From IMG/VR virus record IMGVR_UViG_3300030430_004473, positions 11,828 to 75,827 of that record: a stretch of DNA of 64,000 nucleotides; one strand, 5' to 3'. Source of the DNA: a virus. Of the stretch, positions 1-64,000 are shown one piece after another. The notes under the pieces are model-generated. The model was not told the origin of the DNA and ran no database searches. It worked only from the letters and a program-made list of their open reading frames with translations. Positions within the stretch are counted from its first letter, which is position 1. Each line of letters starts with the position of its first letter. The position numbers and the translations under genes were made by a program.

Positions 1-1
1 T

Positions 2-361
2 CTGGATCACAAAGAGCATAATTATTATAGTCAGACATGTCGAGCTTATTACAGAAGTAGTAAATATCCTTGTGTTACTTGTACTCAACCGCCAAAATTT
101 ATTTCTCATGATGATAATTCAATAGTCTATCCTACAATTCGAGAAATAGAGCTGATGATAGGTTTACCGGAAGGATATACATCAATACATAACGCATATT
201 ATAAACGGCTTCATAACATAGGAAATGGGTGGGATATTCCAACGATAGAGCATATCCTTCAAGACATCCAGGCTTTGCTGAAGAATAATAAATATCAAGC
301 TCGCAGACCTATCCAAATGCAGTTATTCAGAGATCCGGAGCTTGATTGTCAGATTGACTGA
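2..361 (+). CDS. C5-cytosine DNA methyltransferase, C-terminal part (5' end outside the window)
   Basis: The frame is open from position 2. PTIREIELMIGLPEGYT is motif IX-like and LHNIGNGW is motif X-like. QMQLF lies near the C-terminus. Confidence 0.75.
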   Translation: MDHKEHNYYSQTCRAYYRSSKYPCVTCTQPPKFISHDDNSIVYPTIREIELMIGLPEGYTSIHNAYYKRLHNIGNGWDIPTIEHILQDIQALLKNNKYQARRPIQMQLFRDPELDCQID

Positions 362-371
362 CTTCTAACTT

Positions 372-824
372 CTAACTTTTATCGTTGAGAAGTTTGAACA
401 ACTGATATGACTTTTCAAAGTGGCCACCAAGATGAAGAGAGTTTTTAGCTCTAGATCTAGAGTCATTGGTTTGAATGATTTCAACGATTTTAGCATTGAG
501 CTGGTTCTTTCTTCTGGTGCTCATTCCAACATAAACTTGGAATTCAGCTATAGTTTTGGTTCCTCTCTTACTGTTACATCTTTTGCAACAAGTGATGAGA
601 TTGTTAGCTAGATTGCTACCTCCCTGAGAATCCGGAACGATATGATCTAAAGATAAAGAATTCCAGAAGTCATTTCTTTTGATATTATCTTTCTCTATCT
701 GTGACTCAGACATGCCACAGTACCAGCACTTTCTTTGGTCTCGAAAGTAGATCGCTTGACGCTTTTCTCGCGCGATCCAGCTTCCAGCATGACGTTTTGC
801 TTTGCGATTTCTTTTTGTAGGCAT
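372..824 (-). CDS. HNH endonuclease
   Basis: RD..CWYCG ... LDHIVPDSQGGSNLANNLITCCKRCNSKRG is a classic McrA-type HNH signature. It has its own promoter and an AACAACGGAG leader. Confidence 0.9.
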   Translation of the reverse strand: MPTKRNRKAKRHAGSWIAREKRQAIYFRDQRKCWYCGMSESQIEKDNIKRNDFWNSLSLDHIVPDSQGGSNLANNLITCCKRCNSKRGTKTIAEFQVYVGMSTRRKNQLNAKIVEIIQTNDSRSRAKNSLHLGGHFEKSYQLFKLLNDKS

Positions 825-854
825 AATAAACTCCGTTGTTGTTAGTCATAATTT

Positions 855-883
855 ATTCTAACACAAAACGTATTACTATACAA
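855..883 (-). promoter_or_regulatory. sigma70-type promoter with palindromic operator
   Basis: Minus strand TTGTAT-17nt-TAGAAT. Operator TAATACGTTTTGTGTTA at 859-875. Confidence 0.65.
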
Positions 884-895
884 CAAAAAGAGAAT

Positions 896-1432
896 TTATT
901 TTATTTTTCTTTCAATAAACTTCTTCAGACGATCTTCATTGATAGAGAAACAATATAGATCTTCACCGTTGTGATTGTAGGTGGGGCCGGTAACAAGCTC
1001 GAATACTTTATCTTTTGGAACATTCTGATAATGATATTCTGTAGCTGTATCATGATCGTGATTCCAAGCTATATAGAAACGAACATTGAAAGAATTATCT
1101 TGATTTCTAGTTATTTTCATAGGTTCTATATAGTGAATCCATCCCTCGTTTGTAACCGAGAAACCAATTTTATTTGCGTATTCTTTTATTTGAACAAAAG
1201 AACGTTCTACAGAACGATTGATCCAAGCTTCGAAACTGATAACTTGTTTCAGTTCTTTTTTAGAATCATCATCATAGACTATTGTAATATCAATAGGATC
1301 GTGGCCTTCGTAATGATATGTATAGCCACCGCCAAAATATTGATCTTCTTTGTTTTCAGTAACCAGCTTAGAATTACTGAATTGAAGATTAGAAATCTTT
1401 TTATCAAATAGGTCTGTATGTTTATTAGTCAT
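896..1432 (-). CDS. hypothetical protein
   Basis: 178-aa ORF preceded by ACAACGGAGG leader. Confidence 0.75.
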   Translation of the reverse strand: MTNKHTDLFDKKISNLQFSNSKLVTENKEDQYFGGGYTYHYEGHDPIDITIVYDDDSKKELKQVISFEAWINRSVERSFVQIKEYANKIGFSVTNEGWIHYIEPMKITRNQDNSFNVRFYIAWNHDHDTATEYHYQNVPKDKVFELVTGPTYNHNGEDLYCFSINEDRLKKFIERKIK

Positions 1433-1490
1433 AATATCCTCCGTTGTAAGTAATAAATAATATGTATTGTTGTATCTTTGCAGACAGCTT

Positions 1491-1700
1491 TCAAAATGGA
1501 ATTTTCAATATTTCTTCAGCTAGATATTTGGCTTTGTGTGCTAACGTCATAGCTTCGAGACTATTGAAATCCGGATCTACAAACTTGATATGCATGAAAA
1601 CGCATATTTCCGGTGTTAGTTCTTTGCGAAGTCCACCGGCTCGGTGAACCTTTTTCATCATTAAATAATGATCGATCAAATAAGAAATAGAATCTACCAT
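1491..1700 (-). CDS. hypothetical protein (likely start MVDSIS at 1700)
   Basis: ATG overlaps the stop of a 30-aa hydrophobic mini-ORF at 1694-1786. Confidence 0.5.
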   Translation of the reverse strand: MVDSISYLIDHYLMMKKVHRAGGLRKELTPEICVFMHIKFVDPDFNSLEAMTLAHKAKYLAEEILKIPF

Positions 1701-1775
1701 AACATTTCTACCAATGAATAAACCAACATCATCATAGCAATCCAAAGTATTCCGATTTCTAATTTAGATAGGTCG

Positions 1776-2999
1776 TTACGTTTCATCTTTCAGCTCTAAT
1801 TTGAAGTTATAATCTTGTATTCTATATGTATCTTTTATTTTGAGCTGTTGTTGAAATCTTTTGTAATCTACATGATGATGATACCTATTAAATTTCTTTG
1901 TTACAGTTACACAATCGGGATGTTGATCTTGTAGCGATTTAGCAAACAGATATCTATCATCATTGTCAGTATAAACTGAATCAGTGTTACCACCTTTCAT
2001 TCTCATAGAAGCTACTTTATCTCCCAAAAATGTAGCGAAGTTTATCGTGCAGAATCCGGCTTTTAAGATACGCAAACACAGATCTGTATCTTCATTGTAC
2101 CGGCCTCGCCAAAGCTTTCCGTTTATCTTTATTTGGTTGTTTATTTCTTTATTCATTAAGCTCATAGAATAGACTCTCGTATTCAAATAATACGGAGGAA
2201 TACAGAAGTCATTTTTACAAAGTCCTAGATGATACATGCCTGATATTCCTACATTCGTATATCTATCAGTAAAGTCCTCTACAGCTGCAAATATAGCTGG
2301 TGACTTCACACGATAAGAAATGTTATTGGTCATTCTCCAGAAGTATCGAATATTATCATCAAGTAACCAGTATTTTTGAGACGTTACATGATCATCAATC
2401 CAATTACGAACCGGAATAGAAGAAGCTGTTGTTGTATCAAAATCGCCAGTAATGACTCTATTTCCGTATATAGATTGATAGGGTTCTATTTCATTAGGTT
2501 CTACTACGATATAGAAGTCAACGCCCATCCACATTAAAGTTTGAGCAGTTAAACAAGTTTCAGCTCTTCCTTTGCTTATTATGTATATTGGATATCTAGG
2601 TTTTATATCATCAGAAGTATAAATATATTTGTTGATACCTTTTTCATGCTTGTCTTTTTTAGGATACCAGATCGATTTTGTTTTTTCTGTAATCGGTTGT
2701 TCAAAGAAGTCACTGAGCTGATCACAAGTGAAGTTTGTTTTAAGTTCTATATGATGATACGGATATACTTTGATTGATCGGTATTCTGGCATGTCGGTCC
2801 ACTCAAAATCATCACAATTAATTTCATAGTGTTTCTTTTCTCGATTATCTTTTTTGGCAGTAATGATCGTAGTATTGCCAAACAAATCCAGGCCGGTATT
2901 CATATCAACAGATCTATATTTGATTAGATCCATGTTTATCTTTTTAGAAATGCTTTCAACAGCTGAAATGCTATCAAATCTTACTTGTATCGTTCTCAT
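1776..2999 (-). CDS. GREB1-like / TET-associated (TAGT) GT-A fold DNA glycosyltransferase with fused N-terminal accessory domain
   Basis: PRYPIYIISKGRA, VVEPNE, RNWI, WLLDDNI, RVYS, WRGRYNEDTDLCLR, MKGGNT, RYHHHVDY. The likely start is MRTIQV at 2999 (GAGG RBS); the ORF track starts at 3110. Confidence 0.75.
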   Translation of the reverse strand: MRTIQVRFDSISAVESISKKINMDLIKYRSVDMNTGLDLFGNTTIITAKKDNREKKHYEINCDDFEWTDMPEYRSIKVYPYHHIELKTNFTCDQLSDFFEQPITEKTKSIWYPKKDKHEKGINKYIYTSDDIKPRYPIYIISKGRAETCLTAQTLMWMGVDFYIVVEPNEIEPYQSIYGNRVITGDFDTTTASSIPVRNWIDDHVTSQKYWLLDDNIRYFWRMTNNISYRVKSPAIFAAVEDFTDRYTNVGISGMYHLGLCKNDFCIPPYYLNTRVYSMSLMNKEINNQIKINGKLWRGRYNEDTDLCLRILKAGFCTINFATFLGDKVASMRMKGGNTDSVYTDNDDRYLFAKSLQDQHPDCVTVTKKFNRYHHHVDYKRFQQQLKIKDTYRIQDYNFKLELKDET

Positions 3000-3066
3000 A
3001 GTATCCTCATAAGAAAGTGATAGCCTAACGTATTGTAGGCTATCTGTTGTTGTTCTATTTAGAAGA

Positions 3067-3687
3067 TTACCACGGTTGATTATTTGCCCATTTGCGGATA
3101 TCTGCTCCACGAATACCGTATGTCATTTGATAATCAGAACCTTCAGTATATTCATCTTCTACTCTCATATATCCACCGTCTGCAGCTGATTTTGATTTCA
3201 TCCATTTTACATTTTCAAGTGCTTTATACAACCAGTGGAACCCCACACTGTACTGAAGATCATCCCATGAGTGGTTGTTTTCATCAGCATATAGTTCTAT
3301 ATATCCAGCTTCATCAAACGATACGTGATAGTGCTTAAAAAAAGCATTATCTATAAGATTTTGCTTTAGATCTTTTTGATTTAATCTTTTAATTTCTTTA
3401 TTCCAAACTTTTCCGACAAGTTCTTCTTTTTCATCATACCAACCATGTGTTCTTAAACCGGTTGGAACGTATGACCAATTATCTTTCTTAAAAACAGAAA
3501 AGACTACTGATAATTGTTCTTTTTCAGAAAGACTTTCCCACTTCTTTCTACTTTTCATGCTTTTCTTCTTTTCGTTTATTATTTTCACAAATTGATTGTG
3601 TTTTGTAACTATGTATTTGATGAGCTTGTTATATTCGCTCATTTTACCTATTTTGAAAGATCCCTTAGCTTCTTGATTACATGACAT
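3067..3687 (-). CDS. hypothetical protein
   Basis: 206-aa ORF with AACAACGGAG leader and promoter TTGACT-16-TATAAT (3730-3757). Confidence 0.75.
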   Translation of the reverse strand: MSCNQEAKGSFKIGKMSEYNKLIKYIVTKHNQFVKIINEKKKSMKSRKKWESLSEKEQLSVVFSVFKKDNWSYVPTGLRTHGWYDEKEELVGKVWNKEIKRLNQKDLKQNLIDNAFFKHYHVSFDEAGYIELYADENNHSWDDLQYSVGFHWLYKALENVKWMKSKSAADGGYMRVEDEYTEGSDYQMTYGIRGADIRKWANNQPW

Positions 3688-3760
3688 GATTTTTCTCCGT
3701 TGTTGAATGTTAGAATGTCTAGTAATAATATTATAGCATTTTGTATTATATAGTCAAATT

Positions 3761-4285
3761 TTAATTTGCATTTATTTCAATATATTGATCTTTTTGATCG
3801 GTTTTTTGAAATATTCCAACATTATCTCCCCAATAACCAGATTCATCAATGTAGTATTCTATTAGTGATACGTCTGTATTCCACTTTGCTAGAGCAGGAT
3901 AGGCATCAGCTAAGAATCGCCAGCAATCACGATCCCAATGATACGATCCTCTACTCGGTGTGCATATATATATGTAACCTCCAAGCTTCGTTATTCGTAC
4001 CATTTCATTGAACGTAACCCAAAAAGCTTGATCGTGTTCAAACATAGAAGTAGAAACAACAACATCAATAGAAGATGTATTGATCGGATATTTATTGTGA
4101 GCTTCAACAACAATATCAACCCCTTCAGCTTGTCTTATATCTAGTGTTCTATAATTGTGTTCAGCGAAAAGATTTCTCAGATTTCCGTTTATGTCGGCCC
4201 CTCCGATATCAATTACTTCAAGGCCTGGCCGTGATAGGTACTTGTTTACGAATTTCGTTATATTATTTAGGGCAGTTGGGTGCAT
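3761..4285 (-). CDS. class I SAM-dependent methyltransferase (Methyltransf_11-like)
   Basis: VIDIGG SAM-binding loop, DVVVSTSMFEHD, GGYIYI, DCWRF. Confidence 0.85.
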   Translation of the reverse strand: MHPTALNNITKFVNKYLSRPGLEVIDIGGADINGNLRNLFAEHNYRTLDIRQAEGVDIVVEAHNKYPINTSSIDVVVSTSMFEHDQAFWVTFNEMVRITKLGGYIYICTPSRGSYHWDRDCWRFLADAYPALAKWNTDVSLIEYYIDESGYWGDNVGIFQKTDQKDQYIEINAN

Positions 4286-4345
4286 TGTAATACCAAAGTA
4301 ATAGGTTATGTGTTATAATATATAATGCAATAGGAGAACAAAAGC

Positions 4346-4966
4346 ATGAATAGTATAGATACAAATGAACATATATTGAACCGAGCTGACATGATCAATA
4401 TGATAGCTCAGAAGATCAAAGCAAAGTCCTATCTTGAAATAGGCGTTCAAACAGGCAAAACGTTTAACAACGTCAACATAACTGAAAAAGTAGGTGTCGA
4501 TCCAGATTCTCGTTGGGATAGTCAAACGCATTTAATGACTTCTGACTTCTTCTTTGAAACAAACAATCAAACTTTTGATATCATCTTTGTAGATGGCCTA
4601 CATGAATCAGAACAATGTTATAAAGATATACAGAACGCATTAAAATGCCTTAATTCTGGCGGTGTTATATTAGTGGATGATGTAGCACCAAAGAAGAAAG
4701 AATATCAGACTAGAGAGCCAACAGCTCTTCACTGGACCGGTGATGTTTGGCGAGCTTGGATCAAGGTTCGAAGAGTTTCAAGATATCATACAAAAACGTA
4801 TGATGTTGCTTTTGGAATAGGAATCATAGACACAAATGAAACAAACGCAGCTACTTACTGGAAAACAACAGACAATATAGATTATGATACGTTTCGATCT
4901 CAGTTCTTCTATGAATATTTGAATCTAGCAAGTGCAGAACAGTTTCAACGAGATTGGAATATATAA
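4346..4966 (+). CDS. class I SAM-dependent methyltransferase (Methyltransf_24-like, often sugar O-methylation)
   Basis: YLEIGV..G, GVDP, FDIIFVDGLH, LNSGGVILVDD, WTGDVW. Confidence 0.85.
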   Translation: MNSIDTNEHILNRADMINMIAQKIKAKSYLEIGVQTGKTFNNVNITEKVGVDPDSRWDSQTHLMTSDFFFETNNQTFDIIFVDGLHESEQCYKDIQNALKCLNSGGVILVDDVAPKKKEYQTREPTALHWTGDVWRAWIKVRRVSRYHTKTYDVAFGIGIIDTNETNAATYWKTTDNIDYDTFRSQFFYEYLNLASAEQFQRDWNI

Positions 4967-5001
4967 TAGATTGTGATATAATATAAATATACGGAGAACC
5001 T

Positions 5002-5364
5002 ATGAAAGAATATGAACAAATAAAGAATGACATTCAATTAAAAATAGCTAGATCAAGTATGGCTAACATTACTGAAGCAATACAAGAAATAGATATGTAT
5101 ATTCACGTTAATTGTATGAAACACGACATAAAATATAGAGTACACAAACAGGTTGGAGATATTCAAACAGAAGTACTATTTAATGAAGTAGTATCTACAC
5201 ACTTTGCAGACGTTGATCGTAGACCTGAAGGCCTTTGTGATTTGTGGAATCTAGTATCATATAGAGCTGATCTAGTGTGGAAATATAGAGCGGTATATTC
5301 ACGATTCAAAATATGTATGGATAACATTAAAAAAAACAATAAAAACAACAAGGAGATAGCATGA
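5002..5364 (+). CDS. hypothetical protein
   Basis: ORF with ACGGAG RBS and an extended -10 (TGATATAAT) upstream. Confidence 0.7.
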   Translation: MKEYEQIKNDIQLKIARSSMANITEAIQEIDMYIHVNCMKHDIKYRVHKQVGDIQTEVLFNEVVSTHFADVDRRPEGLCDLWNLVSYRADLVWKYRAVYSRFKICMDNIKKNNKNNKEIA

Positions 5365-6149
5365 AATATGGTTTTTTACTTATAACGGATGAATATTATA
5401 GCTTTAGGAAAGATCAGATCAGTATGATTGATCGAGTTCTATCGCATTATGACAATCCGAAAATAATCGGTAGACAGATCAAAGGAACAGACACAAAAGA
5501 TATTTTGAATAAATTGAGAAAAGAATCTATGAATATTGTAGCTCTGAAACAGCAACGAAAGATAGAACGTCTTTTTGTTATTGTTGCTTGTGGAATGAAT
5601 GAATTAAAAGGTGGAGGAAGTTCGAAGTGGAATAAAATTCATCTGGAATCAATATCCAATGAGCTTGATCTATTAGAAGTAGAGAAGATCTTTATAAATC
5701 CTCAAATGCAGAAGAAGAATGATTTTAATAAACATCAAAGAGTTTGGTTATCGTCATATACTGAAAGATTAAAACAGCTTAAAGACATCAATCTTATGAA
5801 TCATCAAGTGAAAGATCTGAAAGTAAATAAAACAGATATAGAAGTATTGAGTAAAAGGATATCCTCTATCTTGAAAAGATTATATGCTGAGGCCGTAGTT
5901 GGAGAAGATAAAGTATTAGTAGCTGATAAAGTAATACCTACAATCGTGGTGAAAAGGCCAAAAAGAAAACGTCATTTGAAATTTCCGGAAAAATCAAAGA
6001 AAAAAGAAGAAGCAAAACCAAAACCAAAGCTTGTTGTGGTAGAATCTAAAGACAAACCAAAACCAAAAGAAGAAAAGAATACGAAAAAAGTAAAAGAAAA
6101 GAAAGGTATCGATCTAACTTCTTCAAGTTTCAATCTAGCTTCATATTAG
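5361..6149 (+). CDS. hypothetical protein with Lys-rich C-terminal tail
   Basis: 262 aa, AGGAG RBS, ATGA overlap with the upstream gene. Confidence 0.7.
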   Translation: MKYGFLLITDEYYSFRKDQISMIDRVLSHYDNPKIIGRQIKGTDTKDILNKLRKESMNIVALKQQRKIERLFVIVACGMNELKGGGSSKWNKIHLESISNELDLLEVEKIFINPQMQKKNDFNKHQRVWLSSYTERLKQLKDINLMNHQVKDLKVNKTDIEVLSKRISSILKRLYAEAVVGEDKVLVADKVIPTIVVKRPKRKRHLKFPEKSKKKEEAKPKPKLVVVESKDKPKPKEEKNTKKVKEKKGIDLTSSSFNLASY

Positions 6150-6158
6150 GAAAATATC

Positions 6159-6614
6159 ATGTTGTATATATGCGGAAAAAATTATAATACTTACAGATTA
6201 AATAGAAGATCAAATATTATTAAGTTAGACGAGAATATTCCTTATGGCAGCTTAGCAAAGATAAATGAATCTTTTCATATTTCATATAAATCAAACTTCA
6301 TAGGTTTCTATGGTATAACTGAAGAAGTCAAAAAGTTTGCTCTGGCAAATCAGAATAAGAATCTATTGTTGATTATAGCGGACCACATTTCAAATGCCGA
6401 TCTGATAGCTTTAAAGAACGAAAAGAATATCATACTACACGATAAGAATCTTTATGTAGTACATGACGATCCTACACTTCCTTATATCTTAGACGAAAAC
6501 AATAAAAAAACGTATACTTTTGGCGATACAAACTTTTCAATCATAGAAAAATTACAACCCAAAGAGCTACCAAAATCGGAAGGTATTGATGTTAGTGACA
6601 ATAGTCCGGAATAG
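6159..6614 (+). CDS. hypothetical protein
   Basis: 151-aa ORF within the operon. Confidence 0.65.
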   Translation: MLYICGKNYNTYRLNRRSNIIKLDENIPYGSLAKINESFHISYKSNFIGFYGITEEVKKFALANQNKNLLLIIADHISNADLIALKNEKNIILHDKNLYVVHDDPTLPYILDENNKKTYTFGDTNFSIIEKLQPKELPKSEGIDVSDNSPE

Positions 6615-7194
6615 AATATCAGTAAAAAGACAAACGACCGAAGCCAAACAAGGAAGTGTAGCAGCTAGTGTAACTACATTTCCGGCACCGAGCCAGGCCT
6701 CTACTGTATTGCTTGAGCTGAATAATGCAGATACCGGATCAGTATTGATTACTGGAACAGATAAGAATGATGGGGCCCAAACAGAAACGTTGACGTTTAC
6801 TTCATCAAAGATAGCTCAAAGTGTGAAAGTGTTCAAAACAGTAACTCAATTAGACTTCACCGATCTAGCCGGAAATTATTTCTATGCTAGGTTTCGAGGA
6901 AGAGACGGATCTAGCGTCAAGGTTCAATCAACAGTATACACTTGTATAAATGCTCAGATATCGCCAAGTAGACAGAGCTGGCCTAACGATAGAAGTGGAA
7001 CAGTGCAAAGCGGTAATATGAAGATTCTAGTGCCTTTGTATTGTATAGATGAATCTAACGTAATACAATCCGGTGACTTACTAACAGATCTAGATAGCTC
7101 GCAAGTCTTTATGGCAACAGGAAATATATTCTTTGAAGGAATCGGAATAAACAGATATCAGGTTATATATGCAGAAAGACGAGAAAGAACGTAA
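6586..7194 (+). CDS. putative head-closure / head-tail joining virion protein
   Basis: Beta-rich. N-terminal RISVKR and C-terminal IQSGDLL.D...F pattern resemble SPP1 gp16-like proteins, apparently with a central insertion. Confidence 0.45.
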   Translation: MMLVTIVRNRISVKRQTTEAKQGSVAASVTTFPAPSQASTVLLELNNADTGSVLITGTDKNDGAQTETLTFTSSKIAQSVKVFKTVTQLDFTDLAGNYFYARFRGRDGSSVKVQSTVYTCINAQISPSRQSWPNDRSGTVQSGNMKILVPLYCIDESNVIQSGDLLTDLDSSQVFMATGNIFFEGIGINRYQVIYAERRERT

Positions 7195-7447
7195 TTTTAT
7201 TGATAAGAAGTTACTGAAATATTTGTTGAAAAAACTAGAATTTGATGTTTGGTTACTAGCTGATAGAACAGGAATCAAGTATATGAAAATTTGGTTGTCT
7301 GTAAATTCTACTCGAAGATTAAAAGATGAAGAGTTAGATATCTTATCAGAATATGTAAAGAAAAATACATCACTAACAGATCACTACATAAATAAGCGTT
7401 TTAACAAGCTTTATGCTCGTAATAGGCGATCTCCAAAAACGAGGTAG
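7169..7447 (+). CDS. putative HTH DNA-binding protein
   Basis: LADRTGIKYMKIWLSVN...RL...L XRE-like pattern. Confidence 0.45.
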   Translation: MQKDEKERNFIDKKLLKYLLKKLEFDVWLLADRTGIKYMKIWLSVNSTRRLKDEELDILSEYVKKNTSLTDHYINKRFNKLYARNRRSPKTR

Positions 7448-7470
7448 TCAATACATGTTATACTGTTGAC

Positions 7471-7881
7471 ATGAAACGTCTTTATAAAAATTTCCTTGCT
7501 ACATTGAAGTATAGCGATACTCAGCTTTATGAATTGAGTATATCGCTATTGATGATACTTCTGAATCCGTTTCATTTGTTGGGTTTGGTAAGTTGTACTC
7601 ATATTGACAGTGCTATGGTAGCTCTATTGATGGTTCTATCAGTTATAGTCGGCCTGGCCCTGTTCGGAAGTGTGTTATCTCAGAAATTAAATCGTAGATA
7701 TTTTGTAGCTAAATTGTACTGGTTCTTTACATTACTAACAATAGCAAGTATTATTAAATGCGGTATTCACGAAGCTGGTCTATTAGCTTCTTTTCTATTA
7801 CAATTTTTCAGTTCTTTGTTTCTAGTCTGGCGATTAGGGTTAGAAGTAGTTCACAGAGAAATTAGAAAGAGGAGATCATAA
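7471..7881 (+). CDS. multi-pass membrane protein (holin-like)
   Basis: About 4 hydrophobic segments and a basic C-terminus. Confidence 0.5.
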   Translation: MKRLYKNFLATLKYSDTQLYELSISLLMILLNPFHLLGLVSCTHIDSAMVALLMVLSVIVGLALFGSVLSQKLNRRYFVAKLYWFFTLLTIASIIKCGIHEAGLLASFLLQFFSSLFLVWRLGLEVVHREIRKRRS

Positions 7882-8259
7882 ATGTTTAATTGGGAACATA
7901 TTGCAACAATAGTAGTGACTTTGATCGGAGCAGCTTCATCTGAAAGAGCATGGAGATACTGGCAGAACAAACAAAAAGCAGCAATCGAGGATAAGAATAT
8001 TCAACGAGAAGATCAGAATATGTATCGTGATGATCTCAGAGAAGAAGTAAAACGATTAAGAAACGATATGATCAAACTGTATGCAGAACGTGATGAAGAA
8101 CGAACCAAAACAGCTTCTGATATTGCTGATCTCAGAGAACAGTTGGCAGTATTCAAAACCCGAGTAGAACATCTTGAAAAAGAGAATACCGAATTACGGG
8201 ATCGGTTGGCAAACTGGAAACAGAAAGCAACCGATCAAGGTTTCACAATCACTGATTGA
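7882..8259 (+). CDS. N-terminal TM plus coiled-coil protein (holin/lysis-associated)
   Basis: IATIVVTLIGAA TM segment followed by a heptad coiled coil; AGGAG RBS. Confidence 0.5.
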   Translation: MFNWEHIATIVVTLIGAASSERAWRYWQNKQKAAIEDKNIQREDQNMYRDDLREEVKRLRNDMIKLYAERDEERTKTASDIADLREQLAVFKTRVEHLEKENTELRDRLANWKQKATDQGFTITD

Positions 8260-8437
8260 GCTTCAGTAATATCTTTTTAAGATCTTCTTCTTTACCTGTA
8301 ATAGTACAGGTTTTGAAGCAAACAATACAATTGTATCGTATACATAGATCTTGAAAACCAGCTTCAATTATTTCAATAGATGTAGCTTCAGTAACAAATT
8401 TTTCTATTGTTGTAATATAATCAAATGTTAATGTCAT
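8249..8437 (-). CDS. small hypothetical protein
   Basis: AACGGAG leader at 8444-8450. Confidence 0.65.
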   Translation of the reverse strand: MTLTFDYITTIEKFVTEATSIEIIEAGFQDLCIRYNCIVCFKTCTITGKEEDLKKILLKLNQ

Positions 8438-8448
8438 AATTTTCTCCG

Positions 8449-8643
8449 TTATTTGATAATGATATTTTGTTGTTGCTTTTTGGTCATTTTTCCTTTTTTA
8501 TAGGAATTGAATACGATATACATTTCTCTTATCTTTGTGTGCTGACGAGTCCAAGCAGCTTTTTCAGCTTCATTATTTGCCGTCATAGCATACAAGATTT
8601 CTTTTTCTTTTCCAATAAGTACGTTTAAATCCCAAAGTGTCAT
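8449..8643 (-). CDS. small hypothetical protein (start MTLWDL)
   Basis: AACAACGGAGG leader directly before the ATG at 8643. Confidence 0.65.
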   Translation of the reverse strand: MTLWDLNVLIGKEKEILYAMTANNEAEKAAWTRQHTKIREMYIVFNSYKKGKMTKKQQQNIIIK

Positions 8644-8673
8644 GATTACCTCCGTTGTTTGAATCATATAATT

Positions 8674-8702
8674 ATCTTATAACACAAATCGTATTATGTC
8701 AA
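8674..8702 (-). promoter_or_regulatory. sigma70 promoter with operator filling the spacer
   Basis: TTGACA-TAATACGATTTGTGTTA-TAAGAT. Confidence 0.8.
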
Positions 8703-8726
8703 ATAAATAATGAAATAATTTTATAT

Positions 8727-9356
8727 TTAATCAATATTCATGATCTTCTGTGTTTGTAGACTGAGCTTCCAAGTCGGCCTGGCTTTGCAGTACTCGATAG
8801 ATTCTTTCATATATTGTTTGTTCTTACTTTCATCTTTACTGTCTAACGGTTGTATATAATAATGATCAGCAGTAATATACTTAGAAACCAAGTCAGGATC
8901 TAAAGCTGGATAGACTACTTTCAATTCGTGAGCATGTTCAAGCTTCTGTCGAGATCTTGATTTTGGACTACAACAAATCCAATCAATATTTGGCGGTGGT
9001 ATAATAGATCCGTTTGTTTCTACAGCTACATAATATCCGTTATCTTTCAATGTCTGTATCAATTCAAATTTAACTTGCAACAAAGGTTCGCCACCGGTTA
9101 AAACTACAAACTTGCATGATTCTGATAACATCAGAAGTTTATCGATCAATGTATCGCCAGAATAGACGCCACCGTTTTGACCGTTTATTCCTATGAAGTC
9201 CGTATCACAGAAATTACATATTGCGTTTTTTCTATGTTCTTCTCTACCGGACCAGAAGTTACAGCTTGAAAAACGAACGAATATAGCCGGCCTACCGCTA
9301 TGAAAACCTTCACCTTGTATAGAGTAAAATATTTCTTTAATTGCGTAGTTTTTCAT
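8727..9356 (-). CDS. queE: 7-carboxy-7-deazaguanine synthase (radical SAM, CX14CX2C type)
   Basis: EIFYSIQGEG, FVRFSSCNFWSG...CNFCDT, VLTGGEP, VETNG, CSPK, WKLSLQT. Confidence 0.93.
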   Translation of the reverse strand: MKNYAIKEIFYSIQGEGFHSGRPAIFVRFSSCNFWSGREEHRKNAICNFCDTDFIGINGQNGGVYSGDTLIDKLLMLSESCKFVVLTGGEPLLQVKFELIQTLKDNGYYVAVETNGSIIPPPNIDWICCSPKSRSRQKLEHAHELKVVYPALDPDLVSKYITADHYYIQPLDSKDESKNKQYMKESIEYCKARPTWKLSLQTQKIMNID

Positions 9357-10003
9357 GGTAGTGCCATGACGATTTGATCACCTTTCTGTATTCCGTTAGA
9401 AATGCATGAATTACAAGTTCCACAAGCTACATAGTTATTATTTATTTTAAGAGGTTGATAGCAGGAAGAACAACATGAAAGAACATCAATCACAATGTGA
9501 TTAGAATCATGAAAAATTTCGTCTTTGGCTATATCCATCAAAGGAGCTTCGATCCGAACATTCCAATCATCAGCTATAGAGTTAATCTTTTTCAGAAACT
9601 CAGGCCGGCAATCAACATAATCAGCTACATCATCCAACACGGCCCCGTATTGAATAACATTAGCACCGTTACATACAGCTACATTTATAGCCATGTTGAG
9701 CATAATAGCGTTTCTATTAGGTACTACTCTAGATCCTGTGTTCCCACTTCCTATTTCCATAGATTTGGCATTGATAGGCAAGTATAGACTTTGATATTCA
9801 AATGTATCATCATAATAAGATATCAGTTTCTTATAGATCAAAAGACTCGCTAACTTTTCAGCTTCTTTTGCTGGATGATCATAATCTATATGAAGTAGTA
9901 GAGCTTTTCCACTCTTCAAAGAAATAGCATGTTGAAGTGCTAGAATCGTGCTATCGATCCCACCGGAGAAAAGGATAATCTTCTTTACTGTCATTTTTTC
10001 CAA
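9353..10003 (-). CDS. queC: 7-cyano-7-deazaguanine (preQ0) synthase
   Basis: FSGGIDST PP-loop, VPNRN, YVDCRPEF, SCY, CGTCNSC zinc site. Confidence 0.9.
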   Translation of the reverse strand: MEKMTVKKIILFSGGIDSTILALQHAISLKSGKALLLHIDYDHPAKEAEKLASLLIYKKLISYYDDTFEYQSLYLPINAKSMEIGSGNTGSRVVPNRNAIMLNMAINVAVCNGANVIQYGAVLDDVADYVDCRPEFLKKINSIADDWNVRIEAPLMDIAKDEIFHDSNHIVIDVLSCCSSCYQPLKINNNYVACGTCNSCISNGIQKGDQIVMALP

Positions 10004-10823
10004 GTCCTATATAGTCTGTGTCAATCAATAGCATTTCGTCATACGTTGATGAACAAATGCCAAAAATAGACAATCGTTGTTGTAGTGTTTTAAGTATTGT
10101 AAATGTTAGTTTTTCTTCTAAAAATAATGTAGTTTGTTTCTTCTTCATAGCAAAGTAATTAATGAATTTCTTATTGTGAGTAAGAAACTGAGTATAGCCG
10201 GACCCGTCTATGCTTTTTACTTTATGAGCTAGACAATACTTTAATCTTCTCATTGTGTTGACTCTACCAACATGGCACCATACATCATGTTCCATACATA
10301 AAGAAGATATCCACGGAATAGCTTCTAGTTTTGGTTCTGTTGTTCCACCTACGAAAATACCATATCCTCTACTAACAAAAGGAAGAAGATCGTCTTTGGT
10401 CATGCCATCTTGCCAAACAAGTAATAACTTCGTATCTAGATCTAGTTGTTCTAACCGATCAATCCACTCATCAGCTTGTTCCAGTGTTGCTTTGCTATCT
10501 CCTACTACATCAGGAATCGCAATCCAGTCAGCTCCGTTTCCTAAGTCTTTACACATGTTAATAAATCGATCTTCATCAAAGTCTGTTCCTTTGTTGTAAT
10601 CAATATAAGCACCGTTATCCAGGCCGTATCCTCTCAAGTTGATAGAATGAAGTAGATAGTCTTTTTTGTTCCAGAATTGTGGACTCAGTACAACACGCAT
10701 AGCCAAACGAGAAAACACTTTATGACGTTGAATATCATTCTTTCTATGTACTGAATGAATGAAAGATCCATACATAACAATGTTCATTTCTTTATAGATA
10801 TTATGATCGTCAGCTATTATCAT
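9951..10823 (-). CDS. DpdA-like TGT-fold DNA 7-deazaguanine transglycosylase
   Basis: LDNGAY, IPDVVGD, VWQDG, FVGG, HVGRVNT, SIDGS match TGT-barrel strand motifs. It sits directly upstream of queC-queE. Confidence 0.7.
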   Translation of the reverse strand: MIIADDHNIYKEMNIVMYGSFIHSVHRKNDIQRHKVFSRLAMRVVLSPQFWNKKDYLLHSINLRGYGLDNGAYIDYNKGTDFDEDRFINMCKDLGNGADWIAIPDVVGDSKATLEQADEWIDRLEQLDLDTKLLLVWQDGMTKDDLLPFVSRGYGIFVGGTTEPKLEAIPWISSLCMEHDVWCHVGRVNTMRRLKYCLAHKVKSIDGSGYTQFLTHNKKFINYFAMKKKQTTLFLEEKLTFTILKTLQQRLSIFGICSSTYDEMLLIDTDYIGLGKNDSKEDYPFLRWDR

Positions 10824-10918
10824 GAATAAACAATAACACAGAATGAGCTATTATTCAACGAATAATCTGTTTTGTGTTATTATATTGCTACATATAAAAG
10901 ACACAAGGAGGTCGAAAA

Positions 10919-13696
10919 ATGGAATTTGCTATTGTTGTTCCTACAATGGGACTATCACACGTTAAAGAATTATGTCAATCTATCATTGAAAACTGGAGGG
11001 GTAGAGGTCTATTGGTTCTGTCTTTCAATCCTAAAGATACGCACATGGCCTTGTTAGTAAAAAATGAATGTGATTCATTATTGAAAGCAGCTACAGAATC
11101 AATGCATGGTTTTGAATACAAGATTATCTATCATGATCATCCTTTGGGTTTTGGTGCAGCTGTTAATGTTGGTCTGAGAGAAATACCAAACTTAAAAGAA
11201 ATAAAGCAAGTCATTATATTGAATGATGATTGTATAGTTACTTCTGGCTGGCGAGAGGGTTTATGGAATGGTCATATTACTAACAAAGCCCAAACAGCTC
11301 ATCAAAGCATGACAGGAAAAGAACAATCTCCGATAGGTTTGCTGGGTGGACCGGTCGGCTTGGTTTCAGCATGTTCGTTTAATGTATCCGGTGAACAGAA
11401 TATTGGTAATGAAGGAAACTTGAAAGCTTTTGAAAAAATGGGCATTAAAGAATTTTCTCGTCAATATAAACTTCAGTTATCAAATCAATACCTTAGAGCT
11501 GACTTTATTAGTGGGTTTGTCTTATCTATTGAAAATAGTTGTTTTTGGGATCTTGTAGAAGAAACAGAAAAAGGAATCTGTTTATTTGATGAACGATTTT
11601 TGATAGGTGGTTTTGAAGATAATGATCTATGTTATCGAGCAACAAAAGCTGGATATCAAATGTTGATAGCGAAAGATACGTTTATTCATCATCTCGGTCA
11701 CAAATCATTTGGTTCATACTATCCAGAAGCTCTAGTGGGTTTACATAATCGTGATGTATATTACAACAAATGGAAAGAAGAAACACAACGAGATCAGAAA
11801 CTTGTAGCTGCTTACAGACTTGCAATAAAATGCGTTAATGATTTGGTACAGTTCCGATCTTCAGTGAAAAAAGCTATTGGCGTTGGTGTTAAAGGTTTTG
11901 CGATTTTACTGACGAACAATCCGAAATCGTTACTAGATTCTTATGACAAAAACCTACTTCATTCTTTGCCACCAGAAGAAAGAAAATTTGCTGAAGAGCT
12001 GGTCAAATGTCAAGATCAAGAGGCAATAATCGAGAAGTTTGAAGATTACATAACGATATTGACCGGATATGTAGAGGCCAATTTAGGCTATACCGATTGG
12101 AAGAGTTTCAATGAACGAAAAGAAAGAAACAGAACACACGAATTAGCTGAAGAAATGGGAGCTGATTGGATCATTTCTATAGATAGTGATGAAGTCATAG
12201 AAGATCGTATTACAAAAGACTATATGGATCGATTGATGAAACATCCTGATCCTTTGGTTATGGGCTATCATACCGGCTGGATCAATCACTGGGAAACAAT
12301 GAATCTAGTAAGAACAGACAAACCTTTTACAAGCGGACCAGACTTGAAAGCTAGTATGATTGGCGTTAGAATGTGGAAAACTAGAAAGAATCCTTTGAGA
12401 ATAGTATCAGGAACAGACAACGGCTTACATTGTGGTAATGCACCGGAATATAGTCCATACACAATTCGAGTAGCCGGTTTTCGATTCAGACACTTGTCAC
12501 ATGTTCGAGGTGTTGACAGAATAGCAAAGAAATTATTTTATGACAACATAGATCAATCTAAAGAATCAATCTTTATAGGCCAAAATGATGGCTACAATCA
12601 TATAGTTCAACGTGATGATGTTGTAGTTCAGTTGTTCAATCCAGCGAACGGAATAGCTGGTTTTATGCTTTGCTACGAAGAAGAAGAAACAGAATTAGTA
12701 GCTCAAAAGTTAGAATTGATGTATTCGGTTTGTGATTATGCAATTATAGTTTGGACTAGCAAAGAAGAAAAGAGTGAAAAACTATTATCATTAGCTGCTC
12801 ATTATAAAGCGATATGGCTACACAAAGAGTTTGATCGTAATGTAGGACTATCTGAATGTAGAAACGCAGCTGTAGACTATATTCGAGAAAACCTATTACA
12901 AAAAGGTGTCAGTTGGGCGTTGTTCTATGACCCTGATGAAATGTTGTTGGAATCTCCACATGTTCACAATGCAAGTATTAGAAGATGTGCAGAATTGAAT
13001 GACAGTTGGGGTATTTCATTCACTTTCAAAAACAAATTGCCAAAAGGTTCGACACTTCCTGTATCTAACAGTTCTTCTATTCGTATGTTCAGAGTAGATC
13101 CGCAAGGCATTATGCGTTTTAGCGGTAGAGTTCATGAGTCATTTGATGATAGTTTAACGTTTTTACAAAATCAAAATATCAATCCTTTGATTAAAACATT
13201 CCCATACAACATGTTGAATCTAGGCCTATCCAAAGATCCAGAAGCTATGAAAAAGAAATTATTGAAGTATACAGAAATGCTAGTGAATGACTTAGAACAA
13301 AATCCTTTACGATCTCAGTGTTGGCTAGCTCTAGGTTTGCAATATGTTAATGAAGGTGACATGGAAAAAGCAGAAATCTGTATGGAACGAAGTTGTATGA
13401 CAGCTGGCGGTGCATATATGCCGTTCAAAGAGTTGGCAACGATACAAATAAACAAAACATTAGCTCTGATATTGAAGTCAAAAGAAAGATTAAATGGTGG
13501 AGAGTCTGTTTATTGGCCTGGTGTTGACGATCTTATCAAAGTCATTACGAAAGTTGTTCCTCCTCATCCTATTATCAATACGGGTCCGAAGAACATCATA
13601 GAAGATTTGGAATTGCCTTTCTTCCCTTATGATCGTATAACAGTAAATGAAGAAGGCGATTTTATAATTATACCAGAGCAACAAAATGAAGAATAA
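10919..13696 (+). CDS. multi-domain GT2 glycosyltransferase (three GT-A domains plus TPR-like C-terminus)
   Basis: GFGAAVN/ILNDD/FDERF..GFEDNDL; ERKERN/IISIDSDE; SECRN/FYDPDE/FSGRVHE; WLALGLQY TPR-like end. Confidence 0.85.
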   Translation: MEFAIVVPTMGLSHVKELCQSIIENWRGRGLLVLSFNPKDTHMALLVKNECDSLLKAATESMHGFEYKIIYHDHPLGFGAAVNVGLREIPNLKEIKQVIILNDDCIVTSGWREGLWNGHITNKAQTAHQSMTGKEQSPIGLLGGPVGLVSACSFNVSGEQNIGNEGNLKAFEKMGIKEFSRQYKLQLSNQYLRADFISGFVLSIENSCFWDLVEETEKGICLFDERFLIGGFEDNDLCYRATKAGYQMLIAKDTFIHHLGHKSFGSYYPEALVGLHNRDVYYNKWKEETQRDQKLVAAYRLAIKCVNDLVQFRSSVKKAIGVGVKGFAILLTNNPKSLLDSYDKNLLHSLPPEERKFAEELVKCQDQEAIIEKFEDYITILTGYVEANLGYTDWKSFNERKERNRTHELAEEMGADWIISIDSDEVIEDRITKDYMDRLMKHPDPLVMGYHTGWINHWETMNLVRTDKPFTSGPDLKASMIGVRMWKTRKNPLRIVSGTDNGLHCGNAPEYSPYTIRVAGFRFRHLSHVRGVDRIAKKLFYDNIDQSKESIFIGQNDGYNHIVQRDDVVVQLFNPANGIAGFMLCYEEEETELVAQKLELMYSVCDYAIIVWTSKEEKSEKLLSLAAHYKAIWLHKEFDRNVGLSECRNAAVDYIRENLLQKGVSWALFYDPDEMLLESPHVHNASIRRCAELNDSWGISFTFKNKLPKGSTLPVSNSSSIRMFRVDPQGIMRFSGRVHESFDDSLTFLQNQNINPLIKTFPYNMLNLGLSKDPEAMKKKLLKYTEMLVNDLEQNPLRSQCWLALGLQYVNEGDMEKAEICMERSCMTAGGAYMPFKELATIQINKTLALILKSKERLNGGESVYWPGVDDLIKVITKVVPPHPIINTGPKNIIEDLELPFFPYDRITVNEEGDFIIIPEQQNEE

Positions 13697-14153
13697 AACA
13701 GGACTTCGGTTTGATACAAGGCAGCTAGACTTTCTACGAAAAATAGAAAAGAAAACCGGTCAAGCTAGTGCGAAAGCTATAGCAAAGACCGGAGCTGTAA
13801 TGTTACAAGAAATAAAGAAGTCTGTCAATATGGCAGCTTTTAGTCAAGCTCAATTAGCGGGCATGGATCATCCGTATGCAAAACGACATGGAAAAATTGG
13901 AAATCTCAAAGGCAGGCCGAGTTATGCAGTAGGAAAAAATACCGGCAAGTTTGCTAGAACGATTTTAGGTAAAACAACGAATCAATATGAATATCGAATA
14001 TTTTATCAAGATTCTGAAATAGGAAGATATATTGTATTAGGTACTCGAATCATGTTAGCTAGAGATCCGATAGGCCAAACTTTTCAATCGAGAAAAACAC
14101 AACAATTATTCAAAAAAACATTAAATAAAGAATTCAAAAGAGCTATGAAATGA
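13686..14153 (+). CDS. putative neck / tail-completion protein (HK97 gp10-like)
   Basis: Basic; TGKFARTI ... YIVLGTRIMLARD pattern; located before the terminator and tube genes. Confidence 0.6.
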   Translation: MKNKTGLRFDTRQLDFLRKIEKKTGQASAKAIAKTGAVMLQEIKKSVNMAAFSQAQLAGMDHPYAKRHGKIGNLKGRPSYAVGKNTGKFARTILGKTTNQYEYRIFYQDSEIGRYIVLGTRIMLARDPIGQTFQSRKTQQLFKKTLNKEFKRAMK

Positions 14154-14563
14154 AGTCTGATCCGTTAGAATTGTTACAATTGATTCGATTGAAGTTATTA
14201 AGTACTTCAGCAGTGACCGATTTGGTAGGTGAGCGTATTCATACAAGTCATTATATGGACTTTGATAATGAAACCAGACCGTTGCCAGCGGTGATTATCG
14301 AGTTACAAGGTGGTGACATGAATTATAGTCAGAAACTTCAATCTACAACATTGTATATATATACTTATTCAAACCAAAACTCAGCTCAAGCTACCGAGTT
14401 GTATCATCAAGTTACTCTAGCTCTACATGCTCAAGAATTGAATCATGCCGAATTAACATTGAAGGGAATGATAGAAGAAACTACCAGACCGATAAGTGGC
14501 TATAATGACAAAGTAAGATCTTGGTTTCTGAGAGGAAGTTTTTTAGCTTTGACAGTAGGATAG
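14150..14563 (+). CDS. tail terminator / completion protein (DUF3168 / gp17-like)
   Basis: LLSTSAVTDLVGERIH...LPAVII pattern and synteny. Confidence 0.7.
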   Translation: MKSDPLELLQLIRLKLLSTSAVTDLVGERIHTSHYMDFDNETRPLPAVIIELQGGDMNYSQKLQSTTLYIYTYSNQNSAQATELYHQVTLALHAQELNHAELTLKGMIEETTRPISGYNDKVRSWFLRGSFLALTVG

Positions 14564-14572
14564 GAGATAAAC

Positions 14573-14827
14573 ATGCCGGAGAAAGAGAAAGATTTTGAAG
14601 ATAACCTAGAACATTGGCATTGTGAAAAGTGCAAAATACGAATAGGCGTTGTGGATAAAGAAGAACAACAAATCAGAGTACGATATAAAGATCTAGTAGT
14701 TCTATACGATTGGAAAGGAATAAGTAAGAATGATGATGAGCTGAAAATTATCTGTAGACGTTGTGCTTGGATGAATACAAAAAAGCGAATCGATCTGAAT
14801 ATTGATACACAAAAACAAAAAAGGTGA
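14573..14827 (+). CDS. Com-like zinc-ribbon protein
   Basis: WHCEKCKIRIG...IICRRCAWMN. Confidence 0.55.
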   Translation: MPEKEKDFEDNLEHWHCEKCKIRIGVVDKEEQQIRVRYKDLVVLYDWKGISKNDDELKIICRRCAWMNTKKRIDLNIDTQKQKR

Positions 14828-14857
14828 TATACTATAGACAATCATTAAGGAGAAATT

Positions 14858-15451
14858 ATGGCATTAAATCAACCGAATGGAAATACAAATAATATATCGT
14901 TTGGGCCTGGTGTAGTTAAGATTGGGCCGTGGCAGGATACGAATCCGAACCCACCTACCAGCTTTTCTGGTGATATCACCCCAGCGACGGATGTAGGTTT
15001 TATCGGAGAAGATGGGATCACAATAGAATTAACTTCTGAAAAACGAAATATCGTTCAAGGTAATCCACAAATTGTTACTTATAGCTTTGCTACGTCTCAA
15101 TCAGTTATGATCAATTTTACTTCTATTGAGTACGATTTTGAAAACTTCGTCTTTGCTTTGGGAGCTGGTGCTACTTCTAACCCTGCAGGACAATCTCTAT
15201 TTGCTTTTGGTGGTAATCCTTTGAATACAGAATGTGCAATATTCATAGAGCATAAAATGGCAAGTAGTGGAAACACACTAAATATCTATGCTTGGAAATG
15301 TCAAAGTGAATCCGGCTTTAGTATTCCTCTAACAGCTACAGAAGAACATTCGTTCGAATTCTCTTTTCAAGTATTAAACTCGGTTTATGACTGGCAAGGT
15401 CAAGTTTTGCCAGCTGAAGAAGGTTTGATAAGATTGCAACGAGTATATTAA
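14858..15451 (+). CDS. major tail tube protein
   Basis: NISFGPG, DVGF, ITIELTSE beta-sandwich pattern; strong AAGGAG RBS; terminator follows; lies upstream of chaperone and TMP. Confidence 0.8.
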   Translation: MALNQPNGNTNNISFGPGVVKIGPWQDTNPNPPTSFSGDITPATDVGFIGEDGITIELTSEKRNIVQGNPQIVTYSFATSQSVMINFTSIEYDFENFVFALGAGATSNPAGQSLFAFGGNPLNTECAIFIEHKMASSGNTLNIYAWKCQSESGFSIPLTATEEHSFEFSFQVLNSVYDWQGQVLPAEEGLIRLQRVY

Positions 15452-15497
15452 TTTAAACTGTTTGTATAGTTCATAAATAATTTCCTTTATTTGGTTC

Positions 15498-15538
15498 GGG
15501 TGGGTTTTGTAGGTTAGGCTCACCCTTTTCTTTTTTTT
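15498..15538 (+). terminator. intrinsic terminator after the tail tube gene
   Basis: GGGTGGGTTT/AGGCTCACCC stem followed by a T run. Confidence 0.75.
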
Positions 15539-15575
15539 GTGTTATAGTATTCTGTATTACAAAGGAGGCAGAATA

Positions 15576-16052
15576 ATGTCAGAAAAAACAGATACACAAA
15601 CAAAAGCAGAAGAAGCTACAGAAACTATCAAAGGTTTATTTGCAAACCTCGTTCCGGTAGATAGAACAACAGTGACAGATATTTTTGGTGAAGAACATCA
15701 CTTGTCATGTACTATATCAGCTCGAACACAGATCAAACTATTACGATTGATAGAAGAAGTGAAAGACGTTGAATTTAACATTGATTTCTCAACAGATGAA
15801 GTCAATATTATAGATATGCTTTTATCACTAGCAAACAATGAAAAGTTTTTAGCAGTACTAGGAAAGTGCTTTGATCTGGCCTATCCCAAAGTAGTTGCAG
15901 AAGTCAAATTTGAAGCTGACCAAAACGGAATTGACGCTGATGATGCTCTAGATCTATTTCCAATTGAAGATGTAATCGGAGCAATCGCCCCTTTATTTAT
16001 TCGCCTAGCAAAAAAGACAATGGGAGCGTTGCAAACCGTAACGGAAAGCTAG
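15576..16052 (+). CDS. tail assembly chaperone (gpG-like)
   Basis: Between tube and TMP, acidic, AAAGGAGG RBS, slippery heptamers near its 3' end. Confidence 0.8.
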   Translation: MSEKTDTQTKAEEATETIKGLFANLVPVDRTTVTDIFGEEHHLSCTISARTQIKLLRLIEEVKDVEFNIDFSTDEVNIIDMLLSLANNEKFLAVLGKCFDLAYPKVVAEVKFEADQNGIDADDALDLFPIEDVIGAIAPLFIRLAKKTMGALQTVTES

Positions 16053-16396
16053 GCGTACCGCCCAAAAAGAAAACAGAAAAAGAACAAGTCGAAGAGCTTG
16101 AAGAAGTTATCGGTACTTTAATAGAATCTGGATATGATCTAGAAAGAGTACTGGACTTTTCTTTTGAACAAATATCGTTTATTGCTCGGTGTATCGTTCG
16201 ACACAAAGCAAAAATGCTTAATATGGTTTTCGAGCCGATAGCTGCCGGTTTCAGTAAGAAAGGAAAAAAACAAAGACGTGCTGAAAGTATCGAAACGCAA
16301 AAGAAATTACGTCAATCTGGAGCTTCTCCGGAAGTTCGAGATCAAATGCTTGTTGACAAACTAGCTGGTCTCGGAATATCAGTTAAAGATCAATGA
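15989..16396 (+). CDS. -1 frameshift extension of the tail chaperone (gpGT-like)
   Basis: The -1 frame is open 15968-16396. In-phase slippery sites are C CCT TTA (15989-15995) and A AAA AAG (16010-16016). It encodes ...ESGYDLERVLDFSFEQI... Confidence 0.8.
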   Translation, partial: PFIYSPSKKDNGSVANRNGKLGVPPKKKTEKEQVEELEEVIGTLIESGYDLERVLDFSFEQISFIARCIVRHKAKMLNMVFEPIAAGFSKKGKKQRRAESIETQKKLRQSGASPEVRDQMLVDKLAGLGISVKDQ

Positions 16397-16430
16397 ATGA
16401 TGATATAATGATATTCATTAGGAGATAAAC

Positions 16431-19400
16431 ATGGCTTCATTGTATTCAATCGCAGCTAGCATGAACATAGATGTAAAGCAGTTTAAGAGTCAGTTAGGAT
16501 CGGCTCAAAAAAGCTTAAATATGTTTCAAAACAGTTTAGGTGCAGTAAACAAAGCTATGGGTGCTATTGCGATTGGTGGATTAGCAGCTATAACCGCTGG
16601 ACTAGGTAAGTTAGCAAAACAGACAGTACAGACAGGCATGGCCTTTGAAAAGTCTATGGCTCAATTAGCTGCAGTAAAAGGTTTCACAGACGGATCGGCA
16701 GAAGCTGAAAGAGGAATAAAGAAACTAGAAAAGACCGCTAGAGAGTTAGGAAAGAGCACGGCATATTCGGCTACGCAAGCTTCAGACGCTATGATTGAGT
16801 TAGGTCGTGCCGGTTTAACAGCTGCAGAAATCTCTGGTGCGATAGCTCCAAGTTTATTTCTAGCCGGTTCGAGTGCTAGTGATCTAACAAGTGCAACGTC
16901 TTTAATGGCAGCTACAATGAAACAGTTCTCATTAGATACGTCAGACGCTTCAAGAGTTGCAGATGTGTTTACGATAGCCCAACAGGAAACCATGCTATCT
17001 ATGGAATCGTTGACAAATGCTATGAAGTTCGCTGGTACCGTTGGATCGGCTATGAGTATGTCACTAGAAGAAACAACAGCTGCAGTGGGTATGTTTCGAG
17101 ATCTAGGGGTGCAAGGTGCTACGGCTGGTACACAGTTTAGACAGATGATGATATCTCTAGCGAATCCAACAAAAAAGGCTCAAGATACACTGGAAAAGTT
17201 TGGTCTAACTGTAGATGATGTGAATCCACAAGTTAAAGGTTTCAGAGGAATCTTAGAAACATTAGCAAAATCCAATATGGATCTAGCAGATATAACGAAT
17301 CTAGTAAGCAAAAGAGCTTCAGCTTCGGTCACAAAGTTGGTTTCTCAGTTCAAAGCAGCTCAGAATAGTGTTGAAGGAACCACGTTCAAATATGATGATT
17401 TGTTACAGAAATTTGAAGAAGGCGGTGGTAGAGCAGAAACGACATACAATGCTATGATTGATAATGTAGCTGGTCGTTTTGATATATTGAAGTCAGCATT
17501 TGAAGAATTTCAATTAACAATATATGACACGTTTTCAGAACCTTTGAAAGAAGTTATTGGCGGTGATGATACAAGCGGTTTAATCGGTTTGGTGAATACG
17601 TTTACAGAAACCTTTCAAGCTAGTGGTGCAGTGTTCCAACAAATGTTTTCAGAAATGTTTGGAGAAACACTACAGAACATCAATCAGAATCAGACAGAAA
17701 TAGCTGCTGGTTTTATTTCGATCATATCATCAGCTGTTAAATTAGGTCAAACAGTTGTGAGTTTGGTGCCTCACTTCGTGACGTTGTTCAAAGTAGCAGT
17801 AGCGTGGATAGTCACCGCCAAAATATTTGCATTTGCTAAAGCGTTAGTTGTTATGGTTACTGGTATTAAGGCCGGTATAGTTGCATTTGGTGGCCTCAGG
17901 GCAGCTACTATGGCGTTTATAGCTGCGAGTGGGGGTATCCTACCTTTGATAGCTGCGTTTGCTACATTAGTAACGATTATAACAAGTTTCGCAGTAGCAA
18001 GTAGTAAAGCAGCAAAAGAACAGGCAAACGTAACAGAATCTATAAATTCTTCTCGAGACGCCATAGCTAGATTCAACAAAGAAAGAGTATCCGGAGAAAG
18101 AGGAGCCGGTCAAGGTGTTGGAACAGGTATAGAAAGAACAAAAAATCTCAATGCAATCGAGCAACAAATACATTTAGAAGGTCAATTAACTGATGAATTG
18201 AAAAGAGGTTTTAATACTCTTGATAATATGACCGAAGCTCAAGAAAATAAAGCGATAGCAGACGGCAAAATGTTTTCTATTCTGGTTGGTGGTAAGCAAA
18301 TATTAGTCGATCATGCTCAAGCTCTTCGTTTGGAAAATACAGCATTGAACGAAAATGGTGCTATTTCTGATCAGTTGGTTCAGAAACAAGAGGCTATCAA
18401 CAAAGCTAGAGAAGAAGCAACCGCTCAATATAAAGCAGATCGCCAAGCGATAGAAGATGTCAAAGAAGCTATCAGAGTATATAACGAGGAAAATGATAGT
18501 GGAAGAACCTTGTCGCAAGCTGTAGCAAGAGCATCAGGTAACTTTTCACAAGAGCTACAAAAAGTTGCTTACAACGGTAATAATGCCGAAGAAGTTCTAC
18601 AACAAATGATCAACAAGTTAGGAGCAGCTGAACAAGGATTTGTCAGAGCAGATCAAGCAGCTGATAACTTTAATGAACAATTGGCCCAGGCCGAAGAACA
18701 ACGAAGAAAACAAGAGGCTGAGGCCGAACAAAAAGCAGCTGAAGAAAAGAAGAAAAAAAGAGCTGATGATTTCAAAAAACGTCAAAAAGAAATGAAGAAA
18801 GCAATTGAAGCTCGAATAAAACTAGAACAGAAATTGCAAGATCAAATAGATGTTATTCGAGCAAAAGATTCAGATAAAGCGAGCGTACTACTACAACAAC
18901 GATTCAACGAAGTTCGTAAAGTATATAATGAAGAGCTGAAGTTTATCGGTTCGAATTTAGCAAAACGTAGACAGTTAGAATTAGATTATTTACAGACGAT
19001 AACACTACTCACAGAAGAAGCTAACGCCAAACGATTACAAGGTTTGATTGATACAGCTGAACAAGTCGAACAACAGAATGAATTTTATGGAAAAAATGAA
19101 ATTCAAAGAATCCGAGAACAAACAAAAGCAAGGATCGATCAATTAAAAGAAGAACGTGATGAAATCATAAAGAATAATGAAACTCTAGCGAATGAGAGAG
19201 TAGGACAAATCATAACGGATATGGACTCCGGTGCTCTTAGTGGTGAAGAAGCTGATGTTGCTATGGCAGAAACAGATAGTCAGTTAGCAGCCGGAAACCT
19301 AGAAGCTGAAAAAGCATTTATTCAAGCTCGAAATGCAGTGCAGTTACAGGGCGGTAGAGAGTTAGCAGAAGCTTTAGAAGCTATAGATAACGAAATAGCT

Positions 19401-21614
19401 CAGAGTAGATTAGACGTAGCAAAACAAAGCGTTTTACAAGAGTTAGAGGCCAATCAACAAGTTGCGGTACAGAGATTAAAAGAAGCTGGTGCTACGAACG
19501 CTCAGTTGGAAAAGTTAGAAGCTATACATAGACAACAAAGATTAAATGCAGAAGAAGAATTAATAAGCCAGTTTGTGAAACCGTATGGAGAATACACTGA
19601 TCAGATTGACAAATTAAATAAGAAATCGAACAGTGCTTTTTTGAAAGGAGCTAGAGAAAGAGCAACGAGAGAAGTAGAATTCTTAGAAGAAAAAATAAAA
19701 CTTGAAGAAGAATTAGCTAGAGTGAGAGCCGAAACAGCTGGTCTATCAGAAGAAGATCAAGCTTCAGCAGTTGGTAGAGTTCAATCAGAAATCGATCAAT
19801 TAACAGAGTCATTTGAAAAGTCTACGTCATTTCTAGGTAAGTTTAAAGAAGGTCTAGCAACAATAGGAATCAAGTCTATTCAAGCATTAGGCAAAGCGTT
19901 CCAGAAGTTCGGAAGTTTAGCTGCTGGTGCTTTGCAAGGTGTAATATCACTGGGTAACAATCTATTATCTACGTTTACTGGTGGGACCGAAATCAATCCG
20001 TTTCAAATGATCACTGGTGCAGCTGGAGATCAAGTAGCTCAACAGGAAGAACAACAAGGCCAATTGGATGAAGCTTTAGCAAGTGGTCAAATAACACAGG
20101 AACAGTTTGACGAACGATCTCAACAGTTAGTAGATCCAGCTGAAATAGCCAAAGAGTTTGTAGGTAATATCGTATCAGAAGCTAAGAATATGGCTATGGC
20201 TATTGCTACACAAGCTCCGTTGATTATAGCCGAGTTAGCCGTTGCTATTCCGGAATTGGTTGATCTGTTAGTCGAGAATATTCCTAAAGTCATAATAGCT
20301 TTGGGTGAAGGTTTGCCTACTGTAGTTCTGGCATTGATAGACGGAATCATAGAATTACTTCCGGTACTCGCAGACGCTTTATTGAATAATGCGTTGCCAA
20401 ATATCATAGACGGAATAGTGGTTTTACTTACTGAAAAACTACCAGAGTTAGCTGATACACTTCTTCCGATTGTTACAGATCTAGTAGAGTTTATTGTTAC
20501 TGAAGCTCCGAAGATTGTAGATGCGTTAATTGAAGCTCTACCTGATGTTGTAGACTTTTTGGTTCAAGGTGTAACTGAAATATTGACTGGTATTCCTAAA
20601 TTATTAAAGACATTACTCGGTGCTATTCCTACAATCATCACCGAATTATTAGGTGGTGTATCTGAATTGGTTATGGCAGTTTTTGACGCAGTTCCGTTGA
20701 TTATAGAAGAAGTGATCAAAGCTCTACCTGATATCATCAGTTCTTTAATTCGTGGTATTTTAGACGTTATTGTAGCGATAGCCCAAGCACTTCCAGGCCT
20801 CATCAACGAGATTATTAATTTATTGCCTCTTTTGTTAGAAGGTATTTTGACATTAATTCCGGAAATTATAATTGCTCTGGTTGAAGCTTTGCCTCTTATT
20901 ATTGAAGGTTTGATCAAAGGTTTGCCGGACTTGATAACTACTTTAATTACATTAGTTCCTCAAGTTGTATTTGCTATTATTAAAGCATTACCGCAAATAG
21001 CTGTTGTTTTGATACAGACTATTTTCACTCTTGCATTGGTCGAAATACCTAAATTGGTCGTCTTATTAGTTGAAGAAGTGTTGAAAGGTATAGGACAAGG
21101 AATAAAACAGTTATTTGTAGAAATAGGAGATTTCTTTTCTGGATTTGGCGATAGTATTACAGAAGCTTTAGATAGTCTAAAGGTCTTTTTCAAAGATGTA
21201 ATCAAAGAAATCGTATCGTTAGGAGCTAAAGAAACAGAAACGTTTGGAGATACGCCTGGCCCTATTGTAGCCGGTTCTAGTGGTTTTACGGCTAGTTTCG
21301 CACCGAATGACTATATAATAGCAGCTCAACGCCCAATGGACTTGATGAAACAAGCTATGCAAGCATTAGGTTCATCAATTCCGAAGTCAGTAACAAATTC
21401 AGTAGCTCAAGCGTTTCCTCCTCAATCATCAAATGAATCTAGTAGAGGTTCAACAACAAACGTGAATATTATAGCTGAAGGTAGATTGTTAGATGAAATA
21501 CAAATAACGGCTTTGGATAGAGGCCATGCTCCAAAACTAGAAAGAAAGTTGAAGAAAAATCGAGGTACGAAAGTAGGTTTTGACAGAGGGCGATTTAATC
21601 TTTTTGGAAAATAA
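16431..21614 (+). CDS. tape measure protein (TP901-type N-terminal domain)
   Basis: FEKSMA, ARELGKSTAYSATQAS, ELGRAG, ADVF, AGTQFR; coiled-coil middle; Pro-periodic amphipathic repeats at about 20200-21100. Confidence 0.95.
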   Translation: MASLYSIAASMNIDVKQFKSQLGSAQKSLNMFQNSLGAVNKAMGAIAIGGLAAITAGLGKLAKQTVQTGMAFEKSMAQLAAVKGFTDGSAEAERGIKKLEKTARELGKSTAYSATQASDAMIELGRAGLTAAEISGAIAPSLFLAGSSASDLTSATSLMAATMKQFSLDTSDASRVADVFTIAQQETMLSMESLTNAMKFAGTVGSAMSMSLEETTAAVGMFRDLGVQGATAGTQFRQMMISLANPTKKAQDTLEKFGLTVDDVNPQVKGFRGILETLAKSNMDLADITNLVSKRASASVTKLVSQFKAAQNSVEGTTFKYDDLLQKFEEGGGRAETTYNAMIDNVAGRFDILKSAFEEFQLTIYDTFSEPLKEVIGGDDTSGLIGLVNTFTETFQASGAVFQQMFSEMFGETLQNINQNQTEIAAGFISIISSAVKLGQTVVSLVPHFVTLFKVAVAWIVTAKIFAFAKALVVMVTGIKAGIVAFGGLRAATMAFIAASGGILPLIAAFATLVTIITSFAVASSKAAKEQANVTESINSSRDAIARFNKERVSGERGAGQGVGTGIERTKNLNAIEQQIHLEGQLTDELKRGFNTLDNMTEAQENKAIADGKMFSILVGGKQILVDHAQALRLENTALNENGAISDQLVQKQEAINKAREEATAQYKADRQAIEDVKEAIRVYNEENDSGRTLSQAVARASGNFSQELQKVAYNGNNAEEVLQQMINKLGAAEQGFVRADQAADNFNEQLAQAEEQRRKQEAEAEQKAAEEKKKKRADDFKKRQKEMKKAIEARIKLEQKLQDQIDVIRAKDSDKASVLLQQRFNEVRKVYNEELKFIGSNLAKRRQLELDYLQTITLLTEEANAKRLQGLIDTAEQVEQQNEFYGKNEIQRIREQTKARIDQLKEERDEIIKNNETLANERVGQIITDMDSGALSGEEADVAMAETDSQLAAGNLEAEKAFIQARNAVQLQGGRELAEALEAIDNEIAQSRLDVAKQSVLQELEANQQVAVQRLKEAGATNAQLEKLEAIHRQQRLNAEEELISQFVKPYGEYTDQIDKLNKKSNSAFLKGARERATREVEFLEEKIKLEEELARVRAETAGLSEEDQASAVGRVQSEIDQLTESFEKSTSFLGKFKEGLATIGIKSIQALGKAFQKFGSLAAGALQGVISLGNNLLSTFTGGTEINPFQMITGAAGDQVAQQEEQQGQLDEALASGQITQEQFDERSQQLVDPAEIAKEFVGNIVSEAKNMAMAIATQAPLIIAELAVAIPELVDLLVENIPKVIIALGEGLPTVVLALIDGIIELLPVLADALLNNALPNIIDGIVVLLTEKLPELADTLLPIVTDLVEFIVTEAPKIVDALIEALPDVVDFLVQGVTEILTGIPKLLKTLLGAIPTIITELLGGVSELVMAVFDAVPLIIEEVIKALPDIISSLIRGILDVIVAIAQALPGLINEIINLLPLLLEGILTLIPEIIIALVEALPLIIEGLIKGLPDLITTLITLVPQVVFAIIKALPQIAVVLIQTIFTLALVEIPKLVVLLVEEVLKGIGQGIKQLFVEIGDFFSGFGDSITEALDSLKVFFKDVIKEIVSLGAKETETFGDTPGPIVAGSSGFTASFAPNDYIIAAQRPMDLMKQAMQALGSSIPKSVTNSVAQAFPPQSSNESSRGSTTNVNIIAEGRLLDEIQITALDRGHAPKLERKLKKNRGTKVGFDRGRFNLFGK

Positions 21615-21646
21615 TAAGTTATCATATAGAAAAAAAGGACACAAAC

Positions 21647-24600
21647 ATGCCTACACAACCTAGCAGTTTTTTTATTGTACCGAGCTTACAAGACGCAGTA
21701 TTTGACAACGATCAAACAAATTCGCAAGGTGGTATCAGTTTTGGGGTAGGAATAGGAAGCTCAACAAATGTAGGTTCATTGAGCGTACTCGGAACAGGAA
21801 CGCCATCAACAAATTCACCGGCAGATCTGACATTAAGAGTACAGGATAGTGGATCACTGAATGAAACAACGTTTTTATACAAGCAATCCAATGAAGCTGA
21901 TTCTCTCTACAAAGGTGAACACGATAGACGTTATAGTCATCTACACAGTACGCCTTTTCCATATCAATCGTTAGACGATCCTAACTATTACGGATATGGA
22001 ATGTGTTTGGGTTATGTAGGAATAAATGACACTGAGTTTGTTGTAATAGTCGATCAATATAATATTCATCAAGTGGTCATATCTTATAGACAAATAGCTA
22101 CTTCAGATCTGTATACTTTTGACGGTGGTTGGAATAAAACAACATTGAATCTTCGTAGTCTTTTCAATCGTGGTATTGATTCGTCTGGTGCAGCTGCAAC
22201 CGCAGTAGTACAAATGGCCTCATGTACTCTACAGACTGGAAAAGCATTGATATTTGTTAGATACAACAATGATATTGATGTTTATACAACGTCAAACGGA
22301 ATAACGTGGCAATTGATAGCAGAACAGATTTTAGGTCGTTTTTTAGATATAGAACAACGGAATAGAATCACGTTGAAGAATCTTCAAGCAGCTGCTTCGA
22401 GTAACTTTGTAAAGATAGCATTGACAATATTTCAGAACGCAAATGATCATGTTGGAATTCTAACTTCATCAGATAACGGTTTGACATGGACTTTAACAGA
22501 TAAAGAGCTTACTGTAGCAGGTCAAAGCTCGCAATCCGGTTTTGATAGATATTCTTTTTCATTGTGTTCGTTAGGAAACTCGGGCGGTTTTTTACTAGCA
22601 AATGCAAACAATGTATTAAATATAATTGAAGTCTTTCATTGTAATGGAGCTAACAGCTTTTCGAAGAAGTCAAATTTATCGGTTACATATCCGGTATACC
22701 AAACATTTGCACCGTTAGTAGCACTATGTGAAGGGGTTGATAGTGTCATATTATTTTTGGATGGGGTGTATCAACCTACATGGTTATTAGAACCTGTTTC
22801 TTCGCCAAATAAAGAATTGTTGGATATTTTTCCAAATGCCGGCAATACCGGTGTAGGAAATGATAAAGAAACGTTTGGACTAGAACAGAATATTTTTGAA
22901 ATGAAGTTGAATCAGAATATAGATACAGCTACGTTTCGAGACTTAGGACAATATCCGTTTGAACATGAAACTACAACAGTAACAGAACAAGTAGTAGAGC
23001 CTGTAGCATTTTCTATTCTTACAGGTCAACCAATAACAGAAACAGTAACAACAGAAAAACCGTTTAGATACCCATCTCAAACAACCGGCTTTCAAGGGGT
23101 TCGTAATTTCAAATGGCAACGATTAAGAATGATCAAAATAGGGGCCGGTATTGCTCTTTGCACTCGATTAAGAATAGCTAACCTTACTGGTAATGCTGGA
23201 GAAGTAGGTGGTCTATTATATTTGAGATATGGAGGTTTTGATACTCGGCCTACAAATGACGTTTATGATTCTGTAAGACAAGGAGAAAAAGGACATCCGA
23301 TCAACAATCATCAACAGACATATATTTTATTTTTGATAGAATGGTATTCATGGTGTGGATCTCCAGCTGGTGTCATAGATACAAGTGAAAATTCAAAATG
23401 GGCGTTATATCGAAATGTAGCAACAATGAAAAGTTTTGTAGATCGATTATTGATTATGAATAATGGAACAGTAGATCAACAATTATGGTTTGAATATAGA
23501 CCAACGAGATCCTATTCTTCTACTACTCCGTTACTAGATTCTTATGTAACCCCTGAAAGAAATTGGTTTTTTGCAACAAATAATTTAGCTTTCGATCCGG
23601 TTGAAGATGGTACGCCCGCAGACAAACGATATAAATGGTCTAGTGGTTGTGTACTAGAATGGTGCGTAAATGTTAGCAGTACTTTAACAGAACCTTCGGG
23701 GCCTTTTCCAAATAGAGAGGGTCAATGTGCTATCTATATTGAAGGATATAGATTTAGTTTAAGCGCTCCCACAGCTGGAAGTTCTAGTGTATCAGCTGCG
23801 TTAGAAATCAGAATGTTCAAAGATTCTGTTTTTATATTTGATCATGGTAGCAATTCAATAGTAGAAACATTGAATATAACAACAACAGGAAGAAATTTAT
23901 CTGATAGCTATTTTGAATTTAAGTTAGCAATCATGCCAGTATCTCCAACGTCAAATTCAGCTCAATACATACTTCAATGCAGACCGTTAGGAAGTTCATC
24001 ATACGTTACTTCAGCTAAGAGGACAGTAACAACAACGAGCACGCCAATAACAGCTAGTGATCCAGATGAAAATTATTATCAACAAAGAATCAAGTTTGGA
24101 ATGTTGAGCGTTACAAACGCAAACATCACTGACGGAACAAGTCAAAACTGGAAATATGTTCGTTTACATCCATGTAATGACTTTGATCTTTTTGCAATAA
24201 ATGGAACAATTTCATATCGATCAGTACCGAATATATTGAGAGGTTTTAACATAACGAATAACTTGATTTATTTACAAGATGGGCAGAGTGTTTTGTGGTC
24301 CGGTTCGAGTGGTGCTGAAGCTGATACATTTGAGCTGAAACCGGAATATGCAAATTCATGTAGCAACATATTGCATTTTGATAATCCGAGACAACAATGG
24401 AGATCAGCTGGTTTAACAGACAACATTCAAACAGTGTTCTCCAGGCCGACAAAGAACGGAAAAATACAGAAAGATTTTATAAGTGGTTTTTCTATAATAG
24501 GAACAAACGCAACATCAGTTCAATTAGCGAGTCAAGTCAATAGCTCTTCAAGCTTTACCACACAAGCTACAATCAATTTAGAACGTGCTAGGGCTAGAGT

Positions 24601-25378
24601 CACAACAACAGTAACCGAAGGACAAACAATGGAGCTAGAATTTGATTCTGGTTTTCATCCGTATGCTGGTGAATTTCAATCTGGTAGAGGTTCCGGTGAA
24701 ATAAAGTATTATGCTCGATTTGGAACATTAGGAGGAGGATCAGCAAATATAAGCTTGAATGATCATCATGAAGTGCTAGATCATTTTGAAGATCCAAGTA
24801 GTTCAAAACAAAATATACAGTTATCAGATTTGGCAACGAATTCCACGATAGGGGCCGGTACAACCTTGATCATATATGGAGATAGAGGTTACGCATGTTT
24901 CAGTGGAATCAGAGATAATACTTCATATCGAATCAAAGCAGTAGGAACAGCTAACGAAGTAGAAGGGTATTTGTATGCTGGAACGATATGCGTAGGTAAT
25001 ACGTTGCAAATAGATCCTGTATTAAATTGGCAACATACTGTAGCGGTCCAGTCCAATAATACCGAGTTTAAGACGAGAGCTGGAATAGAATGGTCATATA
25101 ACGAGGGTCCGAGTCGTAGACAGTTAAATGGTACTATTGTGGGTGATGTAACTGAACAAATGCGTAACCGATTAAAGAACACAATCAGAAGAGCTACAGA
25201 CTTTAATAGTAGATCGTTGTTGTTTGTTCTACAAGATGGGGTTCAAGATACAGATATGATCTATTATGGAAAAGTAGAAGTAGGAACAAATGAAAATGCC
25301 GGCTATTACTATGATACAGAAGCTCAGCAGTGGAGATCAGTGGGGAATATGACACTGACGATCATAGAAAATACATAA
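21647..25378 (+). CDS. large tail-tip / distal-tail-like protein with BNR (Asp-box) repeats
   Basis: Directly after TMP; TSNGITW and SSDNGLTW Asp-boxes; Ser/Thr-rich; Dit-like C-terminus. Confidence 0.65.
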   Translation: MPTQPSSFFIVPSLQDAVFDNDQTNSQGGISFGVGIGSSTNVGSLSVLGTGTPSTNSPADLTLRVQDSGSLNETTFLYKQSNEADSLYKGEHDRRYSHLHSTPFPYQSLDDPNYYGYGMCLGYVGINDTEFVVIVDQYNIHQVVISYRQIATSDLYTFDGGWNKTTLNLRSLFNRGIDSSGAAATAVVQMASCTLQTGKALIFVRYNNDIDVYTTSNGITWQLIAEQILGRFLDIEQRNRITLKNLQAAASSNFVKIALTIFQNANDHVGILTSSDNGLTWTLTDKELTVAGQSSQSGFDRYSFSLCSLGNSGGFLLANANNVLNIIEVFHCNGANSFSKKSNLSVTYPVYQTFAPLVALCEGVDSVILFLDGVYQPTWLLEPVSSPNKELLDIFPNAGNTGVGNDKETFGLEQNIFEMKLNQNIDTATFRDLGQYPFEHETTTVTEQVVEPVAFSILTGQPITETVTTEKPFRYPSQTTGFQGVRNFKWQRLRMIKIGAGIALCTRLRIANLTGNAGEVGGLLYLRYGGFDTRPTNDVYDSVRQGEKGHPINNHQQTYILFLIEWYSWCGSPAGVIDTSENSKWALYRNVATMKSFVDRLLIMNNGTVDQQLWFEYRPTRSYSSTTPLLDSYVTPERNWFFATNNLAFDPVEDGTPADKRYKWSSGCVLEWCVNVSSTLTEPSGPFPNREGQCAIYIEGYRFSLSAPTAGSSSVSAALEIRMFKDSVFIFDHGSNSIVETLNITTTGRNLSDSYFEFKLAIMPVSPTSNSAQYILQCRPLGSSSYVTSAKRTVTTTSTPITASDPDENYYQQRIKFGMLSVTNANITDGTSQNWKYVRLHPCNDFDLFAINGTISYRSVPNILRGFNITNNLIYLQDGQSVLWSGSSGAEADTFELKPEYANSCSNILHFDNPRQQWRSAGLTDNIQTVFSRPTKNGKIQKDFISGFSIIGTNATSVQLASQVNSSSSFTTQATINLERARARVTTTVTEGQTMELEFDSGFHPYAGEFQSGRGSGEIKYYARFGTLGGGSANISLNDHHEVLDHFEDPSSSKQNIQLSDLATNSTIGAGTTLIIYGDRGYACFSGIRDNTSYRIKAVGTANEVEGYLYAGTICVGNTLQIDPVLNWQHTVAVQSNNTEFKTRAGIEWSYNEGPSRRQLNGTIVGDVTEQMRNRLKNTIRRATDFNSRSLLFVLQDGVQDTDMIYYGKVEVGTNENAGYYYDTEAQQWRSVGNMTLTIIENT

Positions 25379-25404
25379 AAAATGAATTTATTTTATATTT
25401 TTAT

Positions 25405-25433
25405 TTGACAAATAATAACACAGATCGTATAAT
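25405..25433 (+). promoter_or_regulatory. consensus sigma70 promoter with operator
   Basis: TTGACA-17-TATAAT; TAACACAGATCGTATAA at 25416-25432. Confidence 0.85.
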
Positions 25434-25458
25434 AAGAATGTATTCAACGGAGGTTCTT

Positions 25459-25755
25459 ATGTCAATCAAAACACAAATCATCAATCTAGCTAACAAGCTT
25501 GCTATCAATGTAGATCTAACTGATCTAACTGGTGAAGAGCTACAATGGTTGTATAACGATTTATGTCAAGAGGAAATGGCTTTGTATCGAGATACATGTC
25601 ATTACTATGGTGTTGATTCTTTGGGTCCAGATGATGAAGCTGGTCTTAATGACAATGAAGAAGAAACTATAAATATGTCAGAAGCTGATTTGAAAGATAT
25701 CGGCTTCAGAGAGTTATCAGCTGAAGAAAAAGCAGAAATCTTAAAGCGATTATAA
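25459..25755 (+). CDS. acidic hypothetical protein
   Basis: CAACGGAGG leader before the ATG at 25459. Confidence 0.7.
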   Translation: MSIKTQIINLANKLAINVDLTDLTGEELQWLYNDLCQEEMALYRDTCHYYGVDSLGPDDEAGLNDNEEETINMSEADLKDIGFRELSAEEKAEILKRL

Positions 25756-25803
25756 TCGCTTTCTATATCATATTATATTAACTAAATAAAAACGGAGTTT
25801 ATT

Positions 25804-26250
25804 ATGAATTATCAAAAAGAATTAGAGTTAGTCTACTGGATGGCAGTAACAGATCGCTGTGAAGAGTGGAAAACAAAGAAAGGTATGATAGAATTCTATC
25901 AATACCTCAAAACAAAAAAGCGAGTTGTCAAAGCTTTATCGTCTATAGGAATTGATATTGACGAGGAAATCAAAGCTATAAAGAAACTCACTTATAAAAC
26001 AAATCGTGTTTGGTGGGGAGATACCAATTTGATCAATCCAGAGGGACTTATTTCTTTTGACGGAAGAGATGATGTTTTTGAAAGGTTTGGTTATGAGCCT
26101 GCTACGGTTAAAGTAGCGAAAGCTCTCGGTAGATTTTCTCTTGAATATCTCGGTGAAGAATATGATAAGCACGTTGCTGAAAAGAAAGCAAAAGAAGAAG
26201 CTGCAAAGAAAAAGAAAGAAGAACGAAGAAAAAGAAGATCTAAAAAGTAA
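25804..26250 (+). CDS. hypothetical protein with basic C-terminal tail
   Basis: AACGGAG leader. Confidence 0.75.
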   Translation: MNYQKELELVYWMAVTDRCEEWKTKKGMIEFYQYLKTKKRVVKALSSIGIDIDEEIKAIKKLTYKTNRVWWGDTNLINPEGLISFDGRDDVFERFGYEPATVKVAKALGRFSLEYLGEEYDKHVAEKKAKEEAAKKKKEERRKRRSKK

Positions 26251-26291
26251 TATACATTGTCTTATAATAGTATCTAGCAACGGAGCTTAAT

Positions 26292-26804
26292 ATGAAAATC
26301 ATAAACGAACGAAAATTGAACATAAAAGGTAGACATCCAACAATCTCTCTACCTTTTATAAGAGCATGGATACAAGCTAGTCATACAGTTCTATCGTATC
26401 ATGGCAGAACATTCGATTTGTATGATTATAGGTTCTTCATAAAAGATTTAAGTGAAAGTTCAGCATGGGGAACGTGTAATAGTAAGAAAAAGACAATAAA
26501 ACTCTCTACGAAGATAAAAACAGCTGAACAAATTGCTACTGTGATCTTGCATGAATGTATTCATGCGTCAATGTCGTGGGAAAAAGGTACGGATGAAAAG
26601 TGTACCTCTACACTGGTATCTAAATTAAAACCAACAGTAGCTATAATAGCTCAGACGTTAGTAGACAATACCTTCAAAAATGCAGCTTACATAGCTCATA
26701 CGAAGGCCGGTATGTCTTACCCTACCAAAGATGGGAAAGACTTCTATGATAAAAATCAGTACGTTAATACTAATGCAAAAGATAAATATAGATCTAAAAA
26801 ATAA
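26292..26804 (+). CDS. SprT-like zincin metalloprotease-domain protein
   Basis: WGTC...IKLS...VILHECIHA (HExxH). Confidence 0.7.
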   Translation: MKIINERKLNIKGRHPTISLPFIRAWIQASHTVLSYHGRTFDLYDYRFFIKDLSESSAWGTCNSKKKTIKLSTKIKTAEQIATVILHECIHASMSWEKGTDEKCTSTLVSKLKPTVAIIAQTLVDNTFKNAAYIAHTKAGMSYPTKDGKDFYDKNQYVNTNAKDKYRSKK

Positions 26805-26863
26805 CTACACAAATAATATATATTGTGTTATAATAATTAGGTATTTCAACAACGGAGAAAATT

Positions 26864-27136
26864 ATGAAGTATGTTTGGGTATGTCGTTATCAAAACTCAC
26901 AGGGTGATGATATAGAAAGAGATATACGTGTAGATCATACATGTGCATTATTTGAAAGAGATTCCAACGACAGTGAAGATATTACTGTTGTAGTTGCTCT
27001 ATTTGCTATGACTGGAAAGAAAGTCTGGGGAATAGCTGAAGTTTGTGGCAATACCTTAGAGCCACAATTTGATACCGGCCTGGCCGTGCCGGAGAAGTTT
27101 ATCAAAGATATAGAAGAATATTATACTTTTCAATAG
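26864..27136 (+). CDS. hypothetical protein
   Basis: AACAACGGAG leader and its own promoter. Confidence 0.7.
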   Translation: MKYVWVCRYQNSQGDDIERDIRVDHTCALFERDSNDSEDITVVVALFAMTGKKVWGIAEVCGNTLEPQFDTGLAVPEKFIKDIEEYYTFQ

Positions 27137-27145
27137 GAGATAATC

Positions 27146-27415
27146 ATGAGTAAATACAAAGAATATAAAGTAGAAGAAGAACATAAGAAACCAAATATAG
27201 AAGCTTTTTCAATAGAACAGTGCGAAGAGCATATAAAGGATCTGTATGTAGCTATCAATGTTTATACGTTGAAACTTCATCAGATCACTGATTCTGTTGA
27301 ACGTGGTCTAGTGCTAACGTGTACTCAGATCCAAATGTATCGTGAGCTGGATGAAACCTATCAACAATTAACCAAACTATTAAAGGAGAAAATAACATGT
27401 CTTATCAAACAATAA
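27146..27415 (+). CDS. hypothetical protein
   Basis: AGGAG RBS. Confidence 0.65.
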   Translation: MSKYKEYKVEEEHKKPNIEAFSIEQCEEHIKDLYVAINVYTLKLHQITDSVERGLVLTCTQIQMYRELDETYQQLTKLLKEKITCLIKQ

Positions 27416-27972
27416 TAAACGGAAGAACATTCCTTAGAAGAATCACAAAACAAGATTATCTGGACTTCTACAAAATAACAAAATTTAATGCTAGTGATAG
27501 AGTTACATCAATAGCTGTATTACTTCTAAACATAGAAGATCTTCTAGTAAAGAAATATGATGATCATATATTCGATTATACTACTGATTGGCATGACTGG
27601 TTTCAATCACTATCAAATACAATCGGTAATTCAGTTCATCTACTAACTTGGAAAAGTTTCGAACATGACAATGAGTTTTATTTGAGTTTTGAAGCTGGTT
27701 CGAAAACCGGATCAGTAGTTACTATGTCCTATGTTACTCGCATAGAAAGTCAATATGATGAATCTTTTTCGAAAGAATACGATAAGACACAGTTCATTTC
27801 TATTATAGATCTTGAAGATATTTCTAAATTGAGTACTGAATTTAGACAAGCAGCTCAATCTATTTTTCTTGTTTCTCAACAAAAAACGCTCAAAGTAGTA
27901 CTTAATGATTATACTAAATTAAAGACAAAGCATGATAATGTTCAAAGCTTTTTCAGAGAAATCATTAAATAA
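27397..27972 (+). CDS. hypothetical protein
   Basis: AAGGAG RBS, 191 aa. Confidence 0.7.
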   Translation: MSYQTIINGRTFLRRITKQDYLDFYKITKFNASDRVTSIAVLLLNIEDLLVKKYDDHIFDYTTDWHDWFQSLSNTIGNSVHLLTWKSFEHDNEFYLSFEAGSKTGSVVTMSYVTRIESQYDESFSKEYDKTQFISIIDLEDISKLSTEFRQAAQSIFLVSQQKTLKVVLNDYTKLKTKHDNVQSFFREIIK

Positions 27973-27985
27973 TTCGAGGTTGATC

Positions 27986-28102
27986 GTGCGTGAATTCTAT
28001 TTGAGAACATGTTCCTGTTGTTCAAAAGTATTTCAATTTAAGAAGATTAAAAAGAGCATATTAAAACCGAAATGGATCTGTAAAAAATGTAGGCAATCAT
28101 GA
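27986..28102 (+). CDS. 38-aa zinc-finger microprotein (not in the ORF track)
   Basis: GAGG RBS, GTG start, CSCC...CKKC, ATGA overlap with the next gene. Confidence 0.5.
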   Translation: MREFYLRTCSCCSKVFQFKKIKKSILKPKWICKKCRQS

Positions 28103-28314
28103 CGATTAAAATTATAATAAAATGTAGCAAGTGTGAAAAAGAATCGACAGTTTATAACATGAATGAAGTTGATGTATTCAAATATATGGGCTGGCGTTTC
28201 TGTTCCAAAGATAACAGCTTACATACTTGTTCCGAGTGCTATGAAAAACAACAAAATCCAACCAAAGGAGAAAAGAAGAATGAGAGAAAAGAAACCGAGA
28301 GTCGATCTGGATAA
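28099..28314 (+). CDS. small zinc-finger protein
   Basis: CSKC...GW...CSEC. Confidence 0.6.
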   Translation: MTIKIIIKCSKCEKESTVYNMNEVDVFKYMGWRFCSKDNSLHTCSECYEKQQNPTKGEKKNERKETESRSG

Positions 28315-28510
28315 AGTAGGACATAAAGACAGAGAACGAATAGATCTTGTTATGCAAACTCAGAACGATAAGAAGAAGAAGCTCGAATATCTGAAAATGT
28401 GTATCAATACATATAATGCTATGTCAAATCGTCTTATAGCAGCTCGTGAAAGAGATCACTATATGATGATATCAAAGTATTGTGAAGATCTGATGAAAGG
28501 TATCAAATGA
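28280..28510 (+). CDS. hypothetical protein
   Basis: AAGGAG RBS before MREKKP. Confidence 0.55.
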   Translation: MREKKPRVDLDKVGHKDRERIDLVMQTQNDKKKKLEYLKMCINTYNAMSNRLIAARERDHYMMISKYCEDLMKGIK

Positions 28511-28824
28511 CGATACATGACTTCATAGATTTAATTCCATATCGAAAGAAAAGATATTTTTGTAGAAAGGCCGGCATTGATAAAGATTCACTTCGTAGGT
28601 GGACCGAAAAAAAATGTCAACCGAGTACATTATCAATCATTTATTTGAGTATGGCCCTATCAAAAGAGCTAGGCTTGGACTTCAACAAGCTCTTATTGCA
28701 GGGAATCAAAGCAGCTGCAAGGATAAAGAATGACAGAATTTTTCAAGAAATACATGACAGAAGAAATGATACAGAAGTTGATACAACAGAATATCATAGA
28801 ATATCAAACAATAATGAGCTATAA
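28507..28824 (+). CDS. XRE-like HTH protein
   Basis: FCRKAGIDKDSLRRWTEKKCQPS. Confidence 0.6.
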   Translation: MTIHDFIDLIPYRKKRYFCRKAGIDKDSLRRWTEKKCQPSTLSIIYLSMALSKELGLDFNKLLLQGIKAAARIKNDRIFQEIHDRRNDTEVDTTEYHRISNNNEL

Positions 28825-28951
28825 ACGTGAATACAGACAGAGTTCATGTTCGCCATATAATCTATGCTTAATCTGTTTGTTTATATCCAAAGAGCTAGGA
28901 CTAGACTTTGATAAACTGTTACTAGAAGCTTGTGAAATGATACTAAATTAG
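28730..28951 (+). CDS. HTH-like paralog of the preceding gene
   Basis: Shares SKELGLDF.KLLL with 28507..28824. Confidence 0.55.
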   Translation: MTEFFKKYMTEEMIQKLIQQNIIEYQTIMSYKREYRQSSCSPYNLCLICLFISKELGLDFDKLLLEACEMILN

Positions 28952-29010
28952 TAGGATATTACATCAAACTGTGATATAATATATTACACAAGATCAACGG
29001 AGATATCATC

Positions 29011-29220
29011 ATGATTTGTTTGTATCAATATGAAAATAAGTCTTACATTATACGAATGATATGGTTTGTTTCTGAAGAATCTGGTGAAACAAAAGAATGG
29101 TATGGGGTTGTAGAGGGAGCTGATGATGTTTTGTTTACAAGTCTGTATCATGATGAAGTCTATGACTTCTATATAAAAACAATCAACAATAGGAAAGCAA
29201 ATGGCGATAAAAGACAATGA
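29011..29220 (+). CDS. hypothetical protein
   Basis: CAACGGAG leader and extended -10. Confidence 0.65.
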   Translation: MICLYQYENKSYIIRMIWFVSEESGETKEWYGVVEGADDVLFTSLYHDEVYDFYIKTINNRKANGDKRQ

Positions 29221-29491
29221 CATATTATGTTTTACAACGGATGAAATAATAGAAATGAATTGGGAAGCTATAGCTCTCGGTGATAGTAGACAATATTTAT
29301 CTGAAGAAGGGATCAAAGCTCTAGATCCACAAGGATATCATGTATTGAGAAACAAACTAAATTTAGAAGTATGTATCAGAATGGTGTTATTATTGAAAAC
29401 AGAAAATGTATCAGAACCGATAATTGGCATGATCGATATATCACATGAAGATTATGAACGAATTTATCAAGAGGCCATCCAAATACAATGA
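29201..29491 (+). CDS. hypothetical acidic protein
   Basis: ORF overlaps the next start (ATGA). Confidence 0.6.
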   Translation: MAIKDNDILCFTTDEIIEMNWEAIALGDSRQYLSEEGIKALDPQGYHVLRNKLNLEVCIRMVLLLKTENVSEPIIGMIDISHEDYERIYQEAIQIQ

Positions 29492-31146
29492 AGCTTAGAG
29501 ATTTATTTGATTTAACTGATAGTAGCACGATAGTAAATTCGTTTTGGCAATCACGTTTTCAACAGAACAAAATCTATCCTCTAGTTGGGGTAGATATCAT
29601 CTTTGCGAATGGTAAACGAATCCGGATGAGTACGCAATCAGTAACATTGTATGATTCAAATAATTCAGCTGTAGTCTATGAACCGTTATTAATTAACGAA
29701 CCAAATATCAATGAAAGTTATGATTGGAAAGGTGGATCACCGAGTCAAAGATCGTTTACAGTTTCGATAGACGGTAGACGTGTAAATGCTCTGGATATTG
29801 TTTTTGGCGGTAATATGCTAGCTGGCTCAGCTGAATTATCGTTGATTGATGATGATGTGCCTTATGAAAAACGCTTTGTGTTTATGATTGGTGATATGAT
29901 ATCAGGTGTGAGTTTTGGAGCTGATCGAGAAACTGTTGAAGTAACAATATCAGATCCTAAATTGACCGTAGATAAGATTATACCGGAATATATTACAACC
30001 GAAGAAAGTTTGCCCGATCTACCGGAGAATCAACAAAGTCAAAGGTATCCGTTAATATTTAATCGTTGGAATAAAGTGCCGGCTATTATGATCGATATGA
30101 ATATTCTAACGCCAAAATATCTAGTAGCCTATGGTCATGATATCGAAGTGAAAAAAGTTTTTAGAAATGGTACTGGTACAGTTAGCGAAGCCGAAGCTAC
30201 AATGAACGGCCTAATTAGTAATCCTAGTTTGTACCAATGGAAAGTTATATATGAATATGATGAGCTTAGTAGACCTTACACTGGAATAGAGTTTGTAGAT
30301 TCGCCAAATTATATAATAGGAGAAAACACGTTTACAGATTCAGATACAGTATATTGTGATGTAATAAAGAAGAACGATAAATTCACAGTAATAGATTTGG
30401 CAGTGTTCTTATTGTCAAACTATACAGATTTTGGAATTAAGAGTATTGATGAAGTACTGACTAGCAGATCAAAACTGAAAGAACCACAAGGGCTATCTTC
30501 GAACGTTTGTATCAATGGAAGTGGTGATAATGTAACCACAACAATTGAATTCATATCTAGCACTCTTCTCGGTTCGTTTCCTATGATACAATTAGCTTAT
30601 TCAGCTCAAGGGATCGGCTTGGTATTCACTGATAGAAATCCAAAGTATTCAGTTTTAAGTTTGGTATCTGGTCAAAATCTTCTATTTGATCGAGTATCCG
30701 GTTTTACAGAATCAAGTAGAGAAGAAATATATAACAAGTTCACACTTCAGTATGATTATAATGCTATGAACGATAACTATAACAAAACACTTGAACGAAA
30801 TTCCACAAATCACAACCTTTGTAAGTTATCAGAACAGAAGATCGGCCTCAGAGAAATGGAGCCGGTTCTAGCTATAAATGTCTTTGATGATACTACAGCT
30901 CAATATATTATTGATTGGTTATCAAATCATTATACATTTCCTACATATACAGTAGAGTATGAAGGATCGCCAAAACTGTTTTTTCTGTTAAAAGTAGGTG
31001 ATAATATACAGCTATCAGACGAGAAATTAAACATTTCAAATATCAATGGAACAGTAGAAGCTTTATCTTACCAAAGAGGAAAAGTGTCTATCGTATTGAA
31101 ATTATGGATTTTGTTTGATGTTATAAATGGTTATGTGTTAAGATGA
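29488..31146 (+). CDS. tail hub / baseplate (Tal/gpJ-like) protein
   Basis: YPLIF..W..VPA, S.QKIGLRE, LKVGDNIQLS typical of tail-tip hub proteins. Confidence 0.6.
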   Translation: MKLRDLFDLTDSSTIVNSFWQSRFQQNKIYPLVGVDIIFANGKRIRMSTQSVTLYDSNNSAVVYEPLLINEPNINESYDWKGGSPSQRSFTVSIDGRRVNALDIVFGGNMLAGSAELSLIDDDVPYEKRFVFMIGDMISGVSFGADRETVEVTISDPKLTVDKIIPEYITTEESLPDLPENQQSQRYPLIFNRWNKVPAIMIDMNILTPKYLVAYGHDIEVKKVFRNGTGTVSEAEATMNGLISNPSLYQWKVIYEYDELSRPYTGIEFVDSPNYIIGENTFTDSDTVYCDVIKKNDKFTVIDLAVFLLSNYTDFGIKSIDEVLTSRSKLKEPQGLSSNVCINGSGDNVTTTIEFISSTLLGSFPMIQLAYSAQGIGLVFTDRNPKYSVLSLVSGQNLLFDRVSGFTESSREEIYNKFTLQYDYNAMNDNYNKTLERNSTNHNLCKLSEQKIGLREMEPVLAINVFDDTTAQYIIDWLSNHYTFPTYTVEYEGSPKLFFLLKVGDNIQLSDEKLNISNINGTVEALSYQRGKVSIVLKLWILFDVINGYVLR

Positions 31147-31170
31147 TTTTACTCGAATCAGGAGAATATC

Positions 31171-31467
31171 ATGTCAAATCAGAGAGAAATATATAAAACA
31201 CTATTAGCTTCACTTCCTATCAATGAAATCGTTGAGCTTGCTGAAATCCTATCTGAAAAAGGATTTAGCGAAGAAGATACAATTCAACAAGTATCTTTAA
31301 TGATTGACGGAATGTTAGACTTTACGAAGATAATAAAGAAGAATCCGGCAGTAGGCCAAGCCATAGAAGCTATAGATGATAAACTGATAGCAACGATCAT
31401 CAAAATAGCTGTTTCAGTAGCCAAAACAAAGAAGTTATTTGGCAGAAGTGGAAGATTAAGTAGATAA
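31171..31467 (+). CDS. hypothetical protein
   Basis: AGGAG RBS. Confidence 0.65.
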   Translation: MSNQREIYKTLLASLPINEIVELAEILSEKGFSEEDTIQQVSLMIDGMLDFTKIIKKNPAVGQAIEAIDDKLIATIIKIAVSVAKTKKLFGRSGRLSR

Positions 31468-31470
31468 TAA

Positions 31471-32757
31471 ATGGCTGGAAATTTAACAGTAGACCGATCT
31501 TCTGGCTATACAGCTTCGGATCTCAATACTTTTTTTGATAATGCAGTAACTACAATCAATGGGGTATTGCCAAACGGAATTGCTATACAATTTGGTAATG
31601 CGTTCGCTAACATATCAATAGCTGACAATAATAATCTAGTTTCTGTTTTTAGTGCTTCGAGAGTTACAAATAATGATATATCAGCTTCAATCATGACGCC
31701 CGTTGATGTACTGAAAGCAATTAATTATTTAGGAATGAATTTGTCTGAACAAAGCAATTCTACTTGGGTTGTTGGTGGGTTTCCGGTAGATTCATCAACA
31801 GGAATTCAATCGTGGGAAGTACTTGTAGCAAGTCAATCAACCGAAGAAGAAGAGCTAGCAATAACAGAAGAACAACAAGATATGGCTACATTATTTGGCG
31901 AATCTGATATAGATACCGCAAATACAGTTCAATCAATGAACATCATCAATCAGAGTACAAATAAAGCTGAACAATTGAATAGTTTGGGAATCAATGATCG
32001 TTTGTTCCAAACAACAGAAAGCATGACGGCTTTTATTTTGAATAATCCGGCTCAAAATGCAGCTCAAAATGCTACTACTCAAGTGTGGAATACGAACACA
32101 CTACTACAAGGCCAAACAGTAGCAGATAAAGGCCTAGCTGAATTCGGTAGTTTTGTAAATAACTTTTTCAGTATGTTTCAAGTACAACCTCTTTCAAATA
32201 GTGGTGGTGCAACGTGGAATCAAACAGCTTTTTCAGAAGAAACTGTTGACAGTTCGTTATCAGACAAAAGCGATCTTCCTAGATTGACGAGAGAAACGTT
32301 TAATGATGTATCGACAGGAGGCTGGGGACCCGTTCCGAATCCAAGCGTTTCAGCTCTTACTACATTAACAATTGAAACTTTTGAAGATAGTCAAGGAATA
32401 ATCAATAATATCGTTGGTTGGTTTCAGAATCCTAGAAACAATCCGAGACAAGTAACAATCGAAAGCTTTTCAAAAGAATGGCCTGAAGGTAGGTACCCAC
32501 AACGCATTTGTTCAGGATCTAGTTCTGGAGATCTTGAAGAAATAACAGAAAACATCAGTTCTCAAATAACTGGATCAGCTACTACATTTTCTTTGACAAA
32601 CCAATATTCTAGTGGTAGTTTAAGAGTGTATTGGAATGGTCAACGTCAAATAGTAGGCGAAACAATAACAGAATTATCCAATAAGACATTTTCAACGACA
32701 TTTGTTCCTCTAGTAGGACAATACTTGATCGTAGACTATGTACCTTCTGAACAATAA
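31471..32757 (+). CDS. putative virion structural protein
   Basis: Acidic and S/T/N-rich; C-terminal TGSATTFSL...LRVYWNGQRQ...VDY beta-sandwich module. Confidence 0.6.
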   Translation: MAGNLTVDRSSGYTASDLNTFFDNAVTTINGVLPNGIAIQFGNAFANISIADNNNLVSVFSASRVTNNDISASIMTPVDVLKAINYLGMNLSEQSNSTWVVGGFPVDSSTGIQSWEVLVASQSTEEEELAITEEQQDMATLFGESDIDTANTVQSMNIINQSTNKAEQLNSLGINDRLFQTTESMTAFILNNPAQNAAQNATTQVWNTNTLLQGQTVADKGLAEFGSFVNNFFSMFQVQPLSNSGGATWNQTAFSEETVDSSLSDKSDLPRLTRETFNDVSTGGWGPVPNPSVSALTTLTIETFEDSQGIINNIVGWFQNPRNNPRQVTIESFSKEWPEGRYPQRICSGSSSGDLEEITENISSQITGSATTFSLTNQYSSGSLRVYWNGQRQIVGETITELSNKTFSTTFVPLVGQYLIVDYVPSEQ

Positions 32758-32789
32758 TCTTTTATTTTTTTATACTATTTGGAGCGATT

Positions 32790-35294
32790 ATGGCTATACA
32801 ATTTGTTCGCGATCAATTGATTGACGCGATTATTAACCCTAGTAAAATAGATCTAACTACTGGAAACTACGATTTTTCTAGTGTTACATCACTAACTTAT
32901 AAAACCCCTACTACTGACTCTGAAGTAGCTATTAAGAGTTACGTTGATAGTGTTATCAACGGCCTTAACTGGAAAGACACTTGCCGAGCAGCTTCAACAG
33001 CTAACATTACTGGTACTTATGCAAATGGAACGGATGGCGTTGGTGCTACTCTTACAGTTACAAACTCCGGAATTACACAAGATGGCGTTACACTTCGAGC
33101 AAATGATCGTATACTGTTGAAAAATCAGACAACAGATCCAGCTGAAAACGGTATTTATCAGCTTTCAACAGACGGAAACGCATTAGGAGCTTCAGTTGAA
33201 GTAACTATAGCAAATGCAAGTAACATTACAAGTGGTGTAAAAGGAAAAGTACTTGTCGATCTAGTAAACAACGGAAATCTAGTCAATAACGTATCAAATC
33301 TTGTTATTGATGATTTTACTGGAACATCACACACATTTACATTTGGAGATGGCGTTGGTAATGTAGCAATAGGTGCTAGTGCAGCTGACACAATGACGAA
33401 TCTAACAAATGCTATAGAAGCTCAAAATCCTAGAAAATTTCAAATAGATCAGAGTGGATCTCAAAGATTTATATATTTAGCGGATGCAGGAGCTTCTAGT
33501 GATAATCCTCAAATAGCTAGTAATGCTATGACAGCTTTTGAATTAGGTGCTCAAACTACTTCACCTCAATCATTTACTACCGGTAGTAGTGGCGATAAGA
33601 TTACATTCACAAAGGCTGATGATAGTACAGTAATAATGGAAGCTGTATTGAGTACCCCAGGCCGAATTGGTAATCAATTTGAAAAAACAGCTACTTCAGT
33701 AAATCAAGAAGTATCTTTATCTTTGCGAGATTCTTTAGTAGGTAATCCCGATCTTGACGCTAGAATAGACAATGTAGATCCTGATAAAGTTATTGTATCG
33801 TTAGTAACTACCGGAACCGGTGGAAACGGAAAAGCAGTTACTTATTCACTTAGTAATGCCGGATGTATAACTGGAGGCTCCACATTTGAAAACGGTCAAG
33901 CTGTAACTAACTCAGTACTAACTAGAACGACAGATTTTGATATTGGTTCTGAAATGGCTAGTGCAGCTGTGTTTATCGAAGAAGGTACAACAAATGGAGA
34001 TAACGGGTTTACATTAACTACAAATCAACCTATTCAAGTTGGTTTCACAAGTCTAACATTTGTTCAGTTCAATGGTGCCGGTCAAATAACAGCTGGAGCC
34101 GGTCTTTCAAAGTCTGGAAATACGTTATCGGTTAATGTTGATGATAATACTCTTGAAATTAATGGCGATACTTTAAGAATCAAATCAAGTGCAGCTGGAA
34201 ATGGTTTGACAGGTGGTGGGCCTTTAGCATTATCAGTTCAAAATGATGGGACTACAATTACTGTAGGGGCCGGTGGTATTAAGGTTTCAGACAATGGCAT
34301 AACTGAAAATCAATTAGCTGGTTCTGTAGCCGGTGACGGTCTTAGTGGTGGAGGCGGTTCAGCTCTTGCTTTGGATATTGCAGAATTAACATCAGAAGTA
34401 ATAGCTAGTGGTGACTTCCTTGCGTTTGCGGATGATAGTGCTGGTGGAAAGCCTACGAAGAAAGAAACAGTAGACGATTTGGCAGCTTTATTTGCCGGTA
34501 CTGGACTTGCAGCTGCTTCAGCAGTGTTATCGTTAGATATTAACAGTTTAACCGGTGCAGCTATACAAGGTGTTGATGAAATCGTATTTTCAGACACAAG
34601 TGATTCTAACAACATAAGAAAAGAAACAATCACTGATTTAGCTGCTTTCTTTGCTGGGACTGGTCTAGGATCTTCTAACGGTGTTCTAGCCTTAGATATT
34701 GCTAACATGACAGCTGCTACAATAGCTTCCGGTGACTTTATAACATTTTCTGATACAGGTTCTTCTGACGCTATAAGAAAAGAAAGTATTGATGATATTG
34801 CTAGTTTGTTTGCTGGAAATGGTTTGAGTGCTAGTTCAGCTGTAATGGCTCTAGATCTCAATGAATTAACAGCTGCAACAGTAAACGTAGCCAATGATAG
34901 CATAGCGATTATAGACGCTGATGATTCTAACAGTACAAAGAAAGAATCTATTTCCGATCTTGTAAGTGCTATAGCTGGTACAGGTTTATCAGAAACTAGT
35001 GGTGTGTTAAATGTTGGTTCTCTCTCATTTTCTGAATTGGCATTTAGACCTTACATAGATAATTTTACAGCGAACGGTTCTACTCTTGCATTTGCTCTAA
35101 CAAATGATATCAATTCAGCTACTTGGGTGTTTGGAGCTGTTGTATCTAGGAATGGTCAAATCTTGAAACGTGTAGCAGCTTCACCAGCTGATTCTAGTGA
35201 ATATACTATCGCTTCTAGTGGTGGTACTACAACCGTAACACTAGGAGCTAACCCAGCTAACGGTGAATTGATTCAAGTGAATTATTTCGCTTAG
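32790..35294 (+). CDS. tail fibre protein with internal repeats
   Basis: AIKSYVD, DRILLKNQT..AENGIY, FIEEGTTN, AGAGLSKSGNTLSV, four ~54-aa repeats and a C-terminal module. Confidence 0.75.
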   Translation: MAIQFVRDQLIDAIINPSKIDLTTGNYDFSSVTSLTYKTPTTDSEVAIKSYVDSVINGLNWKDTCRAASTANITGTYANGTDGVGATLTVTNSGITQDGVTLRANDRILLKNQTTDPAENGIYQLSTDGNALGASVEVTIANASNITSGVKGKVLVDLVNNGNLVNNVSNLVIDDFTGTSHTFTFGDGVGNVAIGASAADTMTNLTNAIEAQNPRKFQIDQSGSQRFIYLADAGASSDNPQIASNAMTAFELGAQTTSPQSFTTGSSGDKITFTKADDSTVIMEAVLSTPGRIGNQFEKTATSVNQEVSLSLRDSLVGNPDLDARIDNVDPDKVIVSLVTTGTGGNGKAVTYSLSNAGCITGGSTFENGQAVTNSVLTRTTDFDIGSEMASAAVFIEEGTTNGDNGFTLTTNQPIQVGFTSLTFVQFNGAGQITAGAGLSKSGNTLSVNVDDNTLEINGDTLRIKSSAAGNGLTGGGPLALSVQNDGTTITVGAGGIKVSDNGITENQLAGSVAGDGLSGGGGSALALDIAELTSEVIASGDFLAFADDSAGGKPTKKETVDDLAALFAGTGLAAASAVLSLDINSLTGAAIQGVDEIVFSDTSDSNNIRKETITDLAAFFAGTGLGSSNGVLALDIANMTAATIASGDFITFSDTGSSDAIRKESIDDIASLFAGNGLSASSAVMALDLNELTAATVNVANDSIAIIDADDSNSTKKESISDLVSAIAGTGLSETSGVLNVGSLSFSELAFRPYIDNFTANGSTLAFALTNDINSATWVFGAVVSRNGQILKRVAASPADSSEYTIASSGGTTTVTLGANPANGELIQVNYFA
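34328..34990 (+). repeat. four ~54-aa tandem protein repeats (AGxGL...LxLD...D.I.F.D...KE.I.DL)
   Basis: Visible in the translation of 32790..35294. Confidence 0.8.
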
Positions 35295-35356
35295 TAAATA
35301 ATTAAAAGAATTTCTTCGGGTTGGAGAATTAATAATAATACAATTTATTGTATTCC

Positions 35357-35401
35357 GCTCCTTTCTATGTTATACAAAATGATATAGAAAGGAGCTTTTT
35401 T
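35357..35401 (+). terminator. terminator hairpin that also occludes the downstream RBS
   Basis: GCTCCTTTCTATGT/ATATAGAAAGGAGC 14-bp stem plus T6, immediately before the ATG at 35402. Confidence 0.7.
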
Positions 35402-35773
35402 ATGTTTGTGATTTATATTAAATTGAATGGTGCCAAAGAAATAGCACCGGTGCCTTGCAAAGCGATATTTGAAAGTGCGATACTGGGATCTGATTATATG
35501 GAGCTACATGGTGTTGATGAAAGAATCAAAGATAATATCTTGCCAAAGGCCACGATCAAAGTCATGACGATACGCAAAGCTCATATTGAGTCAATCGTAT
35601 CTTTCAATGCTTACAAAGAAGATGTTAGAAAAGATATTGTTGAACCAAAAGAAGAACCAAAGACAGAAAAACCACCGCCAAAGAAAGAAGTAGTGAAGAA
35701 GAAAGAAGAACCAAAGACAAAACGCAAGTATGTTCGAAGTGGTAAGTATTCAAAGAAGAACAAAGTGAAATAA
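35402..35773 (+). CDS. hypothetical protein with Lys/Glu/Pro-rich tail
   Basis: AAAGGAG RBS before MFVIYI. Confidence 0.65.
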   Translation: MFVIYIKLNGAKEIAPVPCKAIFESAILGSDYMELHGVDERIKDNILPKATIKVMTIRKAHIESIVSFNAYKEDVRKDIVEPKEEPKTEKPPPKKEVVKKKEEPKTKRKYVRSGKYSKKNKVK

Positions 35774-35777
35774 TCGA

Positions 35778-36116
35778 ATGACATTTGATGAATACGACCG
35801 AGAAGCTGAAAAAACAGCTAACTATCCTAGAGTGAACAACATAGGCCTTTGCTATGTATTTTTGGGCTTGGTTGAAGAAGCTGGTGAATGTTCTGGAAAA
35901 ATCAAAAAGATAATTCGTGATGAAGAAAGTATAGAAGTAGGAATACAGAAAAAGAAATATGATATCATCAAAGAGCTTGGTGATGTTCTATGGTACGTTT
36001 CAGCATGTGCTAGAGAAATCGGAACAGATCTAGAAACGATAGCCAAAGAAAATAATAAGAAGTTACAAAGTAGATATGAACGTGGTACGATAAAAGGAAG
36101 TGGTGACAACCGATAG
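35778..36116 (+). CDS. MazG-like nucleotide pyrophosphohydrolase
   Basis: LGLVEEAGE, KELGDVLWYV, N.KKL.SR..RG.I.GSGDNR. Confidence 0.9.
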   Translation: MTFDEYDREAEKTANYPRVNNIGLCYVFLGLVEEAGECSGKIKKIIRDEESIEVGIQKKKYDIIKELGDVLWYVSACAREIGTDLETIAKENNKKLQSRYERGTIKGSGDNR

Positions 36117-36126
36117 GAGAATAGAC

Positions 36127-36381
36127 ATGTCAAATGAATTAAATTGGTTTCATATCAGACGTTGGAACAAAAATAGAGCAGTTAGAAAACATCAGTTTGA
36201 AATGGCAAAAAGAAATCCTTCAGAAACTGACGATCAAATCATCCGAGCAATAGCTCAGAACAATGTCACAATTACAAGAAAGGATACAGAAGATGAAAAC
36301 AGGAAACAAGATCATAACGAAAGTTCTACCGAAACCGCTACACTGGACTCTACACAACATGATAGCTCATCCAACGAGTGA
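36127..36381 (+). CDS. hypothetical protein
   Basis: AGGAG RBS before MSNELN. Confidence 0.5.
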   Translation: MSNELNWFHIRRWNKNRAVRKHQFEMAKRNPSETDDQIIRAIAQNNVTITRKDTEDENRKQDHNESSTETATLDSTQHDSSSNE

Positions 36382-36508
36382 AATATTTTGGTTAGGTGGT
36401 TATGTATTACTTAAAAAGTTTGATCGTGGATCGAGTTTGATTAGGTTCGGTAATCTGATTCATGATATTACAATACCATATCATCAACGTGGTGAAGGGA
36501 GAGGATAA
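36293..36508 (+). CDS. hypothetical protein
   Basis: WTLHNMIAHP.SE...HD.TIP motif. Confidence 0.55.
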   Translation: MKTGNKIITKVLPKPLHWTLHNMIAHPTSEIFWLGGYVLLKKFDRGSSLIRFGNLIHDITIPYHQRGEGRG

Positions 36509-38004
36509 TGTCAAAGAGCAATTGGAGCGGAGGATCTGGCTGGGGAGCTATAAACGATCCGACAGGGCTATTAACCGGTAGAGTGCTAGTCACTACAGCT
36601 GGTCAAAGTCAGTATGCAGAAGATTATTTGTTTACACTGGCAGGAACAACAACAAATTTCACTGATGTTCATTATGCAGTAACTATGAATTATGCGTTTC
36701 CTACATACGTCAGTGCTACTACGTTTAATGGAGCTTCATTGGGTATTATTAGCCGAGCTTCAGCTCTGACTACTACGGCCCCTACAACAGCTGAATCTTG
36801 TTATATTGGTCGAATATCGCCAAAAGATGGGGTTGCTGAAATAGTTAGAAGAGTGTCTGGTGTTGATACTGTGTTAGCTAGTTCTACTCTTTCAAATGAT
36901 ACATATACTTATGGTGTATTGCATACTATGAGATTGAATACATTTGGAACAAATCCCGTAACGATTCAATTCTTAGTAGATGATGAAGTGTTAGTTAATG
37001 CTGGAGATTCTTCGGTTTCAGCTTTGGTTACTGGATATGCTGGTATTCAAATGCAAGGTGGGACCGCTTATGTAGATAACTTCACGATATTCCAATATAC
37101 TTCATCCGGAACAGGAGCTTATACTGGCCTATATCCAAACAGTTTCTATGACACAGCTGTAGATCTAACATCTACATTTCTCATTCTATGGTTAAGAGGT
37201 GATGTAGGTTTAACAAAGACTGGAGATTTTGTAGATTCGTGGGCAGATTCTTCACAAACTCGATTGGGTTCAAGTTATTCATTAACTCAAACCGGTAGTA
37301 ATAGACCGGAATCGCCCACATCAGCTACGTTGAATAGTTTGGCTTATGTTCGTTTTGATCGATCAAAGAATAATTTTCTACAAGGAGCTATCAATTCTGG
37401 ATTCGATATATTCAATTCGGGATTTAATCTAGGCGTAGCTATGTTTGCAGTAATTAGATTTTGGGAAAATAATGGTATAGTTGGAGATGGCAGATCTGTT
37501 TCAGATCCTGATGATACTGTAGCTCCACTTGGTAATTACGGAAGAGGATATCAATTTGAAGCTGTGAATTCTATTTTAAGTAGTACAACACACGACAGAG
37601 ATGGAAGATTTTTCAACAATAGTGCGGCTCAAGTAAAGGGGCCGGCCTTTGTAATGCAGAATTGGGGAATACTAGAAATCATATCTTTTGGCACTATAAC
37701 AAATAGAGCAGCTGTTTATTTTAATGGATCAATAGTGGGAACAGTACTATCTGATAGACCGTTGAATTCAGATTTATCAGATCCAGGCTTATTGTTTATG
37801 CTAGGTAGAAGAGTGTTTACTGAAACAGCTCCGGATTATCTATATGGATCATTTGATCTAGCAGAATATTTATTGGTTCAAGTTGGTTCTGGTGGCATGA
37901 CAGATACGATTCGCCAAAAGACAGAAGGATATCTAGCTTGGAAGTGGAATTTAGAGGCCTTACTTCCTTCTAGTCACCCTTTTAAGACTTCACCACCAAC
38001 ATAA
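36508..38004 (+). CDS. virion accessory protein with LamG/concanavalin-like domains
   Basis: LWLRGD..WADSS, G.FDLAEYL, EGYLAWKW.L...LPSSHPFK. Confidence 0.65.
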   Translation: MSKSNWSGGSGWGAINDPTGLLTGRVLVTTAGQSQYAEDYLFTLAGTTTNFTDVHYAVTMNYAFPTYVSATTFNGASLGIISRASALTTTAPTTAESCYIGRISPKDGVAEIVRRVSGVDTVLASSTLSNDTYTYGVLHTMRLNTFGTNPVTIQFLVDDEVLVNAGDSSVSALVTGYAGIQMQGGTAYVDNFTIFQYTSSGTGAYTGLYPNSFYDTAVDLTSTFLILWLRGDVGLTKTGDFVDSWADSSQTRLGSSYSLTQTGSNRPESPTSATLNSLAYVRFDRSKNNFLQGAINSGFDIFNSGFNLGVAMFAVIRFWENNGIVGDGRSVSDPDDTVAPLGNYGRGYQFEAVNSILSSTTHDRDGRFFNNSAAQVKGPAFVMQNWGILEIISFGTITNRAAVYFNGSIVGTVLSDRPLNSDLSDPGLLFMLGRRVFTETAPDYLYGSFDLAEYLLVQVGSGGMTDTIRQKTEGYLAWKWNLEALLPSSHPFKTSPPT

Positions 38005-38013
38005 TACTACAAA

Positions 38014-38042
38014 TTGACATATAGATCATTTTGTGTTATTAT
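38014..38042 (+). promoter_or_regulatory. sigma70 promoter with operator-like site upstream of an HTH gene
   Basis: TTGACA-17-TATTAT; TAGATCATTTTGTGTTA at 38022-38038. Confidence 0.7.
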
Positions 38043-38067
38043 TGAATATATACCAAAGGAGATCAAC

Positions 38068-38361
38068 ATGTTTGGAAAATACGCAACCAAAGGGATTGAC
38101 ATGCCACGTCAAGCTCTGTTCCGAGATTTAAGAGCTACATATATGGCTCAAACTGGTCATAATAATACAGAAACAGCGATGTTTCTTGAAATGAGTCCTC
38201 AATCTTGTAGTACGTTAGCGAGTGGTTCTGACAAACGTCAACCTCCGTGGTATGCAGTGATGAGATTGGTGGAATTTCTAGGATTGGAGCTTGTTCTTCA
38301 GGCCGACACTATTTTCATCAGAAAAATAATCAAAGAAGAACAAAGTGAAATAAAATCATAA
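38068..38361 (+). CDS. XRE-family HTH regulator (repressor candidate)
   Basis: NTETAMFLEMSPQSCSTLASG...P...LGLELVL. Confidence 0.65.
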   Translation: MFGKYATKGIDMPRQALFRDLRATYMAQTGHNNTETAMFLEMSPQSCSTLASGSDKRQPPWYAVMRLVEFLGLELVLQADTIFIRKIIKEEQSEIKS

Positions 38362-38420
38362 AAAGTTTCACAGAGTAATACGTTTTGTGATATAATGATT
38401 TTACTACAACGGAGGTAAAA

Positions 38421-38732
38421 ATGATTTATATAATCGTCACGACAGACATGCTTGATATGAACATGTATGTCACTTGTTACTCTACCAAAAAAGAGTTTGA
38501 AATACATAAAGCTCTAGCTGAAGAGCTTGAACGCAAAGATCAGCTATATGAAGGTGGTAATGGTTCAATAAGACATGATTTTCACGAAGTACCTTTGCTA
38601 GGTAAGTCTCTAAAAAAGATTGCCCTTTCTATAACAAAAGCTTGTCATGGTGATACGATCAGTGACGTTATTGATCAGATTGATGAACTAGATACAGAGG
38701 AAAATAACAACAACGGAGAAGATAATGACTAG
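38421..38732 (+). CDS. hypothetical protein
   Basis: ACAACGGAGG leader; operator at 38376-38392. Confidence 0.7.
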   Translation: MIYIIVTTDMLDMNMYVTCYSTKKEFEIHKALAEELERKDQLYEGGNGSIRHDFHEVPLLGKSLKKIALSITKACHGDTISDVIDQIDELDTEENNNNGEDND

Positions 38733-39330
38733 AAAATATAGAAAACATATAAATTATAACAAAAAATATATCGTAAATAGACAAGTGTTAAAAGCATTGA
38801 GAAAGAAACACTTTGCAACGCAAACGAAGTTTGTAGAACATGTGAATTCAATCAACAAAGATGATCCTACGAAATCGGATTTTGTTATTTCATTATCTCA
38901 CTACAAGCAAATAGAGAGCAAAGACCAAAAACTCGTCAAAGATACTGTATTAGAAGTATTTGCAAAAGTGTTTGGTTGTACTGTTGAAAATCTTATATAT
39001 TCTGGTCCGGAAGAAAATAAGACATTCGATATAGTAGAGCAAGCTGTTCAAAGTGTTGTAGACACTGAAAATCATATTGTTGGTACTTGGCTAGAAACAC
39101 TGGTTGATAAAGTGCTTCGATTAGAAGAACGTATTGAGAAACAAACGAAGCTGATCGAGAAACAGAATAGCGAAATACAACGATTAAACACAAATATAAA
39201 TATTGTTATGAATCGTGAAAGAACAGCTATGAAGAAGTCTGATGATAAAGAAGTGATATCAATACCGAAAGAAGATATCATTATGTATCTATTGAAAAAT
39301 AACATGATAAACATAACGCATACCTCATAA
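38725..39330 (+). CDS. XRE-like HTH protein with coiled-coil C-terminus
   Basis: LKALRKKH..TQ...ISLSHYKQIES...FAKVFGCTVENL. Confidence 0.7.
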   Translation: MTRKYRKHINYNKKYIVNRQVLKALRKKHFATQTKFVEHVNSINKDDPTKSDFVISLSHYKQIESKDQKLVKDTVLEVFAKVFGCTVENLIYSGPEENKTFDIVEQAVQSVVDTENHIVGTWLETLVDKVLRLEERIEKQTKLIEKQNSEIQRLNTNINIVMNRERTAMKKSDDKEVISIPKEDIIMYLLKNNMINITHTS

Positions 39331-39370
39331 TGTGTTATAATAATTAAGAATCTTAAATACGGAGATAAAA

Positions 39371-39544
39371 ATGAAAAGTCAATCTAAGATAAACCGGCTT
39401 ATGGCATTAGGTCAAGTGTATGACGATAAAGTCAAAAGCAGCTCTTTGTATCCTAGTGGAATACAAAACGCTAGAAGAAAAATATCAGAAGCTGAATATA
39501 AAAAGAAGAAAGCAAAAAGAAAGAACAAAAAGAATAGGAGATAA
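39371..39544 (+). CDS. 57-aa basic microprotein (not in the ORF track)
   Basis: TACGGAG RBS, open frame, Lys/Arg-rich C-terminus. Confidence 0.55.
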   Translation: MKSQSKINRLMALGQVYDDKVKSSSLYPSGIQNARRKISEAEYKKKKAKRKNKKNRR

Positions 39545-39546
39545 TC

Positions 39547-40239
39547 ATGAGTAATGTAGCAAGTGATCAAGTAAGATATGACTGGATAGATTCGTTGACA
39601 GAACGGCCTAACCTATCACCGGAACAGAGCGAAAAATTGAGGATCTGGATATGTGGTGAAATGAGTAAATATATCGGATCTAGAAAAACGTATCTATTAA
39701 AGAAGATAGTCAAAATGTATCCATCTTTAGTTTCAGCTGTCATGCTTGATTTGGCGGTGATAGTACAACGTGAAGAGCTGAAGGTACTTCGTAGAGAGCC
39801 TGGAGGAACACGTTGCGATTGTTGTGATCAATACGTTAAGGAATACAAAAGAAAGGTATCGAAAAACATGTGTGTATTTCTTCAATCACTTGTATTTCTA
39901 TCAATGAAGTCAAAAAGTCAGGGAAAAGGTGAATATGTTCACTTCAAAGAATGTGACTATCATAGTCATGACTATCCCTATGTTGTTCATTGGGGACTAG
40001 CTGAGCGTTCTGAAGAAGAACAAGGCATGTATAGACCTACTGATCTAGGAATAAAGTTTGCGTTTGGTAAATGCGAAATTCCGAAGTTTATCTATACATA
40101 CAACAATCATAAAACAGGAATAGATAAAACCGAAATGGTAAAGATAACAGATGTTCATAGTGAACGATTTGATCTTGAAGAAATGCTATCAAGTGTAGTA
40201 GAAGAATCGAATGTTATAGAATTGCGAGCTTCTGAATGA
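39547..40239 (+). CDS. hypothetical protein with CxxC and possible winged-helix C-terminus
   Basis: CDCCDQ...Y...HWGL...G.YRPT..G. Confidence 0.65.
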   Translation: MSNVASDQVRYDWIDSLTERPNLSPEQSEKLRIWICGEMSKYIGSRKTYLLKKIVKMYPSLVSAVMLDLAVIVQREELKVLRREPGGTRCDCCDQYVKEYKRKVSKNMCVFLQSLVFLSMKSKSQGKGEYVHFKECDYHSHDYPYVVHWGLAERSEEEQGMYRPTDLGIKFAFGKCEIPKFIYTYNNHKTGIDKTEMVKITDVHSERFDLEEMLSSVVEESNVIELRASE

Positions 40240-41345
40240 TGAAACTTGGCAGTTTGTTTTCTGGAATAGGTGGTTTTGAAATGGGCTTGAGTAAAGCTCT
40301 AACTTTCAAAACCGCTTTTCTATGTGATAACGATAAAGCTAACATATCATTACTGTCAAAGAGGTTTGACGATATACCAGTATATGATGATGTAAAGAAT
40401 ATCAATAAACAAACTGTAGATATGGATATAGATATTTTGTGTGGTGGTTTTCCTTGTCAAAATATTTCTATAGCAAATACTAAAACTAGAGACGGTCTAG
40501 CTGGGGCCAAATCTGGACTTTGGTTTGAAATGGTAAGAATCATAGAAGAATATAGGCCGGCTATCGTAGTTGTGGAAAATGTTCCAAATATCAGAAGTGT
40601 ATGCTTAAATGAAGTATTGATTACGTTGCATAACATCAATTATTCTGTTGAATGGGTAACGATATCAGCTGAACAGCTTGGGGCTCCTCATTTGCGTAGA
40701 CGTTGGTTTGCCGTTGCATATCCGAATCATGACAAAGAATTAGATTATTATTTTGAAAGAAATATAGAAATGAAAGAATACTGGAATGAAGAAGCTAGTG
40801 TATCTGAAATGATACCAACAAATGATATTGATATTAAATATCGAAACAAGCAAAGAACGAGAGTTGAACAGCTTGGAAATGCTATCGTGCCGGCATGTAG
40901 TGAGCTGATAGGACATTGTATAAAAGACAGTTTTCTGATATCTGGAAATAGATCCGTATTCCCGAGTAAAGCAAAAATAAACGCTCGAATCAGAAATAAT
41001 AGAATAATTAGCGATCAGCTGAATCTATGGAATACAGACAATGAATATTCAGAAGTACTACCACAAAACGGAAAAATGTTGAATGGTGTTCTATATGAGT
41101 CAAATGCAATATCATATACATTAGAACGCAAATACACAAAATCGTACTTCACCCCTTGCAAAGCTGACGGAAAAAGATTGAGTCATTGCGATTCTACTAT
41201 GACTTTTGACACGTTGTTAATGGATATGCTCAGAAAGTTAGGAACTACTGACGAGGATCGAATCAAATACAAGTACATGGTGAATCCAAACTTTGTAGAG
41301 TATATGATGAACTTCCCACACGACTGGACTAAAAATGAAGCCTGA
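40236..41345 (+). CDS. C5-cytosine DNA methyltransferase with atypical motif order
   Basis: LFSGIGG (I), GGFPCQ (IV), ENV (VI), RRRWF (VIII), LGNAIVP (X); IX-like NPNFVEYMMNFPHDWT at the very end. Confidence 0.9.
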   Translation: MMKLGSLFSGIGGFEMGLSKALTFKTAFLCDNDKANISLLSKRFDDIPVYDDVKNINKQTVDMDIDILCGGFPCQNISIANTKTRDGLAGAKSGLWFEMVRIIEEYRPAIVVVENVPNIRSVCLNEVLITLHNINYSVEWVTISAEQLGAPHLRRRWFAVAYPNHDKELDYYFERNIEMKEYWNEEASVSEMIPTNDIDIKYRNKQRTRVEQLGNAIVPACSELIGHCIKDSFLISGNRSVFPSKAKINARIRNNRIISDQLNLWNTDNEYSEVLPQNGKMLNGVLYESNAISYTLERKYTKSYFTPCKADGKRLSHCDSTMTFDTLLMDMLRKLGTTDEDRIKYKYMVNPNFVEYMMNFPHDWTKNEA

Positions 41346-42045
41346 TTTTAAGAAGCTCATATCAAAAGCGTATTATGATAAAGAAGTATTCAAGCGATTG
41401 AAACAAAATCATAATTTGCAATACAATAAAGTCATAGATAACATTATTACAAAACATTTTGGAGATATGAAAATGAAACCTAGAATATTGAGCAGAGTAG
41501 AGCAGAACGGCTACATGACTTTTGAAAGAGGTCAGTACAATCTAAATATAATCGGTGTCAGATCGATAACGAGAGAAGCTAACAAGTTTGACGATTGGCT
41601 ATATGTCGTTTACAAGGATGAATCTGATGAATGGGTACAGTTGAAATTTCAGATAACAACAGATCCAGGCCTCTATCACTTGCAGAATCCTAGTAGAGTT
41701 GAGGGTACAGCTATTCTGGTTGCCGGTCAATATAGAAGTAGTCATAAGTTAGGGCTTCACAGAGGAAAATACGAAGCTCTTACACAAGTTGGTAAAGTTA
41801 GAGTATATCGTGACAATACCAAAGACCGAGAGTTAGATCTAGAAGCTGAAACGTATCAAAATGGTTATTTTGGAATTAACATTCACCGATCCAATGCTAC
41901 TAGAGAATCAACACAAGTAGATAAATGGTCAGCCGGATGTCAAGTTTTCGCTAACCCAAATGAATATGACATGTTTATATCGTTGTGTAAGAGATCAGCT
42001 GAAAAATGGGGTGATACGTTTACATATACACTATTAGAGGATTGA
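41335..42045 (+). CDS. putative cell-wall enzyme / endolysin with L,D-transpeptidase-like His-Cys motif
   Basis: LNIIGVR, FDD, TTDPG, GQY, GINIH...WSAGCQV. The real start may be 41467 or 41473 (GGAG RBS). Confidence 0.6.
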   Translation: MKPDFKKLISKAYYDKEVFKRLKQNHNLQYNKVIDNIITKHFGDMKMKPRILSRVEQNGYMTFERGQYNLNIIGVRSITREANKFDDWLYVVYKDESDEWVQLKFQITTDPGLYHLQNPSRVEGTAILVAGQYRSSHKLGLHRGKYEALTQVGKVRVYRDNTKDRELDLEAETYQNGYFGINIHRSNATRESTQVDKWSAGCQVFANPNEYDMFISLCKRSAEKWGDTFTYTLLED

Positions 42046-42046
42046 T

Positions 42047-42997
42047 ATGGGTTTGACAAAATTATCAAAAGAGAAATTAAGTAACAATCTTGATTTAGTT
42101 GTATCAGTAAGCGGAGGAAAAGACAGTACAGCTACATGTCTGTATTTGTTAGAAAACGGATATACAACGAATGATTTTGAAAGAGTATTTTTTGATACAG
42201 GCTGGGAATCCAAAGAAACGTATGACTATTTAGATTACTTAGAAACTAAGATCGGAAAGATCACACGATTAAAGAAACATGTCGATATTTCTCAATTTCC
42301 GAAAGAAACGCAACAAATGATTTTAGAAATTGAAAGTGATCTAGGTTTTGAAAGCCCGTTTGTAAGACTATGTTTCTATCATAAGTGTATGCCTAGTAGA
42401 TTTCGCAAGTGGTGTACTAGAAGCTTGAAACTAGAAGTAGTTAAAGATTATTTCGACAATCATGATAATGATGTAATATCTATCATAGGCGTTCGAAGAG
42501 CTGAAAGTAGAGCTAGAGCAAATGTAGAAGAATGGGATTATCATGATCATTTAGATTGTGATGTATGGAGGCCGTTATATCTATGGTCGGAAAAAGACGT
42601 AATTGATATACACAATAAGCATAATATTCTACCGAATAATTTGTATCTACAAGGAAGCTCGAGAGTGGGTTGCTATCCTTGTATTTATGCAAAGAAAAAA
42701 GAAATTTCTATTTTAAGTACAGAACGAATAAAAATAATTGAAAAATTAGAAAAGTATACTGGTATTCATACGAAAAAAACAACAAACACACAATCACAAA
42801 TTGAAAGATTAGAAGAAGTAAAAGAAAAATACGGATATTATTTCAATCAATTTTTTTCAAGAAAAGAACATGATCCTTTTTCTGAAGTTGTTCTTTGGAG
42901 CAAAACAACGCACGGTGGAAAACAATTTAAATTGTTTGATACAGACGAACCATCTTGTAGTAAATGGGGTTTGTGTTCAGTTTGGGAAAATAAATAA
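42047..42997 (+). CDS. PAPS-reductase-family (PP-loop, DndC-like) protein
   Basis: SVSGGKDS, FFDTGWE, RKWCTRSLK, GVRRAESRAR, RVGCYPC. Confidence 0.85.
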   Translation: MGLTKLSKEKLSNNLDLVVSVSGGKDSTATCLYLLENGYTTNDFERVFFDTGWESKETYDYLDYLETKIGKITRLKKHVDISQFPKETQQMILEIESDLGFESPFVRLCFYHKCMPSRFRKWCTRSLKLEVVKDYFDNHDNDVISIIGVRRAESRARANVEEWDYHDHLDCDVWRPLYLWSEKDVIDIHNKHNILPNNLYLQGSSRVGCYPCIYAKKKEISILSTERIKIIEKLEKYTGIHTKKTTNTQSQIERLEEVKEKYGYYFNQFFSRKEHDPFSEVVLWSKTTHGGKQFKLFDTDEPSCSKWGLCSVWENK

Positions 42998-43012
42998 CAA
43001 AAGGAGAGGATA

Positions 43013-43693
43013 ATGTCTACAGACGAATCAAGTCAGAAAAGCAGACATCTACAATTAAATCTTTGCAAGATATTGAACTTAGAAGAAGAAGAAGATTATA
43101 AAAAGATAAAGACAGATAATCTTACTCAGATAGGTTCGTCAGCTCATGCAGATAACGAAAGAGAAAAAAATGACTTCTATGCTACGCCACAATCAGCTGT
43201 AGTTAATTTCTTAAATTGTTATCTATACAGAGATAAAGAAGTGTTAGATAAAAATCTATGGGAATGTTCCTGTGGGGATGGTGCTATATCGAAGATTTTG
43301 GAAAACAACGGATATAATGTTTTTTCATCAGATTTGATAGATAGAGGATATGGAGAACAAAGCGATTTTATGACTTATCAAGAAAATGTTGGAGGTGGCG
43401 ACATAATTACAAACCCACCTTTCAAATTGATTCTTCCTTTCTTAGAACACGCAATCAAATTATTAGAAAATGGAAATAAGTTAATATTCTTAATGCGTCT
43501 ACTTTGTTTAGAAGGAAAGCAAAGAAACGAATTTTTTAAGAAACATCCAATTAAATATGTCTATATTCATACAACGAGAATAGCTTGTACTTTGCCTGAT
43601 GTTCAAACCAAACCAGTTACAGCGATAGCTTATGCTTGGTATGTATGGGAAAAAGGCTATGAGGGTGAAACTGTTATTCGTTGGTTGCCTTAG
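43013..43693 (+). CDS. DNA amino-methyltransferase (NPPF type)
   Basis: DFYATP, WECSCGDGAI, SDLIDRGYG, IITNPPF, YAWYVW. Confidence 0.85.
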   Translation: MSTDESSQKSRHLQLNLCKILNLEEEEDYKKIKTDNLTQIGSSAHADNEREKNDFYATPQSAVVNFLNCYLYRDKEVLDKNLWECSCGDGAISKILENNGYNVFSSDLIDRGYGEQSDFMTYQENVGGGDIITNPPFKLILPFLEHAIKLLENGNKLIFLMRLLCLEGKQRNEFFKKHPIKYVYIHTTRIACTLPDVQTKPVTAIAYAWYVWEKGYEGETVIRWLP

Positions 43694-43705
43694 AGGAATA
43701 GAACA

Positions 43706-44311
43706 ATGATACAATTACACAACAAAGATTGTCTGGAAGCTATGAAGTCAATGAAAACAGATCAATTTGATCTAGCTATTGTAGATCCGCCTTACGGAAT
43801 GCTCGAGGCCGGTATGCAAATGGGTGGAAAAAAAGGATCTTCTTTTCAACGTAAAGAAGTAAACAAATGGGATAAAAAGCCACCGAAAGAATATTTTGAT
43901 GAACTGTTTCGAGTATCAAAGAATCAGATTATCTGGGGTGGTAACTACTTCGGTCTACCACCTACGAGAGAATGTATTTGTTGGGATAAAAAGAATTGTA
44001 TGCCGTCTTTTTCACGTTGGGAAATGGCATGGACCAGCTTCAAAGGTGTGATGAAAATGTATGAACATATAAGTCAAAATCCAAATAGAATACATCCAAC
44101 ACAAAAGCCGGTAGCTCTATATATGTGGCTACTTAATACTTATGCAAAGCAGGGAGATAAGATCCTAGATACGCATATCGGATCTGGCAGTATTGCAATA
44201 GCTTGCCATGAGCTGAAGTATGATCTTGAAGGTTATGAAATAAATAAAAAATACTATCAGAAAACAATGTATAGACTCAAACAACATCAAAGACAATTGA
44301 AATTATTTTAA
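43706..44311 (+). CDS. DNA N6/N4 methyltransferase (beta class)
   Basis: DLAIVDPPY, HPTQKP, LDTHIGSGS. Confidence 0.92.
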   Translation: MIQLHNKDCLEAMKSMKTDQFDLAIVDPPYGMLEAGMQMGGKKGSSFQRKEVNKWDKKPPKEYFDELFRVSKNQIIWGGNYFGLPPTRECICWDKKNCMPSFSRWEMAWTSFKGVMKMYEHISQNPNRIHPTQKPVALYMWLLNTYAKQGDKILDTHIGSGSIAIACHELKYDLEGYEINKKYYQKTMYRLKQHQRQLKLF

Positions 44312-44325
44312 CGGAAATAACGAAC

Positions 44326-44934
44326 ATGATAAACATATACAATGAAGATTGTTTACAAGCTATGAAAAACATGAATGATAATAGTTTTGATCTAGCTATC
44401 GTTGATCCTCCGTTTGGAATTGGAAACTTTGTTCAAACTAGCGGGGCCAAACGTGGATCAAAAGTTGATTGGAATGATAACATTCCGACAGAAGAATATT
44501 TTTCAGAACTGAAAAGAGTATCAAAGAATAGAATCATATTTGGAGCAAATTATTTTAATTGCTTTGAAGAAAAATATGGAGCTATTATTTGGGTAAAAAA
44601 TCAACCCATGCCGGATTTTTCAAAGGCCGTGATTGCTTCATGCACTTTTCACAAAAAGATTGAAATATATGAACAAACATGGACTAACTTTGTAGCTAAA
44701 GGAAGAAGTACAAAACATCCTTGTGAAATGCCTGTTGGAATATACAAATGGATTTTGCGTAACTATGCAAAGCAAGGAGATAAAATATTAGATACTCACT
44801 TAGGCTCTGGTTCAATCGCAATAGCTTGTGATGATATGGGCTATTCGTTGGATGGGTACGAACTAGATACAGGATATTATGAAGAAGCTTGTAAACGATT
44901 GAAACAACATCAAAGACAATTAAAGCTCTTTTAA
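44326..44934 (+). CDS. DNA N6/N4 methyltransferase (beta class), tandem paralog
   Basis: DLAIVDPPF, HPCEMP, LDTHLGSGS. Confidence 0.92.
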   Translation: MINIYNEDCLQAMKNMNDNSFDLAIVDPPFGIGNFVQTSGAKRGSKVDWNDNIPTEEYFSELKRVSKNRIIFGANYFNCFEEKYGAIIWVKNQPMPDFSKAVIASCTFHKKIEIYEQTWTNFVAKGRSTKHPCEMPVGIYKWILRNYAKQGDKILDTHLGSGSIAIACDDMGYSLDGYELDTGYYEEACKRLKQHQRQLKLF

Positions 44935-44970
44935 TTTGCATACTAAATCATTTTGTGTAATACTTAAATT

Positions 44971-45079
44971 GTTCGTTGACAAAAACAGCCAAGCAATTTT
45001 TCTTCTCCGTTGTTAAAGTTTTAAGGAAATTTGCTTTTGAAAGGGTGACTCATTTCGTTGGTTGCCCTTTCTTCTTTTT
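44971..45079 (+). ncRNA. predicted ~110-nt small RNA with anti-leader loop
   Basis: Promoter TTGCAT-17-(TGt)AATACT at 44936-44964. Stem 44991-45004/45023-45036 with loop CTCCGTTGTTAAAGTTTT. Terminator 45039-45079. No ATG in the transcript. Confidence 0.55.
45039..45079 (+). terminator. intrinsic terminator
   Basis: GAAAGGGTGAC/GTTGCCCTTTC 11-bp stem plus TTCTTTTT. Confidence 0.8.
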
Positions 45080-45145
45080 GTCAGAAAGTGACCGACAAAG
45101 ATAACACTCTTCATGTTATGAATAATTAACAAGGAGAATAGAACA

Positions 45146-46447
45146 ATGAACATAACAGAATATCGAACTGTAATGAATAGATATGAAGATAGCGAACGAA
45201 TCAAACAGATAGGCCCAGCTTGGACTTTTACAAATAGCGAATTCGTTGAGCTAGGTTGTAAAAGAAAATGGTCGTATGGTTATTTGATGAATATAGAAAC
45301 AACAGAAAAAGGAGACGCTCTTTTATATGGGATCGTTTGGCATGTAGTAATGGAACATGCATTATTAAGAATGAAGAATACAGATACATGTATAACCAAA
45401 GAAGAAGCTCTGGAACTGATTGAAATCGTAGGAAGAAAGTCTTTTGAAGAAGAACGTGAAGCAATACAAGTAATCGAAGAAGCTAAAGAAGAATGGATAG
45501 AAAACTGTTTGGATAGAATGAAAAGAGCTATCGTGGGTTGGTGCGATCATTGGGCTATACTTCATAAAGAATACGAAATCATAGCAATAGAGCAAACTCT
45601 AGCCAGGCCTATACTTCATCCTCAGACCGGTGAAATCTATAGTCCAAAGACATATATAATAGAAGAAGATGATTGTTTATATCCAGCTGGTATCAACAAA
45701 GAACGATCCAATTTGATTGATGTATGTATACCATACTGGAAAGTAGGAAAAGCTGACGCTATACTTCTCAAACGTGGAACAAAATCGCTTTATATACTAG
45801 ATCATAAGACAACATCACAACCTACTTCATACGAACGAAAGTTTTTATTTGATATGCAGTTATCTGGCTACTGTTCTCTACTTGATTACGAAATCAAACA
45901 TGGAGATATGACGTATTTATCAAAATATGAAGTCAAAGGTGTCATTTGGGATCTATGTCATAGCAAAGTGCCAAAACCACCGGAACCGTTAAAGTCCGGC
46001 AAACTATCAACAGCTAAGGCCAAACTTGTTCCGAGTTGGATCTATGAAGAATCTATTATCAAATATGAATTAGATCGAAGTGATTATGAAGAACATTTGG
46101 AAATGCTAAAGACCAAAGCAGATCCGAACTACTTCTGTTTTTTGATTACATCAATTAATGAAAATGACATGACACGATCTGTATTAGAAGATTATAGTAC
46201 AGCTTGCTCTATGCATGAACTGAAAACAAAACTTATCAATGCTGATAATATGACATTCCAATATACAGCTTCTAGGTATCCTATATGTCAACAATATCTC
46301 AGCTGTAAATATAGCTATTTATGTCAACCGAATGTAGCAATCGAAGATATAAATGAAACAATAAAGCACAAAATATATTGGAAAAAGATTGAAAATAATA
46401 CAGATTATGATATAATTAACTCAGACCAATTAGGTCTACCTTTCTAA
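45146..46447 (+). CDS. PD-(D/E)XK (Cas4/RecB-like) exonuclease
   Basis: CKRKWSY, GIVWH, GKADAI, ILDHKT, QLSGY, C-terminal C..C.Y..LC. Confidence 0.85.
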   Translation: MNITEYRTVMNRYEDSERIKQIGPAWTFTNSEFVELGCKRKWSYGYLMNIETTEKGDALLYGIVWHVVMEHALLRMKNTDTCITKEEALELIEIVGRKSFEEEREAIQVIEEAKEEWIENCLDRMKRAIVGWCDHWAILHKEYEIIAIEQTLARPILHPQTGEIYSPKTYIIEEDDCLYPAGINKERSNLIDVCIPYWKVGKADAILLKRGTKSLYILDHKTTSQPTSYERKFLFDMQLSGYCSLLDYEIKHGDMTYLSKYEVKGVIWDLCHSKVPKPPEPLKSGKLSTAKAKLVPSWIYEESIIKYELDRSDYEEHLEMLKTKADPNYFCFLITSINENDMTRSVLEDYSTACSMHELKTKLINADNMTFQYTASRYPICQQYLSCKYSYLCQPNVAIEDINETIKHKIYWKKIENNTDYDIINSDQLGLPF

Positions 46448-46463
46448 TTCAACGGAGAAAAAT

Positions 46464-47180
46464 ATGTCTTTTAAGATAGAAAAAGCTTCCAAAGCTTCAA
46501 GTAATGCACCGATCAAGGCTTTGATATACGGTGATTCTGGTGCAGGAAAAACAACCCTAGCAGTTACAGGGCCTGGACCGGTTCTAGTACTATTAACCGA
46601 ACGTCAAGCGATTACATCAATCAACGCCTCCAATCCTGAGGCTGATATTATTTATGTCAATACAGCTCAAGATGTAAGAAACGTGATAGGAGCTTTGCGA
46701 AATGGTGATAAATCACTAGCAAAATATAAAACATTAGTAGTCGATTCTTTGACAGAAACACAACGATTAATTCAAGACGATATACTGAAAAAGGCTAGAA
46801 GAGATAGTATGCAATTGCAAGATTACGGAAAACTCGCAGACGCAACGAAAGGACTCATCAGAACACTGAGAGATCTACCTATCAACGTCATTTGTACCGC
46901 TCTTATGGAACACGATAACGAAGAAGCTACTGGAAAACGTCATTATAGTCCTATCTTTATCGGTAAGAAAACCGGTCGTGAAATCGCTCAATGGTTCACG
47001 ATAATAGGTTACTTGTATCGTAGGGATGTAAAAGAAGAAAACGAACGTGTTTCTCAAAGATACGTTATGTTTGATGGCCCTTCTACAGTACTTTGCAAAA
47101 TCGCAAATCCGTTAGAAGGTATCATTAAAGATCCAAAAATGGATAATATCATTCAATCAATTCAACAATACAAAGGATAA
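46464..47180 (+). CDS. AAA_24 / Sak4-like ATPase (recombinase)
   Basis: LIYGDSGAGKTT Walker A, LVVDSLT Walker B, QDYG. Confidence 0.85.
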   Translation: MSFKIEKASKASSNAPIKALIYGDSGAGKTTLAVTGPGPVLVLLTERQAITSINASNPEADIIYVNTAQDVRNVIGALRNGDKSLAKYKTLVVDSLTETQRLIQDDILKKARRDSMQLQDYGKLADATKGLIRTLRDLPINVICTALMEHDNEEATGKRHYSPIFIGKKTGREIAQWFTIIGYLYRRDVKEENERVSQRYVMFDGPSTVLCKIANPLEGIIKDPKMDNIIQSIQQYKG

Positions 47181-47189
47181 GGAGAAATC

Positions 47190-47816
47190 ATGCCAAAAAT
47201 AAATCCTTCTGATCATCAATCATCCAATAATGATCGGAGATCAACAGAACCAATGAAAGCAGGAAAGAAGATACTAGCACCAGCTTCGGCCTCTTTTCGA
47301 TACACAATGAATCAAGAACGATATTGCGAAATATTTTATGTTTGTTTGCACGATCTTGATAATAAAGAAAACGGTGATGTAGGTAAAACGATAAGTCAAC
47401 GATATCTATTAAGAGAATCGCATAACTGGAGATGGGCCGAACTAGCTGCCGTTTTAATGTATAGTGATGTATTCGATAATGAAGATCCCAAAGATGTTCA
47501 AGCTCTTCTCTTAAAGAATGGCAATCGTATCAAAGTAGATCTAGTAGATGATGAATATAACGGAAAGAAAAGACTACAAATGAGAAACTTATCAAAAGTA
47601 CTGAAAGACGGAAAAGTACCGGAATACACTGATAGCGAAGTCAAACATGTATCAGAAGCTGAAAGCAACTATGCAAAAGTCAATGAATACAGAATTGAAC
47701 AAGGCTGGACTACTGAAATACTTCCAAAATATCAAAAGAGTACATCAAATGAACCAGATGAAAATGATGATTGGGATATTCCTGATGATGATGATAATAA
47801 CGATATCCCCTTTTAA
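47190..47816 (+). CDS. single-stranded DNA-binding protein (DUF669-like)
   Basis: Follows the Sak4-like gene; EYNGK; acidic tail DDDDNNDIPF. Confidence 0.75.
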   Translation: MPKINPSDHQSSNNDRRSTEPMKAGKKILAPASASFRYTMNQERYCEIFYVCLHDLDNKENGDVGKTISQRYLLRESHNWRWAELAAVLMYSDVFDNEDPKDVQALLLKNGNRIKVDLVDDEYNGKKRLQMRNLSKVLKDGKVPEYTDSEVKHVSEAESNYAKVNEYRIEQGWTTEILPKYQKSTSNEPDENDDWDIPDDDDNNDIPF

Positions 47817-47829
47817 GGAATAAAGAAGA

Positions 47830-48402
47830 ATGATTGTTGTAGGTATAGATCCAGCTAGTAATGGAGCTGCTACGATATTGAAAGATAAAGTAGCACAAGT
47901 CGTATTTGAATGGAAATGTAGAAATAGGAAAGCAGGCCGTGTCTATGTTCTATCTATATCTACATACGGTTCTGATGAAAAAACGGTCATAGATTGTAAA
48001 TGTGGAGCTGATATAGGAGCACAAATAGGTGCGTATGTACTATTACTGAAAGAAGAAGATGAACTTTTTTATCTATGCAGTGAAGACGCCTATGTCGGTT
48101 CTAACAATCGAACAGCTATTATCGTATCTCGGTTTGCTGGGATGATAGCCGGATCTGTTCACAACTACACCAGATCATTGAATAGAGTTATGTGGGTACA
48201 ACCAAACAAATGGCGAAAAGAATTAATTTCGGTCCCATACTTCACAAAAAGAGAAGTAGTAAAAAAATACTCGCTTGAATACGTTCCAAAGAAAGTACCT
48301 ACTGTAGATCATCATTTGGCAGTACTCGGAATACACGATCATATCACTGATTCGGCTGGCGTAGCTATGTGGGCTTGGAATGAAATAAACAAAGAACAAT
48401 AA
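47830..48402 (+). CDS. RuvC-like Holliday junction resolvase
   Basis: VVGIDP, SED, P.KW.K, HDHITDS.GVA. Confidence 0.8.
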   Translation: MIVVGIDPASNGAATILKDKVAQVVFEWKCRNRKAGRVYVLSISTYGSDEKTVIDCKCGADIGAQIGAYVLLLKEEDELFYLCSEDAYVGSNNRTAIIVSRFAGMIAGSVHNYTRSLNRVMWVQPNKWRKELISVPYFTKREVVKKYSLEYVPKKVPTVDHHLAVLGIHDHITDSAGVAMWAWNEINKEQ

Positions 48403-48431
48403 ATATCGCTGTTTTTTACAACGGAATAAAC

Positions 48432-48920
48432 ATGCAAGATCACGAATTTGTATTCAATGAATACAACAAGTATCGAAAACATATAAAGAAAAACAAGTCT
48501 GTCATATCAAACGCAAAGATTAAGAAAATCAAAGCAATATTAAAACAGACAACAAAAGACGATCTCATACTTCTATTTGAATATCTATCAAATAGCGAAG
48601 ATGATTATGTAAAGTTTATCAATGGTGATAATGAAGCTCAACGATTCTACGGAACACTTGATAATCTTTTCAGAAAATCAAAGATCAAAGAAAAAATCAG
48701 TAGAGCTAAGAAATGGAAATCTCTACAAAACAAAAATATTCCTACTCAAGATCTATTCATGCCTTTTATGTTGCTAGAAAAATCAGAAGTAGATAAATAT
48801 TATCAAAACGAATTCAACGAATACGAAGAATCAAGTGAAGAAGAAGAGCCCAACATAACACTCTCAAATCTTCAAATGTCTATCTTTGCTCAACAATCAA
48901 AGGACAACGAACAAAAATGA
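48432..48920 (+). CDS. putative replication-initiation/loader protein
   Basis: Directly upstream of the primase-helicase; F..G.N....Y.TLDNLFR resembles phage replisome-organiser C-termini. Confidence 0.45.
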   Translation: MQDHEFVFNEYNKYRKHIKKNKSVISNAKIKKIKAILKQTTKDDLILLFEYLSNSEDDYVKFINGDNEAQRFYGTLDNLFRKSKIKEKISRAKKWKSLQNKNIPTQDLFMPFMLLEKSEVDKYYQNEFNEYEESSEEEEPNITLSNLQMSIFAQQSKDNEQK

Positions 48921-50854
48921 AATGGTATGAACAAATCAACGAATCAGGAATCCATTCAGTAGCTTCAGCACTCGGCCTAACGATCAGAAAAAATATGATT
49001 ACACCATGCCCAGCTTGTGGAGCTGAAAAAAGAGGAACAAACGACAAACGACCTCCAATTGGTTTCATTAAGAACCTCAAAGGCTGGACTTGTCACAAAT
49101 GCAAAGCAACCGGCAATATTATCGATCTCATAGCATATACACTTCAAGATAAACGATACAGAGAACTACCTAAAGAAGATCGTAAAAAAGTAATGAACTG
49201 GGCTGAAGAAAACAAACTTTATATCAATCAACAAGCTGAAACATTCAAGAAAATAATCAGTACTTACAACCTCACCGATCAACAAGTACCCACAAACAAC
49301 ACACCCGAAGAATCAAATAGCCCTTTCAAATGGGAAAAAGATATACATCTTAAATATCATAACAATCTTTATGATATGCCCTTTGGCCTTCACGTTATTG
49401 AATACTTATACGATTATAGAAAGATCAAAGATAACGTCATACGAAAATTTCAACTCGGAGCTATGCTTGACCAATTTGATAATATTTGGATCGTCATACC
49501 ACTACGAAACAAAGAAGGTGAAGTTATAAATCTCAAATTCCGATCACTTCCCAAACAGGATGAAAAAAAGAAAATACGACACTGTAGCGGTCGACCTATG
49601 ACTCTATTTAATATAGATAACCTTGATCATCATTATGATACCAATATAATCATTACTGAAGGGGAATTTGATGTACTAGCATATCTATCAGCTAACCCAA
49701 ATGTAAACGTCTGTTCTGGTACTACGGGGGCCAAATCCAACTGGCCTGATGATTGGCTAGACGCTATCGAACCCTTTGAAAATATCTATATCAATTATGA
49801 TGATGATGAAACCGGTAAAGAAGGAGCTGATAAACTTTCATCAAAACTCGGAAAAGAAAGATGTTACAAAATGAAATGCGATACATACAACGACTTCAAT
49901 GAATACATTATGAATAATGAGGAAACGAAATGGCTTGATGATATTCAAAAGTTTATAAACAAAGCTGTATCCTTTCAAGAACATATTGCTCTCAAAACCG
50001 TAAGCGACTATCTTGATGAACTCGAAGATCTTATATCAAATCCTCAACAACTCAGAGGACTCAAAACTTCATCCGCTAGAATAGATTCATGTGCCGGTGG
50101 CATAGGGGCCGGCTTATGGGTTATCACCGGTGACACAGGACACGGTAAAACAACATGGGCCACCTTTGAATGTTGGTATCAAGCTCAACAAGGCGTTCCT
50201 ATCATGCTAACCTCTTTCGAACAATCTCCAATCGGAACATGTCAAAAACTTCTCAGGTGCCAACTCGGGCAGGACTTCACAAAAGTATCTAAAGAACAAC
50301 GAAGAACAGCTATGAACCAACTCGGAGCTATGCCTCTTTATATCCTCGATCAATATGGAAACGCTCTACTACAAGATATCATATCCTCTATTAAATACGC
50401 TCAAAGAAGATACAACATCAAAATAGCACTTATCGATCATCTAGGTTTTCTCATAAATACAGACCAAAACACTGATGAACGCAGAGAAATAGAAGCTGCT
50501 GTTAGAGAACTCGCCACCATAGCTATCGCTTCTCAACTAACTATATTCCTCATATGTCACCCTAATAACCTTTCAAACGTGCAACAACGCAGAGTTAAAA
50601 TATCTGACCTCAAAGGTGCTTCAGCAATAAAACAAGACGCTCACGTTGGGGTAGTAGTACAACGTCAACCTATAACAACAGAAAGACCATACCCAACAAC
50701 TACTCTATTCTTTGATAAAGTTAGATCCGAATTCGGGCAAGCAGGCTCCCACTGTACTCTAGCTTTCGATCCCATAGCATGTGTTTATAAAGATGAATGG
50801 GTATCCACACCAGCTGCTCAAAGAGGGGCCAAAATAATCGTACCAAATAAATAA
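48917..50854 (+). CDS. primase-helicase (T7 gp4/Twinkle-like)
   Basis: Zn finger CPAC...CHKC, TOPRIM ITEGEFD and YDDDETG, Walker A GDTGHGKT, IDHL, LKGASAIKQ. Confidence 0.92.
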   Translation: MKWYEQINESGIHSVASALGLTIRKNMITPCPACGAEKRGTNDKRPPIGFIKNLKGWTCHKCKATGNIIDLIAYTLQDKRYRELPKEDRKKVMNWAEENKLYINQQAETFKKIISTYNLTDQQVPTNNTPEESNSPFKWEKDIHLKYHNNLYDMPFGLHVIEYLYDYRKIKDNVIRKFQLGAMLDQFDNIWIVIPLRNKEGEVINLKFRSLPKQDEKKKIRHCSGRPMTLFNIDNLDHHYDTNIIITEGEFDVLAYLSANPNVNVCSGTTGAKSNWPDDWLDAIEPFENIYINYDDDETGKEGADKLSSKLGKERCYKMKCDTYNDFNEYIMNNEETKWLDDIQKFINKAVSFQEHIALKTVSDYLDELEDLISNPQQLRGLKTSSARIDSCAGGIGAGLWVITGDTGHGKTTWATFECWYQAQQGVPIMLTSFEQSPIGTCQKLLRCQLGQDFTKVSKEQRRTAMNQLGAMPLYILDQYGNALLQDIISSIKYAQRRYNIKIALIDHLGFLINTDQNTDERREIEAAVRELATIAIASQLTIFLICHPNNLSNVQQRRVKISDLKGASAIKQDAHVGVVVQRQPITTERPYPTTTLFFDKVRSEFGQAGSHCTLAFDPIACVYKDEWVSTPAAQRGAKIIVPNK

Positions 50855-50873
50855 CAAAGAACAGGAAACTAAC

Positions 50874-51647
50874 ATGAAATTATTACATGGTGATTGTCTT
50901 GAACTGATGAAAAACATTGAAGATCAAAGTATCGACATGATTCTATGCGATCTTCCTTATGGTACTACAGCTTGTAAATGGGATACTGTAATACCGTTTG
51001 ATCTTCTTTGGCACCAATATGAACGAATTATTAAAACAAATGGAGCTATAGTTTTGTTTGGTCAAGAGCCTTTTTCTTCTCATCTCAGACTAAGCAACTT
51101 AAATCTTTATAAATATGATTGGATATGGAAAAAGTCTAACCCATCAAACATAGCACTAGCTAACAAACAACCTATGCGATATCATGAACTCATATCTGTA
51201 TTCTATAAAAAACAACCAACCTATAACAAACAAATGATTCAAAGATCTGAAAATGGATCTAAAGCTATAAAAACACAACAAAAAAGCGGTAAACCATTTG
51301 TAAATAGACGCAGTGAACAAACAGGACTTAAACATATTGAAATAGATCCTAACAAATATAACACAAAACTCAAAAATCCATCTACCATATTAGAATTTAA
51401 CTCTTTACGCCCTACATCTAAAGAATTCGTAAAACATCCAACTCAGAAACCAATATCACTACTTCAATATCTCATTCTTACATACACAAACGAAAATGAA
51501 ATTGTATTGGATAATTGCATGGGTAGTGGAAGCACTGGTATAGCTGCATACAATCTTAAACGTCAATTTATCGGTATCGAAAAAGATAACACCTACTTCA
51601 ATCTTGCAAAAGAACGTATTCAAGATCATCAATGGAAACTATTCTAA
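50874..51647 (+). CDS. DNA N6/N4 methyltransferase (beta class)
   Basis: ILCDLPYG, HPTQKP, LDNCMGSGSTG. Confidence 0.92.
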   Translation: MKLLHGDCLELMKNIEDQSIDMILCDLPYGTTACKWDTVIPFDLLWHQYERIIKTNGAIVLFGQEPFSSHLRLSNLNLYKYDWIWKKSNPSNIALANKQPMRYHELISVFYKKQPTYNKQMIQRSENGSKAIKTQQKSGKPFVNRRSEQTGLKHIEIDPNKYNTKLKNPSTILEFNSLRPTSKEFVKHPTQKPISLLQYLILTYTNENEIVLDNCMGSGSTGIAAYNLKRQFIGIEKDNTYFNLAKERIQDHQWKLF

Positions 51648-51661
51648 AATAAAGGAACATC

Positions 51662-52102
51662 ATGACAAACTTCTTTCAATCCACAAAACGATTCTCCGGA
51701 TATTCGGTAGCTTTCAGACAGTACAAAGCCACACACTCTCATTGTCAATACATACATGGATACTCGCTTGAATTCATAGCTACCTTTCAAGGACAACTTG
51801 ATCAATATAACTGGGTCAATGACTTCGGTATATTCTCAAAAAATGGCACCAAACAACAACTAAAATATATGTTCGACCATACAACCCTCGTAGATGAAAA
51901 CGATCCACACATCAATATCTTTCAAACTCTTCATCATAAAAAAATCATTCAAATGAGAGTCGTGGAAAACCTATCATCTGAATACTTCGCTAAAATCGTG
52001 TTCGATATCCTTTCTGAACAAAATACCGATCTCATGAAATGTATCAAAGTAGAATGTATCGAAAACAAAAATAACTCAGCTTCTTATTCAATAGGAATAT
52101 AA
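51662..52102 (+). CDS. queD: 6-carboxy-5,6,7,8-tetrahydropterin synthase
   Basis: HCQYIHGY, W..DFG, FDHT, SSE.FA, E...NSA. Confidence 0.88.
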   Translation: MTNFFQSTKRFSGYSVAFRQYKATHSHCQYIHGYSLEFIATFQGQLDQYNWVNDFGIFSKNGTKQQLKYMFDHTTLVDENDPHINIFQTLHHKKIIQMRVVENLSSEYFAKIVFDILSEQNTDLMKCIKVECIENKNNSASYSIGI

Positions 52103-52104
52103 TC

Positions 52105-52374
52105 ATGAACAACTTAAACAACCAAATAACCATAGCTTATAAATGCAACCTCAATAAAATAGATGATGAACTCAAAGACCAAAAACTTACAACTCTATTA
52201 CAAGCAGGATACGAAATAAAAAGTATCATCCCTGTCGAAGATTCCGGTATTCCTACCGCTATCCTGATTCTAAATAAAAACAACAATAACAAAAAACCTT
52301 ACACGATCATACACTTTCTTACATTCTTATTCTGTTCTTTACACTTAATTTTCATGTTCTTACAAACTACATAA
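52105..52374 (+). CDS. small protein with C-terminal TM segment
   Basis: Hydrophobic C-terminus; AGGA RBS. Confidence 0.55.
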   Translation: MNNLNNQITIAYKCNLNKIDDELKDQKLTTLLQAGYEIKSIIPVEDSGIPTAILILNKNNNNKKPYTIIHFLTFLFCSLHLIFMFLQTT

Positions 52375-52559
52375 AAACTAGCAAAATCTCAACATCTATA
52401 TTCATTCGATTACTACTAAACAAAATACAAACTTACACATCAAGCTTTTTCATGTTAAATTACTTCTATATTATAGTCTCAAAATATGTATCCTTTTGTT
52501 CGATACATGAAGCTGTTTCTATGATTCTGTAAAGTGTAATGTTCAATGAGGTACATGAT

Positions 52560-53312
52560 ATGAGTAAGTCAAAAGAATCGAAAATAAAGCTATCTATGGC
52601 AATCTATGAAAATGAGAAAGAACAAGCTCATAGAGCATTTTTGCTTTTTGCTATGCAAGCTCCAAACAAACGAAGTCAAAGAGCGGTAGCTAAAGCGGTT
52701 GGATGTTCGGCCCCTTCAATTGGTGAATGGAAAAAACGGTTTGAATGGGAAGAACGGATCAAAGAGGCCGGACCAGCTCATGATTCAATCGCACAGAAAA
52801 CATATAATGAATTATATTTCAAAAAAAATGGAATGAGGGAAATCGCAGTAATCGAAAAGAGAATATTGGCACCAATTTCTGTTGTTGGAACGACTTCCAG
52901 GCCGATAGGCGAACAAGTTATTAAAACGGTCGAGCAGTCAGTGAGTACTGTCAAAGAAAATAAAGAATCTACATTATTTGATGATCAAATGAAAGCTAGA
53001 CACTTGGATCTTGTGGACCGATCAATTCAATATATATCTGATTGTTTACAAACCGGTGATGTAAAAGTAACACTGAGAGATTTGCCGGTAATGTTGGATC
53101 TTCGAGATCATTTAACAGGAAAAGTCAAAGAAGATGAGGCCAAAGGTGGATCGATAGTTATAGAAACAATCCGAGTAAAAGACGCAAAGAAGTCTGGAGG
53201 CGATCTGATTCAAGCTATGCTGGAAGATTCAAAAGAGTTAGTAGCAATATTTGAAAGCTTATCATTACAAGGGAAGTACAATCCAAAGGAGGATATAAAT
53301 GCCGGAGAATGA
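52560..53312 (+). CDS. terminase small subunit-like HTH protein
   Basis: E...AHRAF..F......RSQRAVAKAVG.S...I.EWK.RFEWEER pattern of TerS-like proteins. Confidence 0.55.
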   Translation: MSKSKESKIKLSMAIYENEKEQAHRAFLLFAMQAPNKRSQRAVAKAVGCSAPSIGEWKKRFEWEERIKEAGPAHDSIAQKTYNELYFKKNGMREIAVIEKRILAPISVVGTTSRPIGEQVIKTVEQSVSTVKENKESTLFDDQMKARHLDLVDRSIQYISDCLQTGDVKVTLRDLPVMLDLRDHLTGKVKEDEAKGGSIVIETIRVKDAKKSGGDLIQAMLEDSKELVAIFESLSLQGKYNPKEDINAGE

Positions 53313-53691
53313 TCGATTAACAAGCACCATAGATCGCTTGATCAGAGGTGATACGAGAAGTTTAGATAGCGATATAAATCCGTTACAACTACCAAATCAA
53401 GATAAAATCCTACGTCATTACACGTTAGGAGGCCCAGAATCTGATCGTGATGTTAGAATGTATTTGGAGCTAGCCGATCTGTTGAAGCTCGTAGAGATAG
53501 CTAAGAAGTCAACGATAAATAGAGTGGTCTTACCGAGAGCTGGCGTTACTCTAACAGTTAGAGAGTCACATGGTGGCCATGTTTATGAAACTTTACATTT
53601 GGTTTCCGGAATGCCACTACCAGAGGTCGGACCAGAAAACATGAGTATCAAAGCTCCTGTGAATGTATCGCAGTGGGATATGAAGAAGTAA
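53299..53691 (+). CDS. hypothetical protein
   Basis: AGGAGG RBS; overlaps the previous gene. Confidence 0.7.
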   Translation: MPENDRLTSTIDRLIRGDTRSLDSDINPLQLPNQDKILRHYTLGGPESDRDVRMYLELADLLKLVEIAKKSTINRVVLPRAGVTLTVRESHGGHVYETLHLVSGMPLPEVGPENMSIKAPVNVSQWDMKK

Positions 53692-54252
53692 GCTGATATA
53701 GCAGTAGATCAATATTGCCAAGATGATCTTTTTAGATCGTATGATCCTTTGTCTAAGCTAAAGCATAGACGTGTGTCTTTTTTTCTTTTTTCTTTTACTT
53801 TTTTCTAGATCTAGATGAATCTGGTGAAGCTGCTAGAGCAGATCAATCCCATGTTAAGCAAAAAAACGCTCAATAATATTTGTTGTTCATTTTATTTGGG
53901 CTGAAAAAACTATGATACCTTGTTGAATCAGCTTATTAAAAACTATGTAGAGAGCCTGGAATGTCCTTGTTTAGTGCATGGTAGTGCGGAATAAATCTTT
54001 TTACTCGTATCGCTAAACCTTTGGAAGTTACTTGACCATATAGGGATTTCACTATTCAGCTCTTCAGTGCTCCACTTCGCTATAAACGTGCATATTCCAT
54101 ACACAAGCTCGGCTTATTTTGTAAAGAGCCTATCATAACCAGGCCTTAAATCCGTAATCTCAAAGGAGATATTTGGAAGTGTTGATATAATAGCAAAGAA
54201 GATCCTATTTATACAAGTAAAATAAAAAAAAAAATAATTTCAAAAAAAGTGC

Positions 54253-54281
54253 TTGACATATCACGATATGTATTATAAGAT
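54253..54281 (+). promoter_or_regulatory. strong sigma70 promoter with operator and upstream A-tracts
   Basis: TTGACA-TATCACGATATGTATTA-TAAGAT. Confidence 0.85.
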
Positions 54282-54313
54282 AATTACATAACCAATCAAC
54301 AGCGGAGCTTATT

Positions 54314-54493
54314 ATGTCTTATTACTCATCTTATCTCTATCAAGCTAGACAACAAGCATGGAAGATTATCCATGCCAAAGAGAGCTGGAAGAAATCATCT
54401 TTAATGAATGAGCTTGTGAATGGTACTTGGAAGTACCTCACAAAGAAAGAGAAAGATGAAATTATAGAGCTTATCAAAAGAGAGGGGAAATAA
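54314..54493 (+). CDS. 59-aa early-type microprotein
   Basis: GCGGAG RBS; open frame MSYYSS...EGK. Confidence 0.65.
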   Translation: MSYYSSYLYQARQQAWKIIHAKESWKKSSLMNELVNGTWKYLTKKEKDEIIELIKREGK

Positions 54494-54494
54494 C

Positions 54495-54653
54495 ATGAAA
54501 GATATCATGAAAATAATGAAAAAGGCCAAAGGACTGGACCGCAAAGCTCACTTTGAAAACGGTGGTACAGTAGCGAGCTGGCGAGGAAGAAAGAATATAT
54601 ATAAGAATAAGAAAAAATATACTCGTAAGACCAAACATAAAAAAGGAGAATAA
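54495..54653 (+). CDS. 52-aa basic microprotein, ArfA/BrfA-like
   Basis: MKDIMKIMKKAKGLDRKAHFENGGTVASWRGRKNIYKNKKKYTRKTKHKKGE; GAGGGG RBS. Confidence 0.6.
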   Translation: MKDIMKIMKKAKGLDRKAHFENGGTVASWRGRKNIYKNKKKYTRKTKHKKGE

Positions 54654-55025
54654 ATGTCTGTATCTTTCTATTCAAGTGATTATAAAGTCGATTGTAATTT
54701 TAGCAATCGAAACTTTTCAGATATCTGGAAACTTCTCGGATTCAATCTGGATGATGAGAGCTGGTTCGGAGAAATGTCACCAATCGTTTTGATGGGCCGT
54801 GTTCAAACAGCTCAGAAGAACACTGTAGCCCAAGCAGTAAGGCCGGCCTTAGTAGATGAAGGCGAACAGTACTTTAGCCTAGAATCTGGTAATCTGGAGC
54901 TTGAAAGATATGCTACTTTAATTGATTGTGGCAGTACTGAAGGGCAGATCTATAATAGACTAGAAAGGTTAGAAGCTGTATGTCGTTACTGTATTCAAAA
55001 CGATCAGCAAATTCAATGGGCATGA
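54654..55025 (+). CDS. hypothetical early-type protein
   Basis: AAGGAG RBS; NFSNRN..LLG...I.WA. Confidence 0.75.
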   Translation: MSVSFYSSDYKVDCNFSNRNFSDIWKLLGFNLDDESWFGEMSPIVLMGRVQTAQKNTVAQAVRPALVDEGEQYFSLESGNLELERYATLIDCGSTEGQIYNRLERLEAVCRYCIQNDQQIQWA

Positions 55026-55064
55026 TCTTTTTTTCAAATAATTACATTTTTTTTATTTATATGC

Positions 55065-55093
55065 TTGACATAATACGAAACGTGTTATAAAAT
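55065..55093 (+). promoter_or_regulatory. strong sigma70 promoter with operator
   Basis: TTGACA-TAATACGAAACGTGTTA-TAAAAT. Confidence 0.85.
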
Positions 55094-55122
55094 ATATATA
55101 TAAGTTAATGACGGAGTTTAAA

Positions 55123-55281
55123 ATGACAATCACAATCGAAATCATAAACGAAACAACGATAATCAGAACACTAGGCATGACATTCTATTTAGTAGATGGT
55201 CAAGTGGTAGATTCACTAGATGAAGAAACTAGAGACCTAGAATGGAATAGTTTGGAAGAATTCATAGAGTCTTGGAAATAA
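55123..55281 (+). CDS. 52-aa acidic microprotein
   Basis: GACGGAG RBS; open frame. Confidence 0.6.
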   Translation: MTITIEIINETTIIRTLGMTFYLVDGQVVDSLDEETRDLEWNSLEEFIESWK

Positions 55282-55306
55282 TCAAAATAAACAATAAGGA
55301 GCTGAC

Positions 55307-55477
55307 ATGCTTAATATCAATACAATCAACAATACAACTACAATAACCTTCACCGGAAAGCTTCAACGTGTAGCAGCTGCGAAGTACTTCCAAAAGCTTC
55401 TCGGATTAAATCTATCTCAAGCTCTCTTGAAAGTTCAGGAACTTAGAAACAATGGATATATTATCATAGTCCTATAA
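55307..55477 (+). CDS. 56-aa microprotein with weak L7/L12-CTD-like motif
   Basis: AAGGAG RBS; RVAAAKYFQKLLGLNLSQALLKVQ. Confidence 0.55.
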   Translation: MLNINTINNTTTITFTGKLQRVAAAKYFQKLLGLNLSQALLKVQELRNNGYIIIVL

Positions 55478-55576
55478 AAAAATATAAAATAAATTAAATA
55501 AAAGTGATACTTTTATTTGCAAGTAATAATACAAAATGCTATATAATAGTATCACTTCAACACAACGGAGAAAATT

Positions 55577-55735
55577 ATGTTTGGTATCGGAGATAGAGTT
55601 TTTCATCAAACCTTAGGCTATGGTGTTATTAAATGGGAAGTGTCCTGTTTAAATGACTGGTACACAGTTAAATTTGATAGCGGAATAGAGCGAAATATAA
55701 AAGGCACTCGATTGCTTCATCTTTGGGAGGTGTAA
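55577..55735 (+). CDS. 52-aa stand-alone PcrA/UvrD-CTD-like Tudor domain
   Basis: MFGIGDRVFHQTLGYGVI...YTVKFDSGIERNI; ACAACGGAG leader. Confidence 0.6.
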   Translation: MFGIGDRVFHQTLGYGVIKWEVSCLNDWYTVKFDSGIERNIKGTRLLHLWEV

Positions 55736-55736
55736 A

Positions 55737-55940
55737 ATGTATTTACTTTCAATAACTGTATCAGGACAGGACACAGAATTTTATCTATTCAATACTGAGT
55801 CAGCAGCTAGGCTATATCTAGCTGGTATCCTAAAAGAATCAGCAGCTGAATACAAGATCTTGTATCTAAACGATCAGCATATAAATAACTATAACCATGT
55901 TCGAGAAAATAATGTATACGGCATTGATATCCAAACTTGA
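55737..55940 (+). CDS. hypothetical protein
   Basis: GGAGG RBS. Confidence 0.6.
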   Translation: MYLLSITVSGQDTEFYLFNTESAARLYLAGILKESAAEYKILYLNDQHINNYNHVRENNVYGIDIQT

Positions 55941-56216
55941 TATTCAAGAGGCCGGCTTCGGCCTGGATGAAGCTTCTATAACCAAATATGGGGAGCTTCA
56001 TCTATTTCCAGATAAACGAGGATCTTTATATTGGAAAGATTCCGGTACACAAATAACATTTGTTTTCATACTGCTACCAAAGGAGCTAACATGAATCCAC
56101 TATCATCCAGAAGGTACACAGAACTAGCTGATAAAGCGTCTTATGTTATGACGTTGCTAGCTCGATACCTAGAACTCAAAATAGAACAACTAGAACAGAA
56201 TAAAGGAGATAAATAA

Positions 56217-56825
56217 ATGAATATTATACCAATTGAAACACTGAAACAAATGATAGAAGAAGCTTCAGATATCGATCAACTGTTAGAAGTAGATAAGATC
56301 GTCAAAGATCAAAAGAACTTCTATAGAAGAACCTATATGAAAAACATGAGTAAGCTCAATGATATATGGCAGAATTTAGGTCATACGTTGATTGATCCAT
56401 CTACTAGACAGATATCAAATGACTTCTGTTTGAGTACCGTAGAACAGTATTTTAAGCAGATTCCAGCTACATTAAAGAATGACGTTGATGATATTGAAAA
56501 GATACAGCTGCAGCTTGAACACTTATTGAAAAGAATAACAGATCGATATGGTGAAATGAGAAGAAATAACTTTACACAACAGATCATAGAAGAAGATCAA
56601 GTATTCTATAACGAGATAAAAGACTATTCAGTTAATGAATTAGAAACACTGAAAGAACAGATTGAAATAAAGATGGTTGTACTACTTGAAGAAAAACAGC
56701 TCATTGAAAAGAATCATAGAAAGATGAATATAGAAGATGAAATAAGAAGTTACAACTTATTGATCAACAAATTAGATCTTCGTATCCGAATCATTGATCA
56801 TATTACAGAAAAAAGAAGTGCATAA
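56217..56825 (+). CDS. coiled-coil hypothetical protein
   Basis: AAGGAG RBS, 202 aa. Confidence 0.75.
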   Translation: MNIIPIETLKQMIEEASDIDQLLEVDKIVKDQKNFYRRTYMKNMSKLNDIWQNLGHTLIDPSTRQISNDFCLSTVEQYFKQIPATLKNDVDDIEKIQLQLEHLLKRITDRYGEMRRNNFTQQIIEEDQVFYNEIKDYSVNELETLKEQIEIKMVVLLEEKQLIEKNHRKMNIEDEIRSYNLLINKLDLRIRIIDHITEKRSA

Positions 56826-56939
56826 TCTATCATTGTGTGTTATTCTGTAGAAACTTAATCATTATTTTTTTAATTCGGAGCTAATCGCTCCCTTAACTAG
56901 AATCAAAAAATATAGATTGTTTTTATTTATTTTCGTATG

Positions 56940-56975
56940 AAGTAGGATCTTGTGGATAGATCCTACTTTTTTTTT
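56940..56975 (+). terminator. intrinsic terminator
   Basis: AAGTAGGATCT/AGATCCTACTT perfect stem plus a T run. Confidence 0.85.
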
Positions 56976-57048
56976 GGGCCAGGCCGTTCGGATATAACGA
57001 CATACAATATTTTTTTTGAAATAAATATAAAAAAAGTTTATTATTTGC

Positions 57049-57077
57049 TTGACATAATACGTTCTGTGTTATAAGAT
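57049..57077 (+). promoter_or_regulatory. strong sigma70 promoter with operator
   Basis: TTGACA-TAATACGTTCTGTGTTA-TAAGAT. Confidence 0.85.
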
Positions 57078-57130
57078 TACTATATAAGCAATCAACAACA
57101 ACTTTAAACTTAAAAAATCGGAGATTAAAA

Positions 57131-57313
57131 ATGTCTTACATCACTATCGACACCGCTAACAACCTTGTAACCTTTGATATCATTGGTTCAGCTGATGACT
57201 TCACCTTTTTGGATGTAGTTAAGACCATAAAGTTCGCAGGTTTCGGCCTTGCCGTAGCTGTCCCAGCAGCTCGAATCTTGGTAGCTTCTGGTTCTATCAC
57301 AATCGCTAAATAA
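57131..57313 (+). CDS. small early-type protein
   Basis: TCGGAG RBS; followed by a GC hairpin. Confidence 0.7.
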   Translation: MSYITIDTANNLVTFDIIGSADDFTFLDVVKTIKFAGFGLAVAVPAARILVASGSITIAK

Positions 57314-57357
57314 TCAACTAACAAGGGGCCACGGCCCCTATTACAACGGAGATAAAA

Positions 57358-57642
57358 ATGATTCTAGTAACAAATATCATCTGTCAATTTGGAGATATAC
57401 CAACATCACTTCAAATTGATACAAATGAAGTAGATGTTGAAGATATAGAAACCATAGTACAATACATACAAGATGAATATCTTGATAATGTTATCAGCTT
57501 TGATATGAATGGTGAAACATACGATTTTTCAAGTTATTATGATTCAGATGATGATTCAGACTATCAAAGCAATCTCGTACCAGATAATAGTCATTATGAA
57601 GATATGGATGGGGAATGGCAACCTTACAGAAGTAACAGATAA
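57358..57642 (+). CDS. highly acidic protein (DNA-mimic candidate)
   Basis: ACAACGGAG leader; D/E-rich with almost no K/R. Confidence 0.7.
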   Translation: MILVTNIICQFGDIPTSLQIDTNEVDVEDIETIVQYIQDEYLDNVISFDMNGETYDFSSYYDSDDDSDYQSNLVPDNSHYEDMDGEWQPYRSNR

Positions 57643-57921
57643 GAATACAAAAAGCATTATTATGCTAAGCTCACCACATCACAAAAAAACGACCTCCTTC
57701 TTTGGAGGTTGTTCTAGTTTTGTATGAAAAAATTGTATCAGCTGAAAAAAAAGATCACGATCTCGATCTTTTTCGATCAGCAACCAGGCCGTTATATCCG
57801 CAGTGCAAAATATTTATTGAAAAAAAATGAAATTATTTTGAAAAAAAACACTTTGAACTATTTACATCTAACGTAATATGTATTAGAATATATATATAAG
57901 CAATCAACAACGGAGATTCAA

Positions 57922-58110
57922 ATGAGATATCAATCAGTAGAAATCACAACAGAGAATGGAACCATTATCGCTATCTCTAGCGAAAGAAAGGTAGCTATGG
58001 AAATCATCAACGAAAAAGGCCTTGTACCTGTTCAAGAAATGCTATGCCCTCTCTTTGATGATGAGTGCGAACCAACCGGTGAATCTGTTCTAGTTATCAC
58101 TGTTCAATAA
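57922..58110 (+). CDS. small acidic protein
   Basis: AACAACGGAG leader. Confidence 0.7.
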   Translation: MRYQSVEITTENGTIIAISSERKVAMEIINEKGLVPVQEMLCPLFDDECEPTGESVLVITVQ

Positions 58111-58138
58111 TCTAACTCTATAACCTTCGGAGGTTCTT

Positions 58139-58390
58139 ATGTCTTTCTTCTCTTCTCTTCTTAATCTTTCTCTTTCTCCTCGTGCTAGAGGTTTCATTGT
58201 AGATATAGCTCTATATTTGGAAGCTGGTGAAGATTTCAAAGCTTTTCAAGTAGTAGACGCTTGTACTACTATGTCTTTGAAAAAGACAATGAATGAGCTT
58301 AAGGCTCATCTGGATAGTCGTGCTCTATCTTTAGAGCAAATCAATGATATTCAGTATATCTATAAGTTTGTATTGACTTGTATCAAATAG
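58139..58390 (+). CDS. hypothetical protein
   Basis: CGGAGG RBS within a short hairpin. Confidence 0.65.
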   Translation: MSFFSSLLNLSLSPRARGFIVDIALYLEAGEDFKAFQVVDACTTMSLKKTMNELKAHLDSRALSLEQINDIQYIYKFVLTCIK

Positions 58391-58400
58391 GGCCCTATCC

Positions 58401-58769
58401 CTACAATCTCAAGTATAACTCTTGCGGTATTACTGCAACAAGGCCGGATATTGGTTTATTGAGAAACATGCTGGCCTTTGCATTGAACCGCTCGGATGAT
58501 TCACTATATAATATCAAGTAATCATCTAGCTCATTGTAGCCCAAAATACGCCATGTTTCAATGAATTCGGTTAGCTGTGGTATATTGTTATTCAATGCGT
58601 TAACTCGTGCCATTTCAAGTATTTGAACAACTGTATCAGCGTCTAGAAGCTCTTCCTGTATTTCATGATCATCATCTATAAGATCTAGTATTTGATTCTT
58701 ATGATATACCTTGTGAAGTAAAAATTTATCTTGAATAAACAAAACCGGAATTGGATAATTATCTGTCAT
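58401..58769 (-). CDS. hypothetical protein
   Basis: 122-aa ORF divergent from 58852; ends FNAKAS....I.G.V.V. Confidence 0.6.
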   Translation of the reverse strand: MTDNYPIPVLFIQDKFLLHKVYHKNQILDLIDDDHEIQEELLDADTVVQILEMARVNALNNNIPQLTEFIETWRILGYNELDDYLILYSESSERFNAKASMFLNKPISGLVAVIPQELYLRL

Positions 58770-58851
58770 AAGAAACCTGAAATTAATTAAAAAAAACTTG
58801 ACGATCTATAATACAAAATGATATAAGTACTTATAACCAACGGAGAAAAAA

Positions 58852-59253
58852 TTGCATAATGAATATTGGAATTGTTACACTGTAAATGTACCAACGGAAG
58901 CTGTTGGTATCTGGTCAAAGTATATAGAGCTTGGCGACCGGTTGAAGAAGTATAAAAAGACTGGAGGCCTTAGCAAATCATTTGAGGCCACTAAGGCCGG
59001 ATTTATGACTATTTATTTTGTAGAAGTTATAGAAGTCACTCCTATGAACATCAAGATCAAATTCGATTTTGATAAACATGGAATAAAGAAAGAATACTGG
59101 ATCAGCACTTCGGACTTTACAAGATATAAGAAAGACGATCAAGGCGTTTCATATATCGTCATACACCGTCAATATGGTCAACGAATGTTCTGGGGCTATG
59201 CAGAAGGTGGAGCCTGGTTATATCCTTCAGAATGGGGCGTTATAGGATTCTAA
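58852..59253 (+). CDS. hypothetical protein (TTG start)
   Basis: CAACGGAG leader; operator at 58809-58825. Confidence 0.65.
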   Translation: MHNEYWNCYTVNVPTEAVGIWSKYIELGDRLKKYKKTGGLSKSFEATKAGFMTIYFVEVIEVTPMNIKIKFDFDKHGIKKEYWISTSDFTRYKKDDQGVSYIVIHRQYGQRMFWGYAEGGAWLYPSEWGVIGF

Positions 59254-59284
59254 ATATTTAATTTAACAACAATAGGAGATTAAC

Positions 59285-59836
59285 ATGTATTCATGCATAT
59301 TATTTAATATTCAAAACTCGACAGTGAGCAAAAAATGTTCAGTTCTAGATCTAGAAGCTGGAAAAAATTCAATCAAAGTAAGAAGAGCTATATATTTGAA
59401 ACTCGAAGCTCTTCATGCGGTCCAGCTACAGAAAAGTTCAATGCTATTTGTATTCAATGATAAATATAAAGATCAAATCATAGAAGTAGCTCAATCTATC
59501 AAAAATCAAGGTGGTGAAGTTTGTATATTTAAGGTATCTGATGAGCTAGGTTGTATAGAAAAGATAGTAGAATCAGGATATCAGGCCGATCATGATCTTT
59601 TCAAGTCTGTACTTGATAAAGCTGCAAATCAGAAAAGAAAGAATAAAGCAGAGGCCCAACTTCAGAATATACTAGATAAATGGTTGGCCTTTCTAAATTT
59701 CTATAGTCCTATTCAAAGAAAGAACATGCAGATCTTAATTGATCGTATGTTATTACTAGGTTTGACAAATGTAGAAGTATCAGAACAATTTATCAGTGTA
59801 ACATTACCGGAAATAGATCATGACATCACTCAATGA
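59285..59836 (+). CDS. hypothetical protein
   Basis: AGGAG RBS. Confidence 0.7.
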   Translation: MYSCILFNIQNSTVSKKCSVLDLEAGKNSIKVRRAIYLKLEALHAVQLQKSSMLFVFNDKYKDQIIEVAQSIKNQGGEVCIFKVSDELGCIEKIVESGYQADHDLFKSVLDKAANQKRKNKAEAQLQNILDKWLAFLNFYSPIQRKNMQILIDRMLLLGLTNVEVSEQFISVTLPEIDHDITQ

Positions 59837-60296
59837 ACAAATGATAGACATAGCCAAAACGCTATATTTACAGACTCGATATGCTCAAGCTAGTCTAGTT
59901 ATAGAAGATCGAATATCCGTTAGCGAAATGAGACAAATAAGCTTTGAGTTTCGGGTTCTGGATGAAGATAAATGGATAGTAAAAGACTGGGAACCGGTTG
60001 GAGATATTCATGATATGAAATTAAAAGATTCAATGACAGATTCGCTCAAAACAACTTCACAGGGCATTTTTTTGATTGGGGTTAGTGAAGGTCACTTGAT
60101 AGGTCTGTTATTTGCTACGGAAGGCGTTATAGCTGATTACAGAAGTAGTTTGGAAAACAACATAATCAGTTTTGAATCATATAGTAGTATGGAAGCTTGT
60201 ATGGATGAAGCTCCAGGCCGGTGGTCCGTTCGTACTGGTGAACCTTTGCACAAGCCGATCAAGTGGGATCAGCTCATGAAGTGTGATCATCAATAA
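59820..60296 (+). CDS. hypothetical protein
   Basis: Operonic overlap with the upstream gene. Confidence 0.65.
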   Translation: MTSLNEQMIDIAKTLYLQTRYAQASLVIEDRISVSEMRQISFEFRVLDEDKWIVKDWEPVGDIHDMKLKDSMTDSLKTTSQGIFLIGVSEGHLIGLLFATEGVIADYRSSLENNIISFESYSSMEACMDEAPGRWSVRTGEPLHKPIKWDQLMKCDHQ

Positions 60297-60469
60297 AAAA
60301 ATAAATTTATTTTGAAAAAAGTAGATCGTCTATATTGTTGTATATGACGGCCTATTTTCGTATTGCCAAAAATAAATATGAAAATAATACAGCAATTCGT
60401 ATAAATAACACTTGCATATTACACAGAATGTATTAAGATATATATATAACAACAACAACGGAGAATGTT

Positions 60470-60604
60470 ATGGATTATCAAGCACTAGAAAACGCAGAAG
60501 CTCAAGAAACCTTTGAAAAGGAAAATGGCACCTTTGACAAGGGAGAAGGAAATCAAGAAGTTCCTACTGATGAAGAAGGAAATGAAATTGAGGTACCTTT
60601 CTAA
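60470..60604 (+). CDS. 44-aa acidic microprotein ending EIEVPF (SSB-tail-like)
   Basis: AACAACAACGGAG leader; promoter TTGCAT-16-TAAGAT with operator at 60419-60435. Confidence 0.65.
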   Translation: MDYQALENAEAQETFEKENGTFDKGEGNQEVPTDEEGNEIEVPF

Positions 60605-60662
60605 TAGGTACTTCAATAAAGCCAAAATAATACATAATACTTTAATATAAACGGAGAAAATT

Positions 60663-60863
60663 ATGACTATCGAACAAGTAAAGAAAGAGCTAGATAAGAA
60701 ACTAGTAGAGCTAGAAGAAGCTTCTAGTATAGTGGTCAATGCTAGTCATTGGCGAGAAAAGAAAGCAGGCATGATCGTGTTTGAACGAGTTCATGCAGAA
60801 GTCGAAACATTAAATAAGAAATTAAATTCACTCAAAACAGTAGCTAGATTCACAAGGAGATAA
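60663..60863 (+). CDS. small coiled-coil protein
   Basis: AACGGAG leader. Confidence 0.7.
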   Translation: MTIEQVKKELDKKLVELEEASSIVVNASHWREKKAGMIVFERVHAEVETLNKKLNSLKTVARFTRR

Positions 60864-60865
60864 TC

Positions 60866-61045
60866 ATGCCAAAAGACAACAACAATCGAACAAAAAGCAT
60901 TTCTGTAGCTCAATTCAGAAAAGAAATAAAGAATCAATTGACTATGATCCGAAACTGCAAAAATGTAGCTCAAGCTACGATTGCAATAAGAAAAGTAGAT
61001 AAGAAGCTCGAAGAGCTAGCAAAATATCAAATAGAAAAAGAATAA
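60866..61045 (+). CDS. 59-aa basic microprotein
   Basis: AAGGAG RBS; open frame MPKDNN...EKE. Confidence 0.55.
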   Translation: MPKDNNNRTKSISVAQFRKEIKNQLTMIRNCKNVAQATIAIRKVDKKLEELAKYQIEKE

Positions 61046-61129
61046 GAGAAAACGTGCAGTTCGAAAGCTGCACGCCAGATGAGGAATCTTGAAACCCGCA
61101 CGGTCAATTATTATACCATAGGAAAAGTC

Positions 61130-61438
61130 ATGAATATAAGAAACGCAATTTTACTTCTTCCGAAATTAGATTGGAGCTATCTTGAAAAAGCTCAATCGCT
61201 AACAGACTATCTAGATCATTTGGCGAGGTTAGATTTTAAGCTTCAACATAAAGCCAAAATAAGCAACCGGACCAGATATGTTTTGAGACGTCAATCAGGT
61301 AATGACGATCATGTCATTCGGATAGAGAGCTGGCCTGTTTCACAAATAGATAGAAAACAATTTGATATCGTTGCAACGATACACACAAAGAATCAATATA
61401 TAAAACTCTTAATAAATGAAGGAAAAAAATTATGTTAG
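61130..61438 (+). CDS. hypothetical protein
   Basis: AGGA RBS before MNIRNA (the ORF track starts at 61079). Confidence 0.6.
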   Translation: MNIRNAILLLPKLDWSYLEKAQSLTDYLDHLARLDFKLQHKAKISNRTRYVLRRQSGNDDHVIRIESWPVSQIDRKQFDIVATIHTKNQYIKLLINEGKKLC

Positions 61439-61692
61439 ATCTAACGTCAATCTATTCACTAAATAAAAAACAAGCTACCGGACTTCAGATCGTAGAAGTA
61501 GAAAGTTGGACCGAGGGAAGCTCTATAAAACTACTATCAGAAGCTCAGATAACGTCTTTACAAGTAGATCCTATGATTACTATGATTAAGGTTATAGGAC
61601 ATGTCGTTTGGGAAAAAAAGAAGTATATTCAAGCTTATACACTTCCTGAATATAATAAGATCAAAGAATATTTATCAAGTAGGTATCAATAA
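61432..61692 (+). CDS. hypothetical protein
   Basis: Operonic. Confidence 0.6.
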   Translation: MLDLTSIYSLNKKQATGLQIVEVESWTEGSSIKLLSEAQITSLQVDPMITMIKVIGHVVWEKKKYIQAYTLPEYNKIKEYLSSRYQ

Positions 61693-62018
61693 TGAATAAA
61701 CGAATAGAATATATCATTGACGGCCAGGCCGGTGATCATCTGTCTAAACAGACGTTTGAAGCTTTGAAACAGACTATCGAGGAAATATATAAGAAAGAGC
61801 AGGATATAATTCCTGTCATTCATCAGCTGAAACAAAACGGTTTCACTTTGGAAAAGGTGATCATCAATCATCATCAAGAAACTTCTTATCATCTAGTTCG
61901 GATAACTCATTTTTCATGGAGCTTGGAGGCTACTGTAAAGATCATTATTAAAGACCTACCAGCTGCAACTTGTAGAATTGCGATCAAATATGCGCAACAA
62001 ATTGGTTATCATATATAA
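61692..62018 (+). CDS. hypothetical protein
   Basis: Operonic; LPAATCRIAI resembles the C-terminus of small phage ABA-sandwich-type proteins. Confidence 0.6.
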   Translation: MNKRIEYIIDGQAGDHLSKQTFEALKQTIEEIYKKEQDIIPVIHQLKQNGFTLEKVIINHHQETSYHLVRITHFSWSLEATVKIIIKDLPAATCRIAIKYAQQIGYHI

Positions 62019-62179
62019 ATATTGATTTATTTTGATTTTTTTTCAGTATTTTCGAGGCCGTCTATAGCGATATAATATAGTATGTCTTAAATATTTTTTG
62101 AAATAAATACATTTTTTCTTGCAATTATCAGAATACTCTATATACTAATAATATAACAACGAACCAACGGAGAAAAGTT

Positions 62180-62674
62180 ATGTTAGTATCAATCATTACA
62201 AAAAATTCAAAATCAGAAACAATCGCAGTATTGTTAGATCTTTCAAAGTCATTTGCTGATCTTAAAGCTGAAAATCTTGAAATCGTTGAATCTTTAAAAG
62301 ATTCTTTGATCGGCAAAACTGATAGTATTTCAAATGTTGAAGTATCTGAGCAAGACGCTCAAGCTGCTATTGACAGTGTTCTTCATCCTGCTCCTAGCAA
62401 AAGAGCACCGCTAGTATTCAACCCTACTTCTGTTGCTGGTATTCCAGCTTTGGAAAGAAACGGATCGGTTTATATCGCTGGTGTATCAGTAGAGAAAACA
62501 GTAAAGATCACAACAGTAGAAAGTACTTCCAAAAAAAGAGGATCTAGAAATGGTTTAACACTTGCAAAGAAATTGTTAGGCTACAAACTACCAACATCAG
62601 CTTGGAGACAAGTAAAGCTATCAGAAGACGCTCAAATCGAATTGGGTCGTGACTTGTTCGATAGTGTGAAATAA
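62180..62674 (+). CDS. hypothetical early-type protein
   Basis: CCAACGGAG leader, promoter TTGCAA-16-TATACT, terminator at about 62699-62731. Confidence 0.8.
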   Translation: MLVSIITKNSKSETIAVLLDLSKSFADLKAENLEIVESLKDSLIGKTDSISNVEVSEQDAQAAIDSVLHPAPSKRAPLVFNPTSVAGIPALERNGSVYIAGVSVEKTVKITTVESTSKKRGSRNGLTLAKKLLGYKLPTSAWRQVKLSEDAQIELGRDLFDSVK

Positions 62675-62883
62675 TCACTATCAATCAATCAATCATCAGA
62701 AAGGGGCCACGTTGCTCCTTTCATTCTTTTTGTATGTATTGATATCGGCCTGGTCCGAGAATACAAACAGCTTGAGATATGGATGATTGTATTTATTTTC
62801 AATAATAATGAAATAAATTTAAAAAAAGTATTGACAAATATATAATGCATTATGTATAATAAATTTAACAACGGGAGTTCAAC

Positions 62884-63033
62884 ATGAAAAAGAAATATTA
62901 CTTGATTGGTTCGGAATTGTTTTTTGGTACTGCCAAAAAAGCTCAACAGAGAAACCGAGAGCTTGGATCGGTTGGTATCAGAAAGATAGTCAATAAGCGA
63001 GAATTAAAAACACTTATTGAAGAAGCTGCATAA
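62884..63033 (+). CDS. 49-aa basic microprotein
   Basis: Promoter TTGACA-18-TATAAT at 62831; AACGGGAG RBS. Confidence 0.6.
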   Translation: MKKKYYLIGSELFFGTAKKAQQRNRELGSVGIRKIVNKRELKTLIEEAA

Positions 63034-63129
63034 AAAAAAGAAACAATTTAAAAAAAAATAAAAAAGATTACACAATCTGTATTATTTATGATAGAATAGA
63101 TTATAACTAATAAACAACGGAGAAAAGTT

Positions 63130-63450
63130 ATGAATAGCGAACAACAAAATAAAATCATTACAATCATCCAAAATAATGAAGCAGCTCGCAAAGGTCAAGG
63201 AAGTAAATTGATCTTCAGAGCTGAACAGATTTTGGAAGCTCTTCGTGGTTCTGGTGCTAGTATCTCGACCAAAGGAGGAAACTATCAAACCACCATGCAA
63301 GGTTCAAACGGTGAGATATATGCCGTTTCACTTTGGAAAAGCGGAAAAGTATCTTGTGGGTGCCAATTTTTTCGTACCAACGATCAACGTCAATCAATAG
63401 GGTGTAAACACACTATCGCCCTTTGCAAAGCGCTCGAACCTCTTTCATAG
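63130..63450 (+). CDS. SWIM zinc-finger protein
   Basis: YAVSL......SCGC...........GCKHTIAL. Confidence 0.75.
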   Translation: MNSEQQNKIITIIQNNEAARKGQGSKLIFRAEQILEALRGSGASISTKGGNYQTTMQGSNGEIYAVSLWKSGKVSCGCQFFRTNDQRQSIGCKHTIALCKALEPLS

Positions 63451-63498
63451 GGGTTTGGGTTAGCTGCTGATCAAATCATCAAGATAGGCCGGCCTGGC

Positions 63499-63804
63499 CT
63501 ATTCTTCTTTTTGTTCGGACCACTTCCGAGCTATATCTTGACATTTCATGCAAGGTTCAAATATTCTGGCAACGATTGAACAGTGACCGCTATAATGATG
63601 AATTAGCATTTTGGTACAACAATCATAATTAATAGATTCTTCAACAAATAATCTTTTATGATCATCAGCTCCGATAATAATAACTATTCTTTCAAGCTGA
63701 TATTTATCTCTATTCAAGCTTATATCTTCTATCAATACATTCTCTTTATTCAGAAGCTGCACGGCCAGGCCTAGTGCTTTCTGGGCTTTCATTCTTTGAT
63801 TCAT
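63499..63804 (-). CDS. hypothetical protein
   Basis: AAGGA RBS; convergent with the SWIM gene. Confidence 0.6.
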   Translation of the reverse strand: MNQRMKAQKALGLAVQLLNKENVLIEDISLNRDKYQLERIVIIIGADDHKRLFVEESINYDCCTKMLIHHYSGHCSIVARIFEPCMKCQDIARKWSEQKEE

Positions 63805-64000
63805 GCTATTTCCTTGTTAAGGATTGTTTATTCATTCTTATATATAGCTGAAGTTCTTTATATATTTCTTTTAAGTTTGGTATATTTGGATCTGGTTCTA
63901 TTCTCTTTGTTGTGAAGAGAGCCAACTGTTGAGCTGCTATATTTGGCTTTTCAAGCTCGTATAACTGGCCTTTGATATATTCCAAACAGTTTTCAACTTC

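Follow-up and report, generated by a model that had tools for sequence, protein, structure and literature searches.

Phages with orphan Dam-type methylases and GATC-rich genomes, and phages encoding multiple methyltransferases, are known types, and in E. coli the word CCWGG is in excess together with Dcm and Vsr very-short-patch (VSP) repair. HIP1 (GCGATCGC) and the alternate highly iterated palindromes of cyanobacteria have been connected with orphan methyltransferases (Elhai 2015, PMC4390886), and in phages avoidance of restriction sites has been described (Rusinov et al. 2018, PMC6286503). Phage C5 cytosine methyltransferases (C5-MTs) located beside TET and glycosyltransferase genes prefer GpC motifs, and one of them recognises AGCT (Burke et al. 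2021, PMC8256090). Motif enrichment or spacing in the phage genome is not reported in PMC8256090 or in bioRxiv 10.1101/2023.12.21.572611, and both argue that broad protection is unlikely to come from motif-limited modification. No paper describing a palindrome amplification in phages like the one presented here was found, and the even spacing of AGCT, the counts maintained by turnover, the flips between clades and the presence or absence of a modification cassette are new in this analysis.

The window analysed is the whole stretch of 64,000 nt from an uncultured marine phage, and it contains 599 AGCT, 420 GATC, 139 GGCC and 142 CCGG, or 2.0–2.9 times the mononucleotide expectation, with GCGC and CGCG almost absent (four copies each, 0.07 times). 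The complete 75.8-kb genome (G000) holds 704 AGCT, 163 GGCC, 173 CCGG and 518 GATC. The hand counts of the sequence-only reading for positions 59281–60300 (13 AGCT, 11 GATC, 4 GGCC, 3 CCGG and no ACGT, GCGC or CGCG) are exact; the absence of ACGT holds for that 1-kb stretch but not genome-wide, where the word is near neutral with an observed/expected ratio (O/E) of 0.72–0.92. By maximal-order Markov z in the window GGCC (11.9), AGCT (11.7) and CCGG (7.5) rank 1–3 of the 256 tetramers, and GATC reaches 4.3. Three codon shuffles were applied to 88 genes, namely synonymous, codon permutation and dinucleotide-preserving synonymous, and gave in that order z values of 17.0, 18.5 and 13.5 for AGCT, 12.5, 10.2 and 10.6 for GGCC, 10.5, 8.6 and 8.5 for CCGG, and 10.4, 12.3 and 3.8 for GATC. 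Under the strictest shuffle, with amino acids, codons and dinucleotides all held, the O/E is 1.33 for AGCT, 1.43 for GGCC and 1.34 for CCGG, and the enrichment claimed earlier for four palindromes is thus upheld for these three, but only marginally for GATC (1.07). In the 6 kb of intergenic DNA 13 GGCC are found against 3.0 expected, 41 AGCT against 19.6 and 30 GATC against 18.5; for CCGG the 4 copies against 2.5 are not significant.

These controls bear on the possibility that the excess is an artefact reflecting the usage of amino acids, codons or dinucleotides, or was passively inflated by avoidance of many other GC-containing words. Some of the AGCT excess over composition alone is generic: in unrelated phages the word also occurs at 2–2.7 times the mononucleotide expectation, with an O/E of 1.2–1.44 in the plain synonymous shuffle, and here 79% of the coding AGCT sites are NNA|GCT with an alanine codon. 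In the dinucleotide-preserving control, however, AGCT in the unrelated phages is only at 0.87–1.10, and ten other phages give 0.39–1.19 against the values above for AGCT, GGCC and CCGG. Shuffles forced to avoid 36 purged words leave the excess unchanged, showing that it is no by-product of avoidance, and the intergenic excess also speaks against an artefact. In tables of NGCN, NCGN and NATN the full palindromes stand out and GCY and other sub-words do not, and no longer consensus flanking the enriched palindromes was found. The palindrome excess is therefore real and acts at the DNA level, and an artefact, extremely unlikely as a general account, is largely refuted for AGCT, GGCC and CCGG but could account for most of the GATC excess.

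Textbook avoidance of the kind described by Rusinov et al. is seen in the same genome, where some 30 longer words of restriction type have been purged. The avoided words include GCGC, CGCG, GAGCTC, GGATCC, CGATCG, CGGCCG, CATATG, ACTAGT, TGTACA and others, and AATT, TTAA and many 5–6-mers are likewise under-represented against Markov or codon expectation. AGCT, GGCC, CCGG and GATC, in contrast, are above neutral and not merely unavoided. We propose, at about even odds, that these are words that the phage modifies itself, by two C5 and four amino-methyltransferases, and that they escape purging because modified sites would be invisible to the cognate host nucleases, after which their density would be selected. 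The purging that took GCGC, CGCG and about 30 longer sites would spare the modified words, and DNA-level selection for modified sites forming a dense coat would push them above their neutral frequency. In this reading the modification of the sites, the pairing of enzymes with words and the role of selection for coverage as the driver are inferred. Against this proposal, GAGCTC, CGGCCG and CCCGG are purged despite containing presumably protected tetramers. Dam methylation has no effect on BamHI and PvuI and blocks BclI. The hexamers fit a Dam-type m6A at GATC, since GGATCC and CGATCG do not occur at all and TGATCA is tolerated near expectation. This phage genome gave no match to a D12-class or PF05869 Dam, but it has its own amino-methyltransferases, and as in phages with orphan Dam-type methylases GATC is kept while Dam-insensitive hexamers are purged; unlike in those phages, the GATC excess is weak after dinucleotide correction.

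Among the TerL relatives AGCT, GGCC or CCGG are either enriched or wholly missing. GGCC is 0 in the clade with 82–85% TerL identity, AGCT is 0 across 27.6 kb of the 75% clade, and in a 70% relative both GGCC and CCGG stand at about 0; where present, each flipping word is at 1.3–2.0. Complete purging in relatives of AGCT, GGCC, CCGG or CTAG is again similar to the avoidance known from other phages. A moderate GATC enrichment is shared by all clades of the family, whose GC content spans 34–51%. The switching of words between absence and amplification suggests DNA-modification enzymes encoded by the phage itself as its cause. As with HIP1, the palindromes exceed expectation both within and outside coding regions at a density that looks saturated, and lineages differ in the word that is amplified; for HIP1 a methyltransferase acting on the word or on its core is present. 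The present words differ from HIP1 in being only 4 bp long with four amplified at once, in their modest excess (1.3–1.4 in the strict control, 2–2.9 over composition, and not 10–100 fold), and in belonging to a lytic-type phage whose relatives, where they do not amplify a word, can lack it completely.

The k-mer usage of phages is generally similar to that of their hosts, and methylases for GATC, GGCC and RCCGGY, for example, are conserved in cyanobacteria. The enrichment might thus be inherited, the phage mirroring its marine host in oligonucleotide usage or in the set of orphan methyltransferases, and the moderate GATC excess in all clades and a GC range such as hosts would span are in line with this, as are haloarchaea with a GATC methylase, which over-represent GATC (PMC7230728). 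We regard this origin as very unlikely, since words flip from 0 to 1.3–2.0 among relatives with 75–85% identical terminases, regular spacing of AGCT is not compositional, the phage encodes six methyltransferases of its own, and the word CGATCG, which many cyanobacteria have in abundance, is missing.

The six DNA methyltransferases, two C5 and four amino, are listed in Table 1 with the other features of interest. The gene for C5-MT no. 1 (G000 11202–12188, 328 aa, catalytic half DNMT3-like) is the first of a 5.2-kb C5-MT/HNH/TAGT cassette. The AGCT-free clade is without this cassette at the syntenic place and L031, a member of the AGCT-rich clade, carries it, an association resting on two clades that differ in CCGG and GCGC too; the last two cassette genes are missing at the syntenic place in L027 and L028. 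The TAGT, which is probably a DNA glycosyltransferase, bears a 170-aa N-terminal extension and has 1238 homologues, several of them fused to a family-A DNA polymerase. The locus resembles the described C5-MT/TET (5mYOX)/glycosyltransferase clusters (PMC8256090; bioRxiv 10.1101/2023.12.21.572611) in that a C5-MT adjoins a TAGT-family gene and tailoring-type genes, and in that the enriched AGCT and GGCC contain GpC. It differs in that no TET/JBP dioxygenase was detected: the genome has no PF12851 match at E≤1, and the 178-aa and 84-aa cassette ORFs are too short, with no TET/JBP signal. Contigs with homologues of C5-MT no. 1 (38–55% identity) have no TET, no TAGT and no AGCT excess, which weighs against the proposal of self-modified words. 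C5-MT no. 2 has a HhaI-like catalytic half, and its homologues cover 44–65%, leaving the C-terminal third uncovered; the tandem beta-class pair shows 48% amino acid identity (via the L022 orthologue). No sequence specificity could be inferred for the methyltransferases from PDB matches and homologue names. As in Dpd-type 7-deazaguanine modification there are preQ0 synthesis genes, for QueC (PF06508, E 4e-27), QueD and a QueE-like radical SAM protein (PF04055, 29.6 bits against a cut-off of 29.5), and the DpdA-like 290-aa protein has a weak phrog_887 match (E 2.4e-5 over 60 residues) and no Pfam TGT match. A ThyA homologue was not found in the phage genome. The earlier suggestion that the palindromes are targets of the phage's own methyltransferases is supported to the extent that such enzymes are predicted and that the cassette appears to track AGCT in the two clades. 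Both intergenic clusters cited earlier are present, and turn out to be hairpin-type inverted repeats.

Table 1. Word-statistics region, predicted modification genes and intergenic hairpins; positions are those of the window.
Feature	Position	Strand	Basis
Genome-wide excess and purge of words	1..64000	.	word statistics
C5 cytosine DNA methyltransferase no. 1, 3' part	1..361	+	PF00145 E 7e-39; PDB DNMT3A 1e-28; synteny
HNH endonuclease, in cassette, adjoins C5-MT no. 1	372..824	-	PF14279/PF01844
Two cassette ORFs, 178 and 84 aa	896..1745	-	no Pfam or PHROG match
TET-associated glycosyltransferase (TAGT)	1776..3110	-	PF20691 E 5e-28
Last two cassette genes: 206-aa ORF (weak hydrolase match) and class-I SAM methyltransferase	3067..4285	-	
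7-deazaguanine genes: radical-SAM QueE-like, QueC, 290-aa DpdA-like (weak)	8727..10823	-	
C5 cytosine DNA methyltransferase no. 2, 369 aa	40236..41345	+	PF00145 E 2e-41; PDB
PAPS-reductase-like (PP-loop) protein, within methyltransferase cluster	42047..42997	+	PF01507 E 3e-24; phrog_424
Amino-methyltransferase, NPPF motif at residue 134 (gamma-type order)	43013..43693	+	phrog_799 E 2e-56
Two tandem small beta-class amino-methyltransferases (201 aa, DPPY; 202 aa, DPPF)	43706..44934	+	PF01555; motifs
Beta-class amino-methyltransferase, 257 aa	50874..51647	+	PF01555 E 6e-31; PDB 5hek 1e-20
QueD (6-carboxytetrahydropterin synthase family)	51662..52102	+	PF01242 E 6e-14
Inverted repeat with four clustered GATC	57741..57781	+	fold -15.1 kcal/mol, z -2.8
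GGCC-stem hairpin followed by U-run, between convergent genes, terminator-like	63482..63512	+	z only -1.5

The AGCT sites are evenly spread, with a coefficient of variation (CV) of the gaps of about 0.74–0.75 against 0.97±0.03, the lowest among 163 words (z -7.3 against synonymous shuffles, and -7.1 with a null fixing the proteins and the number of sites in each gene and phase). Gaps of ≤24 bp are depleted and so are those of >300 bp, the maximum gap is 485 bp, and self-repulsion extends to about 130 bp. There is no cross-repulsion of AGCT against the other three palindromes, of which it is independent, and no helical or other periodicity. GGCC has a weak regular trend, and GATC and CCGG have no regular spacing. 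The even spacing of AGCT fits the idea of selected self marks or scaffolds. As a point against the proposal, the spacing is strong only in the clade of G000, with a CV of 0.81–0.82 in L025 and L030 and 1.12 in L008. The individual sites turn over: at 73% identity 64 and 59 AGCT share only 20 positions, and the fraction of conserved AGCT and GATC positions is 0.43 against 0.36 for same-GC tetramers at 77% identity and 0.84 against 0.79 at 94% identity, with z about 1 in both cases; extra positional conservation is seen for CCGG only. The number of AGCT is therefore maintained by turnover rather than by fixed positions, and the view that the sites are spared from AT-ward mutation is not supported.

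Functional arrays such as Chi, KOPS and uptake sequences typically show even spacing with self-repulsion, and AGCT could form a lattice for a phage DNA-binding or processing protein unrelated to methylation, acting in condensation or packaging, priming, or nicking, for example by the HNH nuclease adjoining C5-MT no. 1. The independence of AGCT from the other palindromes agrees with this, but there is no periodicity, no flanking consensus and no conservation of positions, and the simultaneous excess of GGCC and CCGG and the total purge in relatives would be left unexplained, making such a lattice improbable.

Turnover with a steady count and self-repulsion fit equally well, besides selection, a neutral saturating ratchet, where methylation-coupled biased mismatch repair turns near-cognate words into the methylated palindrome, by Elhai's GmeC-directed model for HIP1 or Vsr-like very-short-patch repair, and where the extra sites need no function and saturate within the repair range. 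In cyanobacteria the over-represented palindromes accompany cognate orphan methyltransferases, with the proposed ratchet reaching saturation at a fixed spacing (PMC4390886), and the GpC common to AGCT and GGCC is also in its favour. As with Dcm and Vsr in E. coli, a C5-methyltransferase target would be over-represented with its one-step neighbours depleted, and each of the four words one transition away from AGCT is depleted. The depletion is, however, not specific to the T:G deamination products (AGTT 0.86–0.96, AACT 0.76–0.80), being equal or stronger at the outer positions (GGCT and AGCC 0.62–0.78), and VSP repair comes without spacing regularity. The phage genome showed no Vsr gene (PF03852, no match at E≤1) and none of MutH type, the saturation range would be about 100 bp, ten times below any known repair tract rule, and a lytic phage passes few host-repair generations per replication cycle. 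We consider the ratchet unlikely.

Under the preferred proposal of self-modified words kept at a selected density, the TAGT-type DNA glycosyltransferase would sit beside one C5 enzyme of the modifying set, the AGCT coat would additionally be spread evenly, and the coat may serve for shielding or self-marking, with a benefit that reaches saturation locally. More tentatively, and with rather less confidence than the proposal itself, the chromosome could have co-evolved with a mobile cassette for site-specific cytosine (hyper)modification, the gain of which would switch AGCT from a purged lethal word to a scaffold. AGCT would then be written through synonymous choices about every 100 bp with regular spacing, and GGCC and CCGG might undergo a similar purge-or-amplify switch through other methyltransferases. 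If this is true, motif-limited modification would give the phage chromosome-wide shielding or self-marking.

The window holds 599 AGCT, 420 GATC, 139 GGCC and 142 CCGG, that is 2.0–2.9 times the mononucleotide expectation, and four copies each of GCGC and CGCG (each 0.07 times). The sequence-only reading had proposed an excess of the first four words from hand counts, which were exact on recount. With a maximal-order Markov model GGCC (z = 11.9), AGCT (11.7) and CCGG (7.5) take ranks 1–3 of the 256 tetramers, and GATC has a z of 4.3. A total of 109 ORFs were called (92% coding), and the 88 genes with 80 amino acids or more were shuffled in three ways, AGCT ranking first of 256 under each.

Observed/expected ratios (O/E) in codon-controlled shuffles of the window, with z in parentheses
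Word	Synonymous	Codon permutation	Dinucleotide-preserving
AGCT	1.60 (17.0)	1.77 (18.5)	1.33 (13.5)
GGCC	2.28 (12.5)	2.27 (10.2)	1.43 (10.6)
CCGG	1.90 (10.5)	1.83 (8.6)	1.34 (8.5)
GATC	1.36 (10.4)	1.67 (12.3)	1.07 (3.8)

The same reading had named loss of the excess after codon and amino-acid correction as grounds for giving it up; for AGCT, GGCC and CCGG the excess survives, and for GATC only marginally under the dinucleotide-preserving shuffle. Ten other phage contigs run through the same pipeline give dinucleotide-preserving ratios of 0.53–1.10 for AGCT, 0.39–1.14 for GGCC and 0.50–1.19 for CCGG, so the strict AGCT excess is not generic and that of GATC is marginal, whereas the raw AGCT excess is partly generic, because unrelated phages reach 1.2–1.44 in the plain synonymous shuffle. 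The 6 kb of true intergenic DNA contain 13 GGCC against 3.0 expected, 41 AGCT against 19.6 and 30 GATC against 18.5, which places the excess at the level of the DNA and not of translation. A coding or compositional artefact behind AGCT, GGCC and CCGG is essentially excluded. In tables of NGCN, NCGN and NATN contexts AGCT (2.83), GGCC (2.15), CCGG (2.28) and GATC (2.08) stand out as complete palindromes, the remaining contexts lying at 0.05–1.35, which rules out a GCY or RGC trinucleotide as the target; the enriched unit is the tetramer, not GCY. A longer hidden motif is ruled out as well, the flanks having no extended consensus, except that particular hexamers and pentamers holding the tetramers are themselves purged. 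The sites are distributed across the entire genome, including the modification cassette described below, and two intergenic clusters pointed out earlier are hairpin-type inverted repeats.

Many other words are nearly missing from the window. CATCG occurs once against 38 expected, GATGC 3.5 times against 33, ACTCC 4.5 against 31 and GAGCTC once against 24; CGATCG, GGATCC, CGGCCG and CCCGG are absent, and CATATG, ACTAGT, TGTACA, GAAGAC, GAATGC, AACGTT and TTTAAA are also purged. Passive inflation of the tetramers through avoidance of such words is ruled out, since the excess is the same against shuffles barred from 36 purged words (O/E of 1.55 for AGCT, 1.34 for GATC, 2.25 for GGCC and 2.05 for CCGG). 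Several of the nearly erased words are non-palindromic (CATCG, GATGC, ACTCC, GAAGAC, GAATGC and GATGAC), and CCAGGA is absent yet CCAGGC is threefold enriched; these sequences point to pressure from restriction of the Type IIS or Type III-like kind. In intergenic DNA AATT and TTAA reach roughly half the expected number, and in codon-controlled tests 0.74–0.85; the strongest depletion among tetramers in the shuffles falls on coding-strand words containing TAA (CTAA, TAAT, TAAA).

Relatives of the record (G000, the full genome) were drawn from IMG/VR and metagenomes by their terminase (TerL), and the contig L022, which has no TerL, was placed by a 92% match to C5-MT no. 2, one of two predicted C5-MTs of the phage.

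Word usage among relatives, as Markov or dinucleotide-preserving O/E
TerL identity to G000	Loci	AGCT	GGCC	CCGG	GATC	GCGC/CGCG	Other
98–100% (three TerL loci)	L024, L031, L033; L022	1.3–1.5	1.4–2.0	about 1.35–1.6 (L031 strict shuffle 0.97)	1.1–1.6	about 0
82–85%	L025, L030, L026 (= L008), L007	1.2–1.4	exactly 0	1.35–1.9	1.1–1.4	about 0 (L026: 2 GCGC, 1 CGCG)
75–76% (42% GC)	L027, L028	exactly 0 in 27.6 kb	1.1–1.3	low	1.2–1.4	GCGC 1.0–1.8
70% (51% GC)	L029 (= L009)	0.98	0	1 site	about 1.1	GCGC about 1.0–1.1	CTAG only one

The flips between clades match what would be switches between "restricted" and "self-protected" states. The same word is either erased or above neutral inside one phage family, a pattern that a passive host signature would hardly produce. 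That the words simply mirror the host's own usage is quite improbable in our judgement. In the two contigs at 75–76% AGATCT occurs once against 11 expected, and their use of AGCT and GCGC mirrors the pattern of the window in reverse. The record itself (75,827 bp, 35.6% GC, 100% complete by CheckV, with the window at bases 11828–75827) has near-identical DNA in metagenomes of 12 studies, all labelled marine or seawater, the only habitat given by the run metadata. A megablast against isolate phages gave no match and no cultured relative, the primase-helicase gave only distant phage matches and no relatives in IMG/VR, the sole match of TerL among genomes was a Clostridium prophage at 28% identity, QueC gave nothing and no tRNAs were found; no host emerged from these searches.

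The AGCT sites are evenly spaced, which is a new observation. The coefficient of variation (CV) of the gaps between them, 0.75, is the lowest of all 163 tri- and tetranucleotides present 100 times or more (their mean is 1.03, sd 0.10), with 1.016±0.036 in synonymously shuffled genomes and 0.994±0.036 for uniform placement. No gap is longer than 485 bp, against an expectation of 6.8 gaps above 500 bp. Under a strict null, with the proteins held constant, site numbers fixed for each gene and codon phase, and sites picked at random from 1,868 synonymous potential positions, the CV is 0.972±0.032 against 0.744 observed (z = -7.1), and both short gaps of up to 24 bp (14% against 23% expected) and long gaps above 300 bp (1.3% against 3.7%) are depleted. 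Pair correlation gives self-repulsion to about 130 bp and rules out periodicity. GGCC has a weak trend toward regular spacing and none was found for GATC and CCGG. AGCT does not repel GGCC, CCGG or GATC, which rules out that the four words are functionally equivalent. That a factor unrelated to methylation reads AGCT is improbable in our judgement.

In relatives at 94, 93, 77 and 75% nucleotide identity the positions of AGCT and GATC are conserved barely above other tetramers matched for GC content (0.43 against 0.36 in one comparison; z about 1 every time), and this near-background level speaks against the earlier suggestion that such sites are spared from mutation. The totals are kept despite turnover (AGCT 64 and 59, with 20 shared only), which favours a force acting on density. 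For CCGG conservation is 0.38 against 0.08 for other all-GC tetramers, in a small comparison set.

Predicted modification genes and associated features
Feature	G000	Window
Cassette block (5.2 kb)	10.9–16.1 kb
C5-MT no. 1	11202–12188	ends at 361
TAGT (TET-associated glycosyltransferase)		1776–3110
925-aa protein		10919–13696
C5-MT no. 2		40236–41345
Amino-methyltransferase, NPPF		43013–43693
Amino-methyltransferase, DPPY		43706–44311
Amino-methyltransferase, DPPF		44326–44934
Amino-methyltransferase		50874–51647

Also encoded are a PAPS-reductase-like protein, QueC, QueD, a QueE-like radical-SAM protein and a weak DpdA-like protein. On the opposite strand beside C5-MT no. 1 lie an HNH nuclease, two ORFs without assigned function, the TAGT (PF20691), a hydrolase-like ORF and a class-I methyltransferase. 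By synteny this cassette is present in L031, and its place in L027 and L028, the two contigs free of AGCT, is taken by a 350–500-bp junction joining homologues of the flanking genes; the association covers these two clades, the contigs of the 82–85% clade stopping just short of the place. In the 93% identical sibling L022 (3330–4585, against window 42047–44934) another beta-class methylase stands in place of the PAPS-reductase, the NPPF methylase and one tandem beta-methylase, a swap of methyltransferase cassettes between nearly identical genomes, so the methyltransferase set is mobile. PDB matches and homologue names assign no specificity to the methyltransferases, and searches of the genome for Tet_JBP, Vsr, D12 Dam, TGT and ThyA gave no match.

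The C-terminal third of C5-MT no. 2 is uncovered by all 7,180 homologues found (44–65% of the query aligned; mostly 240–300 aa, range 238–364) and may be a novel target-recognition region. The NPPF and DPPY ORFs share a frame with one TAG and 12 bases between them, and could be read as a single product if the stop were suppressed. Several TAGT homologues (P0143, P0184, P0228 and P0232; 1000–1270 aa) carry a family-A DNA polymerase domain in the same chain, a fusion which suggests coupling of DNA glycosylation to replication. The 925-aa protein, first in the next operon, has several weak matches to GT-A (family 2) glycosyltransferases and a TPR-like end, and is a putative second glycosyltransferase system.

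The reading with the most support, to which we give about an even chance, is that the four palindromes are words modified by the phage itself, which would escape purging and then be selected for density and, in the case of AGCT, for evenness of coverage too. It is supported in one detail by the lack of GGATCC and CGATCG across the family, where TGATCA is tolerated. BamHI, PvuI and BclI have established sensitivities to Dam methylation, because of which this is the pattern that GATC with a Dam-type m6A would give. Counting against self-modification, GAGCTC, CGGCCG and CCCGG are purged although they hold "protected" cores, no oxygenase that would act ahead of TAGT was found in the genome, and neither TET nor TAGT was found beside homologues of C5-MT no. 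1 elsewhere. Burke et al. (PMC8256090) showed a preference for GpC motifs (GpC[C/T]) among phage C5-MTs that cluster with TET and glycosyltransferases; one of these enzymes recognises AGCT. Broad genome protection by motif-limited marks is considered unlikely in a follow-up preprint (10.1101/2023.12.21.572611). GATC is reported to be over-represented in haloarchaea carrying a GATC methylase (PMC7230728). Elhai connected palindromes that occur in excess with their cognate orphan methyltransferases and put forward a repair ratchet that saturates (PMC4390886), an explanation that we regard as unlikely here, if less so than the other rivals. Our literature search found no paper on a phage whose methylation words are both amplified and set at regular intervals.

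Phage genomics has viewed short palindromes as avoided, and phage methyltransferases as a means to stop the avoidance. This phage goes the other way: its genome, predicted to encode six methyltransferases and one DNA glycosyltransferase, actively amplifies words that are deadly in sister phages and also spaces AGCT regularly. Should the sites be modified, evolving the sequence can make a post-replicative, motif-limited modification genome-wide, which would answer the objection, made in work on hypermodification, that marks confined to GpC give no broad protection. As a practical rule, where related contigs flip between purging and amplifying a word, metagenomic sequence by itself can serve to predict the specificities of methyltransferases and the pressures from restriction.

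Follow-up and report, generated by a model that had tools for sequence, protein, structure and literature searches.

The window analysed here is a stretch of 64,000 nucleotides from a marine phage with a complete genome of 75.8 kb; the genes described below lie on its plus strand unless stated otherwise. The replication genes of this phage consist of a primase-helicase with Toprim and DnaB_C domains (48917-50854; PF13155 and PF03796), which is its sole replisome enzyme, and a set of recombination proteins. A first-pass annotation had noted that the window holds no polymerase or clamp gene. This holds for the complete 75.8 kb genome, in which profile searches with PF00712, PF02767, PF00476, PF00136 and PF07733 gave no match, and the copying of the phage DNA must therefore be carried out by the host Pol III holoenzyme. 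The same annotation had reported ten peptides resembling bacterial β-clamp-binding motifs, which it placed on most of the DNA-modifying enzymes, and all ten translate as claimed at the positions given for them. The consensus for such motifs (Dalrymple) is QL[SD]LF or QLxLx[LF], and is found in Pol II, Pol III α, Pol IV, Pol V, MutS, MutL and Hda.

Across the whole proteome of 114 ORFs the motif Qxx[LI][FW] occurs 12 times compared with 8.5 ± 2.8 in within-protein shuffles (P = 0.15), and the total is at chance level. Despite this, the distribution over proteins is non-random. The motif is carried by 9/16 DNA-acting proteins and 3/98 others (Fisher P = 3e-7; per-residue binomial P = 5e-5), with the qualifications that the DNA-acting class was defined only after the Pfam and PHROG results were in view and that two of the methyltransferases are paralogs, the omission of one of which gives a binomial P of 1.5e-4. 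Shuffling predicts 1.65 motifs in the DNA-acting set (P = 2e-4). Of the motifs that lie within 25 residues of a C-terminus, all six are in DNA-acting proteins. The sequence Qxx[LI]F falls exactly at the C-terminus three times against an expected 0.05 (P < 0.0005 in shuffles), and QLxLx[LF] does so once against an expected 0.006. The absence of such motifs from the precursor enzymes QueC, QueD and QueE, used as a negative control, was confirmed.

The three exact C-terminal cases are on β-class N6/N4 DNA methyltransferases of the PF01555 family. MTa (43706-44311; 201 aa, with the domain extending to about residue 186) and MTb (44326-44934; 202 aa) end in QLKLF (44294-44308 and 44917-44931, respectively), and MTc (50874-51647; 257 aa, domain residues 20-247) ends in QWKLF (51630-51644), the second position of which, tryptophan, is off consensus. 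Only some 8-12 residues separate the last helix from the motif. MTb is a paralog of MTa, and the two genes are 63% identical in DNA; their 12-residue tails, RLKQHQRQLKLF, are identical in protein sequence, while three of the five motif codons differ synonymously, which points to selection rather than to a recent copy. In the close relative L042 (96% similar) the MTa ortholog (90% identity) keeps the tail, and a different 411-residue PF01555 enzyme that has been swapped in likewise ends in QMKLF. Conservation of the tail does not extend to the methyltransferase family as a whole. Among 119 clusters of MTc homologs at 56-88% identity, 12 end in [LIM][FW] and a further four in QLELPL, QLQLPL, QLSLNI or QVDLNL, but most end directly after the last helix without a tail, and the PF01555-like proteins of the distant syntenic relatives L044 and L050 have no such tail. 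In IMG/VR loci ends of this kind are found on 11/48 methyltransferase homologs compared with 6/773 other ORFs (P = 8e-11), and identical kinds of tail also appear on methyltransferase homologs from phages of unrelated background.

A fourth tail is found on C5 cytosine methyltransferase #1, the C-terminal part of which opens the window (2-361; full gene G000:C1:11202-12188, 328 aa). PF00145 spans residues 1-299, and QMQLF (314-328; residues 314-318) lies within the 29-residue tail beyond the domain. In P0260, the nearest homolog (49% identity), QIQLF stands at the equivalent offset, ten residues from the end, within diverged flanks. Together with the tail of an exonuclease discussed below, the tails of MTa, MTb, MTc and C5 methyltransferase #1 make up the five motifs that are supported by more than their mere presence. 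The earlier attribution of motifs to most of the DNA-modifying enzymes is an overstatement: four of nine have a well supported tail, and a fifth, the PAPS-reductase-like protein, has a family-wide motif that may belong to its fold.

About half of the listed motifs, namely QTTLF, QLNLW, QLNLC, GLDLF and QMSIF, are best read as chance. The earlier view that the peptides lie outside catalytic folds is valid for several unrelated DNA-acting enzymes, but these five lack support as docking motifs, and the matches in the four modification enzymes among their carriers are all internal or imperfect and no more frequent than chance would give. The DpdA-like transglycosylase (minus strand, 9951-10823; PHROG 15826/887) is covered by its PHROG and tblastn matches to phage DpdA-like proteins over residues 66-217 only; its internal QTTLF (10122-10136; residues 230-234) falls in a lineage-specific C-terminal region of helical appearance, for which a search for relatives that might conserve the motif found none. 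QLNLW of C5 methyltransferase #2 (40236-41345; PF00145 residues 2-203) is also internal (41016-41030; residues 261-265), and the one relative found (L042/L061) retains it but is 92% identical, too close to be very informative. In the 'NPPF' DNA methyltransferase (43013-43693; PHROG 799 residues 26-226) QLNLC (43052-43066) has a final cysteine outside the consensus and comes immediately after 12 N-terminal residues that the protein has in common with the different 411-residue methyltransferase of L042. GLDLF of TAGT is an imperfect match at chance rate. QMSIF (48873-48887), in the small protein upstream of the helicase (48432-48920), sits in an acidic extension unique to this phage; the orthologs in L043-L049, with 113-139 residues, align to residues 2-119 only and all lack it. 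The tails of the supported methyltransferases and of the exonuclease do recur in homologs. The appearance of a chance match is illustrated by QLTIF of the primase-helicase, which the first-pass annotation had not listed: it lies within the fold, in the conserved core strand ITI[FMVL]L[IV]CH, and its glutamine is not conserved in six orthologs.

The MTa tail was modelled on the β clamp, and the docking envisaged by the first-pass annotation was recovered in silico. A complex of Escherichia coli DnaN with MTa residues 160-201 gave an ipSAE of 0.73 in three of three runs compared with 0.00 for the best control, a mark that is reached by 51/78 solved complexes and by 2/108 mismatched pairs; as clamp-peptide complexes have already been solved, this result shows likeness to them and may reflect memorised structures. 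The runs agreed in 100% of contacts, with a partner pLDDT of at least 65. In the models Gln197-Phe201 occupy a cleft lined by β residues 172, 174-177, 242, 247, 320, 344, 346, 360 and 362-365, which is the known peptide cleft between domains II and III. The E. coli protein is a stand-in that may differ from the clamp of the phage's own host, and the model indicates that a canonical QLKLF tail would fit the canonical pocket of this stand-in. Since the complete genome encodes neither a polymerase nor a clamp, the host clamp is the likely target of the tails.

The PAPS-reductase-like PP-loop enzyme (42047-42997; PF01507 residues 17-213) carries QFKLF (42923-42937; residues 293-297), which is strongly conserved and may nevertheless have a structural role. 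In homologs of 41-59% identity Q[FYLM]x[LM][FL] is kept in 118/120, far above the come-and-go tails of the methyltransferases. The motif lies in a cysteine-rich segment, W[SA]xT..GG[KR]Q..LF-D..P[ST]CxKWG[LM]C, flanked by the invariant residues Trp284, Gly290 and Gly291 on one side and Cys304, Trp307, Gly308 and Cys310 on the other. The fold is CysH-like, resembling that of APS reductase, and an AF2 model (pLDDT 94 overall) shows residues 291-300 as coil with a β-bridge at a pLDDT of about 76, and not as disordered. In our view QFKLF is probably part of the enzyme itself, a conserved C-terminal arm bearing invariant cysteines, and not a docking motif; such an arm would pack on the PP-loop core by a metal or Fe-S site or a catalytic cysteine, in the manner of the mobile ECGLH tail of CysH. 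Against this, the pattern of conservation is exactly that of a clamp motif, with Gln, Leu and Phe fixed, a hydrophobic residue at position 2 and at least 12 different residues at position 3, and it is preceded by Gly-Gly and followed by an acidic residue as in the clamp-motif pattern. The segment is also the internal part of the model with the lowest confidence.

The PD-(D/E)XK (Cas4-like) exonuclease (45146-46447; PF12705, PHROG 1218) ends in QLGLPF (46427-46444), within a tail modelled as disordered (residues 420-433, pLDDT < 50). Its homologs (36-57% identity) end in QISLPF (three), QLGLPF, NFKLPF, QQKLPF, TQLPF, KALF or KPLF, so that the tail is conserved across diverged linkers. Such an end can be compared with the clamp motif of Hda, QLSLPL, and with the SSB C-terminal tail, DDD[IL]PF, and fits a mimic of the latter about as well as it fits the former. 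The gene is followed by that of an AAA_24 (Sak4-type) recombinase ATPase (46464-47180; PF13479), which has no motif and is syntenic in L042-L050, and by 47190-47816, the product of which has no Pfam or PHROG match but is probably SSB-like, to judge by its place downstream of AAA_24 and by the acidic end DDDDNNDIPF. It is a tenable, if tentative, reading that Q[LI]xLPF of the exonuclease, and possibly other ..LPF ends, mimics an SSB tail and docks on SSB-tail readers, either the adjacent recombinase, a candidate alternative partner for ..LPF and ..IPF tails, or host partners, giving an exonuclease-annealase pair like λ Exo-Beta. The L044 exonuclease has DDDLPF at its end, which is almost a perfect SSB tail. 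In L044 and L045 the exonuclease is tailed and the slot after AAA_24 lacks an SSB gene, while in L048 and L050 this slot holds an SSB with the end ELPF or SIPF and the exonuclease is untailed. In phage HK620 the last six residues of SSB are required for the binding and stimulation of Sak4 (PMC5928155). However, here the tail is on an exonuclease, Gln at position 1 and Leu or Ile at position 2 are kept as in QLxLx[LF] in 7/11 tailed homologs (QISLPF, QLGLPF, QQKLPF) and SSB tails lack the glutamine. In this phage and in L042 the SSB has an ..IPF tail and the exonuclease is tailed as well, which speaks against simple mutual replacement, and there is a single acidic residue near the motif of the phage's own exonuclease. 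The exonuclease tail and the PAPS-reductase-like motif may belong to the same clamp system as the methyltransferase tails, but for each there is a good alternative.

For the methyltransferases a hub other than host DnaN is unlikely. Candidate hubs would be the primase-helicase, the SSB-like protein, AAA_24 or a clamp-like protein that escaped recognition, and the tails might instead signal degradation or folding; the phage encodes no recognisable clamp, many of its proteins could be assigned to no family, and other systems use C-terminal hydrophobic ends, as with the T4 gp45 ligands discussed below. Two unassigned proteins of 230-236 residues in the module, however, resemble a winged-helix protein and a peptidoglycan-binding or lysis protein and not clamps, QLKLF matches QLxLF letter for letter and enters the canonical cleft in the model, and the presence of the same tails in unrelated phage backgrounds favours a universal host partner. 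That all of the motifs, including the C-terminal ones, are functionless products of chance or phylogenetic inertia is very improbable and strongly disfavoured: the proteome-wide count and the paralogy of two of the three exact C-terminal cases agree with it, but the exact C-terminal placement, the synonymous divergence beneath the MTa/MTb tail, the recurrence of the tail on an unrelated replacement enzyme in L042, the enrichment in IMG/VR loci and the conservation of the exonuclease tail do not.

The phage tails share their peptide consensus, and often a position at the extreme end of a flexible tail, with bacterial clamp clients. Those clients are polymerases and repair proteins, whereas here the carriers are phage DNA methyltransferases, perhaps with a PP-loop enzyme and a Cas4-like exonuclease, on another organism's clamp; a literature search found no paper describing clamp-binding motifs on bacterial or phage DNA methyltransferases. 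In eukaryotes DNMT1 is tethered to PCNA by a PIP box and methylation follows the fork. The likeness is one of mechanism and not of homology, as the clamp is different, the motif is QxxLxxFF and hemimethylated sites are maintained. MuC of phage Mu exploits the host β clamp through a clamp-binding motif (10.1101/2025.01.04.631326; PMC12867686). Mu is likewise a phage without its own clamp that uses a motif for host DnaN, as is predicted here, but MuC is a transcription activator, whereas in the present phage the carriers are DNA-modifying enzymes, several per genome. The T4 gp45 ligands gp43, gp33, gp55 and ligase are reported to bear C-terminal clamp-binding peptides (PMC2988020, PMC6212786), a similar case of several phage proteins with a common terminal docking peptide; T4, in contrast, encodes its own clamp and polymerase.

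On balance, we favour the interpretation that the methyltransferase tails insert into host DnaN and that the enzymes act on nascent phage DNA. The core of such a system would be short linear motifs on flexible C-terminal tails, Q[LW]KLF on MTa, MTb and MTc and QMQLF on C5 methyltransferase #1, which would enter the hydrophobic cleft between domains II and III of the host clamp. Clamps loaded on the nascent DNA, or remaining on it, would then carry the methyltransferases along. The phage thus probably methylates its own DNA at the replication fork, and newly made phage DNA would be methylated at once, ahead of the restriction enzymes of the host.

All ten peptides that the first-pass annotation had listed as resembling the motif that docks bacterial proteins on the sliding clamp DnaN translate as claimed. 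The raw proteome-wide count of such motifs carries no meaning, as Qxx[LI][FW] occurs 12 times in the 114 open reading frames compared with 8.5 ± 2.8 in shuffles (P = 0.15). The predicted concentration in DNA-acting proteins was borne out, with the motif in 9/16 of these and 3/98 of the others (Fisher test, P = 3e-7), the boundary of the DNA-acting class having been drawn after the annotation was seen. The per-residue binomial test gives P = 5e-5, or 1.5e-4 when one of the paralogs MTa (43706–44311, +) and MTb (44326–44934, +), two small PF01555 amino-methyltransferases, is dropped; shuffling restricted to the DNA-acting proteins gives 1.65 expected matches (P = 2e-4). Within the last 25 residues there are six matches in DNA-acting proteins and none in others. 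Exactly at the C-terminus, Qxx[LI]F is observed three times and QLxLx[LF] once, compared with 0.05 and 0.006 expected, respectively.

Exact matches to QL[SD]LF/QLxLF or QLxLx[LF] are found in MTa and MTb (both QLKLF) and in the exonuclease (QLGLPF). The pattern Q-hydrophobic-x-L-F is matched by the third PF01555 enzyme, MTc (50874–51647, +; QWKLF), by the first C5 methyltransferase, C5 MTase #1 (2–361, +; QMQLF), and by the PAPS-reductase-like enzyme (QFKLF). With their flanks, these peptides read HQRQLKLF, DHQWKLF, RPIQMQLFRD, GGKQFKLFDTDE and NSDQLGLPF. The claim that the motifs mostly lie outside the catalytic folds holds for MTa, MTb and MTc, for C5 MTase #1, in which the motif is past the Pfam end, and for the exonuclease (residues 420–433, pLDDT below 50 in the AF2 model). 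QLTIF of the helicase, a further match that the annotation had not listed, is in a core strand and its Q is not conserved; we rejected it as a clamp motif.

In MTa, MTb and MTc the motif forms the final five residues, and the PF01555 match ends at about residue 186 of 201, 188 of 202 and 247 of 257, respectively, which is about 10–15 residues before the C-terminus. MTa and MTb have 63% DNA identity and a common 12-residue tail, RLKQHQRQLKLF, and 20 nt directly preceding the motif are identical. Within the motif, three out of five codons show synonymous differences (TTG/TTA, AAA/AAG, TTA/CTC), which fits selection on the peptide and led us to reject recent gene conversion as the origin of the identical tails. 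In a 96%-similar relative, L042, a 411-aa PF01555 enzyme ending QMKLF replaces the PAPS-reductase-like gene, the PHROG-799 methyltransferase and MTb, and the MTa ortholog retains QLKLF. This cassette exchange in the methyltransferase island involves 42047–44934 of the window and L042:3341–5190. The 411-aa protein and the PHROG-799 methyltransferase of this phage have their first 12 residues, MSTDE(S/T)SQK(S/R)RH, in common, and this N-terminus looks like the recombination junction.

Homologs were expected to conserve the motifs, and they do so for the exonuclease, the PAPS-reductase-like enzyme and C5 MTase #1. In the MTc family the motif is recurrent, not universal, and QMSIF of the pre-helicase protein lies in an extension that is absent from 6/6 orthologs. 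The majority of the 119 MTc homolog clusters (56–88% identity) stop straight after the last helix; 12/119 end in [LIM][FW] (for example QSSLF, QMELF, QDTLF and QTKLF) and four further clusters end QLELPL, QLQLPL, QLSLNI or QVDLNL. Clamp-like tails are present in 10–23% of the members of this family, and such a come-and-go pattern on a dispensable tail is what short linear docking motifs typically show. In 59 IMG/VR loci, clamp-like ends occur in 11/48 methyltransferase homologs and 6/773 other open reading frames with a length of ≥100 aa (P = 8e-11), an exonuclease ortholog being among these six. We note two non-methyltransferases located beside methyltransferase homologs in unrelated IMG/VR phages, a DUF488 protein ending QKTLF (L038:6391–6915) and an unassigned 129-aa protein ending QQNLF (L014:5440–5829). 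The PF00145 match of C5 MTase #1 stops at residue 299, and QMQLF occupies residues 314–318. In the nearest homolog of this enzyme (49% identity), QIQLF stands at the identical offset within diverged flanks, and a few others among 150 C5 representatives end QLTIF, SSLF, KSIF or QEVLPL.

MTa residues 160–201 were modelled in complex with Escherichia coli DnaN as a stand-in for the host clamp. The ipSAE was 0.73 in 3/3 runs, a mark reached by 51/78 solved complexes and 2/108 mismatched pairs, and the best of three controls gave 0.00. Contact agreement between the runs was 100%, with a partner pLDDT of at least 65. Residues Gln197–Phe201 contact beta residues 172, 174–177, 242, 247, 320, 344, 346, 360 and 362–365 in the model, residues that form the known peptide cleft between DnaN domains II and III. 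Many clamp–peptide complexes have already been solved, so the result means that the tail resembles a clamp ligand and is not proof of binding; the model may reflect memory of the solved complexes. In our view, the four methyltransferases MTa, MTb, MTc and C5 MTase #1 probably dock on the clamp.

The position of the PAPS-reductase-like enzyme (42047–42997, +; 316 aa; PF01507, E = 2.7e-24), to whose family over 1000 relatives belong at E ≤ 1e-10, is different in that its QFKLF is somewhat more likely to be a structural or catalytic part of the enzyme than a docking site. The fold is that of the CysH and APS reductases, which are the top Foldseek matches of the model (probability 1.00, TM 0.62–0.67 by target), and SGGKDS is conserved in the alignment consensus of the family. 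Members of the CysH/APS-reductase family carry the catalytic cysteine on a C-terminal arm. The AF2 model has a mean pLDDT of 94, and the QFKLF segment is an ordered coil with a beta-bridge (pLDDT about 76). It is flanked by invariant W, G and C residues, in the context of GG before and D..P[ST]CxKWG[LM]C after. Against an intrinsic role stands the pattern of conservation: Q[FYLM]x[LM][FL] is present in 118/120 homologs (41–59% identity), with Q, L and F almost invariant, position 2 hydrophobic and position 3 free, as would fit a clamp motif. The catalytic motif ECGLH was sought at the C-terminus and is absent, P[ST]CxKWG[LM]C being found instead. Five cysteines are invariant in the family alignment (A3; Cys123, Cys209, Cys212, Cys304 and Cys310 in the numbering of this protein). 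These cysteines and the C-terminal motif suggest a metal or Fe–S site and a chemistry unlike that of sulfate assimilation. The gene is placed among DNA methyltransferases in a phage genome. Judged by sequence and model, the protein is a CysH relative by fold and not a CysH equivalent.

Homologs of the exonuclease, some with as little as 36% identity, have diverged linkers followed by the ends QISLPF (three), QLGLPF, NFKLPF, QQKLPF, TQLPF, KALF or KPLF, and 11/17 have a ..[LI]PF or ..LF end. The tail is a real motif, conserved and disordered. A serious rival to clamp docking is that it mimics the C-terminal tail of SSB and docks on AAA_24, the Sak4-type ATPase encoded at 46464–47180, with which the exonuclease gene is syntenic. 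The L044 ortholog ends DDDLPF, an SSB-type tail. In L044 and L045, where the exonuclease is tailed, the SSB gene is absent from the slot after AAA_24, and in L048 and L050 the SSB ends ELPF or SIPF and the exonuclease has no tail. In phage HK620, Sak4 binding depends on the six C-terminal residues of SSB (PMC5928155). Against SSB mimicry, the Q and the L/I of the tail are conserved, which favours the clamp reading. The tail of the present exonuclease contains LPF-COOH with one acidic residue only, and other homologs have (E/D)-rich linkers preceding Q[IL]SLPF. Across L044, L045, L048 and L050 the exonuclease ..LPF/..LF tail and the SSB gene with a ..[IL]PF tail tend to alternate; this phage and L042 have both.

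The remaining motifs are what chance predicts, given the number of chance matches expected in the DNA-acting set. QTTLF of the DpdA-like protein lies beyond the part that is alignable to any relative, cultured-phage DpdA-like matches ending at residue 217, and a PDB sequence search with this protein gave chance matches only. QLNLW of C5 MTase #2 (40236–41345, +) is comparable only with a 92% twin (L042/L061), the sole relative obtained when homologs of this enzyme and of the DpdA-like protein were sought for the motif test. QLNLC of the PHROG-799 methyltransferase ends in C, outside the consensus, and directly follows the putative recombination junction common with L042. GLDLF, in the glycosyltransferase TAGT, is outside the consensus through its missing Q. 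Taken together, the observation is confirmed in part and the original proposal of replisome-tethered DNA modification is partly supported: clamp docking is likely for the four methyltransferases, possible for the PAPS-reductase-like enzyme and the exonuclease, and finds no support in these four peptides or in QMSIF.

The IMG/VR record, of which the window is bases 11828–75827, is 75,827 bases long and is rated complete by CheckV. Pfam and PHROG scans indicate a siphovirus-type genome, with genes for terminase, portal, major head protein, tail tube and tape measure (1727 aa), and near-identical sequence is found only in marine metagenome runs, from many studies. The DNA-modification and replication block (40.2 to 51.6 kb) comprises, in order, C5 MTase #2, an unassigned protein, the PAPS-reductase-like enzyme, the PHROG-799 DNA methyltransferase, MTa and MTb, the PD-(D/E)XK exonuclease, AAA_24, an SSB-like protein with a DIPF end, a RuvC-like protein (assigned from an N-terminal motif only), a small protein, a Toprim–DnaB primase-helicase and MTc. 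Whole-genome searches with PF00712, PF02767, PF00476, PF00136 and PF07733 (DnaN-family and family A, B and C polymerases) gave zero matches, and each of the five profiles gave matches in control genomes. A phage with a helicase-primase but without a polymerase or clamp must use the host replisome, and the beta-type clamp at the site of action would then probably be host DnaN. A cryptic phage clamp among the unassigned proteins of 230 and 236 aa was rejected, as one resembles a winged-helix and the other a peptidoglycan-binding protein. No match was found among cultured phages by megablast with 40–52 kb, no related locus with the helicase as sole query, and no prophage relative or host in a profile scan of genome contigs with the exonuclease alignment.

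Several other features of the genome were noted. QueC, QueE and the DpdA-like gene are at 8.7–10.8 kb on the minus strand, and QueD is at 51662–52102. A TET-associated glycosyltransferase (TAGT, PF20691; 1776–3110, −) is encoded without a clamp-like tail, and no TET/JBP gene was recognisable in the scans run. Two class-I SAM methyltransferases and a 925-aa multi-GT-A glycosyltransferase (3761–4966 and 10919–13696) also have no such tail. A MazG-type nucleotide pyrophosphohydrolase gene (35778–36116) lies amid tail and host-recognition genes and is kept in L048 and L049. The window has no detectable tRNA genes. A PHROG 7245 'anti-restriction protein' reading frame (L060:3–800, −) extends past the low end of the record, its profile match ending 44 positions before the end of the profile, and a second minus-strand frame enters from the high end (63806–64000, −). 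Possibly both frames belong to a single gene, cut at the point where the assembly was linearised; such a split would be in keeping with a complete genome that is circularly permuted.

A more extensive reading is that this polymerase-less marine siphovirus carries host-clamp peptides on four or more unrelated folds as a 'tool-belt' that modifies and processes phage DNA at the fork, and that the PAPS-reductase-like family has a true clamp motif in its invariant Q[FYLM]xLF. We regard this combination as rather unlikely. The folds would be a beta-class amino-methyltransferase, a C5 methyltransferase, a PP-loop PAPS-reductase-like enzyme and a Cas4-like exonuclease. If Q[FYLM]xLF is a true clamp motif, the entire uncharacterised PAPS-reductase-like family would act on clamp-loaded DNA.

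In bacteria, the literature describes clamp motifs on proteins of replication and repair. Phage precedents are the MuC protein of phage Mu, with a clamp motif for host DnaN (10.1101/2025.01.04.631326; PMC12867686), and T4 proteins with clamp motifs for gp45 (PMC2988020, PMC6212786). Our literature search for clamp motifs on DNA methyltransferases of bacteria or phages, or on PAPS-reductase-like enzymes, found no relevant paper. In eukaryotes, DNA methylation is coupled to replication via the sliding clamp (DNMT1–PCNA); by analogy, the phage methylases may be coupled to host DnaN. We know of no description of clamp-coupled DNA methylation for bacteria or phages. If the tails bind host DnaN, phages would tether the enzymes physically at the fork and so solve the problem of protecting their DNA before the host restricts it, and this would explain the recurrence of such tails on phage methyltransferases. 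It would also provide a sequence rule to spot DNA-acting enzymes among uncharacterised phage proteins, among them the widespread PAPS-reductase-like family, and the competitors for the host clamp would include a further class of phage proteins.

What the first reader, a model, noticed from the sequence alone, without database searches (positions are those of the whole stretch)
44936..45079. Predicted phage sRNA displaying an anti-leader loop complementary to the RBS of ~20 early-type genes
Seen: the gap between the MTase pair and the exonuclease has a promoter (TTGCAT-17-AATACT with TG extension and an operator-like spacer). It is followed by a 14-bp stem (AAGCAATTTTTCTT 44991-45004 / AAGGAAATTTGCTT 45023-45036, one mismatch) whose loop begins CTCCGTTGTT, then an intrinsic terminator (45039-45079). 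CTCCGTTGTT is the exact reverse complement of the AACAACGGAG leader. AACGGAG precedes start codons at 25446, 25791, 26279, 26851, 28996, 38408, 38712, 46451, 55564, 57345, 57909, 58839, 60457, 60650, 62166 and 63116 (+) and at 831, 1439, 3695, 8444 and 8650 (-). The 45005 copy is the only one I found that does not serve a credible gene. Core tail genes (tube, chaperone, TMP) use AGGAG, which would mismatch the loop. Inference: one trans-acting sRNA, or this structured 3' end of the MTase mRNA, could silence a whole gene class by occluding a phage-specific Shine-Dalgarno variant, acting as an early-to-late translational switch.
Basis: partly seen in the sequence, partly recalled or inferred. 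Interest (0 to 1): 0.88.

Follow-up and report, generated by a model that had tools for sequence, protein, structure and literature searches.

The report
Phage small RNA with anti-leader loop
A marine phage and its distant relatives carry a roughly 100-base RNA gene whose unchanging hairpin loop is the exact complement of the ribosome-binding leader shared by about twenty of the phage's own small genes, so one RNA could control that whole gene class; expression and regulation are untested.

Summary
AACGGAG occurs 26 times in the window against 3.5 expected. Twenty-one copies sit 6-8 nt before a start codon. One inverted copy lies in the loop of a 14-position stem, followed by a terminator hairpin.

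Related metagenomic phages decide the case. Their neighbouring exonuclease is only 39-52% identical, yet seven distinct sequences from about six lineages, plus a weaker-scoring eighth (L005), keep the same unit: a TG-extended sigma-70-like promoter, a small 5' hairpin, a two-part stem and a terminator.
- The stem sequence differs in each lineage but still pairs: 8 of 10 pairs show double changes and 98.6% of cells are paired.
- The loop start CUCCGUUGUU is invariant in the seven (L005 has UUCCGUUGUU in the loop).
- The minus-strand micro-ORF and the plus-strand 42-codon ORF are not conserved.

So this is a genuine plus-strand structured RNA gene, absent from Rfam.

Its role as a class-wide anti-leader regulator is inferred.
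- Predicted duplexes average -16.7 kcal/mol for ACGGAG-class leaders, -10.7 for AGGAG-class and -6.0 for shuffled loops.
- In the L039/L040 clade, loop flank and leader flank change together.

No RNA data exist, and the host, timing and direction of control are unknown.

Verdict: new variant of a known kind (a base-pairing sRNA). Interest is high. The scan has noted it only on this same genome.

The parts
44936..44964 (+). Sigma-70-like promoter of the small RNA: TTGCAT, 17-nt spacer, TG, one base, AATACT
   Evidence: Read directly from the sequence. It is weak by consensus and the scanner did not call it. A TG-extended promoter sits 21-37 nt upstream of the hairpin in all 8 members, reaching 11 of 12 plus TG in L039, L040 and L005.
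44975..44989 (+). SL1: small, weak 5' hairpin (GUUG / CAGC)
   Evidence: Minimum-energy folds. All relatives have a small 5' hairpin of unrelated sequence.
44991..45036 (+). SL2: two-part stem (6 bp, a U x U internal mismatch, 7 bp) closing an 18-nt loop
   Evidence: Folds. Covariance-model hit of 59.4 bits, but the window is one of model R2's seed rows, so the independent evidence is model R1 (built from L036+L037 only): 27.7 bits, E 0.0014. Covariation: 8 of 10 pairs with double changes. Compensatory T45000C / A45027G in L035, L003 and three DNA runs.
45005..45014 (+). Anti-leader CUCCGUUGUU, the exact reverse complement of the AACAACGGAG leader, at the 5' side of the SL2 loop
   Evidence: Invariant in 7 aligned members. 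Mean probability of being unpaired is 0.84, against 0.44 for the whole RNA.
45040..45079 (+). Intrinsic terminator: 10-11 bp stem with two G-U pairs, then CUUCUUUUU
   Evidence: Folds. T45046C in runs X1 and X2 turns a U-G pair into C-G. Every relative has a terminator of different sequence at this place.
831..840 (-). Leader AACAACGGAG, 6 nt before the ATG of a 150-aa HNH endonuclease gene
1439..1448 (-). Leader TACAACGGAG before a 178-aa ORF
3695..3704 (-). Leader AACAACGGAG before a 206-aa ORF
8444..8453 (-). Leader AATAACGGAG before a 62-aa ORF
8650..8659 (-). Leader AACAACGGAG before a 64-aa ORF
25446..25452 (+). Leader AACGGAG before a 98-aa ORF
25788..25797 (+). Leader AAAAACGGAG before a 148-aa ORF
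26276..26285 (+). Leader AGCAACGGAG before a 170-aa SprT-like ORF
26848..26857 (+). Leader AACAACGGAG before a 90-aa ORF
28993..29002 (+). Leader ATCAACGGAG before a 69-aa ORF
38405..38414 (+). Leader TACAACGGAG before a 103-aa ORF
38709..38718 (+). Leader AACAACGGAG before a 201-aa ORF
46451..46457 (+). Leader AACGGAG before the 238-aa Sak4-like annealing protein gene. The same leader precedes the homologous gene in L037 and L040.
55561..55570 (+). Leader CACAACGGAG before a 52-aa ORF
57342..57351 (+). Leader TACAACGGAG before a 94-aa ORF
57906..57915 (+). Leader AACAACGGAG before a 62-aa ORF
58836..58845 (+). Leader ACCAACGGAG before a 133-aa ORF (TTG start)
60454..60463 (+). Leader AACAACGGAG before a 44-aa ORF
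60650..60656 (+). Leader AACGGAG before a 66-aa ORF
62163..62172 (+). Leader ACCAACGGAG before a 164-aa ORF
63113..63122 (+). Leader AACAACGGAG before a 106-aa ORF

Best explanation
Window 44936-45079 is the gene of a free-standing small RNA of about 108 nt, transcribed on the + strand. It runs from its own TG-extended sigma-70-type promoter (start near 44971) to its own intrinsic terminator (end near 45079).

The RNA has three hairpins. The middle one (SL2) holds CUCCGUUGUU single-stranded at the 5' side of a large A/U-rich loop.

Inferred mechanism:
- The loop pairs with the 10-nt leader AACAACGGAG, which includes the GGAG Shine-Dalgarno. That leader lies 6 nt before the start codon of about 21-24 mostly promoter-proximal small genes of the phage.
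- The duplex of 10-12 bp is much stronger than the 4-5 bp these leaders can form with 16S rRNA. It would therefore block 30S binding and probably expose the short mRNAs to decay.
- Genes with AGGAG-type leaders, including tail and tape-measure genes, pair about 6 kcal/mol less well and would largely escape.
- A single promoter type seems to drive both leader classes, so the RNA would provide class-specific control after transcription. Plausibly it is a threshold or timer that shuts down the accessory or early class as the stable RNA accumulates.

Shown in silico: the RNA gene, its structure, the invariant accessible loop, the complementarity and the class difference.

Inferred: expression, pairing in vivo, repression as the direction of control, and timing.
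For: 1. Motif statistics. AACGGAG occurs 26 times against 3.5 expected. The 10-mer occurs 29 times against 2.4. Twenty-one copies lie at Shine-Dalgarno spacing before ORFs.
2. Fold. The + strand folds at -28.4 kcal/mol, z -3.24. The - strand gives z -1.07.
3. Same unit in relatives. It occurs next to, or within about 1 kb of, the PD-(D/E)XK exonuclease gene in L035, L036, L037, L038, L039, L040 and L005. Their exonuclease identity is 96, 52, 50, 45, 43, 44 and 39%.
4. Covariation. 98.6% of cells pair. Eight of 10 pairs have changes on both sides. The covariation score is 0.886 against 0.03-0.13 for slid controls, and 0 of 500 shuffles reach it. RNAalifold gives the same structure, as does each sequence folded alone.
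5. Loop invariance. CUCCGUUGUU is invariant while the stems, SL1 and the terminators all differ.
6. Close relative. Against the 93%-identical relative the intergenic region is about 98% identical, and almost all its differences (4 substitutions, 1 deletion) are pair-preserving changes within SL2, apart from one 1-base indel just before the exonuclease start. Three DNA runs from three studies carry the same changes, plus a U-G to C-G change in the terminator.
7. Promoter and terminator are present in all 8 members.
8. The anti-leader is predicted unpaired, P 0.45-0.87.
9. Energies. ACGGAG-class start regions average -16.7 kcal/mol (n = 21), AGGAG-class -10.7 (n = 23; Mann-Whitney p = 6e-8) and shuffled loops -6.0 +/- 1.25.
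10. Leader use in relatives. L036 has 8, L037 has 3 and L007 has 7.
11. Partial co-variation of loop and leader. L039 and L040 leaders read ACGG(A/G)GC(A/U), and their loops read UUGCUCCGUU. The own-loop duplex is -14.2 / -15.3 kcal/mol, against -10.3 with the window's loop. The window's leaders pair best with the window's own loop.
12. L005 carries two anti-leader copies, one in the loop and one single-stranded before the terminator. L007 has CUCCGUUGUC just before a strong terminator.
13. There is a single copy per genome.
Against: - No RNA evidence of any kind. No listed sequencing run on record as RNA holds the region.
- The window's own promoter is weak by consensus.
- In L036 and L037 the flanks of loop and leader do not co-vary.
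- In the 21 kb held of L039 no exact AACGGAG leader occurs. Only ACGGGG variants do, and these need a G-U pair.
- Several AGGAG leaders of the form AACAAGGAG, including that of the adjacent exonuclease gene, could still pair with a bulge at -14 kcal/mol. Class discrimination may therefore be graded.
- The A/C-rich leader might be kept for ribosome or S1 reasons unrelated to the RNA.
- The host is unknown, so neither host chaperones nor host use of this leader could be examined.
- The family has only 7-8 distinct sequences, and the covariation counts were made on a model-fitted alignment.
Confidence: 0.6

Rival explanations
1. Cis-acting leader or attenuator of the downstream recombination and replication operon (exonuclease, Sak4-like protein, primase-helicase). 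Under this reading the promoter, the conserved hairpin and the terminator form an antitermination or attenuation site. A protein or the ribosome reads the loop, and the terminated about-108-nt RNA is a by-product.
For: - The layout is promoter, conserved hairpin, terminator, then genes in the same direction in the window, L036, L037, L038, L039 and L040.
- The unit sits at the head of the replication module.
Against: - A separate promoter-like site lies between the terminator and the exonuclease gene in the window and its relatives.
- In L005 the unit is on the opposite strand from the exonuclease gene. In L038 and L007 other genes follow it.
- This reading does not explain why the invariant loop is the exact complement of a 10-nt leader used about 20 times elsewhere.
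Confidence: 0.12
2. A real small RNA whose main partner is not the phage leaders. It might act on host mRNAs with similar start regions, or act as a sponge or decoy for a host RNA or protein. The match to the phage leaders would then reflect a shared host-type translation signal.
For: - The same leader occurs in related phages of 35-52% GC. This fits a host-imposed signal.
- C-rich loops that pair with Shine-Dalgarno regions are a common sRNA device (general knowledge).
Against: - The C in AACGGAG and the AACAAC part do not improve pairing with the usual 16S 3' end (general knowledge), so a host ribosome preference does not obviously explain them.
- Within one phage only one gene class carries the leader, although the promoters look alike.
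- The flank co-variation in L039 and L040 involves phage leaders.
- The host is unknown, so no positive evidence exists.
Confidence: 0.12
3. Only the structured 3' end of the MTase transcript. Under this reading two tandem hairpins serve as a terminator and a block to exonucleases, and the loop resembles an inverted leader by descent or by chance.
For: - The unit starts 2 nt after the MTase stop codon.
- The stem of SL2 ends in GCUUUUG.
- The window's promoter is weak.
Against: - A 10-nt loop sequence stays invariant while both stem halves are replaced in each of about six lineages. A stabiliser hairpin would not be expected to do this.
- Promoters are present in all members, and strong in L039, L040 and L005.
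- The upstream gene differs between members.
- The chance of an 18-nt loop holding a given 10-mer is about 1e-5 (arithmetic).
Confidence: 0.06
4. A minus-strand feature: a degenerate gene start (leader plus TTG plus a 10-codon ORF, MLGCFCQRTI), or a plus-strand 42-codon ORF at 44976-45104.
For: - The leader with a TTG 8 nt downstream exists on the - strand.
- The ORF listing shows the 42-aa + strand ORF.
Against: - The micro-ORF is absent or different in the relatives. L037 and L040 have none, L039 has 5 codons and L036 has 16.
- No promoter lies upstream on the - strand.
- The - strand fold is not unusual.
- The G-U pairs become A-C mismatches on the - strand.
- The 96% relative has a 1-nt deletion inside the + strand ORF, and lengths differ by 1-3 nt among members.
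Confidence: 0.02

Closest known systems
c4 antisense RNA of phages P1 and P7 (the P4 CI RNA and P22 sar RNA are of the same general kind)
   Same: A phage-encoded small RNA whose loop sequences pair with the ribosome-binding region of a phage mRNA and block translation. Function depends on the loops being displayed (review PMC12197685).
   Different: - c4 acts on a single operon (icd/ant) transcribed from the same promoter, and it is processed from that transcript.
- Here the unit has its own promoter and terminator.
- The complementary site is a leader repeated before about 20 dispersed genes.
- There is no Rfam match to any family.
T4 RegB endoribonuclease and RegA translational repressor
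   Same: Functional analogy only. T4 shuts off a class of early mRNAs through a shared feature of their start regions. RegB cuts GGAG Shine-Dalgarno sequences followed by an A-rich stretch, while most middle and all late mRNAs escape (PMC3014915). Here too one gene class shares GGAG followed by an A-rich stretch.
   Different: - Both T4 effectors are proteins. Here the class-specific reader would be an RNA.
- Recognition would be by 10-12 bp of base pairing.
- No regB-like or regA-like gene was looked for.
Bacterial sRNAs that use C-rich loops to pair with Shine-Dalgarno regions of many targets (for example RNAIII and RsaE of Staphylococcus aureus)
   Same: A C/U-rich single-stranded loop is complementary to GGAG-type Shine-Dalgarno sequences, there are several targets, and the RNA ends in a Rho-independent terminator (general knowledge).
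   Different: - Those seeds are short (UCCC) and their targets are unrelated host genes.
- Here the seed is a 10-mer matching a stereotyped leader that the same small genome repeats.
- The regulator and its whole target set would be phage-encoded.
Lambda nut / boxB and other antitermination RNA elements
   Same: A promoter-proximal conserved hairpin upstream of a terminator at the head of an operon.
   Different: - boxB is a 5-bp stem with a GNRA-like pentaloop read by N protein (general knowledge).
- Here the loop is 18-20 nt and complementary to mRNA leaders.
- Orientation relative to neighbouring genes is not fixed.

Membership tests
Any described RNA family (Rfam 15, including C4 antisense RNA, sar, DicF and others) | Covariance-model match at or near the gathering score | tested here: not met
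   No match reaches the gathering score in the whole window. Nothing relevant appears up to E = 10 in 44000-46000.
Trans-acting base-pairing small RNA (general kind) | Own promoter | tested here: inconclusive
   All 8 members have a TG-extended sigma-70-like site 21-37 nt upstream of SL2. It is weak in the window and the scanner did not call it. No transcription start data exist.
Trans-acting base-pairing small RNA (general kind) | Rho-independent terminator at the 3' end | tested here: met
   All members have a stable hairpin plus U tract, each of different sequence. A U-G to C-G variant occurs in DNA runs.
Trans-acting base-pairing small RNA (general kind) | Conserved, accessible single-stranded seed | tested here: met
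   CUCCGUUGUU is invariant in 7 members. Its mean probability of being unpaired is 0.45-0.87.
Trans-acting base-pairing small RNA (general kind) | Seed complementary to target mRNAs at a functional site | tested here: met
   Exact or one-mismatch 10-mer complement 6 nt before 21 start codons. Mean duplex energy -16.7 kcal/mol against -6.0 for shuffled loops.
Trans-acting base-pairing small RNA (general kind) | The RNA accumulates and changes target expression | not testable with these tools
   No RNA holder was listed. Only DNA contigs could be laid on the region.
Structured non-coding RNA (evolutionary test) | Compensatory base changes that keep the helices | tested here: met
   8 of 10 pairs have double changes, with 21 such cells against 6.6 in shuffles. 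Slid controls pair 20-50% of cells against 98.6%. RNAalifold agrees. Caveat: 7 sequences on a model-fitted alignment.
P1/P7 c4-type antisense RNA | Co-transcribed with, and processed from, the operon it represses; two loops matching two sites in that one mRNA | tested here: not met
   The unit has its own promoter and terminator, and the complementary sites are dispersed over the genome on both strands. There is no Rfam match.
Plain intrinsic terminator | G+C-rich hairpin directly followed by a U run; loop sequence free to vary | tested here: not met
   This holds for the 45040-45079 hairpin, but not for SL2. SL2 is A/U-rich, has an 18-20-nt loop with an invariant 10-mer, and is followed by a second hairpin.
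Lambda boxB-type antitermination hairpin | Short stem with a 5-nt GNRA-like loop, with a boxA nearby | tested here: not met
   The loop is 18-20 nt. The orientation relative to the downstream operon is reversed in L005.

The most novel reading that the evidence does not exclude
A virulent-type marine phage lineage tags one class of its genes with a stereotyped 10-nt leader. It also encodes one small RNA whose invariant loop reads that tag. This gives an RNA-only, class-wide translational off-switch or timer, an RNA counterpart of T4 RegB/RegA. In it the 'address label' on the mRNAs and the regulator co-evolve inside the phage genome.
Probability: 0.5. Interest if true: 0.88.

Novelty: new variant of a known kind. 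Interest (0 to 1): 0.8.

Why it matters
Temporal control in phages is usually explained by transcription: new sigma factors, phage RNA polymerases and antiterminators. Known post-transcriptional class control, as in T4, uses proteins. The phage sRNAs known so far mostly act on one phage gene or on host genes.

Here a conserved RNA with an invariant anti-leader loop sits beside about 20 matching leaders. One promoter type seems to serve both leader classes. This suggests that a whole gene class can be governed by one small RNA through a shared leader.

The hypothesis can be tested directly with reporters and compensatory mutations, even without the unknown host. The unit is also a compact natural design for multiplexed translational control. 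It adds a new structured RNA family from uncultured marine phages.

Tried and rejected
- RNA evidence. No RNA holder was listed for 42000-48000. The one metatranscriptome from a related sample had no contig on the region. Only DNA contigs from three studies could be laid on it.
The contigs of the 45-57% exonuclease relatives known only from ENA (P0002, P0004, P0006-P0011) could therefore not be fetched.
- IMG/VR pattern scans for GCTCCGTTGTTTAWA (104 stretches) and TTGTCRCTCCGTTGTT (67 stretches) gave no further hairpin members by fold filter or covariance model.
- Genome contigs holds no exonuclease relative, so there is no host or prophage clue. The phage collection has no close relative.
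- Rfam gave nothing. There are no tRNA genes.
- The simple promoter/terminator scanner called neither site in the window.
- MAFFT alignments of the hairpins were structurally inconsistent. They were replaced by a model seeded on L036 and L037 and then realigned.
- The minus-strand 10-codon ORF and the plus-strand 42-codon ORF were rejected for lack of conservation and for a frame-breaking indel.
- A search for leader-like targets of the different small unit in L008 found nothing convincing.
- Flank co-variation between loop and leaders is absent in L036 and L037.
- Four literature searches found no description of a class-wide anti-leader phage sRNA. This covers the held library only.

Full report
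**Origin of the window.** The window is bases 11828-75827 of a 75,827-bp IMG/VR virus record. CheckV rates the record 100% complete, and it has 35.6% GC. Related contigs come from TARA and other marine metagenomes. No close relative exists in the cultured-phage collection. No relative was found in bacterial genomes. The host is therefore unknown.

**Local gene context.** Two paralogous DNA methyltransferase genes lie at 43706-44311 and 44326-44934. A PD-(D/E)XK exonuclease gene follows at 45146-46447, then a Sak4-like annealing protein gene at 46464-47180, and a primase-helicase gene at 48917-50854.

- AACGGAG occurs 26 times against 3.5 expected. AACAACGGAG with at most one mismatch occurs 29 times against 2.4. 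No shuffle reaches either count.
- All 21 listed copies precede a start codon, 18 of them at exactly 6 nt.
- Most copies lie 10-16 nt downstream of a TG-extended -10 element of the type TGTGnTATAAT. They are therefore the short 5' leaders of promoter-proximal genes.
- The + strand 44971-45079 folds into a weak 5' hairpin, the 14-position stem with its 18-nt loop, and a terminator hairpin. The energy is -28.4 kcal/mol with z = -3.24. The - strand is unremarkable, z = -1.07.
- Corrections: four extra intragenic 7-mer copies serve no gene. The simple scanner called neither the promoter nor the terminator.

**The closest relative.** L003, L004 and L035 carry an exonuclease that is 96% identical at the protein level, with about 93% nucleotide identity in the flanks.
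- The intergenic region is about 98% identical.
- Nearly all its differences fall in the stem and keep pairing. T45000C pairs with A45027G, giving U-A to C-G. T45001C gives U-G to C-G. A45028G gives U-A to U-G.
- Contigs from three DNA runs of three studies carry the same four changes. Two of them also carry T45046C, which turns a U-G pair of the terminator into C-G.

**Distant relatives.** Searches with an alignment of exonuclease homologues brought in relatives at 39-52% protein identity.
- In L036, L037, L039 and L040 the same slot upstream of the exonuclease gene holds the same unit.
- In L038 the unit lies about 1 kb upstream, directly after a methyltransferase-like gene.
- In L005 it lies on the opposite strand.
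- The outer stem reads AAGCAA, GCTCAA, GCTTAA, TTGTGT, (T)GCCA or GCGCCA, each with its exact partner. The inner stem reads TTTTCTT, TTCCCT, TGTC, TTCCT or TGC(T), again with partners. An internal mismatch sits at a fixed place.
- The loop always begins (N)CUCCGUUGUU.

**Covariation statistics.** These were made on the model-based alignment of seven distinct sequences.
- 98.6% of cells pair.
- Eight of ten pairs show changes on both sides.
- The covariation score is 0.886, against 0.03-0.13 when the partners are slid. No shuffle of 500 reaches it.
- RNAalifold predicts the same helix. So does each sequence folded alone.

**Promoters, terminators and copy number.**
- All eight members have a TG-extended sigma-70-like promoter 21-37 nt upstream of the hairpin. 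It reaches 11 of 12 plus TG in L039, L040 and L005. Each also has a terminator of unrelated sequence.
- The predicted RNAs are 95-137 nt.
- G-U pairs in several stems work only on the + strand.
- The refined model finds one copy per genome. It finds nothing else in about 2.2 Mb of fetched loci.
- Rfam has no such family.
- I conclude with about 0.9 confidence that this is a real, previously uncatalogued structured RNA gene on the + strand.

**Rejected alternatives for the sequence itself.**
- The minus-strand micro-ORF is not conserved. L037 and L040 have none, L039 has 5 codons and L036 has 16.
- The + strand 42-codon ORF is broken by a 1-nt deletion in the 96% relative.
- A plain tandem terminator does not explain an invariant 10-nt loop above stems that have been completely replaced.

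**What the RNA does.** This part is inference.
- The invariant loop is the exact complement of the leader. An 18-nt loop would hold a given 10-mer by chance about once in 1e5.
- The motif is predicted unpaired, 0.84 in the window against 0.44 for the whole RNA.
- A crude gene call gives 21 genes of the ACGGAG class and 23 of the AGGAG class.
- Predicted duplexes with the loop average -16.7 kcal/mol for the first class, -10.7 for the second, and -6 to -8 for other genes. Shuffled loops give -6.0 +/- 1.25 on the ACGGAG class.
- The ACGGAG genes are mostly small ORFs without a family. They also include an HNH endonuclease, an SprT-like protein and the Sak4-like protein. They cluster at 372-3687 and 8249-8643 (- strand), and at 25459-27136, 38421-39544 and 55123-63450 (+ strand).
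- Tail and tape-measure genes use AGGAG.
- The same TGTGTTATAAT-type promoter precedes genes of both classes. A post-transcriptional class discriminator therefore makes sense.

**Support from relatives.**
- L036, L037 and L007 also use AACGGAG leaders.
- In L039 and L040 the leaders read ACGG(A/G)GC(A/U), and the loops carry the matching 5' extension UUGCUCC. Own-loop duplexes are 4-5 kcal/mol better than with the window's loop. The window's leaders likewise prefer the window's own loop.
- L036 and L037 do not show this flank effect. The co-variation is therefore partial.
- L005 has two anti-leader copies. L007 places CUCCGUUGUC single-stranded just before a strong terminator. This fits selection on display of the motif rather than on one particular hairpin.

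**Most likely mechanism.** A kissing contact forms between the loop and the short, unstructured leader. It occludes the Shine-Dalgarno sequence and probably hastens mRNA decay. The result is graded, class-specific repression that grows as the stable RNA accumulates.
- Confidence is 0.6 for the anti-leader regulator as a whole.
- Repression rather than activation, and the early-to-late reading, are the least secure steps.

**Rivals.**
- A cis-acting attenuator or antitermination element for the replication operon (0.12).
- An RNA aimed mainly at host partners (0.12).
- A mere 3' end structure of the methyltransferase mRNA (0.06).
- A minus-strand or coding feature (0.02).

**Comparison with what is known.**
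- The closest mechanistic relatives are phage antisense RNAs such as c4 of P1/P7, whose loops pair with a ribosome-binding region (PMC12197685). c4 acts on a single operon and is processed from that same transcript.
- The closest functional analogue is T4 RegB, which inactivates early mRNAs by cutting GGAG Shine-Dalgarno sequences followed by an A-rich stretch (PMC3014915). RegB is a protein.
- Four full-text searches found no description of a phage sRNA addressing a whole gene class through a shared leader.
- I class the finding as a new variant of a known kind.

**Limits.**
- There are no expression data.
- The host is unknown.
- The family has only seven or eight distinct members.

Noticed in passing
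L041/L006 (about 9790-9900 of L006), L042 1-90, L043 5880-6010: In more distant relatives (exonuclease 36-40% identical), the same slot upstream of the exonuclease gene holds a different small promoter-to-terminator unit. It shares GACCGCC, CCGTC and a single-stranded CTCCTAT. ATAGGAG precedes a few genes there, including the L043 exonuclease gene, but there are too few for statistics.
   Followed up: partly
L008/L046 9735-9905: Another relative (34% identical) has, at this slot, a promoter-like site, a GCCAAG/CTTGGC hairpin with a 26-nt loop containing CUUCCUAGG, and a strong terminator. A duplex scan of the 21 kb held found no leader-like targets.
   Followed up: partly
window 43706-44934; L003 2186-2791; run X2 contig: The two adjacent methyltransferase paralogues share their last roughly 33 nt (88% identical) and the C-terminal QLKLF. 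The close relative has a different or recombined arrangement, and one DNA contig replaces 44364-44764 with 465 other bases.
   Followed up: no
whole window, e.g. 4320, 10890, 15550, 16405, 26830, 31145, 38040, 38395: Nearly all recognisable promoters are of one type (TGTGTTATAAT-like extended -10). They precede both ACGGAG-leader and AGGAG-leader genes, including tail genes. No second promoter class was seen.
   Followed up: partly
window 45120-45145: The exonuclease leader TTAACAAGGAGAA could pair with the same loop as 7 + 6 bp around one bulged G (-14.0 kcal/mol). This is the second-best duplex among the AGGAG-class genes.
   Followed up: partly
L005 minus strand 237-100: This member carries two anti-leader motifs: UUCCGUUGUU in the loop, and CUCCGUUGUU single-stranded between the hairpin and the terminator. 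Its phage uses AACAATGGAG leaders, which would pair through a G-U.
   Followed up: partly
IMG/VR loci L170-L234: 67 viral contigs contain TTGTCRCTCCGTTGTT, many from one group of samples. None has the hairpin by the covariance model. What this recurrent 16-mer is there was not examined.
   Followed up: no
window 57300-57345: A G+C-rich palindrome (GGGGCCACGGCCCC) lies directly upstream of the ACGGAG leader at 57345. It looks like a terminator abutting the next gene's leader.
   Followed up: no
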